Both the position numbers and the translations under genes were made by a program. This document shows, in pieces, positions 1-32,000 of a stretch of DNA of 32,000 nt (positions within the stretch are counted from its first letter, which is position 1; each line of letters starts with the position of its first letter). Origin of the DNA: Nostoc punctiforme PCC 73102 (GTDB taxonomy: Bacteria; Cyanobacteriota; Cyanobacteriia; Cyanobacteriales; Nostocaceae); NCBI RefSeq assembly GCF_000020025.1, contig NC_010631.1, forward strand, positions 210,001-242,000, given 5' to 3'. The notes below the pieces were generated by a model. The model had not been told where the DNA came from and searched no databases. It was given only the letters and a program-made list of their open reading frames with translations.

Positions 1-20
1 CAATTTGCAATTCAAAAGGT

Positions 21-1475
21 TTACGCTCGAAGCGCTAATTTTAATTGCGCTTCAACTTCTCGCAAATTCATGGAAGATAATTTGGAGTTGCTCGAAACTT
101 TCGGCTCATTTGCTTTAGCTTGAAGTTTCGCTTTTAGCTGGAGCATTTGTGGGCTTTTTTGATACTCCAAAGATGGCTCTTGTTTGAAAAGCTCTTGCTG
201 ACGGCGTATTTGGTCTTGTAGCAAAGCATCTTCAAGCGTGGTGCTAGTGTTTGGTCTTTTCGTCGTAGCAGTATGCAGTTGACATAGGGGCTGTTTTTCT
301 GTTTGCAATACTGCTTGGTGATAACGCTGCATCAAATTTGTCCACCCACCCTTGTTTTTCTCCCAAGTGTTCATGACTGCAACAGCATGAGTAATTTCCT
401 GTTGTGCCGAGAGTTTAGACTTAGTAGCTAATTCTTTTGCCAGGAAATCAACGACTATCGGGTTGAAGTTCTGGTACAAGTTATTCAGCTTTCGTTCTCC
501 ATTGCGCCAAGGTAAAACCCAGCAATTCCACTTGATTGAGTCTCTGACAAGCAGGGGCACACAATCATCACTCATAGCAGTCGGGTCTGTTAACCAGGCA
601 TCAATCAGTTCTTTCACGTTCCGGGCTGTCTTGTAGGGACAGGTTAGTTGCACCTTATTCGATTGTTCGGATTTCTCGAACGACCCTGCCGCAATAGTAG
701 GTCTACAAGAGGGGTTATCGGTTTGTTGCAAAGTCTCGGATTTATTTAACAACGAAGTGGAAAGTTGTGGGGTTGGTTCTTCTGGAGTTAGTTCTTCAAG
801 TTCTTCAAGTTCTGTTTGAAGGTTCAAGTCAATTTGCTCATTTTCACACACACTTTCATGGTTTGGGAGTGGGCTATTTTCAGGTGGCGCGTCCTTAAGT
901 GGGAGTACCTTAACAGGGATATCTTTAATGGGAATACCTTCGTGGGTCAAAATTGACCCCACCCCCAATGCATTTTTGACCCCAGTAGGGGGAGCAAAAT
1001 TGACCCCACCCCCCATGCATTTTTGACTGGGGTCGTTTTTAACCGGGCTTTCTTTTTTAATTTTGATTTGTTCTCGTAAGAGCAATACCTGTTTAGGCTC
1101 TACCCACTCACTTGCCGGAGCTAATGTATAAATGTTGGTAGTACCAGGACGTTCTTGTATTGTGAGCATTCCTGTAGCTAACAAAACCTTCAGGGCATTT
1201 TTGGCGGTTTTGAGAGCCATATAACAATGTTGAGCCATTTTTGGAATCGATTCAAAACAGCCCTGTCCACCTGCCCTTCTTTGTATATGGGAATAAAGCC
1301 TGAATTCCTCTGGTTCGAGTGGATAATCATCAAGAAAACTGGGGATGAATGCTCCAAAATTTGAACGGTTATGTAAGGTATTTTGATTTGATGCTAAATT
1401 CATATTTATAGACCCTGCTAGATATGCAATCTTTTTTCCCCCGCACTCCACAAGCGGGGGTTTTGCTTTATTCAC
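21..1475 (-). CDS. Winged-helix DNA-binding protein, candidate replication initiator/organiser of a mobile element
   Basis: 484-aa ORF, last gene of the long leftward operon. The N-terminal segment EEFRLYSHIQRRAGGQGCFESIPKMAQHCYMALKTAKNALKVLLATGMLTIQERPGTTNIYTL reads as a winged-helix module. The middle is acidic/Pro-rich low complexity and carries iteron-like DNA repeats (947-1030). The start is ambiguous: GTG 1475 (overlaps the stop of a small upstream ORF as GTGA) or ATG 1403. Confidence 0.6.
   Translation of the reverse strand: MNKAKPPLVECGGKKIAYLAGSINMNLASNQNTLHNRSNFGAFIPSFLDDYPLEPEEFRLYSHIQRRAGGQGCFESIPKMAQHCYMALKTAKNALKVLLATGMLTIQERPGTTNIYTLAPASEWVEPKQVLLLREQIKIKKESPVKNDPSQKCMGGGVNFAPPTGVKNALGVGSILTHEGIPIKDIPVKVLPLKDAPPENSPLPNHESVCENEQIDLNLQTELEELEELTPEEPTPQLSTSLLNKSETLQQTDNPSCRPTIAAGSFEKSEQSNKVQLTCPYKTARNVKELIDAWLTDPTAMSDDCVPLLVRDSIKWNCWVLPWRNGERKLNNLYQNFNPIVVDFLAKELATKSKLSAQQEITHAVAVMNTWEKNKGGWTNLMQRYHQAVLQTEKQPLCQLHTATTKRPNTSTTLEDALLQDQIRRQQELFKQEPSLEYQKSPQMLQLKAKLQAKANEPKVSSNSKLSSMNLREVEAQLKLALRA
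947..1030. repeat. Iteron-like direct repeats inside the replication-like gene
   Basis: Two 33-nt units CAAAATTGACCCCACCCCC[A/C]ATGCATTTTTGAC lie at 948-980 and 995-1027 with 1 mismatch. They give four TTGAC(C) sites at about 952, 975, 999 and 1022 (23-24 bp spacing). An AT-rich stretch follows at 1035-1075. Confidence 0.6.
1438..1470 (+). terminator. Intrinsic-terminator-like hairpin oriented for the plus strand
   Basis: CCCCCGC (1438-1444) / 9-nt loop / GCGGGGG (1454-1460), followed by TTTTGCTTTATT. On the minus strand the hairpin is followed by an A-run, so it is not a minus-strand terminator. Confidence 0.3.
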
Positions 1476-1653
1476 GCATCCAACGGAAATTGTCTGACTT
1501 TGAGTTGTTCGGGAAATTCTTCAATTTCGCCACCCTTTTTATCGCGGGTTTTAAATCGTTGCCCCTGGAAGTCCCGCATTCGCCCCCAACTGTTTAACAA
1601 ATACAGGCGTTTGCGATTGCTGGCACTGTTGGACAATAGACTTACTAATGCCG

Positions 1654-2253
1654 TTATCTCTTGCCCCCAATGTGTGGGCGAAATGTCAGATTAAAACGCG
1701 AGCTAACGACTTTGTTAGTTTTGGGAACTTGATGCAGATGTGTTGATTGGCAACCTGGGTGCATCACCAGTAAACTCCCGTGTTCCAGCCAAAAATCAGT
1801 AGACTTACTCCCGATAGGCTTAATCTGAAACTTCCGCATCGAACCCAAACTGATGGATGCGATTGCTGGGTTAAATCCCATTGATGCTTCACTATCGTTG
1901 TGCCACCCGATGCTATCAGAGCCACTTCTGTACTGATTGCCGATGACAATACGGAAGCTGTAGTCAGTAGCAGCAGTAATCTTATCTCGCAGTTGGGCTA
2001 GCGATGAAGTCCAAGGCAGTGGTTTAAGTAGTACGCTCTTGGAGTAGAGGTAATCACAGCCCTCGTCCCCATAAATGCATTCCAAGCGGGGAACAGGCAT
2101 CGTTTTACCCAACATCCTGATTTGGTTTTGCTGCCATTGCAGTTCTTGGCAATGTTGATATAGTTCATCGGCTTCTTCTTTAAAAAGAAAATTTGGATAG
2201 TAATTGACTGGTACAGTAGAAGCAAATTCGGGAAATAAAGTTAGTTGTTGCAT
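1654..2253 (-). CDS. alkB: Fe(II)/2-oxoglutarate-dependent dioxygenase, AlkB family (alkylation repair)
   Basis: 199 aa. HxD in IGWHNDSE, second His in STHLHQVP, and RFNLTFR near the C-terminus, all in the AlkB-typical order. Overlaps the upstream methyltransferase gene by 13 nt. Confidence 0.85.
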   Translation of the reverse strand: MQQLTLFPEFASTVPVNYYPNFLFKEEADELYQHCQELQWQQNQIRMLGKTMPVPRLECIYGDEGCDYLYSKSVLLKPLPWTSSLAQLRDKITAATDYSFRIVIGNQYRSGSDSIGWHNDSEASMGFNPAIASISLGSMRKFQIKPIGSKSTDFWLEHGSLLVMHPGCQSTHLHQVPKTNKVVSSRFNLTFRPHIGGKR

Positions 2254-2939
2254 AATTCTCCTTTGGCTATTGCCTGTACAATCTCAAAAGCCTGTTCGGG
2301 CGATTTCGCCTGCTCAGGGTTCTTGTAAAATCCAGCGATCGCAGACTTGGGACGTACAATAATTTGTTGACCAGTAGCGCGTTTGTCCCACACAAAGCAG
2401 GAGATGGTAACGTTATCGGTAGCCCAGCGAGTACCCCGTTTATCCTTACGAAAGCAGAAGCGTGGCAAAATCAGTACAAGTGAGGGCGGATGCTGCTGTA
2501 AGAAATCAGCCCGGTCATCACAGGGTTCAAGAAAGCTGGTTAGAAGGAATGCAGCTACACCAATACGCGCTTTTTGGAAGGCATTCTTGATAATTGGTGC
2601 AGCAAAATCCGAATATGGTGGATTAGTACAAATCCAATCGCAATCGGGGAATTTAGCCCAGGACTCGGATAGTGTTGCGTCATAGTGATAATCTGCTTCT
2701 TTGTTGGGGTCAACATCGTTAGTCCAGATTCTTTGGGTGTCTGGCCATACTCGGAGTAAAGATGCGATCGCTCCATGCCCCACACACGGCTCACCAATAG
2801 CACCGGATAACCTAACGTGACGCAGTAGTTCTGTAGTAAACCAGGACGGAGACTCGTAAAAGTTCAGTGGATGTCTACCAACAGTTTCTATAGATGCACT
2901 TGTATGTGATTGTGGTGTCAGGAGTTGTGCAACAGTCAT
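2241..2939 (-). CDS. Orphan DNA N6-adenine methyltransferase (phage/plasmid type)
   Basis: 232 aa. AdoMet-binding-like EPCVGHGAI precedes the catalytic TNPPY (NPPY motif IV). No adjacent restriction endonuclease candidate. Confidence 0.75.
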   Translation of the reverse strand: MTVAQLLTPQSHTSASIETVGRHPLNFYESPSWFTTELLRHVRLSGAIGEPCVGHGAIASLLRVWPDTQRIWTNDVDPNKEADYHYDATLSESWAKFPDCDWICTNPPYSDFAAPIIKNAFQKARIGVAAFLLTSFLEPCDDRADFLQQHPPSLVLILPRFCFRKDKRGTRWATDNVTISCFVWDKRATGQQIIVRPKSAIAGFYKNPEQAKSPEQAFEIVQAIAKGELCNN

Positions 2940-3139
2940 AAATTCTCTCCAACTTGTTTGACAACTTGAGCGCTGATTGATTCAAAATCCACTTGAAAAA
3001 TGTTCATCTCAGTCAGCATCTCGCCAGTGTTATAGCGGTCTACAATATGCTGTTTAATGCCTAATTCTGAAAGCCCATCGGGGATATTAATGTGAGCTTC
3101 ACTAATAATCTTTTCGGTGACTCTAACAATAACTCTCAT
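2936..3139 (-). CDS. Hypothetical small protein
   Basis: 67-aa ORF in the operon frame. Its stop overlaps the start of the downstream methyltransferase gene by 4 nt (ATGA-type coupling). Confidence 0.5.
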   Translation of the reverse strand: MRVIVRVTEKIISEAHINIPDGLSELGIKQHIVDRYNTGEMLTEMNIFQVDFESISAQVVKQVGENL

Positions 3140-3206
3140 GTTGGTTATGCCAAATATGAAAAAGTGTTTAACGTGGCGATTGCTACTTGTTTAATAGCGA
3201 TCGCTT

Positions 3207-3869
3207 TTATCTCCAAGGTGTAAAATTATTCCACTGAAACCAGCTTGAGCTAGAATCAGAGTATGCAGTGGTGCGATGGATTGCTAGCGGATTACCCCAG
3301 TAGCAGCAAGCGTTGATGGCGAATGTAGGAACTTCGTTATAAGTTCCGTCTTGCAGGAGAACAGTAGAAACCTCATCTTCAGCCCAGAGTTCCAGCCATT
3401 CCCCATGCAAGTACTCGGCGTAAAACTGACAGAACCAACTTTGATTCCAGCGTGATTCAGCTTCGCGGTTGTAGTGCCACAGCTTGAAGGCGATGTTCCA
3501 GTGCGCCAGGAAGTCGAGAGCCACGGGCTTGGACTGCATCAAAATTTCCTTATCCCCCGGCACAAGCGTCAGTTCCTCGCACAGCCTTGGAAGCTCTACA
3601 GTGACACCACCATATTCGACGGTGTACCATTCGATTCCGCTAATACCCTGGCTTACTTGTTCTGCCCAAATTGACTGCCTTTTATCGGCTGTGTCTTTTG
3701 ACTTAGCCAGAAACATATCGAAACGCAATACTGTCTCTACTGGTGAGAGTCCACCTTCTACTGCGTGGTTTTGTCGGGCAAGGTCACACGCTGACTGCCA
3801 ACCGGTTGCGTTAATAGTGTCTATCTGTTTAGCGATCGCACTTGCTCTTGGATCGTGGAATCGTGTCAT
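3207..3869 (-). CDS. Hypothetical protein (Trp-rich)
   Basis: 220-aa ORF co-oriented in the leftward operon. 4-nt overlap with the upstream ORF 3866-4231. No family recognised. Confidence 0.6.
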   Translation of the reverse strand: MTRFHDPRASAIAKQIDTINATGWQSACDLARQNHAVEGGLSPVETVLRFDMFLAKSKDTADKRQSIWAEQVSQGISGIEWYTVEYGGVTVELPRLCEELTLVPGDKEILMQSKPVALDFLAHWNIAFKLWHYNREAESRWNQSWFCQFYAEYLHGEWLELWAEDEVSTVLLQDGTYNEVPTFAINACCYWGNPLAIHRTTAYSDSSSSWFQWNNFTPWR

Positions 3870-4231
3870 TTATCTACCTCAAAATCTGGAATGAATTGGG
3901 GTGCGATTGTTTTGTGTAGGTTAATCACAACTAAGATGGTTTCAAGCGAAGATGTATTCACGCCACCATCAAAAACTGTTTGTCTGCCTGAGTAAGTTCC
4001 ATGCAGCATGAAGTATGAAAGGTATCGTCTCCCTTGCTCATTTCCCAAGTTGTGGACAGCATCGCTAATTAAATCGACTGCACACAGATCCAAAATTGTT
4101 TGGTGCTGCCAATTTAGAGACTCAACATCTAACCATTCGGCTACAGTTGATGAGAGAAAGTAGCCGTATCCTTGGTAAAATTTGTAGGCAAGACTGATTT
4201 GTTTACCGATTTCGTCAATTTGTTCTTCCAC
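3866..4231 (-). CDS. Hypothetical protein
   Basis: 121-aa ORF, co-oriented, tightly packed. No family recognised. Confidence 0.55.
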   Translation of the reverse strand: MEEQIDEIGKQISLAYKFYQGYGYFLSSTVAEWLDVESLNWQHQTILDLCAVDLISDAVHNLGNEQGRRYLSYFMLHGTYSGRQTVFDGGVNTSSLETILVVINLHKTIAPQFIPDFEVDK

Positions 4232-4240
4232 TGTTTCACC

Positions 4241-5047
4241 TTAATTAGACTCGTTAAACAATTGCGTCACCTTTGGCAACCACCGCAGTTGAAACACAGT
4301 CTGGTTTGAACCTTTAGCGATCGCTGCAACCATTCGCCCCCATTGTTTACCTGAGTCAGTTGGGCGATATGGGATTTTCTTGTCATCAGTTCTGTACTGT
4401 AAGCCAGCATGGACTAACCAGTTGTTTACAGCTACCGCACTCATTCCAACTTTCTCGCCAATATCTGTAGGCTTGAGATATGCGTCATCGCTGACATTGG
4501 TAATTGCGATCGCAGTCTTGAGTTCATCGGCTGCTGGCTTGAGTGCGGGGTTGACTCTAATGGCAGCGTTAACAGCTAACTGCGCGGTAAGGGATTTCTC
4601 TAATCCGGCAAATTCACCCACCAGCAGGGCTAACTGTGCAGCTTCATGGGATGGGAGCAATTTATGTGGTGATTCTTGCTGTTGTATTGGCTCTACTTGG
4701 GTTGTCAGCATTACTTTCATTAAGGTTCTGTTGGCCCAGATGCGGAACTCTACAGATACCCACCGAGCTAAATCAATGGCAATCTCTGGATGAACCCAAG
4801 TACCTTGGGAGTTAGCGCGTCCAGATATGTCGATTACAAGTGACGATATGGGGATTCCCATATCGTGGCTGAGAGCTTGCAAATACTCGGTTGTAGACTT
4901 AAGCCTAACGTAATCAGCCAATAATTTCTTATTAGCTTTAGCCATCTGGGTTGCATTCACGTAGCCCTTTGGGATACTGTATTTACCTATTTCCCCGTCT
5001 TGGGGCATTTGCTGAATTTCTGAGTTACGCCATGAGTGCGTCAACAT
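4241..5047 (-). CDS. KilA-N domain-containing DNA-binding protein
   Basis: The N-terminal ~100 aa (YSIPKGYVNATQMAKANKKLLADYVRLKSTTEYLQALSHDMGIPISSLVIDISGRANSQGTWVHPEIAIDLARWVSVEFRIW) fit the KilA-N pattern (NATqmak..., GTWvHp.iAi.lA.W). The C-terminal half is uncharacterised. Confidence 0.8.
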   Translation of the reverse strand: MLTHSWRNSEIQQMPQDGEIGKYSIPKGYVNATQMAKANKKLLADYVRLKSTTEYLQALSHDMGIPISSLVIDISGRANSQGTWVHPEIAIDLARWVSVEFRIWANRTLMKVMLTTQVEPIQQQESPHKLLPSHEAAQLALLVGEFAGLEKSLTAQLAVNAAIRVNPALKPAADELKTAIAITNVSDDAYLKPTDIGEKVGMSAVAVNNWLVHAGLQYRTDDKKIPYRPTDSGKQWGRMVAAIAKGSNQTVFQLRWLPKVTQLFNESN

Positions 5048-5086
5048 AATTCATTTCCTGGTTATTGAACAAAATAGTTAATTAAT

Positions 5087-5545
5087 TCAGGCATTCACCT
5101 GCACCAAACTTTTCTCACCAACCAGCGAGAAGCGATTGAGTATAGTCGGGGTTTCGATCAATGTTGGTGATACCAATTCGACAAGGTAAAACCAAAACTT
5201 ATCCACAAGTACAACCCCTAGAATTAATCGTTGTTTTGTGTCATCTCCATAAGAGGACAGGATTATTCTCTGCCCTAAAACGAAAGCAGGTTTTTCCACG
5301 GTGAGGGTTTGTAATTGCCCAGTCCCAATAATTTGATATTCTGTAGCGTGGACAATTTCATCACCACAGATGACCGTATAAAGCCAGCATTCATGTTTCC
5401 ATTGCACACCAGAACAATAACCAAATGTTCTCGTGGTTTTTAAGTAAACTCTTTCTAATAAATTGACCTCAACGGGTGGAAGTGTTTTGCCCCAAGGTGG
5501 GGAGATATACCAACTGGTTTTCAGAGCGCTAACGTAGTCAATCAT
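5087..5545 (-). CDS. Hypothetical protein
   Basis: 152-aa ORF co-oriented in the operon. No family recognised. Confidence 0.55.
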   Translation of the reverse strand: MIDYVSALKTSWYISPPWGKTLPPVEVNLLERVYLKTTRTFGYCSGVQWKHECWLYTVICGDEIVHATEYQIIGTGQLQTLTVEKPAFVLGQRIILSSYGDDTKQRLILGVVLVDKFWFYLVELVSPTLIETPTILNRFSLVGEKSLVQVNA

Positions 5546-5586
5546 GCTTTTTCCTCGTTGATTTTAATTTCAATAAGGTCAATAAC

Positions 5587-5790
5587 CTAAAAATCTTCGG
5601 CAATCTCCAACAAAAAACCGCGTCCCGTGTTCTGCACTTGCACCAGTTCCTTATCGAGTAGAGTTTGAATAACTGAATCTGAGAATTGGAATTGCAACTG
5701 ATGTAATGGCACACAACCACCGCAAAACTGAAGCACACGCAGCAAATGATTGGCTCTACGGTCAAAGTTGTTGTCAGCCGTCTTAGACAT
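5587..5790 (-). CDS. Hypothetical small protein
   Basis: 67-aa ORF. Its start overlaps the stop of 5783-6109 by 8 nt. Its composition is more protein-like than the alternative overlapping frame 5538-5765. Confidence 0.45.
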   Translation of the reverse strand: MSKTADNNFDRRANHLLRVLQFCGGCVPLHQLQFQFSDSVIQTLLDKELVQVQNTGRGFLLEIAEDF

Positions 5791-6109
5791 TCGCTGCTCC
5801 TCCAGTTACTACAGCTAACTGTTGCTGAAGAATTGCTATTTGCTGTTGATAAAAGTCAATCTCTGCGGTAATTTGCTGGAATAATTCTTCTGGCGTGAGC
5901 GGTTGGATTTGATCCTCTTTCAAGTACGATATTTCATCAGAATTCTTGTTAGGCATCAGAGCATAACGCCAACCATCATCAAATTGTTCAGCCAACTCTG
6001 TACCCGATGGGTAGTAGTAAAGTCCGAGAATCGTGCCTTGTTCTGTACGCTGTTCCAAAGTAAAACGAGGGTAGCCCCAGTGTTGGGGGATTGAGATTAT
6101 TGGTTGCAT
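5783..6109 (-). CDS. Hypothetical protein
   Basis: 108-aa ORF co-oriented in the operon. No family recognised. Confidence 0.55.
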   Translation of the reverse strand: MQPIISIPQHWGYPRFTLEQRTEQGTILGLYYYPSGTELAEQFDDGWRYALMPNKNSDEISYLKEDQIQPLTPEELFQQITAEIDFYQQQIAILQQQLAVVTGGAANV

Positions 6110-6142
6110 TGATTTAATTGAGGATTGGTGAATAAATAATTA

Positions 6143-6208
6143 GGGAAAGGGCAAAGGGGAAGGGAATGAAGAAATTTACCTTTCCCCCTTACCCTTTAAC
6201 CTTTTCCC
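6143..6208. repeat. Purine/pyrimidine-rich imperfect hairpin (GGGAAAGGG...TTTACCTTTCCCCCTT family), copy 1
   Basis: GGGAAAGGGCAAAGGGGAAGGGAATGAAGAAATTTACCTTTCCCCCTTACCCTTTAACCTTTTCCC lies between two minus-strand genes. Related copies sit at 17863-17907 and 31543-31634. Confidence 0.5.
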
Positions 6209-6223
6209 AAGCGAAGCCCAAGA

Positions 6224-7021
6224 CTACGCCGTGACTAACTCTGCACTCTCCAGCAGCCGTTGCAATCTATCGCCAGTTAGCTGTTCTAACGGTTGCCCTA
6301 AAAAATATTCATCAAAGATGGATTTACTATCACAAGACACATCCACCATCGACAATGAGCGCACAGCATCAAGCACCGAGTTAGAATACTGCTGCTGGAC
6401 TGAATAACGCCTTTTCACCCACCAGTTCCCGTCAGTGCATCCGACTTGCCCCAGTTTCACGCCTTTGTTGTTGTAAATGCCATCATCGAGAATTTCAAAC
6501 CCGTAATTTTGGCACTCGTTGAAGATATGCGCCATGATTTGGTTTTCGGTCGTGGGGGGTGTTGCTTGTTGCTCCTGCACTGGCAGTGTTCCATCTTTAT
6601 AATGAGTGCAGATGAAGCGATCGCAACGCATTAGAGTGTTGGCACGAAATAATTCTTTATCGTTGACCATGACTACCCAGCGTTGCGTTAAATGGTTGTC
6701 GTCATGGCTGATGCTGGCTATCAGTTTGTCATCAGTGTAATATTCGTGATGGTCAAACGAGATTTCGACTATTCTGAGGGGTTCGGGAGCAACAGCTTGG
6801 GCTTGGTCAGCGATGTAGTTGTCGAGTTCGGCTTGGGCGAGGGCTTGGTTGTCAACCTTTTGAAGCTTAGTGGATTGGTCGGTGATAATTGCGTTTACCC
6901 AGGATTCTTTGCAGCGTTTGTCTGAGACTTCAGTTTTAGTATCAAGTTGGGCATAAATAGTTTTAAGTTGATTGAGAGTTTTTCGTTGCAGTTGTTGTTG
7001 AGTGTAGATTGGGTGTGTCAT
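6224..7021 (-). CDS. Hypothetical protein, first gene of the leftward operon
   Basis: 265-aa ORF starting 113 nt downstream of the predicted leftward promoter. No family recognised. Confidence 0.6.
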   Translation of the reverse strand: MTHPIYTQQQLQRKTLNQLKTIYAQLDTKTEVSDKRCKESWVNAIITDQSTKLQKVDNQALAQAELDNYIADQAQAVAPEPLRIVEISFDHHEYYTDDKLIASISHDDNHLTQRWVVMVNDKELFRANTLMRCDRFICTHYKDGTLPVQEQQATPPTTENQIMAHIFNECQNYGFEILDDGIYNNKGVKLGQVGCTDGNWWVKRRYSVQQQYSNSVLDAVRSLSMVDVSCDSKSIFDEYFLGQPLEQLTGDRLQRLLESAELVTA

Positions 7022-7140
7022 GATAAGTGTTACTACATCTATAGAGTAGGTGTTTTACAAAAGGTGATTGCCTCCAAAGTTTCTCAGGCTAAGGGCATCG
7101 CCTTTTGTTGTAAGCATGGTTTTCCTTGCTAACTAACCCC

Positions 7141-7169
7141 ATATTATGCTTTTAAAAGCATTTTGTCAA
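7141..7169 (-). promoter_or_regulatory. Leftward sigma70-type promoter
   Basis: The minus strand reads TTGACA (7169-7164), exactly 17 nt of spacer, then TAATAT (7146-7141). The spacer is filled by the 16-bp palindrome ATGCTTTTAAAAGCAT. Confidence 0.65.
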
Positions 7170-7224
7170 GCTTTTAAAAGCATAAAAATTGTTTTTAAAA
7201 GCTTGCTATTTTTCTTTTAAAAGT
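7146..7224. promoter_or_regulatory. Array of four palindromic operators (core CTTTTAAAAG)
   Basis: ATGCTTTTAAAAGCAT 7146-7161 (perfect palindrome), AGCTTTTAAAAGCA 7169-7182, GTTTTTAAAAGC 7191-7202, TCTTTTAAAAGT 7213-7224. The centres are 22, 21 and 22 bp apart. Confidence 0.75.
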
Positions 7225-7231
7225 ATAGAGT
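7203..7231 (+). promoter_or_regulatory. Rightward promoter of the repressor gene
   Basis: TTGCTA (7203-7208), 17-nt spacer containing operator 4, then TAGAGT (7226-7231). An AAGGAGG RBS precedes ATG 7255. Confidence 0.5.
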
Positions 7232-7254
7232 GATTAGGAAAGGAGGTTATCACT

Positions 7255-7590
7255 ATGTCTGGCGTTAGCAAATTGTCTTATGCCTTTGTAGACTTATATA
7301 GAAGTCGCAGAGGTATAAGTATGGATATGTCCCTGATTAGGGAGCGGATGGAGGAACTAGGCATAGATTTAGCAACATTAACCCGTCGCTATTGTGAGAT
7401 TCGTCGCCGCAAAGGGGATGAGTCTGCAACCCCTGTCAATCGGAGAAATATGCTTGCTAAAGCAATATCTGATCAAGGAAACCCAACGCTGGAAACTTTT
7501 ATGGATATACTTGCTGCTTTAGATGGCAAAGTCCTGATTGAGTGGAAAAGCACAAAGGTGAAAGAGTTTGGAGGTGACAATGCCGCGTGA
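7255..7590 (+). CDS. XRE/cI-like helix-turn-helix transcriptional regulator
   Basis: 111 aa with a strong RBS. The segment RRNMLAKAISDQGNPTLETFMDILAALDGKVLIEW matches the XRE-family HTH tail (...s.isk.e.g.NPtl.tl..i..aL...l). Divergent from the early operon across the operator array. Confidence 0.7.
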   Translation: MSGVSKLSYAFVDLYRSRRGISMDMSLIRERMEELGIDLATLTRRYCEIRRRKGDESATPVNRRNMLAKAISDQGNPTLETFMDILAALDGKVLIEWKSTKVKEFGGDNAA

Positions 7591-7946
7591 ACGCAATTGT
7601 AGGTGAAGCAATTAATATGCAGGCATGATCATTAGGTTTCTGGGCTAGATTAAAGCTGAAATGTAAAAGCTAATGAGACAGTGGTTGTAGATAACAATGC
7701 CTACTTTTCATAAAATCAAGCTATCAGAAGGGAAACATCTAACCGATACATAATCAACCTTACTGAGCGCTATGAGAATTAATCGCCCTCTGAAAGGGGC
7801 GGCCTCCACAATTTTATTTGCTTAATATTACACCTATGGAATTTCCACGCCTTCAAGGGAGTTTCCAGGCATCGCAGTCCCAAAGTTGAAAAACAACTAA
7901 GCGATCACAGGTGCAACAGATGCAAATATATCTAAACAAACTTACG

Positions 7947-7977
7947 AAAAACCCCAACCTCAGTAAAAGGTTTGGGG
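7947..7977 (-). terminator. Intrinsic-terminator-like hairpin oriented for the minus strand
   Basis: The minus strand reads CCCCAAACCT / tttactg / AGGTTGGGG followed by TTTTTCGTAAGTTTG. No annotated minus-strand gene lies upstream of it. Confidence 0.35.
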
Positions 7978-8057
7978 AATAAATATCAATATAGTTACAC
8001 CCCTATCATGGCACAATTCGATATTCGTTCCAGCACTGTTCAGCTAGAGGTGAAATA

Positions 8058-8975
8058 ATGCCTAAACCACCTTCTAGAACCAACAAAGCGACCTCTGCCG
8101 CAAAGAGTGATTCAAAACCACCTGTTAACTCTGCAAACGAGGATATCTCTGTTGAGGAAAATCTAGCTACAGCAACTATTACGGTTACTGCTATCGAAAT
8201 TCCAGAGTTGACAGAGGAAGAACAGCGCGATCGCCTGCATCTAGAGCGCCGTGTGGAAAGAGCGTTTTTTGAGGCAGGTAAGGCACTGGCAGAATTGCGC
8301 GATCGTCGCCTTTACCGTTCAAGTCACCGCACGTTTGAGGAATACTGCCGCGATCGCTTTGGCCATAGTCGTCGCCAGTCTTATCTTCTAATGGATGCAG
8401 CAGTAATATTTGATAACTTAGAGCAAAAATGTGATCGTTCCGATCACATTTTGCCGACGAATGAGTGGCAAGTTAGACCACTGTCCAAGCTTGACCCGGA
8501 CATTCAGCCCGAAGCATGGGAGCAAGCTGTAGAGTCTGCCAACGGGAAAGTACCATCTCATCGCATTGTCAAAGATGTGGTGCAGCGCATCATGGAGCGA
8601 ACCCAAGTACCCAATACCTACCAAATCGGCGAAGTCTGTCAAATCCTTGCAAAAGACAACCCTGAACTCAGGGGTAAGGCTGGCTGCTGGGGCATTGTCA
8701 ATCATGTTGGAGAATTTAGCTGCACCGTCAAAACCTGGGATGGCGAGTATACAGTTGGGTTGCAGCACCTGAAGTCTTTCAATTACCTGCCTGCCGAGTG
8801 TGAGCAGATGCGACAGATTTGCGATCGCATTCGTAGGCTACGGAAAAACGAGAGCTTAGAAGAAGCTGCGCGTGCTGTTCTGAAGCATCTGGGGGAGGTG
8901 AAGCGGCCGTATTTGACAGCGTTTGAGGGAGAACTTTTGAATTTCATAGAGAAAAAATATTTATTGCAGGGATGA
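8058..8975 (+). CDS. Hypothetical DNA-binding-like protein (ParB/KorB-like helical N-half, small beta-rich C-half)
   Basis: 305 aa, with RBS GAGGTG before the ATG. The segment RRVERAFFEAGKALAELRDRRLYRSSHRTFEEYCRDRFGHSRRQSYLLMDAAVIF resembles plasmid/phage partition-type HTH proteins. The family assignment is tentative. Confidence 0.65.
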   Translation: MPKPPSRTNKATSAAKSDSKPPVNSANEDISVEENLATATITVTAIEIPELTEEEQRDRLHLERRVERAFFEAGKALAELRDRRLYRSSHRTFEEYCRDRFGHSRRQSYLLMDAAVIFDNLEQKCDRSDHILPTNEWQVRPLSKLDPDIQPEAWEQAVESANGKVPSHRIVKDVVQRIMERTQVPNTYQIGEVCQILAKDNPELRGKAGCWGIVNHVGEFSCTVKTWDGEYTVGLQHLKSFNYLPAECEQMRQICDRIRRLRKNESLEEAARAVLKHLGEVKRPYLTAFEGELLNFIEKKYLLQG

Positions 8976-9091
8976 TTAACGCCCGCACAGGATTGCGCCA
9001 AACAATTCACCAGATGCGGTATGGCTTGGCTAGTGAGCAACTGTTAGTACGACAGATTGTAGTACTGGCGAATGTGCTAATCGTGATGTAG
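8972..9091 (+). CDS. Possible 39-aa ORF translationally coupled to the 305-aa gene
   Basis: Its ATG overlaps the TGA of 8058-8975 (ATGA). Peptide MINARTGLRQTIHQMRYGLASEQLLVRQIVVLANVLIVM has a hydrophobic tail. There is no other support. Confidence 0.25.
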   Translation: MINARTGLRQTIHQMRYGLASEQLLVRQIVVLANVLIVM

Positions 9092-9501
9092 GGCTACAAG
9101 CTGAGGGCGGGGTAAGTTTACTTGCGCTTGCGTCCCTATAAGAATTTGATTTGAGAGATGTGGATAGAGGGATACGTTGGCTAATGGTAGCAGACAGTGG
9201 AGCGATCGCCTAAGCCAGAATAAAAAAACTTGGTTAAAATCTACATTTCGCAGTTCATCATGTAATATACAAAGATATCCAACATCTGGCTAAATAGTTC
9301 TTAAATAGGAATCAAAAATCAACAATATTTAACAATATTAATACTTAAGGAATTTTCTTGAATCTCGATGTATGACATAGCTATTAAAGTAAATTTTTTG
9401 TTAAGTACTAATGCTTGCATTATTTGTCTAAATTGTCTGATGTCTAGTGATAACGCAGATTGAAGCGTTAATCTACTTGTACCCATCTAGAGGAATTGCC
9501 A

Positions 9502-10677
9502 ATGTTCTACCGTCTCAAATTTTTCACCGTTGTAACTTTAGTGTTTTCATTGACATACACCGTCGGTGCTGCTCAATCAAGGACAGGGGAAATTGTGCAA
9601 GTACCTCCGAAAGCAGAGACGCAAACCACGCAACCTGGCACAGAAGGGCTGGTGCATCTATTGCAATTAGGCGAATACCAGTTAAATAAAAATCAGTTTC
9701 AAGAAGCTTTAGGGACATTTCAAGCAGTTTTAACTATTGTCAGACTTATAAAAGAACGCCAACTCGAAGCGAGAACTCTCCACAATATTGGGGTAGTATA
9801 CCGTGAAATGAAAAACTACCCTCAAGCTTTAGAGTATTATCAACAAGCTTTAGCTGTTCGCATAGATGTCGGCAATCGCCGTGGGCAAGGCATAACTCTT
9901 AATGATATTGGCTTAGTCTACGATAACCAAAAACAATATACCAAAGCACTGGAGTTTTATCAGCAAGCTTTAGCTATTCATAAAGAAGTTAGCAACAAGG
10001 CAGACGAGGGAACAACTCTCAACAATATCGGGGTAGTATACCGTAAAATGAAAAACTACCCTCAAGCTTTAGAGTATTATCAACAAGCTTTAGCTGTTCG
10101 CATAGATATAGGTGATCGTCGCGGACAAGGTATAACTCTTAATGATATTGGCTTAGTTTACTACAACCAACAAGAATATCCCAAAGCCTTAAATTATTAT
10201 CAGCAAGCTTTAGCTATTCATAAAGAAGTTAGCAACAAGATAGATGAAGGGACAACACTTGATAATATTGGTTTAGTTTACGTTAAGCAAATTGATTTAG
10301 TTTCTGATAAACAAAAAGATTATACTAAAGCCTTAAATTATTATCAGCAAGCTTTAGCTATTCATAAAGAAGCTAGCAACAAGGCAGACGAGGGAACAAC
10401 TCTCAACAATATCGGGGTAGTATACCGTAAAATGAAAAACTACCCTCAAGCTTTAGAGTATTATCAACAAGCTTTAGCTGTTCGCGTAGATATAGGTGAT
10501 CGTCGCGGACAAGGTATAACTCTTAATGATATTGGCTTAGTTTACTACAACCAACAAGAATATCCCAAAGCCTTAGATTATTATCAGCAAGCTTTAGCTA
10601 TTCATAAAGAAGTTGCTAAGGCATCATGTAAAAATAACTTGAACAATTTGCTGAATGGTAAGATGATCAGAATGTAA
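9502..10677 (+). pseudogene. 5' fragment (signal peptide + TPR array) of a TPR-CHAT gene interrupted by an IS
   Basis: ATG 9502 follows AGAGGA. The N-terminus MFYRLKFFTVVTLVFSLTYTVGAAQ is signal-peptide-like. About seven 40-aa TPR units follow (YPQALEYYQQALAV...G.TLNDIGLVY). Native coding ends at 10619. The last 19 codons and the stop come from the IS end. Confidence 0.85.
9958..10614 (+). repeat. Near-perfect 273-bp direct repeat within the TPR array
   Basis: 9958-10230 versus 10342-10614 (offset 384 bp) differ at 3 positions by direct comparison. Older, more diverged units lie upstream. Confidence 0.9.
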
Positions 10678-11952
10678 CCGAATTAAAGGCTTATATGTCT
10701 GATAAGCAGGTAGTAGAAAGCATTCAAGACAAGTACGATTCGTTATCGCCTTATTTGAATGAGAAAACACGGCGTATTTGGGCAGCAATTGAAGCCCGAA
10801 GCCTGGGCTGGGGAGGCGTGAGTCAGGTTGCGCTCGCAACTGGACTATCCCGGACTACAATCCATGCTGGGATACGGTTATTGTTAGACGCTTCGGGGGA
10901 AAAAACCTCGAATGATGATAGTAATCGAATTCGTTCGTCAGGTGCTGGACGTAAACTACTTGAAGAAAAAGACGCAATGCTGCTATCAGATTTAGAATCG
11001 CTGATTGAACCAGTGACACTGGGAGACCCAGAATCTCCTCTAAAATGGACTTCTAAAAGTGTTGTGAAACTGGCTGCGGCATTAAACATTGGGGGACATA
11101 GGACTAGTCCTAAAAGTGTTTATAACTTACTTGAATCGCTTGGCTACAGCTTACAATCAAATCGTAAAACCCGTGATGGCTCATCTCATCCAGATAGAGA
11201 TGATCAGTTTTTACATATTTCCAACCAAGTCTTGCACTTTCAATCCCAGAACGAACCCGTAATTTCAGTTGATACAAAAAAAAAGAATTAATTGGAGATT
11301 TTAAAAATTCTGGAACCGAGTGGTGTGAAAAGGAACAGCCAATTGAGGTGAAAATGCATGATTTTGTTGACCCCAAGTTGGGCAAGGCAATTCCCTACGG
11401 AATTTATGACTTAACCTCAAATCAAGGATGGGTAAATGTTGGCATTGACCACGATACCGCAGAGTTTGCAGTCGAGTCTATTCGTCATTGGTGGTACTCA
11501 ATGGGTAAACAAGTTTATCCCAGCAGTGAGCATATAATGATTACGGCTGATTGCGGTGGTAGCAATAGTTATCGCTCACGATTGTGGAAATTGAAGTTAC
11601 AAGAATTAGCAACTGATACTGGTAAAACTATTCATGTGTGTCATTTTCCTCCAGGCACAAGTAAATGGAATAAGATTGAGCATCGCTTGTTTTGTCACAT
11701 TACCCAAAACTGGCGAGGCAGACCATTAACTAGCTTGCAAGTTGTGATTAATCTAATTCGCAATACTACCACCACACAAGGATTAGAAGTTGAAGCTAGA
11801 TTAGATCCAAATCTCTACAAAACGGGAATCAAGGTTACAGACCAAGAGCTTGATACTATCGCAATCGAACGAAATTCTTTTCATGGTGAGTGGAACTATA
11901 TTATCAAACCCAAAGTAGTCAGTTAATTGTTCAATTTATTTTTACATAACTC
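10620..11952 (+). mobile_element. ISAzo13-family insertion sequence (1333 bp) with 4-bp target duplication CTAA
   Basis: Terminal inverted repeats GGCATCATGTAAAAATAACTTGAACAA (left) and the reverse complement of TTGTTCAATTTATTTTTACATAACTC (right). CTAA lies at 10616-10619 and 11953-11956. Removing the IS plus one CTAA restores GAA GTT GCT AAC AAG GCA GAC GAG (EVANKADE), which matches the neighbouring TPR units (EVSNKADE). Confidence 0.85.
10695..11926 (+). CDS. ISAzo13-family DDE transposase, in two frames joined at an A9G tract (-1 frameshift or 1-nt deletion)
   Basis: ORF 10695-11291 and the frame of 11348-11926 (open from 11285) join as ...SVDTKKK/ELIGDFKNSGTEW... Family hallmarks are present: GDPESPLKWTSKS, GYSLQSNRKT, GKAIPYGIYD, DHDTAEFAV, ADCGGSNSYRSRLWK, PPGTSKWNKIEHRLF, FHGEWNY. 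Confidence 0.8.
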
Positions 11953-11956
11953 CTAA

Positions 11957-14390
11957 CAAGGCAGACGAGGGAACAACTCTCAACAATATTGCAGAACTTT
12001 ATAAAAACAAGTATGAGTATACCAACGCTTTAAAGTTTTATCAACAAGCCTTAGTAATTCGCCAACAAACTAACGATAAGTATGGGCAATGGACAACTCT
12101 TGACAATATTGGAGAAGTTTACAACCAATTGGGACAGTATGGTAAAGCTTTAGATTACTATAAACAAGCTTTAGAGATTGTCAAATACATCAGTTATGAA
12201 AAACAGCGTAAGGTTGCAGAATTATTGACTCGTGGACAGATTGCTACAGTTTACCAAAATCTGGGTCAAGATTCAAAACTTTCGGAATTTACTGAGATGA
12301 TAGCAAATATTAGCAAAGATAAAAACTCCTCTAAAGAAAATATTTTGTTTCAGTATGCTTTAGCAATTGCTAGAGAAGTTGAAGAACCTGGTAAAAGAGA
12401 AAATTCCAATAAAATTGAGGGATTTGCCGACTATTTGACTAAACGATTAGAGTCTGATCAACGATATCTAGTCGAAGTAAGAAAAAATGGTAACCCGGGC
12501 CTTGTGGATAAAATAACACTCCAAAATCCAGAAATAGATTACACAAATTTGGGGGTAATGTATAGCGCTTCTAAACAGTACGCCAAAGCGTTGGAGTTTT
12601 ATCAACAAGCTTTAGCCGCCTACACACGCACTAAAGAAAAGGTAGAGCAAGCAACAATTCTTAACTATATAGGGGTAGTTTATTACAACCAAGGACAATA
12701 CTCTAAAGCATTGGAGCTATTTTGGCAAGCAGTAACTCTTCGTCAAGAAATCAACGATAAAGCAGGAGAAGGACAAACTCTTTATAATATTGGAACAACC
12801 TACAACGCTTTGGGCCAATATACTAATGCTGAAAAAGCTCTATTTAATGCCATCAAGTTTTTAGAATATCTGCGAACAGGATTAACTGATGAGCAGAAAA
12901 TATCAATTTTTGAAACGCAAATTAAGACATATCGAAGATTACAACAAGTTTTGATTACTCAAAATAAAAATGACCTGGCGTTGGAAATTGCAGAAGGTGG
13001 TAGGGCAAGAGCCTTTATAGAATTATTAACCTCGAAAATATCACCTAACCTGAACAATAAAATTAATATAAAATCACCAAATATTGAGCAAATTAAGCAA
13101 GTAGCAAAACAACAAAATGCCACACTTGTTGAATATTCAATTAATGAAACTCAGCTATATATATGGGTCGTGAAAGCCACTGGTGAAGTTACTTTCCGCA
13201 AAGCTGACCTCAAACTCCTGTTGCAGCAACAAAACATCTCCTTAATAGATAAAGTCGCCCAGGCTCGTCAGTCAATTTTTAAAGGTATGAATCTTGCCAG
13301 TCGTGGTAATAAAATCATCTTTGCCCCTGGCGATCGCGTTAAACTCAATGATGATGCTCCAGACTGGGAAGCTTGGCAAGTAGTTTCTGTAGATGTTAAA
13401 AACGGCAAAACTACTATCCGCTTACCCTCTTGGGAGGCAGAAAAACCAGCAATAGAACGTCCAATAATAGATGTTGTCGAAAAGGTGACAAACAGCCCTA
13501 GAGCAAATGCTAAAAACACCCAATTACAAGAACTTTATCAGCTACTGATCCAACCAATTGCAGACTTACTGCCAAAAGAAGAAACAGCCCGCGTCATCTT
13601 CATTCCCCAAAACGCTTTATTTCTCGTACCCTTCCCAGCATTACAAGACCCATCAGGAGAATATTTAATCGATAAACACACTATCCTCACCGCTCCCTCA
13701 ATTCAAGTATTAGATTCTACTCATAAGCTCCGACAAAAAGTTCCAGGTTTAGCTAAAGATATCTTGGTAGTTGGTAATCCTACAATGCCCAAAGTTTCAA
13801 AAAAACCTGGAGAACCACTTAAGCAGTTAAGTGCGCTTCCTGGTTCACAGAAAGAAGCTCTTGCAATTGCTTCCTTCTGGAAAACTCAAGCTTTGATTGG
13901 TAATCAAGCTACAAAAAAAGCAGTGTTGCAAAAACTACCACTAGCTAAAATCATTCATTTAGCAACTCATGGCTTATTGGATGATATTCAGGGATTGGGA
14001 AGTTCTATCGTCTTTGCTCCTGAAGGAAAGGATAACGGTTTGTTGACAGCAGAAGATATCCTAAATTTGTATGCACAACCACAAGGTTCTACCTTAAGTG
14101 CCGAATTAGTCGTATTAAGTGCTTGCGATACTGGGCAGGGGAGGCTAACAGGTGATGGGGTAATTGGGTTATCTCGCTCCATAATTGCCGCAGGGGTTCC
14201 TAGTGTGATAGTTTCTCTGTGGTCGATACCAGATGCACCCACTGCTGAATTAATGACAGAATTTTATGAAAATTTCCGCAAAAATCCTGACAAAGCTACT
14301 GCTTTGCGGCAAGCGATGCTGATGACGAAGAAAAAACATCCCAATCCTGCTGAATGGGCAGCTTTTACTCTGATTGGAGAGTCTGAATAA
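11957..14390 (+). pseudogene. 3' fragment (TPR units + CHAT protease domain) of the IS-interrupted TPR-CHAT gene
   Basis: In frame with the 5' fragment once the IS is removed; the reconstructed product is 1183 aa. CHAT hallmarks are GRARAFIELL, His in IIHLATHG (13968-13970) and Cys in VVLSACDTG (14124-14126). The first in-frame start after the IS is TTG 12129. Confidence 0.85.
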
Positions 14391-14407
14391 CTCAAGTTTG
14401 CTTACCA
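13326..14407 (+). repeat. Highly similar paralogous segment A (3' part of the CHAT gene plus ~17 nt past the stop)
   Basis: Aligns with 20362-21446 (offset 7036-7039). It includes a 102-nt run with no mismatch (14221-14322 versus 21260-21361). Similarity decays sharply upstream of 13326. Confidence 0.85.
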
Positions 14408-14729
14408 TACTATTTAATGTAAGCAATTCCGAAGATTAAAAAGCTAATAAAGTTTTGCTCTAAAGGGGTTTGGTTGGAGACAGATTTTATAAATATTTAT
14501 TTTTTTGCTCAAAGGATAAAAAAGCTATCAAAAATTCCCTCAAATTGACAATATTTTCTGGAATCCGCTTCGATAAATTTGTATCTTAAAATAGATAGTA
14601 AATAATATTACTTAGCTTATCGCGCTCTTTATTTTCGGCTGGAGTTTCCAGTGTTATGGTTCTTTATGGGATATATCGAATCAAGAATTTTGATTGGTGT
14701 GTTGTAGTTCCAGATTAGGTTTGGAAATT

Positions 14730-17700
14730 ATGGGCGATCGCGCAAGCAGAATCATTTTAATTGCTTTGAGTGCTTTTCTGGTAACGATTGCACCTACATT
14801 CCCGCAGAATTTTTCCGGGATTTTCTTTGCACCACAGGTGTTAGCACAAACACCAAATCAGCCAAACCCGCATAAAAACCCTGCGTTGGCTGTCACAGGG
14901 AGTTTTATTGATTACTTTGCAGAAGAGAGACAATTAAAAGGGCATGAGGGTAGCGTCAACAGCGCTAGCTTTAGTCCAGATGATAAGTTAATTGTGACAG
15001 CTGGTGCAGATAACACCGCCCGTGTCTGGGATTTTTCAGGCAAACAGCTAGTGGAGTTAATTGGGCATCAAAGCAATGTTTATAGTGCGAATTTTAGCCC
15101 CGATGGTAAGCTGATTGTCACTGCCTCTTTTGATGGTACTGCCCGTATTTGGGATATTTCGGGCAAACAGCTAGTTGAGCTAAAAGGACACCAAGGTAAT
15201 GTTTATAGTGCGAATTTTAGCTCAGATGGTAAATGGATAATCACGGCAAGTGCAGATAAAACTGCCCGTATTTGGGATATTTCTGGTCAGCAAATAGCGC
15301 AAATTACAGGGCATGAAAACATTGTTACCAGTGCGAATTTTAGCTCAGATGGTAAACGGATAATTACGGCAAGTGCAGATAAAACTGCCTGTATGTGGGA
15401 TTTATCAGGTAAGCTATTGGTGCAGTTGAAAGGGCATACAGATACGGTATGGAGTGCGAATTTTAGCCCCGATGGTCAGAGGATAGTTACAGCATCTGAT
15501 GATAAAACGGCGCGAGTGTGGGATTTATCTGGCAAGGTGCTAGCAGAGTTAAAGGGACATGGTGATAGCGTATACAGTGCTAGCTTTAGTCCAGATGGCA
15601 AGTTGATTGTGACAGCTTCTATTGATAGAACTGCGCGAGTATGGGATGCTACAGGAAAAGTAATAGGTAAACTGGAAGGGCATCAGGGAAGTGTAAACAA
15701 CGCAAAGTTTAGCTTTGATGGAACCCAGATTGTCACTGCATCATCTGATGGTTCCATCCTTATATGGAACACTTCTAAGAAGATATTTATCGAACTATTA
15801 GGGCATCTCGGTGAGGTTTTCAGTGCCAGTTTTAGCCCAGATGGTAAGCAGATTATCACTACATCAAAAGATGGCACAGTTAGGATATGGAACACTTTAA
15901 ACAAGCAGATAACTGAAATTAAAGCACAGGTTGCTGTCCAAAGCGCAAATTTTAGCCCCAATGGGAAGCTAATTGTCACCACATCTTCAGAGAAATTTGC
16001 TCAAGTGTGGGATACCTCAGGTAAAATTTTAACGGAACTTAAAGGACATGAGAGTCGTGTAAATAGTGCAACTTTTAGTCCTGATGGTAAGTTCATTGTC
16101 ACCGCATCTGACGATACAACAGCACGAATATGGGATATTTCTGGTAAGCTGCTAACTGAACTAAAAGCAGATCACGGTAGGGTTGTTAGTGCTAATTTTA
16201 GTTATGATGGCAAACAGATTATCACTGGATCGGGCAATACAGCCTTTATATGGAATACATCAGGCAAGCTGATAAGTAAATTAGAATTAAAAGGACCCCA
16301 GTACTCTGTTATCAGCGCCAATTTTAGCCGCGATCGCCAGTTAATTGTCACTGCATCTCATGATGGCAGTGCTTGGATATGGGATTCTTCCGGTAAAGTA
16401 ATAACAAAAATAGAGTTTCCGAATAACATAACTGAAAACTATAGCGAAAATCGTGTTTACGGCGCTGATTTCACTCCAGATGGTAAATATTTAGTAACGG
16501 TAACTTCCGATGGAGGTAGAGTCTGGGATATCTCCGGTAAGCTAATAGCTGAATTCAAAGGACATCAGGATGAAGTCATCAATTTTAGTTTAAGTCCAGA
16601 TGGTAAGCAGATGCTCACGGCATCTGATGATAGAACTGTACGAGTGTGGGATATTTCCAATAAGTCACTGGCTCAAATAAATTCGTCACAAATACCTTCT
16701 ACGAATAATCAGACTAAACTGCAATACAAAGATGAAGATAAAAGTATTACCAGTCTTGCTTTTAGTCCTGATAATCAATTCTTTGTCACTGGCTCTAAAA
16801 GTGGTAATGTGAAAATTTGGGATACCTCAGGCAAACTCCTAAATGAACTAAGAGGACATGAATATCAAATAAATGGTATAAACTTTAGCTCTGATGGCAA
16901 ATCTATTCTTACTGTATCTTTGGATTTTGCAAGAGTTTGGAGTAACTCTGGGAAATTGCTAGCAGAAATTAAAGGCAAACAGAAGCATGACGCTGCTTTA
17001 ACAAGTGCAAGCTTGAGTCCAGATGGCAAGTTGATTGTTACCGGATATTCAAGTTTTCAACAAAATGCTTATTTGTGGGATAGTTCTGGGAAGCAGCAGA
17101 TGGAACTTCAAGGGCATCAAAACTTTGTTAATAGTGTAAATTTTAGTCCAGATGGCAAGTTGATTGTTACAGCATCGGATGACGAAACTGCCTGTATTTG
17201 GGATACGACTGGTAAGCTGCTAAACGAATTGAAAGGAAATTCCAGTAAAGTAAAAAGCGCTAGTTTTAGTCCTGATGGTAAAAAAATTATTACTACATCG
17301 AGCGATGGTACTGCTATTATTTGGGATACTTTTGGTAAGCTGCTTGCCAAGTTTAATATAGGTTTCCCAATTAGTAGTTATAGCTCAACTAGGGTGAATT
17401 TTAGCCCTGATGGTAGGTTCATTATTGCTCAAATTGAGGGTGGTTTCACTCGTTTGTGGGGTGCAGATGGCACTGTGATTTCCACAGATGAGAGTTTAGG
17501 AAATATCACTTTTAGTCCTGATGGTAAGTTAATTGCCATTGTACGTAGAGGTGGTAGCGCTTCTGTGGGGATTCCTGAGGAAAAAAAACTAGCAATACTT
17601 CAGATAGAGCCTTATCTTGTGCAGAGAGTCATTTTTAGCCATAACAGTAAGTTTTTCGTCACAATATCTGAAATTCCTTTCTCCTCTGTCGATAAAATCC

Positions 17701-17750
17701 AAGTATGGGATGTTGGTAAGCTTGACTGGATGACAGAAACATCAAAATAG
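14730..17750 (+). CDS. WD40-repeat protein, ~22 blades, with N-terminal signal peptide/anchor
   Basis: ATG 14730 (the ORF is open from TTG 14694). N-terminus MGDRASRIILIALSAFLVTIAPTF...APQVLAQTP. It is followed by 22 units of about 41 aa of the form GH...V.SANFSPDGK.IVTAS.D.TARIWD.SGK...ELK, counted through the FSPDG-like cores. Confidence 0.9.
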   Translation: MGDRASRIILIALSAFLVTIAPTFPQNFSGIFFAPQVLAQTPNQPNPHKNPALAVTGSFIDYFAEERQLKGHEGSVNSASFSPDDKLIVTAGADNTARVWDFSGKQLVELIGHQSNVYSANFSPDGKLIVTASFDGTARIWDISGKQLVELKGHQGNVYSANFSSDGKWIITASADKTARIWDISGQQIAQITGHENIVTSANFSSDGKRIITASADKTACMWDLSGKLLVQLKGHTDTVWSANFSPDGQRIVTASDDKTARVWDLSGKVLAELKGHGDSVYSASFSPDGKLIVTASIDRTARVWDATGKVIGKLEGHQGSVNNAKFSFDGTQIVTASSDGSILIWNTSKKIFIELLGHLGEVFSASFSPDGKQIITTSKDGTVRIWNTLNKQITEIKAQVAVQSANFSPNGKLIVTTSSEKFAQVWDTSGKILTELKGHESRVNSATFSPDGKFIVTASDDTTARIWDISGKLLTELKADHGRVVSANFSYDGKQIITGSGNTAFIWNTSGKLISKLELKGPQYSVISANFSRDRQLIVTASHDGSAWIWDSSGKVITKIEFPNNITENYSENRVYGADFTPDGKYLVTVTSDGGRVWDISGKLIAEFKGHQDEVINFSLSPDGKQMLTASDDRTVRVWDISNKSLAQINSSQIPSTNNQTKLQYKDEDKSITSLAFSPDNQFFVTGSKSGNVKIWDTSGKLLNELRGHEYQINGINFSSDGKSILTVSLDFARVWSNSGKLLAEIKGKQKHDAALTSASLSPDGKLIVTGYSSFQQNAYLWDSSGKQQMELQGHQNFVNSVNFSPDGKLIVTASDDETACIWDTTGKLLNELKGNSSKVKSASFSPDGKKIITTSSDGTAIIWDTFGKLLAKFNIGFPISSYSSTRVNFSPDGRFIIAQIEGGFTRLWGADGTVISTDESLGNITFSPDGKLIAIVRRGGSASVGIPEEKKLAILQIEPYLVQRVIFSHNSKFFVTISEIPFSSVDKIQVWDVGKLDWMTETSK

Positions 17751-17862
17751 TTTAACATCTGTGCGTTTGCTTATTTAGGGAAAAGGAGACGAACGAAACC
17801 CTTAAGGTTAAAGCAATAGAAACATTTTGAAGCAAATCGGAATTAAAAGCATAAGACTGATT

Positions 17863-17907
17863 CTTTTCCTCATTGCCCTTTCCCTCTTCCCTTTCACATG
17901 ATTCATC
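17863..17907. repeat. Purine/pyrimidine-rich repeat family, copy 2 (inverted orientation)
   Basis: CTTTTCCTCATTGCCCTTTCCCTCTTCCCTTTCACATGATTCATC. Its reverse complement resembles the left arm of the 31543-31634 copy (GGGGATTCATGTTAAAGGGGAAAGGGATGA). Confidence 0.4.
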
Positions 17908-17916
17908 TTTAAAATT

Positions 17917-20900
17917 ATGACTTTCACTAAGTTTGCATGTGGGTGCATATTGTTGTTAATATCGGCTTGTTTATTTATCCCCAATCGCCAACTAATTGTC
18001 ACCGCGTCCACTATTTTTAAAGATATTGCTCAAGCGTCAGGTGCTTCAAAATATTCACCTATTGAACTTAACCCCTACGCAAGTACAGTTGAAAATGCCA
18101 GTTTTAGCCCTGATGGAAGGTTTATTATCACTGGATTTGATAATGGAACTGCCCGTATTTGGGATAAAAGTGGTAATCTAATCACTGAATTAAAAGCGGG
18201 AGAAAATAAAGTAAAAAGTGCCTTTTTTAGTCCTAACAGTAAGTTTATTGTCACCTCATCTAACCGCACAAAAATATGGGACACTTCAGGAAAAAAACTA
18301 GTGGAATTAAAAGGGTATAATCCAAGTATTAGTCCTGATTGCAAGTTTATTGTTACAACCTTTTTGGGCGCTACGCTATGGGATACATCGGGTAAACTGC
18401 TAGTGGAATTTAAAGAGGATAAAGATAATCCTGTTATGAGTGCTAGCTTTAGCCCTGATAGTAAACTAATTATCACGGCATTACGTAATGGTATTGTACG
18501 TGTGTGGGATACAAATGGTAAACTCATAACTGAATTTACAGCTGATCGCAATCTTCTCAAAAGTGCTGTTTTTAGTCCAAATGGTAAGCTAATTTTCACT
18601 ACTTCTTTTGGTACTTCTAGAGTATGGGATATTTTAGGTAAGCTGCTAGCAGAACTCAAAGGTCGCCATCTATCGATTCAAAGTGCCAATTTTAGTCCTG
18701 ATAGTAAGCTGATTGTCACCACATCTTTAAATAATAGTGACTTTTTTAATAGGAATGCCCAAGTGTGGGATACATCAGGTAAAGAAATAGCTGAACTTAA
18801 AGGACATGAAGGGGATGTTACAGGGGCGAACTTTAGCCCTGATGGAAAGCGCATAGTCACTGTTTCTAATGATGGGACTGCCCGGATATGGGATACAAAT
18901 GGTAAAATGCTGCTTACCTTGAAAGGACATCAGGGAAATGTTAGCAAAGCTAGTTTTAGCCCTGATGGACAACTTGTAATTACCGCTTCTGATGATGGTA
19001 CGTCACGGTTGTGGGATGCAAATGCCAAACAATTAGCTACACTAAATCTGGGTGAAAAAATTGCTATTTCCCCGAAAGCTGAAGCCGATCGTCTCCGTGA
19101 TCTACAATTCTACTCCCCTAACTGCGCTCTAGCATTCGACCCCTGGCAAAAAGCTCTAAAACTTTACCAACAAATCTCCGATAAGGAAAACCAAGCTGTT
19201 ATCCTAGAAAAACTTGGCAACGCTCACTACTGCATTGGTTATTATACCAGCGCGATTCAAAGTTATACTCAAGCAACTGCCATTGCCCAGAAATTCAATT
19301 ACCCACAACTCCAAGCCAACAATCTTTCCAATCTCGGCAATGTTTATAACACCCTAGCTGACTATGAAACTGCAATTAATAAATATAACGAAGCCTTAAA
19401 GCTCCTCCCCAAAGATAACTCCCCAAGCAAAGCCAAGATTCTTCAAGGACGAGGAAATAGTTACAATTCTCAAAGTAAATATCGTGAAGCTATTCAAGAT
19501 TACTTGCAAGCATTAGCTATCGATGAAGTAATTAAAAATACCTCTGGCGTAGCTGAAAATAAAGTCAATTTGGCAAGTATTTATCTGGCTTCTGGAGATA
19601 CCAATAAAGCAACTCAATATTATAAAGAAGCATTAGATATCAAGCCGATGGAAGCACTATCTGGTTTGGGAAATGTTTACTGGACGCTTGGTGAAATCAA
19701 TAAAGCCATTGACTTATATCAGCAGAGTTTAGCTAAAGCACAGCAACAAGAAAATAAAGAAGGTGAAGGAAATGCACTCAATAGCTTAGGATTTACTCTG
19801 TATAAATCAGATAGACTCACTGAAGCAGAACAATATTTGCGTCCAGCGATCGCTATTTGGGAAAATCTCCGCATAGTATTAGACGATGGCAATAAAATTT
19901 CCATCTTTGAAAAACAAACTCGTACCTATCGTCTGTTACAAGAAGTGTTGATTGCTCAAAATAAAATAACTGAAGCCTTGGAAGTATCTGAAAGTGGTAG
20001 GGCAAGAGCTTTTATTGAATTATTAAGTAAACGATTATCTCCTAATCAAACAGAGCAATTAAAAGTTCCTGTATTGAATACTGAACAGATGAAACAAGTT
20101 GCTAAAAATGAAAATGCAACCCTGGTTCAATATTCGATTATTACTGATGAATTTAAAGTTGGCGGTAAACTGCAAACTCAAGATTCAGAACTATATATTT
20201 GGGTAATCAAACCTACAGGTGAGATTAAATTTTATCCAATTGACCTCAAACCCCTATGGCAGCAACAAAATACCTCCCTAAGAAATAAAGTTGACCAAAC
20301 CCGTCAGTCGATTGTTAAAGATGTGAGCCTTACTAGTCGTAGTAATAACATCACTCTCACACCAGGAGATCGCGTTAAACTCAATGACGATGAGCCAGAC
20401 TGGGAAGCTTGGCAAGTAGTATCAGTTGATATTAAAAACGGTAAAATCACTATTCGCTTGCCCTCTTGGGAGGCAGAAAAACCAGCAATAGAACGTCCAA
20501 TAATAGATGTAGTGAAAAAAATCGGTATAAATAGTTTTGTTGCAAACGCCAAAAACTTACAGTTACAGGAACTTTACCAGCTACTTATCCAACCAATTGC
20601 AGACATACTGCCAAAAGAAGAAACAGCTCGTGTCATCTTCATCCCCCAAGATGCTTTATTTTTAGTTCCTTTCCCAGCATTGCAAGATTCATCGGGGCAA
20701 TACTTAATTGATAAACATACTATCCTTACCGCCCCTTCCATTCAAATATTAGAATCTACTCATAAACTACGGCAAAAAGTTCCAGGTTCAGCCAAAGATA
20801 TTTTGATAGTCGGTAATCCCACAATGCCCAAGGTTTCAAAAAACCCTAGAGAATCACCTCAGCAATTAGGTGCGCTTCCTGGTTCAGAAAAAGAAGCTCT

Positions 20901-21429
20901 TGCAATTGCTTCATTTTGGAAAACTCAAGCTTTGATTGGTAATCAAGCTACTAAAAAAGCAGTGTTGCAAAAACTACCACTAGCTAAAATCATTCATTTG
21001 GCAACTCATGGCTTGTTGGATGATATTCGAGGATTGGGAAGTTCTATTGTCTTTGCTCCCGAAGGACAGGATAACGGTTTGTTGACAGCAGAAGACATCC
21101 TAAAATTGTACACAGCACTCCAAGGTTCTACCTTAAGTGCCGAATTAGTCGTATTAAGTGCTTGCGATACGGGACAGGGTAGGCTGACAGGTGATGGGGT
21201 AATTGGGTTATCTCGTTCCATAATTGCCGCAGGGGTTCCCAGTGTTATAGTTTCCTTGTGGTCGATACCAGATGCACCCACTGCTGAATTAATGACAGAA
21301 TTTTATGAAAATTTCCGCAAAAATCCTGACAAAGCTACTGCTTTGCGGCAAGCGATGCTGACGACGAAGAAAAAACATCCCAATCCTGTTGAATGGGCAG
21401 CTTTTACTCTGATTGGAGAATCTGAGTAA
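17917..21429 (+). CDS. WD40 (8 blades) + TPR + CHAT caspase-like protease, lipoprotein-type signal
   Basis: 1170 aa. N-terminus MTFTKFACGCILLLISACLF (ISAC fits a lipobox). It has 8 FSPDG-type WD40 units, then TPR units (aa ~400-650), then a CHAT domain with GRARAFIELL, His in IIHLATHG (21007-21009) and Cys in VVLSACDTG (21163-21165). Confidence 0.9.
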   Translation: MTFTKFACGCILLLISACLFIPNRQLIVTASTIFKDIAQASGASKYSPIELNPYASTVENASFSPDGRFIITGFDNGTARIWDKSGNLITELKAGENKVKSAFFSPNSKFIVTSSNRTKIWDTSGKKLVELKGYNPSISPDCKFIVTTFLGATLWDTSGKLLVEFKEDKDNPVMSASFSPDSKLIITALRNGIVRVWDTNGKLITEFTADRNLLKSAVFSPNGKLIFTTSFGTSRVWDILGKLLAELKGRHLSIQSANFSPDSKLIVTTSLNNSDFFNRNAQVWDTSGKEIAELKGHEGDVTGANFSPDGKRIVTVSNDGTARIWDTNGKMLLTLKGHQGNVSKASFSPDGQLVITASDDGTSRLWDANAKQLATLNLGEKIAISPKAEADRLRDLQFYSPNCALAFDPWQKALKLYQQISDKENQAVILEKLGNAHYCIGYYTSAIQSYTQATAIAQKFNYPQLQANNLSNLGNVYNTLADYETAINKYNEALKLLPKDNSPSKAKILQGRGNSYNSQSKYREAIQDYLQALAIDEVIKNTSGVAENKVNLASIYLASGDTNKATQYYKEALDIKPMEALSGLGNVYWTLGEINKAIDLYQQSLAKAQQQENKEGEGNALNSLGFTLYKSDRLTEAEQYLRPAIAIWENLRIVLDDGNKISIFEKQTRTYRLLQEVLIAQNKITEALEVSESGRARAFIELLSKRLSPNQTEQLKVPVLNTEQMKQVAKNENATLVQYSIITDEFKVGGKLQTQDSELYIWVIKPTGEIKFYPIDLKPLWQQQNTSLRNKVDQTRQSIVKDVSLTSRSNNITLTPGDRVKLNDDEPDWEAWQVVSVDIKNGKITIRLPSWEAEKPAIERPIIDVVKKIGINSFVANAKNLQLQELYQLLIQPIADILPKEETARVIFIPQDALFLVPFPALQDSSGQYLIDKHTILTAPSIQILESTHKLRQKVPGSAKDILIVGNPTMPKVSKNPRESPQQLGALPGSEKEALAIASFWKTQALIGNQATKKAVLQKLPLAKIIHLATHGLLDDIRGLGSSIVFAPEGQDNGLLTAEDILKLYTALQGSTLSAELVVLSACDTGQGRLTGDGVIGLSRSIIAAGVPSVIVSLWSIPDAPTAELMTEFYENFRKNPDKATALRQAMLTTKKKHPNPVEWAAFTLIGESE

Positions 21430-21446
21430 CTCAAGTTTAGTTACCA
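20362..21446 (+). repeat. Highly similar paralogous segment B (partner of 13326-14407)
   Basis: See segment A. The proteins are nearly identical from PGDRVKLNDD to the C-terminal FTLIGESE. Confidence 0.85.
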
Positions 21447-21468
21447 ATAAATCGCTAAGGAGTGTGAA

Positions 21469-21843
21469 ATGCCAGAAGAAAATTCTATCGGATTAGCAGA
21501 ATTGATTGAGCAGATAAAGCAAGAATTGCTTTCAACAGAGGTAGAAGGAGAAAAACCCATACCCTTGTTTAGTGTTGACCAAGTGAGTTTGGAATTGCAA
21601 GTGACAGCACGTAAAGAGGGGAAAGCTGGAATCAAAGTCTACGTTGTGGAATTAGGTGGTGGAGGCAGCCGTGATGATGTACAAAAAGTTACTGTCACCT
21701 TAACCCCTTTATTGAGTAAAGAAGAGCGAATTGCGCTTTATAAAACACGCTATCCCCAAAAGTGGAAGTTGCTGGAAGAAACTAGTATAGAAGGATTGCT
21801 GAAGGGCAGCAATGACGAACCTCTTGGCGACCTCTTAGGCTAA
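21469..21843 (+). CDS. trypco2-like small protein (trypsin/caspase co-occurring domain 2)
   Basis: 124 aa, with RBS AAGGAG 8 nt before the ATG. The core IGLAELIEQIKQEL...PLFSVDQVSLELQVTARKEGKAGIKVYVVELGGGGSRDDVQKVTVTLTPL matches my recollection of the trypco2 pattern (helix, then two beta hairpins ending ...h.V.L.L.P). It starts 39 bp after the upstream CHAT gene and ends 16 bp before the next one. Confidence 0.65.
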   Translation: MPEENSIGLAELIEQIKQELLSTEVEGEKPIPLFSVDQVSLELQVTARKEGKAGIKVYVVELGGGGSRDDVQKVTVTLTPLLSKEERIALYKTRYPQKWKLLEETSIEGLLKGSNDEPLGDLLG

Positions 21844-21859
21844 ATAGCAAGGATGGCTA

Positions 21860-24433
21860 ATGGAGCTATTAAAGGTATACCTATCTCCCATTAATGAGGC
21901 TGATTTCAAAGTCAGCGTCAATGGGTTACGAGTTGGTCAAGCGGAAGCCAACTCAACATTACCTTTTTGGCAAGACGGAATAAACTTGCTGATTACCGTT
22001 ATTAAATCTCTAGAAGCTATTCGTTTTCGACCAGAGGACTTTCAGCGCTCTGGGGAACAAGATTGGATGGTGCAAGTTGGTCTACTAGTTCAAGACCGAA
22101 AAGCCTTTCATCCCTATTTTTTAACAAACATTGGCAAGGCACTGTATCAATCACTTTTTCCCCCAGGCTCTAAAGTCGAAAAAATGCTGCAAAATGCGAT
22201 TAATTTAGCCCAAAATAACGGAACTCAACTGCATATACAACTAGAAATAGCGGCAGATATCTTAGGCTCAACTCGTTTACCTGATTATCCTTGGGAATTA
22301 ATGCATGATGACCGAGGGTTTTTGACTCAACATCAAGTTACCTTCTCTCGTTACATTACCTATGATGCTGCACCGCCGAAGCTACCATCGATGGAGCAAG
22401 TTAACGTTTTGTTAATATCCTCTGCGGCTTCTGACCCAGAAAATGCTTTGGAAAAGCTGCCACAGCAAGAACAACTTGCAGTACGCAGAGGTTTAGGAAT
22501 AGCCGAGAAAGAAGGTCATATTCGGCTAGTTGAACTGAAACCCCCGACTTTAAAAGCTTTGCGGGATTATCTGACTGAACATCGGAATGAGACAGCACCT
22601 CATGTTATCCATTTTGATGGACATGGCTTGTTTGGTAAATGCTGTAACAATACATTGGACAATGGTCAGCTATGTCGAACTATACATAAAGGTATAAAAA
22701 TAAACAACTGTCAACGTTGCTATGCCTTACTTCCTGAACCGCAAGGATATCTAGTTTTTGAAGATGAAACTGGCAAACCAAATTATGTGAGTGCTAAGGA
22801 AATTGGTATACTGCTACAGCAAAATAGTTTTACTGATAATTCTAAACAGCTACGTGGTGTAGCTTTAGTGGTATTGAGCGCCTGTCAATCTGGTTTGGCG
22901 TTAACTGGAACTTCAGTGTTTAATGGTGTAGCTCAAAGCTTAATTGCTCACCGCACTCCAGCAGTGGTAGCGATGCAGTATTCTGTGAGTGTGCCAGGTG
23001 CAACAGCTTTTAGTGAGCAATTTTATCGTTCACTTGGTCAAAAAGACCCCTTGGCAATGGCAGTGAGTCAAAGCCGAGAAGCAATGGGTACAGAAGGCAA
23101 GCAGTGGTATCGTCCAGTACTTTATCTGCGCTGGCAAGATAACGAAGGCGGTCAACTCTTTGCAGCACCGACTTCAGTTATTCCTACACCAATTAAATTA
23201 AAACCCTCTGTTTTTGTTCCATCTGCAAGTTTAGTCATAACAGCTTTGGTGTTTGGAGTACGACTGCTAGGAATACTGCAATCATCAGAGCTAAAGATAT
23301 TTGACCAGATGATGCGACTGCGCCCAGATGAGGGAATAGACCCTCGAATTTTGGTTGTTACTATTGATGATGAAGATTTAAAATATCAAAATTCTAAGGG
23401 AATGAAAGGCCGTGGATCATTATCCGACATTGCACTACATAAACTTTTAGAGAAACTACAACCCAATCAACCAAGAGTAATTGGCTTAGATATCATTCGT
23501 GATTTTCCTGTTAGCAACGACCAGCCAGAATTAGCAAATAAATTACAAAATAATGATAATTTTATTGCCATCTGCATAGGTAACGACCTCACAACTGGGG
23601 ATAAAGGTATTGAACCTCCACCAGAAGTTCCAACAGAGCGTTTAGGTTTTGCTGATGTGGTTATAGACGATGATAAAATTCTCCGTCGGTATCTGTGGAA
23701 TGCAAATTTTAACAGTAAAACTGCTTGTGAAACAGAAGATCCTTTAAGCCTTAAGCTTGCACTATATTACTTAGCTAAAAAAGGTATTAAACCTGAAACC
23801 ACGCATTCGATAGATTTATTATTAGGGAAAACTCGCTTACAACGTTTACAGGCAAGAGCAGGAGGCTACCAAAATTTAGACAATGATGGCTACCAAATGC
23901 TACTTAATTATCGCTCTCGAAATATTGCCAGACAAGTTTCCCTAAGAAATATCCTAGAAAATAGTTTTGACCCTTCCTGGGTGAAAGACCGAATAGTTAT
24001 CATTGGCGTTACTGCTAGAAGTGTAAAAGATAATTTTTATACCCCATACAGTCTTAACGAACAGTCAGACCAAATAATGCGGGGTGTATTTGTTCAAGCC
24101 CAAATGGTAAGTCAAATTACTAGTGCGGCATTAGATGGTCGTCCTCTGCTGGGAGTACTGCCTTGGTGGGGAGATGTTTTTTACATCTGGCTATGGTCTT
24201 TAGCTGGAGGTGTGTTTGGCACAGTTGTGTTGCAGAGACTTGCTTGGCGCGATCGCAAAATAATTCTTGTGATTACAAGCATAGGTATTATTTTTGTTAT
24301 CTCCTATAGCATCTGCCTTTTTCTTTTAATTCATGGCCACTGGCTACCATTCCTTCCTTCTACCATAGCTTTCCTTACTACAGGTGTAATTACGTTTAGC
24401 TATATCCACCAATTACCGTATAAACGCTGTTAA
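21860..24433 (+). CDS. CHAT protease fused to a transmembrane CHASE2 sensor module
   Basis: 857 aa. CHAT His in VIHFDGHG (22622-22624) and Cys in VVLSACQSG (22883-22885). One TM span lies at ~23222-23278. A CHASE2-like segment follows (SELKIFDQMMRLRPDEGIDPRILVVTIDDEDL ... RIVIIGVTARSVKDNFYTPY). Three C-terminal TM spans lie at 24164-24406. No other output domain is present. Confidence 0.85.
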   Translation: MELLKVYLSPINEADFKVSVNGLRVGQAEANSTLPFWQDGINLLITVIKSLEAIRFRPEDFQRSGEQDWMVQVGLLVQDRKAFHPYFLTNIGKALYQSLFPPGSKVEKMLQNAINLAQNNGTQLHIQLEIAADILGSTRLPDYPWELMHDDRGFLTQHQVTFSRYITYDAAPPKLPSMEQVNVLLISSAASDPENALEKLPQQEQLAVRRGLGIAEKEGHIRLVELKPPTLKALRDYLTEHRNETAPHVIHFDGHGLFGKCCNNTLDNGQLCRTIHKGIKINNCQRCYALLPEPQGYLVFEDETGKPNYVSAKEIGILLQQNSFTDNSKQLRGVALVVLSACQSGLALTGTSVFNGVAQSLIAHRTPAVVAMQYSVSVPGATAFSEQFYRSLGQKDPLAMAVSQSREAMGTEGKQWYRPVLYLRWQDNEGGQLFAAPTSVIPTPIKLKPSVFVPSASLVITALVFGVRLLGILQSSELKIFDQMMRLRPDEGIDPRILVVTIDDEDLKYQNSKGMKGRGSLSDIALHKLLEKLQPNQPRVIGLDIIRDFPVSNDQPELANKLQNNDNFIAICIGNDLTTGDKGIEPPPEVPTERLGFADVVIDDDKILRRYLWNANFNSKTACETEDPLSLKLALYYLAKKGIKPETTHSIDLLLGKTRLQRLQARAGGYQNLDNDGYQMLLNYRSRNIARQVSLRNILENSFDPSWVKDRIVIIGVTARSVKDNFYTPYSLNEQSDQIMRGVFVQAQMVSQITSAALDGRPLLGVLPWWGDVFYIWLWSLAGGVFGTVVLQRLAWRDRKIILVITSIGIIFVISYSICLFLLIHGHWLPFLPSTIAFLTTGVITFSYIHQLPYKRC

Positions 24434-24495
24434 GAAGACAGAGAGTATGTCTGTCGTCGTTTTGTAGAGATATTTATTCCATACTTCTATAAAAA

Positions 24496-25350
24496 ATGAT
24501 AAAGTTACTTTTTCGACATTTGAGTTTAGCTTTAATTTTTCCCTTAACATTAGGTGTTTATTCTCTTGTTAAAGCAGCCCCACGCTCTAATTATGTTTGG
24601 GAAGATGGGGTTACTTTAAAGCAGCAACAAAGACAACAGCCTCAAACCCCAAAACCTACAAATACGCCTAAAACTTCAGGACTAATTTCCCAGATTATTC
24701 ACTTTTTATTACCCTCAAAAGGCGCGCCTGGTCAGCGAAGCTATGCTGCGGCAAGAGCGGATTGTCCAGCTATTGAAAAACCTCTGACGGCTTTAGTTCC
24801 AAATACAAACATTGGATTAACTATTTCCGAACGTCCGACATTCTGGTTTTATATTCCTTACCAGCCTACAGACACAAATCCAGTTGAATTTTTGCTAATA
24901 AATGATAAAAATAATCCGGTTTATAAAACTACTTTTCAGTTAACAAATATACCAGGGATTATTAGTGTCAACTTACCTCAAAATATACCAGCATTAGAAA
25001 TTGGTAAAAAATATAATTGGGTCTTATCTTATATGTGCGATCCAGCAAATCGCCTGAAGGATCCTTTTGTTAAAGGATATATTGAGCGAGTTTCTATCAA
25101 CTCTAATTTGAAAAATGATTTAGAGAAAGCAAGTAGACCGAGAGAGCGCATTTTGCTGTTCGCTGAAAATGGTCTTTGGTATGATGCTCTGACGATCCTG
25201 GCTAACGAACGCCGTCAAAAACCCAAGGATGCACAGGTAACAAAAGATTGGAAAGATTTATTACTGTCCTCAGAAGGGGACTTAACAGAGATTAAAGAGA
25301 TTGTTTCAGAACCTATTGTCTCTTGCTGCCAAAATATTGTAACTCAATAG
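24496..25350 (+). CDS. DUF928 domain-containing secreted protein
   Basis: 284 aa. Signal peptide MIKLLFRHLSLALIFPLTLGVYSLVKA. A Gln/Pro-rich linker precedes a core with ERPTFWFYIPY...VEFLL...YKTTFQL...PGIISV.LP...LEIGKKYNW, as I recall for DUF928. It starts 62 bp after the CHAT-CHASE2 gene. Confidence 0.7.
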   Translation: MIKLLFRHLSLALIFPLTLGVYSLVKAAPRSNYVWEDGVTLKQQQRQQPQTPKPTNTPKTSGLISQIIHFLLPSKGAPGQRSYAAARADCPAIEKPLTALVPNTNIGLTISERPTFWFYIPYQPTDTNPVEFLLINDKNNPVYKTTFQLTNIPGIISVNLPQNIPALEIGKKYNWVLSYMCDPANRLKDPFVKGYIERVSINSNLKNDLEKASRPRERILLFAENGLWYDALTILANERRQKPKDAQVTKDWKDLLLSSEGDLTEIKEIVSEPIVSCCQNIVTQ

Positions 25351-25356
25351 CTGAAG

Positions 25357-25582
25357 CACCTGAAGTCCTTTAACTACCTGCCCCAGGAGTGTTAGCAGAT
25401 GCAGGTGATTTGCGATGGCGCAAGCGCCCAGCGTAGCTGATCGCATTAATCGGGTGTATTCGAGTGGGTTGGAAGAATCGGTGCAGAAGTTTTTGGAGTC
25501 GTTGGGGAAGCTGAATCGTGCTTATTTGACGGATTTAGAAGAGAAAGTGTTGAGTCTTCTGGAGTTAGAAATTATACCATAA
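25357..25582 (+). pseudogene. Decayed 3' fragment of a paralog of the 305-aa gene (8058-8975)
   Basis: HLKSFNYLPQEC*QMQVICD ... ADRINRVYSSGLEESVQKFLESLGKLNRAYLTDLEEKVLSLLELEIIP* aligns with HLKSFNYLPAECEQMRQICDRIRRLRKNESLEEAARAVLKHLGEVKRPYLTAFEGELLNFIEKKYLLQG* (8766-8975). The fragment has one in-frame TAG and a 25-nt frameshifting insert (25417-25441). Confidence 0.7.
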
Positions 25583-25637
25583 TGCTGCAAGTGATTAATT
25601 TTGGGATTCAAAGGATTCTACAAAGTAGAATTTTGAC

Positions 25638-26018
25638 TTGTGCATTTATACAGGTAGGGGTGAGATTTTGGTACTGATTATTAGGGAAAGAGCAACTCTC
25701 GAACAAGTGGAGTTAATGCTGCAAACTTTGCGAGTTTACATTAAAGTGGCAGTAGATATAGAAAGAGGGATTTTAGCTGGAGGAGGAGAGAAACACGCTT
25801 TCTGTGAAGCAGCATTGCTCGAAGACGGTAGTAAACAGCGAGATATCTGGGGTGCGGATTGGACTCCCTTTAACCAATCAATCGCCTATGAATCGATTAT
25901 TAACATACGTCCAAGCCAAAATAATCGCTCAATGGTAATTCAAGACCCAGCGATTAAAGAACGTGTTAAAAAAATAACTCAGGAGTTAATTGGTGGATAT
26001 GAACCAGAATTTAGATGA
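25638..26018 (+). CDS. DUF5674-like protein
   Basis: The core LIIRERATLEQVELMLQTLRVYIKVAVDIERGILAGGGEKHAFCEAALLEDGSKQRDIWGADW...INIRPSQNNRSMVIQDPAIKERV matches my recollection of DUF5674. The start is uncertain (TTG 25638 or TTG 25668). Confidence 0.6.
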   Translation: MCIYTGRGEILVLIIRERATLEQVELMLQTLRVYIKVAVDIERGILAGGGEKHAFCEAALLEDGSKQRDIWGADWTPFNQSIAYESIINIRPSQNNRSMVIQDPAIKERVKKITQELIGGYEPEFR

Positions 26019-26355
26019 AAAACAAGCACGGTTTCAAGGCGAAAATACATCACATCGCTTAGGTCATATAGCTTCTAATTTAGCTAGGCTGAGAACATTT
26101 TGTGACACTGCTTACCCTGAAGCGGTCAAAAGTGTTGCAGATGAAACTATGTGTTTTATCGAATGGACGGCAGCAGAAATTGAACCTGAATATGCTGAAG
26201 AACTGGTTAACATTCAAGTTCAACTGGCACGATGGAGATTAACTTTTGATAGTATTTGGTCTGATGGTAGCGAACGCAGAAATATGTCCGAGCAAGCTAG
26301 TGCTTGGTCAGAACAAGTATTAGATATGTCAGGGTTGTTGTCCGAATCCATCTAA
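25999..26355 (+). CDS. Hypothetical protein
   Basis: ATG 25999 (the ORF is open from TTG 25990) overlaps the end of the upstream gene by 20 nt. 118 aa, helical-looking, no family recognised. Confidence 0.5.
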   Translation: MNQNLDEKQARFQGENTSHRLGHIASNLARLRTFCDTAYPEAVKSVADETMCFIEWTAAEIEPEYAEELVNIQVQLARWRLTFDSIWSDGSERRNMSEQASAWSEQVLDMSGLLSESI

Positions 26356-26572
26356 AACTTTAATCATTGCGATATTCTAGATTTTGTAAAAAATATGAGC
26401 AATCACTTATAGTTTCTGGACAAATAATTCATTTTGTTAATCTGGAACGACTTGTAAGCTTAACTTCCCCATCAAAATTATTCAAATTATTTTTGCAAGG
26501 CTCCTAAGTAGGGCTTGCTTGAATAACTAACCAATCCTGATCTTTGCTTTCTTATTACTTTTTCAGCAACCT

Positions 26573-27193
26573 CTAAATAGGGGTCTTTTTTGGAATAGTT
26601 GACTTGACTGATTCACGCTCCTGTAATCTATTAAACCAGTCTCTCAAATAAGGATACTGAAGAAGCCAGTCTTCATTTAAGCGAAAGCTGTAATAACCGA
26701 GGGAACATAATGCTGCCACATCTGCTGCTGTCCATGTTTCACCCTCTAACAAATATTTAGTTGAACGCAGTTGTCCATCAAAGATTGGTAAAAGGCGATT
26801 AATTAATGTTTCATATTTTTTTCGATAATAAGCAGGAGCTAGATCACCCATAAAATTTAGTACCCATAAACCGATAATGTTGTCGCCTAAAGTATCTGCT
26901 AGTTGTTCCCATTTACGGCACTCAAGCCGTATGTGAGGAGCGCTTGGGTAAAAGCTAGGCTGTGGATAAGTTTCGTCTAGATACTCCGCAATCAATGTAG
27001 AGTCCCAAATTACCGTGCCATCTTGATCTACAAACACAGGGACTTGACCAATAGGAGAAATTTCAAGGAACTCAGGGGGTTTATTGGCTAAATTAATTTC
27101 TTTGAATTCACAATCTAAATTTTTCTCTATTAACAATATTCGGATTTTCCGAGAAAAGTTTGATTGCTGATGATAATATAACATTCTATTCAT
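26573..27193 (-). CDS. Glutathione S-transferase family protein
   Basis: Thioredoxin-like N-domain MLYYHQQSNFSRKIRILLIEKNLDCEFKEINL...ISPIGQVPVFVDQDGTVIWDSTLIAEYLDETYP, then a helical C-domain. Possible starts are ATG 27193 or ATG 27184 (the ORF is open from TTG 27211). Confidence 0.8.
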   Translation of the reverse strand: MNRMLYYHQQSNFSRKIRILLIEKNLDCEFKEINLANKPPEFLEISPIGQVPVFVDQDGTVIWDSTLIAEYLDETYPQPSFYPSAPHIRLECRKWEQLADTLGDNIIGLWVLNFMGDLAPAYYRKKYETLINRLLPIFDGQLRSTKYLLEGETWTAADVAALCSLGYYSFRLNEDWLLQYPYLRDWFNRLQERESVKSTIPKKTPI

Positions 27194-27439
27194 AGATTTA
27201 TTCTTACTCAAAAACTGGGTCTAATAATAAACTGCATTCAAAAATAGTACCCCATGATTGTGACGAAGGAAGCAATCTCATGGACTCTCACCAAAACCGT
27301 TTTATCTTAATCTCTTAGGCATGGTAAAACATTGAATTACAACACCTAAAGTCTTGCAATTATCTACTTCCCGAATGTCAGTAGATGCAGTCTTTAGTTG
27401 CGTTAGTGGACTGGTAATTGAAGATTGGGAGTAAGAGCA

Positions 27440-27910
27440 ATGAAAACTAATGCTGCTCGACTACTTGATAAACTAGGCATCTCCTATCAAATTCTCACTT
27501 ATGAAGTAGATCCTGATGATTTGGCCGCCGAAAGTACAGCGTACAAAGTCGGTCTTCCACCAGAGCAAGTTTTTAAAACTCTAGTAGTCAGAGGTGACAC
27601 AACAGGTCTCTGTTTTGCTGTTGTGCCGGGAAATGCTCAGTTAAACCTAAAAGCTTTAGCTCGAATTTCAGGAAACCGGAAGGTTGAGACAGTTGCCCTG
27701 AAGGAAGTCCAGCCACTAACAGGATACATCCGTGGGGGTGTGACAGCTTTAGCCAGTAAAAAAGACTATCCCGTTTACCTTGATGAAACGGCAACTCTAT
27801 TTGAGCAGATTACTGTTTCTGGTGGAATGCGAGGAATGCTACTTCTGCTATGCCCATCTGATTATTTACGTGCAGTCAAAGGTACTTTGGGAGCAATTGT
27901 ACAAAATTAG
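27440..27910 (+). CDS. ybaK: Cys-tRNA(Pro)/Cys-tRNA(Cys) deacylase YbaK
   Basis: MKTNAARLLDKLGISYQILTYEVDPDDL...EQVFKTLVVRGD...FAVVPGN.QLNLKALA...KVE.V...EV..LTGYIRGGV...YPVYLDET...ITVSGGMRG is the characteristic YbaK pattern. ATG 27440 lies inside the ORF that opens at 27425. Confidence 0.85.
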   Translation: MKTNAARLLDKLGISYQILTYEVDPDDLAAESTAYKVGLPPEQVFKTLVVRGDTTGLCFAVVPGNAQLNLKALARISGNRKVETVALKEVQPLTGYIRGGVTALASKKDYPVYLDETATLFEQITVSGGMRGMLLLLCPSDYLRAVKGTLGAIVQN

Positions 27911-27998
27911 TATTAGAGATTTTCGTGAGTTTAATCCTGAAAGTGTAAGGCGATTACTACTTCAAATAATCTAATTGCTAAGCAATACCGTTGCCAAA

Positions 27999-29432
27999 TT
28001 AAGAGTGTTCAACGCCTGTAGAAACGGGATGAATACGTCCTAAAGAAGTAAGCTTGGCAAAAATCTGGGTTAATAAAATAGGCTCAGGGATCTCGGGAAG
28101 CATTTTTAGCATTTCACGAACATATCGAAAGCCACGATAATATGCTTTAAGGTCAATAATGCCGGAGCCAGGATTATGTTGACGGAAATCAGCCAGAAGA
28201 TAATGGGATAAATTAACCAGAAAAAATGCTAGATTAGCAGCATTAGTCACCGCAGTTTGGCTCAGATTCATAAAATCCTCCAATCCCCAAAACTGCTTGG
28301 CATCTCGAAAGTTAAACTCAATTTGAAAGCGCAGCTTATAATAGTCAATTATTTTTTCAAATGATAGCTCTAGGTCGCTAGAAAACAGAATCACATGGCT
28401 ACGAGTATTAGTTTTAAGATTGGTTTTGACTAAAATCACTACATTTAGTGCTTGGGCAAATTCCTTGTGGAGTAAAGTAGCTTGATAAATATCAGTTTTG
28501 ATATCCTCGTCAATAGTAATTTTACACAAATATGCGTCAGGTATATTACAATAATCCAGCTTATCGCCCTTCGGGTTCAGCAGTCCCCTGCGACGGGAAA
28601 CCCGTCTTCAGGGCTGCTTCACCGTATTACGACGGGAGCGACGATTTGGGTCAGGGTTTTGATAAGGTATATATAATGCCGAATCATGGCGCAACTTGGA
28701 AATTATGTGCAAATTAACTTGTCGAGCCATCTGCAAGGCATTATTGTTGCCAAAGTGAACATCTAAGACTAAGTAAGTTAGAGGGATAAAGTTAGCTATT
28801 AACAAGACTTGCTCATTAATCATTTTCTTAATTCTGAGTAATTCAGATGTGAAAATTACTTCTGTTTTCTTTTTGTTTTTACTCCCTTTTGGTCGTCCAC
28901 GTCCACGTTTTTCTTTGGTTTTGATTTCTGGATTTGGCGATACACTAGTTTTTTCCACATCGCTTTTTACGACCTGTTCTATTTGAATCGGAAATGAGTG
29001 TCTTTCTTCGACACTTACTAACGATAATGTAAAGAAAGATAGTCCTGATATTGGTTTACTTATTAAGCTGGAAAAGAACCTATCCAACCCATAAGTTTGT
29101 TTCCCTGATTTGCTGACTACAACTTCATCTCCTGCAAGCAAATATATCTCATTCGCACGAAACAAATGCTTACGAAAAAATAGCCAAAACAATGTCGCCC
29201 AAGGTATTACTGTATGAAAGAACCTTAACATCGTCTGATAACTACCACCAGTCCCTGTCCAACGAGAAATCCCCAACATGGTGACTCGGCCGCTCATTGC
29301 TAACATAGCCAGGATTATCTGGTTTAATTGCCGCATCGTTGTAGCGTTTATCTGCGGCAAGAGGCACTGTAACAGTGATAGGATGTCCGACATGGGCTGA
29401 TTGTGGTTTTGAGTTGTCGTTGTGAGAGACAA
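27999..29432 (-). pseudogene. IS4-superfamily DDE transposase interrupted by a single in-frame TGA
   Basis: ORFs 28608-29432 and 27999-28529 are in the same frame. The joined reading is ...RRNTVKQP*RRVSRRRGLLNPKGDKLDYCNIPDAYLCKITIDE... Candidate DDE residues lie in LLAGDEVVV and LVLDVHFGNN, and the Y-2-R-3-E-6-K signature is in YYKLRFQIEFNFRDAKQ. Confidence 0.75.
28581..28616. repeat. 36-nt hairpin inside the transposase frame, containing the in-frame stop
   Basis: Plus strand CAGTCCCCTG C GACGGG AAA CCCGTC TT CAGGGCTG. There is a perfect inner 6-bp stem (28592-28606) and an outer stem with a 2-nt bulge. The TGA (plus-strand TCA 28608-28610) lies in the outer arm. Confidence 0.6.
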
Positions 29433-29512
29433 TAACTCTACTACATCGGCCCTCTCTCTTCATCCTCTTATTTTGGCTAAGGTATTGCTAAGACAATGTT
29501 TTTAGTCGGCAC

Positions 29513-29542
29513 TTGACATCAAAAATAAGTGCATATACACTT
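29513..29542 (+). promoter_or_regulatory. marR promoter with overlapping near-palindromic operator; probably a leaderless transcript
   Basis: TTGACA (29513-29518), 17-nt spacer, TACACT (29536-29541), ATG at 29548. The operator AAGTGCATATACACTT (29527-29542) overlaps the -10. Confidence 0.55.
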
Positions 29543-29547
29543 ACCCT

Positions 29548-30006
29548 ATGGATAAACACACTAACCCAATCAACACTGATTTTTTAGGTCAAGTGGGTTC
29601 AGCATGCGCCTGTTTCAATCTCCGAAAGGCTTCTCGTGTTATGACACAACACTTTGACGAAGTACTCAGGCCAAGCGGATTGCTAGTGACTCAGTTCACC
29701 ATTCTGGCTGCTGTAGCGATCGCAAAATCAGCCACGGTCAACGAGTTAGCGGAGATACTAGTGATGGATCGCACGACCTTAACCAGGAATCTCAAGCCCC
29801 TTGAACGTGAAGGATGGTTAAAATCCGAACCTGGGCAAGACCAGCGAACTCGTATCATTGCCTTGACCGAAGCCGGGGAAGCTGTCTTAGCGAAAGCTTT
29901 ACCATTGTGGAAACAGGCTCAAAGCATGGTTGAGACAGCACTTGGACAGCAACGATGGAACACTTTGTTGGCGCATTTAGTGGAAGCAACAGCACTCTTG
30001 CGTTAA
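29548..30006 (+). CDS. MarR family transcriptional regulator
   Basis: 152 aa. The segment LLVTQFTILAAVAIAKSATVNELAEILVMDRTTLTRNLKPLEREGWLKSEPGQDQRTRIIALTEAGE is a typical MarR winged helix. Confidence 0.85.
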   Translation: MDKHTNPINTDFLGQVGSACACFNLRKASRVMTQHFDEVLRPSGLLVTQFTILAAVAIAKSATVNELAEILVMDRTTLTRNLKPLEREGWLKSEPGQDQRTRIIALTEAGEAVLAKALPLWKQAQSMVETALGQQRWNTLLAHLVEATALLR

Positions 30007-30026
30007 GTCTAAAATTTTTCTCCAAA

Positions 30027-30042
30027 AAGTGTATATGCACTT
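30027..30042. promoter_or_regulatory. Second copy of the MarR-type operator (inverted orientation)
   Basis: AAGTGTATATGCACTT is the exact reverse complement of the 16-mer at 29527-29542. It lies 21 bp after the marR stop and upstream of the small ORF/GST unit. Confidence 0.55.
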
Positions 30043-30113
30043 AATTTCTCTATGTTGGCAGTTGATGATCATTCAAAGAAATCATCGGCACCTCGTGTCA
30101 AGGAGTCAGTAAC

Positions 30114-30344
30114 ATGAAAACGATTGCGGACGTAGCGCCGATGACATAGTGGCAGAAGTTCAGGGCTTGGATCATCGCGTTTAAGGAAGCGATGGATTTC
30201 AGAGAGACGGACATTCTGAGTGATCGCATCGAAAGTCTCGAACTACGAATCGCCGATCTCGAAGCGCAATTTCACGATTCAAACGATTGCATTTCCAGCT
30301 CCATCAACCCAATCATTGAAAGTGAGGCACATGAAACTTTATAG
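30114..30344 (+). pseudogene. Small ORF (76 codons) with an in-frame TAG after codon 11
   Basis: RBS AAGGAG lies 8 nt before ATG 30114. Reading: MKTIADVAPMT*WQKFRAWIIAFKEAMDFRETDILSDRIESLELRIADLEAQFHDSNDCISSSINPIIESEAHETL*. An internal ATG at 30192 also has an AAGGAAG RBS and would give 50 aa. The ORF ends 14 nt inside the GST gene. Confidence 0.3.
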
Positions 30345-30969
30345 TGTTCCTATTTCACCCTTTGCCGCCCGCGTGCGGTTGTCCATCTATCGCAAAGGTC
30401 TAAACATTGAAATTGTCCCACCGCCAGAAGGAGGCATTAAAAGTGATGCCTATTTAGCTCTGAACCCTATGGGACAGGTGCCGACTTTGTTATTGGACTC
30501 TGGTTTTGCACTCCCAGAATCAGCAACGATCCTTGAATATCTAGAAGATGTCTTCCCAACACCATCTTTGCGACCGACTGATGTTGAGGATTTAGCCCGT
30601 GTTCGTTTGTTCTTGCGCCTCCCAGATTTTCATATTCGACCATCCATCTTTGCTTTAAGAGGTATGCGAGATCCAGCTAATCGCAATGAGGACGTGGTTA
30701 AAACTCAATTTGAAGTTCTCGATCAGGGCTTGTCATATATCGACCATTACCTGAGCGAAGATGTCTGGGCAGTGGGTAATCGACCGTCAATCGCTGACTG
30801 TGCCCTTGTCCCGATATTCAATATAGTCAGTTTCATGGTATTGGTCTATAACCACTCGGATATCATCAGCAAGTATCAAAAGCTTAGTGCTTATTGGCAG
30901 GCAGCCAAGACCGATGAAATTAACGCCAAAGTGATTGCCGAACAACTGGCTGCCATACCAAAAGCTTAG
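30331..30969 (+). CDS. Glutathione S-transferase family protein
   Basis: ATG 30331 follows AGTGAGG. MKLYSVPISPFAARVRLSIYRKGLNIEIV...LALNPMGQVPTLLLDSGFALPESATILEYLEDVFP is a GST N-domain. The 37-codon upstream extension in the ORF track (from 30220) is unlikely to be coding. Confidence 0.85.
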   Translation: MKLYSVPISPFAARVRLSIYRKGLNIEIVPPPEGGIKSDAYLALNPMGQVPTLLLDSGFALPESATILEYLEDVFPTPSLRPTDVEDLARVRLFLRLPDFHIRPSIFALRGMRDPANRNEDVVKTQFEVLDQGLSYIDHYLSEDVWAVGNRPSIADCALVPIFNIVSFMVLVYNHSDIISKYQKLSAYWQAAKTDEINAKVIAEQLAAIPKA

Positions 30970-31071
30970 GAGTTTGCGGAAAGAAGGCAGATGGAACAAA
31001 GATCCTGGACAAATCCACCATCAAGTTCTCATAGCATTATTAGCAAAATCATTACAAAAAGGTAGGTGATC

Positions 31072-31542
31072 ATGGAAGAGGGCATATCGGATAATCCCGG
31101 AGTAATTGCTTTTCCGCCAGCACTCTATGCTGGAACATTATTAATCGGATTAGTACTTAGTTTCATGTTTCCAATCGACTTTTTATCGCGATCTGTAGCA
31201 CTAGCTTTGGGAGTATTAGCAATTATTTGCGCGGGTTTGATAGTAACTTCAGCTTTTCGGACGATGAATCGCGCACAGACAGAGGTTAACCCTTCACGTC
31301 CGACAACAGCGATTGTTTCGGATGGAGTTTTTAGGTTAAGCCGCAACCCAATTTATTTGTCTCTGACGCTGTTTTACATCGGCATCGCGTTGCTATTGGG
31401 TGCGCTCTGGGCATTGCTACTATTATTCCCCCTTTTAGTGATTGTGCAAATCGGGATTGTTCAGCGCGAAGAGAATTACTTGGAGCGTAAATTTGGCGAT
31501 GAATACTTACGCTACAAGGCACGGGTGCGTCGCTGGGTATAA
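31072..31542 (+). CDS. Isoprenylcysteine carboxyl methyltransferase (ICMT)/phospholipid methyltransferase family membrane protein
   Basis: Multi-TM protein with the C-terminal signature GVFRLSRNPIYLSLTLFYIGIALLLG...REENYLERKFGDEYLRYKARVRRW. ATG 31072 (the ORF is open from GTG 31066). Confidence 0.8.
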   Translation: MEEGISDNPGVIAFPPALYAGTLLIGLVLSFMFPIDFLSRSVALALGVLAIICAGLIVTSAFRTMNRAQTEVNPSRPTTAIVSDGVFRLSRNPIYLSLTLFYIGIALLLGALWALLLLFPLLVIVQIGIVQREENYLERKFGDEYLRYKARVRRWV

Positions 31543-31634
31543 AAGGAAAAGGGGATTCATGTTAAAGGGGAAAGGGATGATGATTGTCGCGTCACTTGCA
31601 GGCGAGGTTTTTACCTTTCCCCCTTCTCCCTCTT
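31543..31634. repeat. Purine/pyrimidine-rich imperfect hairpin family, copy 3
   Basis: AAGGAAAAGGGGATTCATGTTAAAGGGGAAAGGGATGATG ... TTTACCTTTCCCCCTTCTCCCTCTT lies directly after the ICMT-family gene. It shares AAAGGGGAA(A)GGGA(A)TGA and TTTACCTTTCCCCCTT with copy 1. Confidence 0.5.
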
Positions 31635-31712
31635 ATAAAGTACCTATTAAAACCAATTGAAAATTCCACCAAAATCTATACCGATTTATAACTATCAACG
31701 CTAGAGGCTTCT

Positions 31713-32000
31713 ATGGCTAAATTTGATAACCATCCTACCGTGAGATGGTGGCGTGAGCAGTCTACAAACAACCCAAAAACAAGCACAGTCGCTTTGAATT
31801 CTGATTCACTCCGAACACTTTGTTTGGATGCGGGTGCTGATGATGTAGGATTTGTGGAAATTTACCGACCCGCGATCGCCGACCAACATGCCGAAATTCT
31901 GGCAGTATTTCCACCCACCAAAACATTGATTAGCTTTGTCTGCTGCATGAATCGGGAAAGCGTTCGCACTCCAGCGCGATCAATCGCTAATCTGGAATTT
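31713..32000 (+). CDS. Partial CDS (5' end), possibly a QueG/reductive-dehalogenase-like Fe-S oxidoreductase
   Basis: The ATG at 31713 opens a frame that runs to the window edge (96 codons): MAKFDNHPTVRWWREQ...LRTLCLDAGADDVGFVEIYRPAIADQHAEILAVFPPTKTLISFVCCMNRESVRTPARSIANLEF. The function call is tentative. Confidence 0.5.
   Translation, partial: MAKFDNHPTVRWWREQSTNNPKTSTVALNSDSLRTLCLDAGADDVGFVEIYRPAIADQHAEILAVFPPTKTLISFVCCMNRESVRTPARSIANLEF

Follow-up and report, generated by a model that had tools for sequence, protein, structure and literature searches.

A Nostoc punctiforme plasmid locus as a candidate envelope-sensing variant of a protease-plus-pore death module

How might a caspase-like protease be put to use when it is fused to a membrane-embedded CHASE2 domain that faces the periplasm? 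This question is raised by a locus on a 354-kb plasmid of Nostoc punctiforme PCC 73102, part of which, a stretch of 32,000 nt, was analyzed here and is referred to as the window. Pepco and other pore toxins that are activated by proteases now count among the major forms of bacterial immunity. To our knowledge, the natural ligands of CHASE2 have remained largely unknown since the domain was described in 2003.

Gene content of the locus

An earlier note, made from the sequence alone, had listed the domains, coordinates, intergenic gaps and catalytic motifs of a six-gene cluster. Pfam profile searches and a sequence check found all of them in place. What could be observed directly were the domains present, the intact catalytic residues, the topology and the conserved gene linkage; the features are as follows.

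9502..10619 (ORF 9496-10677), forward strand: 5' part of an IS-split signal-peptide TPR-CHAT gene; Pfam TPR, signal-like N-terminus
10620..11952, forward strand: IS of 1333 bp, ISAZ013-type DDE transposase, 36-nt inverted repeats
10695-11926, forward strand: transposase ORF, ISAZ013-type DDE by Pfam, transposase split over two frames
10616-10619 and 11953-11956: CTAA target duplication flanking the IS
11957..14390 (ORF 12129-14390), forward strand: 3' part of the IS-split TPR-CHAT gene; TPR and CHAT (2e-69), LATHG / LSACDTG dyad intact
14730..17750 (Pfam ORF 14694-17750), forward strand: WD40 protein with signal peptide and about 22 blades by motif count; Pfam WD40 3e-186
17917..21429, forward strand: WD40 (about 8 blades)-TPR-CHAT protease, 1170 aa; Pfam CHAT 4.5e-70, lipobox-like N-terminus LLISAC
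21469..21843, forward strand: Pepco/Trypco2, 124 aa, cytoplasmic, predicted latent pore-forming effector; Pfam Trypco2 1e-18
21860..24433, forward strand: CHAT-CHASE2, 857 aa; Pfam CHAT at aa 92-410 (1.6e-21) and CHASE2 at aa 460-784 (6e-67)
21860-23164, forward strand: cytoplasmic caspase-like cassette, aa 1-435, N-terminal to TM1
22622-22624, forward strand: H255 of the CHAT cassette, invariant
22883-22885, forward strand: C342 of the CHAT cassette, invariant
C262/C272/C284/C287 of CHAT-CHASE2, forward strand: Cys4 insert of the CHAT cassette
About aa 447-475 of CHAT-CHASE2, forward strand: TM1, by hydropathy
23237-24211, forward strand: periplasmic CHASE2 domain, aa 460-784; Pfam PF05226, 226 bits
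24496..25350, forward strand: DUF928, 284 aa, secreted (signal peptide); Pfam PF06051 1e-63, 214.7 bits (cut-off 26)

The start positions given in the earlier note, 9502 and 14730, each mark the first ATG of a listed ORF, the two ORFs beginning at 9496 and 14694. The gaps of 39, 16 and 62 nt between the genes at 17917-21429, 21469-21843, 21860-24433 and 24496-25350 are exact, with the Pepco gene lying 16 nt upstream of the CHAT-CHASE2 gene on the same strand. This spacing, together with its conservation, suggests co-transcription; a weak hairpin lies between the CHAT-CHASE2 and DUF928 genes. IS elements flank the plasmid-borne locus, which is absent from related Nostoc plasmids that have the adjacent DUF5674 backbone in common. 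The cluster was noted previously in N. punctiforme, in descriptive terms and as five genes (PMC5587647). PADLOC, which includes models for neither Pepco nor DUF928, returned a weak SAVED_CHAT match alone at the locus.

The first TPR-CHAT gene is indeed IS-split, as had been proposed: removal of the 1333-bp element in silico yielded an uninterrupted 1185-aa TPR-CHAT ORF. Over its last 1.2 kb this gene shares 88% DNA identity with the WD40-TPR-CHAT gene (13205-14407 compared with 20241-21446), and it appears to be a recent paralogue of the gene at 17917-21429. All three CHAT (PF12770) matches in the window (2e-69, 4.5e-70, and 1.6e-21) have intact His-Cys dyads, in line with the earlier view that they look catalytically competent. 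LATHG / LSACDTG of the exported CHATs align with catalytic H862/C907 of DdvA, a periplasmic TPR-CHAT protein of solved structure (PMC11506125), and H255 and C342 of the CHASE2-fused cassette are invariant in 80/80 homologous cassettes. Hydropathy identified signal-like N-terminal segments in the three repeat proteins and in DUF928, as expected from the export signals that the earlier note had assigned to the repeat-array proteases.

By hydropathy, the CHAT-CHASE2 protein has one transmembrane segment before CHASE2 and three C-terminal ones after it. Its output domain sits N-terminal; CHASE2 proteins usually have a C-terminal cyclase or kinase output, a placement that is typical and not defining. 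The cassette is 52-59% identical to homologues fused to NB-ARC, NACHT, GUN4 and EAD domains, and is a swappable N-terminal module, usually carried on STAND NTPases and here on CHASE2. Because of this identity to NB-ARC- and NACHT-fused cassettes, CHASE2 appears to take the place of the NTPase as sensor. The absence of an NTPase had been pointed out before, and a profile search found no NTPase family among the window ORFs scanned; the locus is nevertheless not detached from NTPase systems, given the shared cassette. A Walker-A motif (GxxxxGK[ST]) was not found in the CHAT-CHASE2 protein, and about 20 paralogous cassettes have one at about aa 475-480.

The small gene upstream provides the candidate effector. 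Its product scores 67.6 bits on the Trypco2 (PF19631) profile, for which the cut-off is 24.2 (E = 1e-18), with all 78 positions of the profile covered (1-78), and NCBI names it a trypco2 family protein. The statement that the locus holds no obvious toxin effector has to be withdrawn, as Trypco2 is Pepco (Trypco1/2), established by experiment as a protease-activated pore toxin; the tested member is serine-protease-linked, and activation was demonstrated with a trypsin-like partner only (bioRxiv 10.1101/2025.11.14.688446). The same study found the family accompanying proteases of the Ser or Cys type that are joined to a variety of sensors, with a high prevalence in cyanobacteria. Pepco is described as an SDS-resistant barrel of 9-10 subunits that turns toxic once the tail is removed. 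By analogy, the window protein is predicted to be a latent pore-forming effector, with pore activity taken from that homologue in the literature. Hydropathy found neither a signal peptide nor a transmembrane segment in it, and the CHAT cassette precedes TM1, so both should be cytoplasmic.

Family members are characterized by an amphipathic helix at the N-terminus, beta-strands from which the barrel is built, and an unstructured C-terminal tail that is charged or contains proline. An AF2 monomer of the window Pepco (pLDDT 63, low confidence) has a helix at 9-21, strands at 39-49, 55-59 and 71-78, helices at 84-111 and a disordered tail at 113-124. Amphipathicity of the N-terminal helix is moderate (hydrophobic moment 0.46-0.50) and not significant compared with shuffles. 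The C-terminal tail is 12 aa long, with three charged residues and one Pro. Across 38 CHAT-linked Pepco homologues, K112 is invariant and is followed by a variable acidic tail, and position 106 (I/V/F) is partly conserved. Serine-protease-linked Pepco proteins are described as having a conserved P1 isoleucine at the activating cleavage site (bioRxiv 10.1101/2025.11.14.688446), for which the alignment of these 38 homologues gave no clear counterpart in the window protein.

DUF928 was modeled by AF2 (pLDDT 78.6) as a signal peptide, a disordered P/Q-rich linker, an Ig-like beta-sandwich (97-198) and a five-helix bundle (203-269). Alignment identified a conserved GAPGxRxGAxxRxxCP motif in the linker and conserved C90 and C181. 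Fold comparison returned generic Ig-like matches only, with no functional clue.

Linkage across genomes and metagenomes

The cassette census comprised 80 genome loci, 79 with cyanobacterial labels. A Pepco homologue lay directly upstream of the CHAT cassette, on the same strand and at 4-45 nt, in 72 of the 76 testable loci, and this pairing held alike for NB-ARC/NACHT, short C-terminal domain and CHASE2 fusions. DUF928 was directly downstream of the CHASE2-fused cassette in 12/12 genomes, compared with 0/71 other copies (Fisher p = 1e-14); a 4-nt overlap of the CHASE2 and DUF928 genes is frequent in these Pepco-type loci. An exported (signal-peptide) TPR-CHAT adjoined 11/12 CHASE2-type loci as against 6/71 other loci, with a Fisher p of 2e-7 computed on an earlier count of 10/12. 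Every exported CHAT partner has a signal-like N-terminus, and POTRA domains of the ShlB type, a domain typically found in the periplasm, are present in most of them. Hydropathy and POTRA domains together point to export of the TPR-CHAT partners, and the thylakoid lumen may be an alternative to the periplasm for the signal-bearing proteins.

As the gene order recurs in 12 genomes, the clustering is far beyond chance, and Trypco2, CHAT-CHASE2 and DUF928 show conserved linkage, not a peculiarity of one genome. As a set, the six genes are not a single conserved unit. Among the CHASE2 loci, the 22-blade WD40 gene and the WD40 head of the protein at 17917-21429 are confined to PCC 73102, and no WD40 homologues were found in the others. 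The 22-blade gene appears to be a strain-specific accessory outside the conserved core, and the protein at 17917-21429 appears to stand in for the POTRA-TPR-CHAT partner of other genomes. We regard the WD40 genes and the IS-split paralogue as local additions to the exported-protease arm. Four genes make up the conserved core, encoding Pepco/Trypco2, CHAT-CHASE2, DUF928 and an exported TPR-CHAT protease.

In metagenomes, 56 of the 69 DUF928 loci that could be tested had a CHASE2 gene immediately upstream of DUF928, usually within a related DUF1822/CHAT-CHASE2/DUF928/TPR-CHAT/TPS system. Loci of this DUF1822 type form a class separate from the Pepco type and are more common; their CHAT-CHASE2 genes are followed by DUF928 and usually then by an exported TPR-CHAT. 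A death cassette wired to an extracytoplasmic sensor is thus found at the window locus, in 11 counterpart genomes and in dozens of related DUF1822-type metagenomic loci.

Proposed signal path and alternatives

We propose, with a probability of roughly 0.6, that the locus is a protease-plus-pore death module of a known kind fitted with a new sensor, in which CHASE2, DUF928 and the exported TPR-CHAT sense, CHAT cleaves Pepco and the cell dies. Such a module probably lets the cell kill itself on a signal from outside the cytoplasm and not on one from an ATPase sensor inside the cell. A protease-plus-latent-pore pair would be formed by Pepco and the N-terminal CHAT cassette, and in most cyanobacteria this pair is mounted on a cytoplasmic STAND NTPase sensor; here membrane-embedded CHASE2, facing the periplasm, stands in place of that NTPase. 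CHASE2 would first detect an extracytoplasmic event in concert with the exported TPR-CHAT and with DUF928, a secreted and obligate partner, most economically through processing of DUF928 or of the CHASE2 ectodomain by the exported protease and a resulting change of receptor state. The signal would then cross the membrane and switch on the cytoplasmic CHAT, which would cut off the Pepco C-terminal tail at a putative cleavage site. Finally, the Pepco barrel would permeabilize the cytoplasmic membrane, and death would follow, as abortive infection or altruistically within a filament. The trigger could be phage or a non-viral signal. These results support the earlier suggestion of a conflict or cell-death type module spanning the envelope, and signal flow from periplasmic proteases and DUF928 through CHASE2, also put forward there, remains a hypothesis.

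Alternatively, the locus could consist of two independent neighbors: a self-contained Pepco/CHAT-CHASE2/DUF928 set, and a TPR-CHAT/WD40 set for secretion or surface maturation, related to two-partner secretion, that does not signal to CHASE2. About 10 metagenomic loci are consistent with this, having an exported TPR-CHAT, DUF928 and TPS-domain proteins and no CHASE2 gene, as are locus L010, where a TPS protein and a ShlB transporter lie upstream of Pepco, the orientation of the partner exported-CHAT gene, which differs among genomes, and the strain specificity of the WD40 genes. We nevertheless consider it unlikely, given the enrichment of exported CHATs at CHASE2 cassettes (p = 2e-7 on the 10/12 count) and the persistence of this adjacency, rearrangements notwithstanding, in Nostocales, Coleofasciculales and Leptolyngbya-like lineages. 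DUF928, moreover, is common to both kinds of context and so links them.

It is also improbable, in our estimate, that the locus is a non-defense developmental or stress device, in which envelope or cell-cell cues act via CHASE2 to cause single-cell death (necridia, hormogonium release, fragmentation) or sub-lethal permeabilization. The hosts mostly carry labels of cyanobacterial genera that are filamentous in habit, which would suit such a role. PMC5587647 cites an acid stress response reported for a Synechocystis DUF928 protein, and Evans et al. note a possible use of protease-effector modules in stress responses of a general kind (bioRxiv 10.1101/2025.11.14.688446). Similarity of the CHASE2-fused cassette to HetF, a cell-division and differentiation protease, could be read the same way, but is weak at 40 bits against a cut-off of 1200. 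Further, the same cassette and Pepco occur on NB-ARC/NACHT STAND NTPases, for which links to phage sensing have been found repeatedly, and the plasmid-borne, IS-flanked, patchily distributed locus resembles a defense island.

Least probable is regulated proteolysis in place of ligand binding, with the exported CHAT cutting the CHASE2 ectodomain to free or dimerize the cytoplasmic CHAT and DUF928 as a protective cap or inhibitor: DdvA has a periplasmic TPR-CHAT that is proposed to act ahead of intramembrane proteolysis (PMC11506125), exported CHAT genes are conserved beside CHASE2, and DUF928 has an Ig-like and helical binding-type fold lacking a catalytic signature, but a profile search found no site-2 protease gene among the window ORFs scanned, and some DUF1822-type CHAT-CHASE2/DUF928 loci have no exported CHAT within 8 kb.

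Within the envelope-sensing death module that we prefer, it is possible, if short of probable, that DUF928 is a protein ligand or co-receptor of CHASE2, generated or released by the exported caspase-like protease, in a trans-envelope protease cascade akin in logic to Spaetzle processing ahead of Toll. Such a cascade would finish, without any NTPase, in the cutting of a pore-forming death effector by a caspase-like protease, and its sensor arm would drive at least two cytoplasmic outputs, Pepco or DUF1822. The census yields a testable candidate for a CHASE2 partner in secreted, Ig-like DUF928, which is encoded next after the CHASE2 genes of this clade in nearly all cases, along with the exported caspase-like protease. 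If true, the proposed module would show how bacteria sense attack or damage at the envelope and convert it to cell suicide, and would give roles to three uncharacterized families: DUF928, POTRA-TPR-CHAT and this CHASE2 clade.

Comparison with known systems

Type III-E CRISPR craspase (Csx29 TPR-CHAT) likewise has a TPR-CHAT protease that cleaves a dedicated neighboring substrate once activated, but its activation is RNA-guided and cytoplasmic. No Cas family, gRAMP/Cas7-11 included, was found by profile search among the window ORFs scanned, and we do not assign the locus to that system.

Closer in architecture are the EACC2-caspase systems (Kaur et al. 2021, PMC8195603), which have a constant N-terminal caspase-type module on transmembrane helices and an interchangeable CHASE2 sensor. 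Caspase-CHASE2 fusions, as one form of variable sensor and with DUF1822 or TRADD-N neighbors, were noted in that work, the main text of which mentions neither DUF928 nor an exported CHAT. Here, the CHAT cassette belongs to another subfamily and the upstream partner is Pepco, not DUF1822; profile search found no DUF1822, sigma factor (ECF included) or TRADD-N gene in the window, and membership was rejected.

The NTPase-centered conflict systems (Kaur et al. 2020, PMC7159879) share the protease cassette, at the 52-59% identity given above, and the Trypco2 partner. Their defining NTPase, STAND or vWA-MoxR, is missing among the window ORFs scanned, as is the GxxxxGK[ST] motif in CHAT-CHASE2, and a transmembrane sensor is present instead, which sets the locus outside this class.

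The DdvA anti-sigma factor of M. xanthus (PDB 8ROT; PMC11506125), the periplasmic TPR-CHAT of which controls a phage-defense island, resembles the exported arm in its periplasmic TPR-CHAT and aligned His/Cys dyad, and is a precedent for linking that arm to trans-envelope control of a phage-defense response. DdvA, however, combines its TPR-CHAT in one polypeptide with an anti-sigma domain that binds zinc and lies in the cytoplasm, and it has a transcription output via an ECF sigma factor. The exported CHATs here are separate proteins that have a signal-like N-terminus only, the predicted output is a cytoplasmic protease and a pore toxin, and there is no sigma factor gene in the window, so the locus was not classed as a DdvA-type anti-sigma system.

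The nearest counterparts are the Pepco-protease modules (Evans et al. 2025, bioRxiv 10.1101/2025.11.14.688446), the main text of which does not mention CHASE2. In the characterized example, phage portal protein is sensed in the cytoplasm by an Avs4 STAND NTPase that carries a trypsin-like protease, whereas the window locus has a CHAT protease, a periplasmic CHASE2, two conserved extracytoplasmic partners, no NTPase and a Pepco with no evident P1 isoleucine. Both have a small Trypco2-family gene immediately upstream of a sensor-fused protease, and the low-confidence model of the window protein resembles the family layout of helix, beta-strands and disordered C-terminal tail.

Gene content and plasmid setting

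By protein look-up, the products of the four genes at 17917-25350 are identical to ACC85032-ACC85035, from a plasmid record of 354,564 bp. Pfam recovered, in place, every domain that an earlier note on this DNA had named, and the spacing of 39, 16, and 62 nt that it gave between the last four genes is exact.

Features of the cluster (window positions; strand; content and basis)
9496-10677, +, TPR (Pfam)
10620-11952, IS element of 1333 bp (36-nt inverted repeats, CTAA target duplication)
10695-11926, +, ISAZ013-type DDE transposase (Pfam)
12129-14390, +, TPR and CHAT (Pfam)
14694-17750, +, WD40 array of ~22 blades (Pfam and repeat count)
17917-21429, +, ~8 WD40 blades, TPR, and CHAT (Pfam)
21469-21843, +, Trypco2 (Pfam, E = 1e-18)
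21860-24433, +, CHAT and CHASE2 (Pfam)
24496-25350, +, DUF928 (Pfam, E = 1e-63)

The first TPR-CHAT gene is indeed split by the IS, as excision in silico gives back an ORF for a 1185-aa signal-peptide TPR-CHAT protein. The IS transposase is spread over two reading frames, as ORFs at 10695-11291 and 11348-11926, and is either a decayed copy or subject to programmed frameshifting. Promoter and terminator scanning returned counts no higher than the shuffle expectation and was uninformative on operon structure. The 62-nt gap between the CHAT-CHASE2 and DUF928 genes contains a weak hairpin with T residues after it (24437-24455). Most orthologous loci have a 4-nt overlap of the two genes.

Downstream, the DUF5674 gene and the next ORF (25476-26355) are 88-97% identical to sequences on several other Nostoc and Aulosira plasmids without CHAT/CHASE2 genes, and in PLSDB, from which this plasmid is absent, matches to other Nostoc plasmids were limited to the DUF5674 backbone. 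Because plasmids without CHAT/CHASE2 genes share this backbone, the module appears to be a variable island beside it. A second set of transposase ORFs on the reverse strand at 27999-29432 (a 176-aa DDE_Tnp_1 fragment and a 274-aa DDE_5 ORF) means that the region is bracketed by mobile-element genes. Upstream, also on the reverse strand, positions 21-6109 carry plasmid- or phage-like genes for an HTH protein, a 2OG-Fe(II) oxygenase, a KilA-N/ANT antirepressor-like protein, and DUF1392, together with several ORFs without a family.

A CHAT cassette paired with Pepco

Hydropathy orders the CHAT-CHASE2 protein as a cytoplasmic CHAT module, one TM helix, an outward-facing CHASE2 domain, and three further TM helices. 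Signal-like N-terminal segments are present in all three repeat proteins and DUF928, and absent from Trypco2. The catalytic dyads are intact, as had been read from the sequence: those of the exported CHAT proteins align with catalytic H862/C907 of DdvA, a solved periplasmic TPR-CHAT protein, and all 80 of 80 homologues keep H255 and C342 of the CHASE2-fused CHAT. Between this His and Cys, residues C262, C272, C284, and C287 (22640-22723) are essentially invariant across all 80 Pepco-linked cassettes, a pattern suggestive of a zinc-binding knuckle set into the caspase fold; we know of no earlier account of it. Searches of solved structures by sequence and profile matched nothing meaningful to the cassette, and PADLOC, whose models cover neither Pepco nor DUF928, offered no more than a weak SAVED_CHAT match. 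NCBIfam yielded nothing beyond a sub-threshold similarity to HetF (40 bits, with the cut-off at 1200), and HetF orthology was rejected.

The earlier note saw no obvious toxin effector in the cluster, a view that has to be revised: Trypco2 here belongs to the Pepco family of protease-activated toxins. Trypco1/2 proteins, renamed Pepco, are small proteins pre-assembled as a 9-10-mer beta-barrel, which becomes a membrane-permeabilising toxin when a neighbouring protease removes the C-terminal tail; their partner proteases, of the serine or cysteine type, are reported to be joined to a range of sensors, and the family to be prevalent in cyanobacteria (Evans et al., bioRxiv 10.1101/2025.11.14.688446). 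In the predicted structure of the window protein, residues 9-21 form a helix, three strands are arranged about a GGGG turn, two helices follow, and residues 113-124 are a disordered tail. This layout is compatible with the description of Pepco; model confidence is modest, which is to be expected when an oligomeric barrel is modelled as a monomer. In an alignment, K112 is the invariant residue preceding the variable tail of CHAT-linked Pepco. The P1 isoleucine conserved in serine-protease-linked Pepco is not evident.

The first ~435 residues of the CHAT-CHASE2 protein form a cassette shared, at 52-59% identity, with very many cyanobacterial proteins, in which NB-ARC and TPR, NACHT, GUN4, effector-associated domains, or nothing comes after it. 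We scanned one genome per species with a full-length alignment and annotated six-frame ORFs, obtaining 80 loci; the scan anchored on the CHAT cassette, as the CHASE2 half alone has no stretch conserved enough. All labels were cyanobacterial or unassigned except that of L046, a Pepco-CHAT locus whose contig is binned as Acetobacteraceae, probably in error. Of the 76 loci with upstream DNA, 72 have a co-oriented Pepco gene directly 5' of the cassette, usually at a distance of 4-45 nt. In L064, Pepco's position ahead of the gene for a 2337-aa cassette protein is occupied by a HigB/HigA-like pair (8816-9539). Some 20 cassettes have a Walker A motif at aa 475-480, the mark of a STAND NTPase. CHASE2 was found in 9/80 loci; adding three loci from exact-protein look-up and the window, and subtracting one overlap, gives 12 genomes.

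Since Pepco and the cassette stay linked across varied C-termini, they form a constant protease-effector pair for which CHASE2 is one alternative sensor, replacing the NTPase. The earlier picture of an NTPase-free module thus stands for the window itself, where neither an NTPase nor a Cas family was detected among the ORFs scanned, and fails as a separation from NTPase systems, from which the cassette derives. The exported TPR-CHAT was rejected as Pepco's protease, as Pepco has no export signal and accompanies the cassette in 65 loci without any exported CHAT.

CHASE2-type loci and the broader DUF928 system

Linkage of Trypco2, CHAT-CHASE2, and DUF928, for which a neighbourhood census had been proposed, recurs in 12 genomes, labelled N. 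punctiforme, Nostoc CALU 546, Pelatocladus, Nostochopsis, Nostocales HT-58-2, Coleofasciculus, Stenomitos, Pseudanabaena, Tildeniella, Iphinoe, and two MAGs. DUF928 is immediately 3' of CHAT-CHASE2 in 12/12, often with a 4-nt overlap, and absent from 71/71 non-CHASE2 cassette loci (Fisher p = 1e-14). A large adjacent CHAT protease with a signal-like N-terminus accompanies 11/12 CHASE2-type genomes versus 6/71 other loci (Fisher p = 2e-7, from an earlier count of 10/12); at the twelfth, L010, the contig ends directly after DUF928. This exported partner has 1296-1418 aa with two or three POTRA domains (ShlB type included), TPR, and CHAT in most of these genomes and is a TPR-CHAT protein in the Nostoc-related lineage, with a WD40 head in place of POTRA in this strain.

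The six-gene cluster originally outlined therefore reduces to a conserved core of four, with the 22-blade WD40 gene and the IS-split TPR-CHAT gene as local parts. WD40 genes were rejected as core components because all other CHASE2 loci lack them, and the 22-blade gene has no counterpart there. The CHAT-domain ends at 13205-14407 and 20241-21446 share 88% DNA identity, pointing to recent duplication or gene conversion, and the N-terminal halves are unlike, one having TPR alone and the other WD40 and TPR; judged by sequence, the IS-split gene is a recent paralogue of the WD40-TPR-CHAT gene. Such local elaboration is in line with Hu et al. 2017 (PMC5587647), the only paper we found mentioning DUF928, in which the five-gene cluster was already noticed in one of seven genomes only.

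Directly 5' of Pepco, L010 carries a two-partner-secretion pair (3223-9399): an ShlB/POTRA_2 transporter and a TPS-domain protein of 820 aa, whose genes are separated by one for a gamma-glutamyltranspeptidase. The sensor arm is thereby connected with TPS secretion. That a secretion-related CHAT/TPS set is juxtaposed with the module and independent of it seems unlikely to us.

In the DUF928 model (AlphaFold pLDDT 78.6), a signal peptide leads into a disordered linker that is rich in P/Q and contains the conserved motif GAPGxRxGAxxRxxCP; an Ig-like beta-sandwich and a five-helix bundle come next. Two cysteines are conserved, and Foldseek returned generic Ig-like folds only. With DUF928 as anchor, a metagenome scan gave 80 loci. 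CHASE2 genes lie directly 5' of DUF928 in 56/69 testable loci, and DUF1822 lies 5' of the CHAT-CHASE2 gene in 19/37. Among the 46 loci with enough downstream DNA, 38 have a second CHAT gene and 16 a TPS-domain protein. The set of DUF1822, CHAT-CHASE2, DUF928, an ~880-aa TPR-CHAT, and a TPS-domain protein recurs in dozens of DUF928-anchored loci from metagenomes and genomes (L085, L087, L093-L167). Loci without CHASE2 are mostly DUF928, TPR-CHAT, and TPS, a set seen in ~10. Pepco was not found in the 80 loci, with the possible exception of L088, which is closely related (88% identity) and has a contig that begins within the CHAT gene. Loci of the Pepco type are thus the minority form of a wider cyanobacterial system made up of DUF1822, CHAT-CHASE2, DUF928, exported TPR-CHAT, and TPS. 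Kaur et al. 2021 (PMC8195603) described the caspase-CHASE2 fusion with a DUF1822 neighbour; neither DUF928 nor the exported protease appears in the main text of that paper.

Proposed mechanism and relation to known systems

The best-supported model, to which we give a probability of about 0.6, builds on the domains, topology, and gene linkage observed here and on the intact dyads. An extracytoplasmic cue would act on CHASE2, DUF928, and the exported CHAT, the cytoplasmic CHAT would thereby be activated and trim Pepco, and the Pepco pore would kill the cell. The activity of the window Pepco is taken by analogy from a serine-protease-linked homologue, and we infer the transmembrane step, the trigger, and the role of DUF928, which may be ligand, co-receptor, or cap. 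The same parts could serve a developmental or stress death device instead of immunity, which we hold to be improbable, to about the same degree as the independent secretion set. A regulated-proteolysis variant is less probable still. The earlier interpretation, a trans-envelope proteolytic signalling or cell-death module, is thus partly supported, with the toxin, the NTPase-system origin of the cassette, and the four-gene core as amendments, and the specific CHASE2-DUF928 hypothesis is now directly testable. DdvA of M. xanthus sets a precedent, as its periplasmic TPR-CHAT controls phage defence across the membrane. The module does not amount to a new category: protease-plus-pore modules are known, and this one is a variant with a new sensor.

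Follow-up and report, generated by a model that had tools for sequence, protein, structure and literature searches.

A CHAT-CHASE2 protein of Nostoc punctiforme as the candidate sensor-protease half of a Trypco2 (Pepco) effector module

In Nostoc punctiforme PCC 73102, a gene for a membrane protein which joins an N-terminal caspase-like CHAT protease to a CHASE2 domain lies immediately behind a small Trypco2 (Pepco) gene, and this partnership is conserved in other cyanobacteria. On balance, it seems somewhat probable that both genes form a protease-effector module in which the CHAT-CHASE2 protein is the sensor-protease half. This protein would be anchored in the inner membrane with CHAT facing the cytoplasm and CHASE2 the periplasm, where the latter may perceive a periplasmic or envelope cue, probably helped by a secreted DUF928 protein and secreted TPR-CHAT/WD40 proteins. 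In a second step, receptor clustering would gather the loosely tethered CHAT domains, which would become active by induced proximity and would then free Trypco2 of its C-terminal tail, with a candidate cleavage point just behind Lys112. Finally, the processed Trypco2 beta-barrel would permeabilise the cytoplasmic membrane, so that the filament cell concerned would be killed or arrested, either as abortive defence or as programmed cell death. For CHAT-CHASE2, these steps are what we infer, as are the site of cleavage and the kind of cue. The features on which the argument draws are collected in Table 1; the window is the whole stretch of DNA analysed, 32,000 nucleotides long.

Table 1. Position of the CHAT-CHASE2 gene, its domains and its neighbours in the window
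Feature	Coordinates	Strand	Description and evidence
14-repeat WD40 protein	14694..17750	+	1018 aa; signal-peptide-like N-terminus; in five-gene cluster of Hu 2017 (PMC5587647)
WD40-TPR-CHAT protein	17917..21429	+	1170 aa; predicted secreted or lipoprotein-like; Pfam
Trypco2/Pepco gene	21469..21843	+	124 aa; predicted latent pore-forming effector and CHAT substrate; Pfam PF19631, E 1.1e-18
Trypco2 Lys112 codon	21802..21804	+	candidate P1 of the presumed activating cleavage; alignment, AF2
CHAT-CHASE2 gene	21860..24433	+	857 aa; ACC85034.1 / WP_012413051.1 / UniProt B2JAT0
N-terminal alpha+beta domain	21860..22129	+	aa 1-90; precedes CHAT core, belongs to constant module; AF2
CHAT caspase-fold protease core	22133..23089	+	aa 92-410; His255 codon 22622-22624, Cys342 codon 22883-22885; Pfam
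Four-cysteine insert	22643..22720	+	C262, C272, C284, C287, between catalytic His and Cys; alignment
Flexible CHAT-TM1 linker	23093..23197	+	aa 412-446; pLDDT <50
TM1	23204..23278	+	aa 449-473; Kyte-Doolittle peak 2.07; AF2 helix 449-469
CHASE2, predicted periplasmic	23279..24163	+	aa 474-768; conserved Cys572/Cys623; Pfam, AF2
TM2-TM4	24164..24427	+	aa 769-856; loop QRLAWRDRK (predicted cytoplasmic) between TM2 and TM3; hydropathy, AF2
DUF928 gene	24496..25350	+	284 aa; hydrophobic signal-peptide-like N-terminus; Pfam PF06051, E 1.1e-63

The open reading frame begins with an ATG preceded, 7 nt on its 5' side, by the ribosome-binding site AAGGA, and the N-terminus MEL(L/F)K.. is shared by the homologues. 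Its product matches exactly the N. punctiforme PCC 73102 entry B2JAT0, labelled "putative Chase2 sensor protein" in the database. Pfam assigns CHAT (PF12770) to residues 92-410 (E 1.6e-21, 77.5 bits against a cut-off of 24) and CHASE2 (PF05226) to residues 460-784 (E 6.3e-67, 226.3 bits against 26.3, covering model positions 2-256 of 257), E-values which put both assignments far beyond chance. At E <= 0.01 the scan returned these two domains and no further enzymatic one; a preliminary description, made from the letters of the sequence, had read CHAT as the sole enzymatic domain and residues ~470-800 as CHASE2, and both readings agree with Pfam. Membership of Peptidase_C14 (PF00656) was rejected in the same scan.

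The catalytic dyad, His255 (FDGHG) and Cys342 (LSACQSG), had also been described as intact, and in fact it is unchanged in all 25 full-length homologues and in the 119 proteins carrying the same CHAT module. Between both residues, C262, C284 and C287 are cysteines in 119/119 of these relatives and C272 in 118, a pattern suggesting a putative zinc knuckle. The CHAT core is modelled by AF2 with a pLDDT of 70-89 over most of its length, and a Foldseek search with the model recovered SAVED-CHAT (8tl0, E 5.6e-7), separase (9hm7) and DdvA (8rot) with probabilities of 0.98-1.0, together with weaker matches to caspases 3, 6 and 9. The modelled CHAT region thus has a caspase/hemoglobinase fold, the closest solved structure being the filament of activated SAVED-CHAT (PDB 8tl0); the CHASE2 part of the full-length model had no solved-structure match among the matches listed. 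The small domain in front of the core (strands 2-10, 15-22 and 26-33; helices 44-52 and 66-72 in AF2) retains 50-59% identity where relatives have a different C-terminus. As a whole, the first ~440 residues constitute a constant module, with the same 50-59% identity to proteins which continue with NB-ARC+TPR, GUN4 or EAD domains, or in which nothing follows.

The partner of this module is Trypco2. Its gene, in the same orientation, ends 16 nt before the CHAT-CHASE2 start, and its product is 100% identical to 'trypco2 family protein [Nostoc punctiforme]'. Trypco2 is found directly upstream of the CHAT module in the six CHAT-CHASE2 loci (6/6) as well as in loci with other sensors; in a scan of species-representative genomes, it accompanied the module in 34 of the 36 cyanobacterial loci in which upstream DNA was present, whatever the fused sensor, the exceptions being two loci (L038 and L048). 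Pepco (Trypco1/Trypco2)-protease modules, common in cyanobacteria, have been described as a small Trypco2 directly upstream of a protease with a variable sensor (Kaur 2020, PMC7159879; Evans et al. 2025). Pepco pre-assembles as a beta-barrel of 9-10 subunits, which becomes lethal once the neighbouring protease cuts its charged C-terminal tail, and in the characterised example the cut falls behind a conserved Ile and is made by a trypsin-like serine protease whose fused sensor is Avs4, a STAND protein of the cytoplasm (Evans et al. 2025, bioRxiv 10.1101/2025.11.14.688446). While this role of Pepco as a pore toxin activated by a neighbouring protease comes from the literature, for the CHAT-associated Pepco it would hold by analogy. 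The N. punctiforme locus offers the adjacent and co-oriented protease gene, the variable sensor fusion and the Pepco layout, namely an amphipathic N-terminal helix, long beta-strands and a charged tail which is disordered after K112, all of it in a model of moderate confidence (AF2 monomer, pLDDT 67: helix 9-21; strands 39-50, 54-60 and 71-78; helices 84-112; disordered tail 113-124).

Lys112 stands at the switch from order to disorder in that model, and it is the sole invariant residue among the C-terminal 39 (after E85) in 40 Trypco2 homologues, an alignment in which no conserved Ile is available as P1 in the tail. Since a cysteine protease is expected to differ in specificity, the lack of this Ile lowers the identity with the characterised Pepco subtype, not with the module type. 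The locus also differs from the characterised example in that its protease is a CHAT cysteine protease, its predicted sensor is a periplasmic CHASE2, and DUF928 and secreted CHAT partners are present. Structural searches with Trypco2 gave only chance-level acyl-carrier-protein matches in the PDB by sequence (E ~0.4) and nothing below E 0.9 in the PDB by Foldseek. As regards PADLOC, the CHAT core obtained only a weak SAVED_CHAT match (E 1.4e-4) and neither Trypco2 nor DUF928 any; its models include none for a CHAT-Trypco2 pair.

The same partnership bears on a first alternative, namely that CHAT-CHASE2 carries out a non-lethal, regulatory proteolysis of a cytoplasmic regulator according to the state of the periplasm, with Trypco2 as an adaptor or inhibitor instead of a toxin. 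The precedent is HetF of Anabaena PCC 7120, another membrane protein of cyanobacteria, in which an N-terminal CHAT in the cytoplasm is followed by a transmembrane span and a periplasmic domain, whose protease activity has been demonstrated and which degrades PatU3 (PMC9457339); moreover, Trypco2 was called an 'adapter' by Doré 2024. Nevertheless, HetF bears TPR and not CHASE2 in the periplasm, and its substrate belongs to cell division and heterocysts. The NCBIfam HetF model (NF045509) gives a partial match (E 1.6e-10), which nevertheless scores 40 bits where the cut-off is 1200, and spans residues 81-260 only, and HetF orthology was rejected on this score. In addition, Trypco2 is a co-varying partner from a family shown to be a protease-activated toxin, and elsewhere the same CHAT module has fusion partners characteristic of conflict systems, namely STAND NTPases and death-like adaptors of the EAD type. 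We thus consider the regulatory alternative unlikely.

With regard to the sensor half, the order CHAT, one transmembrane span, CHASE2, three spans and stop, proposed in the preliminary description, was borne out by Pfam, hydropathy and AF2 alike. The hydropathy peak of TM1, SASLVITALVFGVRLLGIL, covers residues 455-473 (nt 23222-23278), in exact agreement with the position proposed for it, and TM2-TM4 lie at about residues 772-791, 800-822 and 828-850, the AF2 helices being 449-469, 769-794, 800-824 and 831-856; the last three spans, proposed at 24164-24406, are present, although their end is nearer 24427. Both methods therefore place one span on the N-terminal side of CHASE2 and three on its C-terminal side. 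Confidence is high in this region (pLDDT 81-94 over CHASE2, and 87-94 over CHASE2 and the spans in the AF2 summary of helices). Under an N-in orientation, the three cytoplasmic segments would contain 8 K/R residues, 4 of them in the TM2-TM3 loop alone, and the cysteine pair C572/C623 is kept in 143 of 144 CHASE2 modules, as would suit a disulfide outside the cytoplasm. From the hydropathy, the positive-inside distribution, the AF2 helices and the cysteine pair, a topology with the N-terminus in and CHASE2 out was deduced, consistent with the location of CHAT and CHASE2 on opposite sides which had been suggested.

CHASE2 also has its own neighbours. DUF928 follows the CHASE2 gene directly in 14 of 14 loci, with any cytoplasmic domain, and no assigned function was found for it in the literature searched. 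POTRA/TPR-CHAT or TPR-CHAT genes adjoin the CHASE2-DUF928 pair in L001, L002, L004-L006 and L009-L011, and a secreted TPR-CHAT gene is near every CHASE2 locus whose gene table was examined; ShlB/TPS genes are also close by in some of them. In the window, the 1170-aa WD40-TPR-CHAT protein, with a lipobox-like LLISAC N-terminus and an intact dyad in the motifs IHLATHG and VVLSAC, appears by its sequence to be the local version of this periplasmic TPR-CHAT partner. A five-gene cluster of such composition (two WD40 proteins, a hypothetical protein, a CHASE2 sensor and DUF928) had already been noted in N. punctiforme (Hu 2017, PMC5587647). The preliminary description, in which the pathway stopped at the protease, had overlooked the Trypco2 gene upstream, DUF928 downstream and the secreted CHAT proteins nearby. 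Since promoter and terminator scans of 14-26.5 kb gave counts not above those of shuffled sequence, operon boundaries rest on gene spacing only. A megablast of 21400-25400 against the PLSDB plasmids gave no match; separately, NCBI marks a neighbouring gene as plasmid-borne.

The constancy of the CHASE2 neighbours bears on a second alternative, in which CHASE2 and its spans would serve mainly as an anchor or scaffold, the trigger being cytoplasmic, for instance a phage protein acting on the N-terminal domain or on the putative zinc knuckle, and the tether would simply place the protease beside a membrane-acting substrate. The constant module does exist with no recognisable sensor, in 601-aa forms (e.g. 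L008), so that some activation logic may sit inside it, and the disordered linker offers no obvious allosteric route. However, CHASE2 is highly conserved, as its bit score and invariant cysteine pair indicate, and it keeps its DUF928 and secreted-CHAT partners under any output; because of this conservation and these constant partners, a functional periplasmic sensing unit is preferred to a passive anchor, a role that we regard as improbable.

As for how a signal might reach CHAT, the spacing from F434 to G471 varies between 28 and 71 residues among 25 homologues. Because the CHAT-TM1 linker is both disordered and variable in length, rigid signalling borne by a helix is disfavoured and activation driven by proximity is favoured. 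The linker could also be the target of autoproteolytic signalling such as that of the EACC1/EACC2-caspase systems, in which case CHAT would cut itself, e.g. within residues 412-446, freeing a soluble protease or the N-terminal domain. The linker is indeed exposed and disordered, and autopeptidase activation was proposed for constant caspase modules with variable C-termini, CHASE2 included (Kaur 2021, PMC8195603). Against it, the linker varies in sequence and length and shows no conserved motif, and as a separate explanation autoproteolysis seems quite improbable; nevertheless, it is compatible with the receptor-gated cleavage of Trypco2 and could be an additional step in it. EACC2-caspase proteins (Kaur 2021, PMC8195603) resemble the N. 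punctiforme protein in their constant N-terminal alpha+beta domain and caspase fold followed by a variable C-terminal sensor, but the partner gene there is TRADD-N, or else DUF1822 together with an ECF sigma factor, whereas the gene studied here pairs with Trypco2; none of TRADD-N, ECF sigma factor or DUF1822 was found in the 14 ORFs scanned (8058-27910). A better fit to the EACC2-caspase description than the gene studied here is a distinct family of shorter CHAT-CHASE2 proteins (~690-800 aa), also observed, in which the gene is preceded by DUF1822 (L010).

The preliminary description had named 3' truncation of a longer gene with an output behind CHASE2 as something that would refute its reading, but the chance of this is practically nil: only 7 residues separate TM4 from the stop (HQLPYKRC), the 25 homologues (833-898 aa, 40-95% identity) all stop within ~20 residues of TM4, with 28-42 residues after the invariant Trp828 at its start, relatives of 852-898 aa as distant as 40% likewise have no C-terminal output, and DUF928 comes directly next in each of the loci mentioned. 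Moreover, the premise that CHASE2 normally stands in front of an output fails for the nearest clade. Among the 109 complete modules that resemble this CHASE2 most closely, 49 have an N-terminal extension of at least 100 aa and nothing after the spans, 46 stand alone, and 14 have a C-terminal extension. An N-terminal partner with nothing after the spans is the commonest fused arrangement in this cyanobacterial CHASE2 clade, the partners including Ser/Thr kinases, other CHAT domains, Peptidase_C14, EAD1, EAD10 and AAA_35.

In fact, the architecture has known relatives. A metacaspase-CHASE2 arrangement was listed by Jiang 2010 (PMC2853523), and a protein of this kind with one plus three transmembrane helices and the same inferred topology was described later (Asplund-Samuelsson 2012, PMC3501461), while a 2020 review draws a ligand-bound CHASE2 activating a membrane orthocaspase (PMC7475262, Fig. 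6). The metacaspase/orthocaspase-CHASE2 protein of Trichodesmium erythraeum shares with the present one the N-terminal caspase fold, the span, CHASE2, the three spans and the end, and both topology and receptor-triggered activation have been proposed for it; on the other hand, it belongs to Peptidase_C14 whereas the N. punctiforme protein matches CHAT, and a link with Trypco2 is not reported for it. A Peptidase_C14-CHASE2 relative (P0201) was also recovered in our searches. The suggestion of a receptor-gated caspase-like protease thus holds as to architecture; as an idea it is not new, given the precedents of 2012, 2020 and 2021. SAVED-CHAT (the best structural match), Craspase (TPR-CHAT) and DdvA likewise exemplify CHAT proteases as signal-activated defence switches, although cyclic oligonucleotides or CRISPR RNA, and not CHASE2, supply their input. 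DdvA, a transmembrane CHAT protein (PMC11506125), has a periplasmic CHAT with an incomplete dyad, and is nearer to the neighbouring secreted TPR-CHAT genes than to the CHAT-CHASE2 protein.

The separate pieces have therefore been published, namely the fusion of a caspase-like protease to CHASE2 (2010-2021), the N. punctiforme cluster (2017) and the Pepco pore (2025). Their combination, a Pepco death effector with a CHAT protease and a sensor predicted to face the periplasm, accompanied by DUF928 and a nearby secreted CHAT protease, is not described in the literature searched, and CHASE2 is absent from the text of Evans et al. 2025 (bioRxiv 10.1101/2025.11.14.688446).

To our knowledge, there is no CHASE2 protein with an identified ligand. 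A speculative extension, which we hold doubtful, is that CHASE2, DUF928 and the secreted TPR-CHAT/POTRA-CHAT protease form a single cyanobacterial envelope-surveillance receptor, in which the CHASE2 ligand would arise from DUF928, or from an incoming exoprotein, through processing by the caspase-like protease of the periplasm. Wired to CHAT and the Pepco pore, such a receptor would create a trans-membrane protease cascade in two compartments, formally like extrinsic apoptosis, with the same receptor plugged elsewhere into Ser/Thr kinases and death-like EAD adaptors. The less far-reaching reading, CHAT-CHASE2 and Trypco2 as a sensor-protease and its effector, would, if true, represent a cell-death module of bacteria whose trigger lies beyond the cytoplasm, whereas the characterised Pepco example answers to an intracellular phage protein, and Trypco2 cleavage or cell lysis would provide a first functional read-out for CHASE2 and DUF928.

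The 857-aa product of the CHAT-CHASE2 gene, identical to ACC85034.1 / WP_012413051.1 / UniProt B2JAT0 ("Putative Chase2 sensor protein", Nostoc punctiforme PCC 73102), contains CHAT (aa 92-410, E 1.6e-21) and CHASE2 (aa 460-784, E 6.3e-67, nearly the entire model covered), no further domain being found in the Pfam search, which also led to rejection of a Peptidase_C14 identity. A 19-residue hydropathy scan peaks at aa 455-473, ~772-791, 800-822 and 828-850, and an AlphaFold2 model with 25 homologues as input (mean pLDDT 77; 87-94 across CHASE2 and the membrane spans) places helices at 449-469, 769-794, 800-824 and 831-856. Together with the catalytic His255 and Cys342, invariant in aligned relatives, these results confirm the reading frame and the order CHAT, TM1, CHASE2, three membrane spans and stop codon proposed in the preliminary description, whose TM1 (nt 23222-23278) matches the first peak exactly. 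The N-terminus was deduced to be inside and CHASE2 outside, since positive charges cluster in the TM2-TM3 loop (QRLAWRDRK), ahead of TM1 and at the C-terminal HQLPYKRC. Cys572 and Cys623 (codons 23573-23575 and 23726-23728), kept in 143/144 retrieved CHASE2 modules whatever the fused domain, likely form a periplasmic disulfide, as expected for an extracytoplasmic domain, and the pair could be a general CHASE2 marker.

The gene is not a singleton, since many filamentous cyanobacteria, among them Nostoc, Dendronalium, Pelatocladus, Coleofasciculus, Stenomitos and Tildeniella, have full-length homologues (833-898 aa, identity down to ~40%). Nor is it the 3'-truncated version of a longer CHASE2-output gene, a possibility raised beforehand, as 25/25 aligned homologues end only 28-42 residues beyond the invariant Trp that opens TM4. 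An exhaustive phmmer search against 1.84 billion cluster representatives gave, among the top 150 matches examined, around ten 50%-identity clusters with the same architecture, and more than 20 representatives of ~770-820 aa which align only from near the catalytic Cys through the entire CHASE2 module and probably constitute a second, more populous protease-CHASE2 family.

The premise that CHASE2 normally stands ahead of its output fails in this clade. Among the 109 complete modules most similar to the window's CHASE2, 46 stand alone, 14 are extended at the C-terminus, and 49 are extended by at least 100 aa at the N-terminus with nothing past the membrane spans; among the fused forms of this clade, those with the cytoplasmic partner at the N-terminus are the commonest and no exception. 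The confirmed orders included Pkinase-CHASE2, a shorter type of CHAT-CHASE2, Peptidase_C14-CHASE2, EAD1-CHASE2, EAD10-CHASE2, AAA_35-CHASE2 and CHAT-NB-ARC-CHASE2, with a single case of CHASE2-cyclase.

Residues 1-440 form a constant module (small alpha+beta domain, CHAT core and four-cysteine insert) that recurs, at 50-59% identity, at the start of hundreds of proteins with differing C-termini: NB-ARC+TPR STAND NTPases, GUN4, EAD adaptors or none. The insert, whose cysteines are kept in 119/119 Trypco2-associated CHAT modules save for one substitution at C272, is presumably a structural zinc site or zinc knuckle; no mention of a comparable insert was found in the available portions of the CHAT-related literature. 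The module has its own partner, overlooked in the preliminary description: the gene for Trypco2 lies directly upstream in 6/6 CHAT-CHASE2 loci whose called genes were read, and also where the module bears NB-ARC+TPR or no sensor. When GTDB species representatives were scanned for the module and the matches searched with purpose-built HMMs, Trypco2 was directly upstream in 34/36 cyanobacterial loci having upstream DNA. In the distant Chloroflexota MAG loci L050, L051, L055, L057 and L061 (constant CHAT module, 29-35% identity) it lies downstream of the protease gene. PADLOC holds no model for the CHAT-CHASE2/Trypco2 pairing.

Trypco2 was named as a trypsin-co-occurring domain (Kaur et al. 2020, PMC7159879), was found adjoining a CHAT-TIR protein (Doré et al. 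2024) and has been renamed, with Trypco1, "Pepco" (Evans et al., 2025 preprint, bioRxiv 10.1101/2025.11.14.688446). According to the latter work, Pepco pre-assembles into a 9-10-mer beta-barrel resistant to denaturation, and loss of its C-terminal tail, which is charged and unstructured, to the neighbouring protease turns it into a lethal membrane pore. This layout recurs in a model, of moderate confidence, of the window's Trypco2 (amphipathic helix 9-21, long strands 39-78, helices to residue 112, last 12 residues disordered; pLDDT 67), structure-database sequence and Foldseek searches having found no solved Pepco structure for comparison. Lys112, the only residue invariant across 40 homologues within the C-terminal 39, is a candidate P1 residue; the Ile after which the serine-protease-associated subtype is cut shows no conservation here.

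Features of the CHAT-CHASE2 neighbourhood (window coordinates)
Feature	Position	Strand	Remarks
Apparently split TPR-CHAT gene, 5' piece	9496-10677	+	signal peptide, TPR repeats
Apparently split TPR-CHAT gene, 3' piece	11919-14390 (open frame)	+	TPR repeats, then intact CHAT domain
WD40 gene	14694-17750	+	1018 aa, 14 repeats; signal-peptide-like N-terminus; just upstream of WD40-TPR-CHAT gene
WD40-TPR-CHAT gene	17917..21429	+	1170 aa, lipoprotein-like; counterpart of large TPR-CHAT genes
Trypco2 gene	upstream of 21860, 16-nt gap	+	124 aa, PF19631
CHAT-CHASE2 gene	21860..24433	+	857 aa; ATG start preceded by AAGGA
Four-cysteine insert	22643-22720 (aa 262-287)	+	C262, C272, C284, C287, between catalytic His and Cys

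A second conserved partnership concerns the periplasmic face of the system: a DUF928 gene lies directly 3' of the CHASE2 gene in 14/14 loci, commonly with an overlap of a few bases; its product starts with a hydrophobic stretch resembling a signal peptide and contains the conserved region GAPxGRxxGAAxR..C..PLTALVP. The CHASE2-DUF928 pairing (loci L009, L010 and L011, and all CHAT-CHASE2 loci, L001-L006, L012-L014 and L017) is kept whichever cytoplasmic domain is fused (EAD1, Ser/Thr kinase, the constant CHAT module or a shorter CHAT). In every locus with its gene table read, a gene for a large TPR-containing CHAT protein, often with POTRA as well, also lies near CHASE2, and the resulting triad does not depend on whether the cytoplasmic output is a kinase, EAD1 or CHAT; L004, L005 and L006 additionally carry ShlB and/or TPS two-partner-secretion genes. 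The 1018-aa WD40 protein would be a secreted or periplasmic beta-propeller. A five-gene cluster of such composition (two WD40 proteins, a hypothetical protein, a CHASE2 sensor and DUF928) was noted earlier in N. punctiforme and termed species-specific (Hu et al. 2017, PMC5587647); its core is widespread in the present data.

Some further observations concern these neighbours. The secreted TPR-CHAT gene (9496-14390, +) is seemingly split by an ISAz013-family (PF07592) transposase, itself broken into ORFs 10695-11291 and 11348-11926. The 753-aa TPR-CHAT gene and the 1170-aa WD40-TPR-CHAT gene share 88% DNA identity over 1191 nt at their CHAT-encoding 3' ends (13205-14390 and 20241-21429, respectively), and their proteins 62% over 770 aa, which indicates that the periplasmic CHAT genes recently underwent duplication or gene conversion. 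Just downstream of DUF928 (25638-26355, +), the first 29 nt of a 121-aa ORF without a family match lie within a DUF5674 gene (126 aa). Promoter and terminator scans over 14-26.5 kb gave no more matches than shuffled sequence did. The window's exact proteins are ACC85032, ACC85034 and ACC85035, the DUF928 entry being labelled "(plasmid)" in a 354,564-bp record; the source is apparently this plasmid of Nostoc punctiforme PCC 73102, despite a PLSDB megablast without a match.

The proposed analogue of receptor-coupled caspase activation is not a novelty, since the same idea has been published for sister families. The metacaspase-CHASE2 architecture was listed by Jiang et al. 2010 (PMC2853523); the Trichodesmium protein described by Asplund-Samuelsson et al. 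2012 (PMC3501461) has its TM helices arranged one plus three and was inferred to have the same topology; a 2020 review (PMC7475262) drew a membrane orthocaspase activated by ligand-bound CHASE2; and Kaur et al. 2021 (PMC8195603) reported EACC2-caspase proteins with variable C-termini, CHASE2 among them. EACC2 systems have TRADD-N or DUF1822 neighbours, whereas the present locus has neither; DUF1822 adjoins a different, shorter CHAT-CHASE2 (L010). HetF (PMC9457339), studied experimentally, has a cytoplasmic CHAT, a TM and a periplasmic domain; the CHAT-CHASE2 protein was rejected as HetF (40 bits, cut-off 1200). The combination of a Pepco effector and a CHAT protease with a CHASE2/DUF928/secreted-CHAT apparatus as its sensor was not found described in the literature searched.

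As regards activation, the CHAT-TM1 linker is disordered in the AlphaFold2 model (pLDDT below 50 at aa 412-446) and varies from 28 to 71 residues between two invariant landmarks, and among solved structures the nearest is the activated filament form of SAVED-CHAT. For these reasons, induced proximity is favoured over helix-borne allostery. A structure search with the full-length model gave no solved CHASE2 among the matches listed. Only three things are established: the domain architecture, the partnerships between genes and what has been published on Pepco biochemistry. The best-supported mechanism beyond them is an inference in four steps. CHASE2, probably in concert with DUF928 and the CHAT and WD40 proteins of the periplasm, would sense an envelope or extracellular cue; receptor clustering would activate the cytoplasmic CHAT domains; these would trim Trypco2, and the Trypco2 barrel would then permeabilise the membrane.
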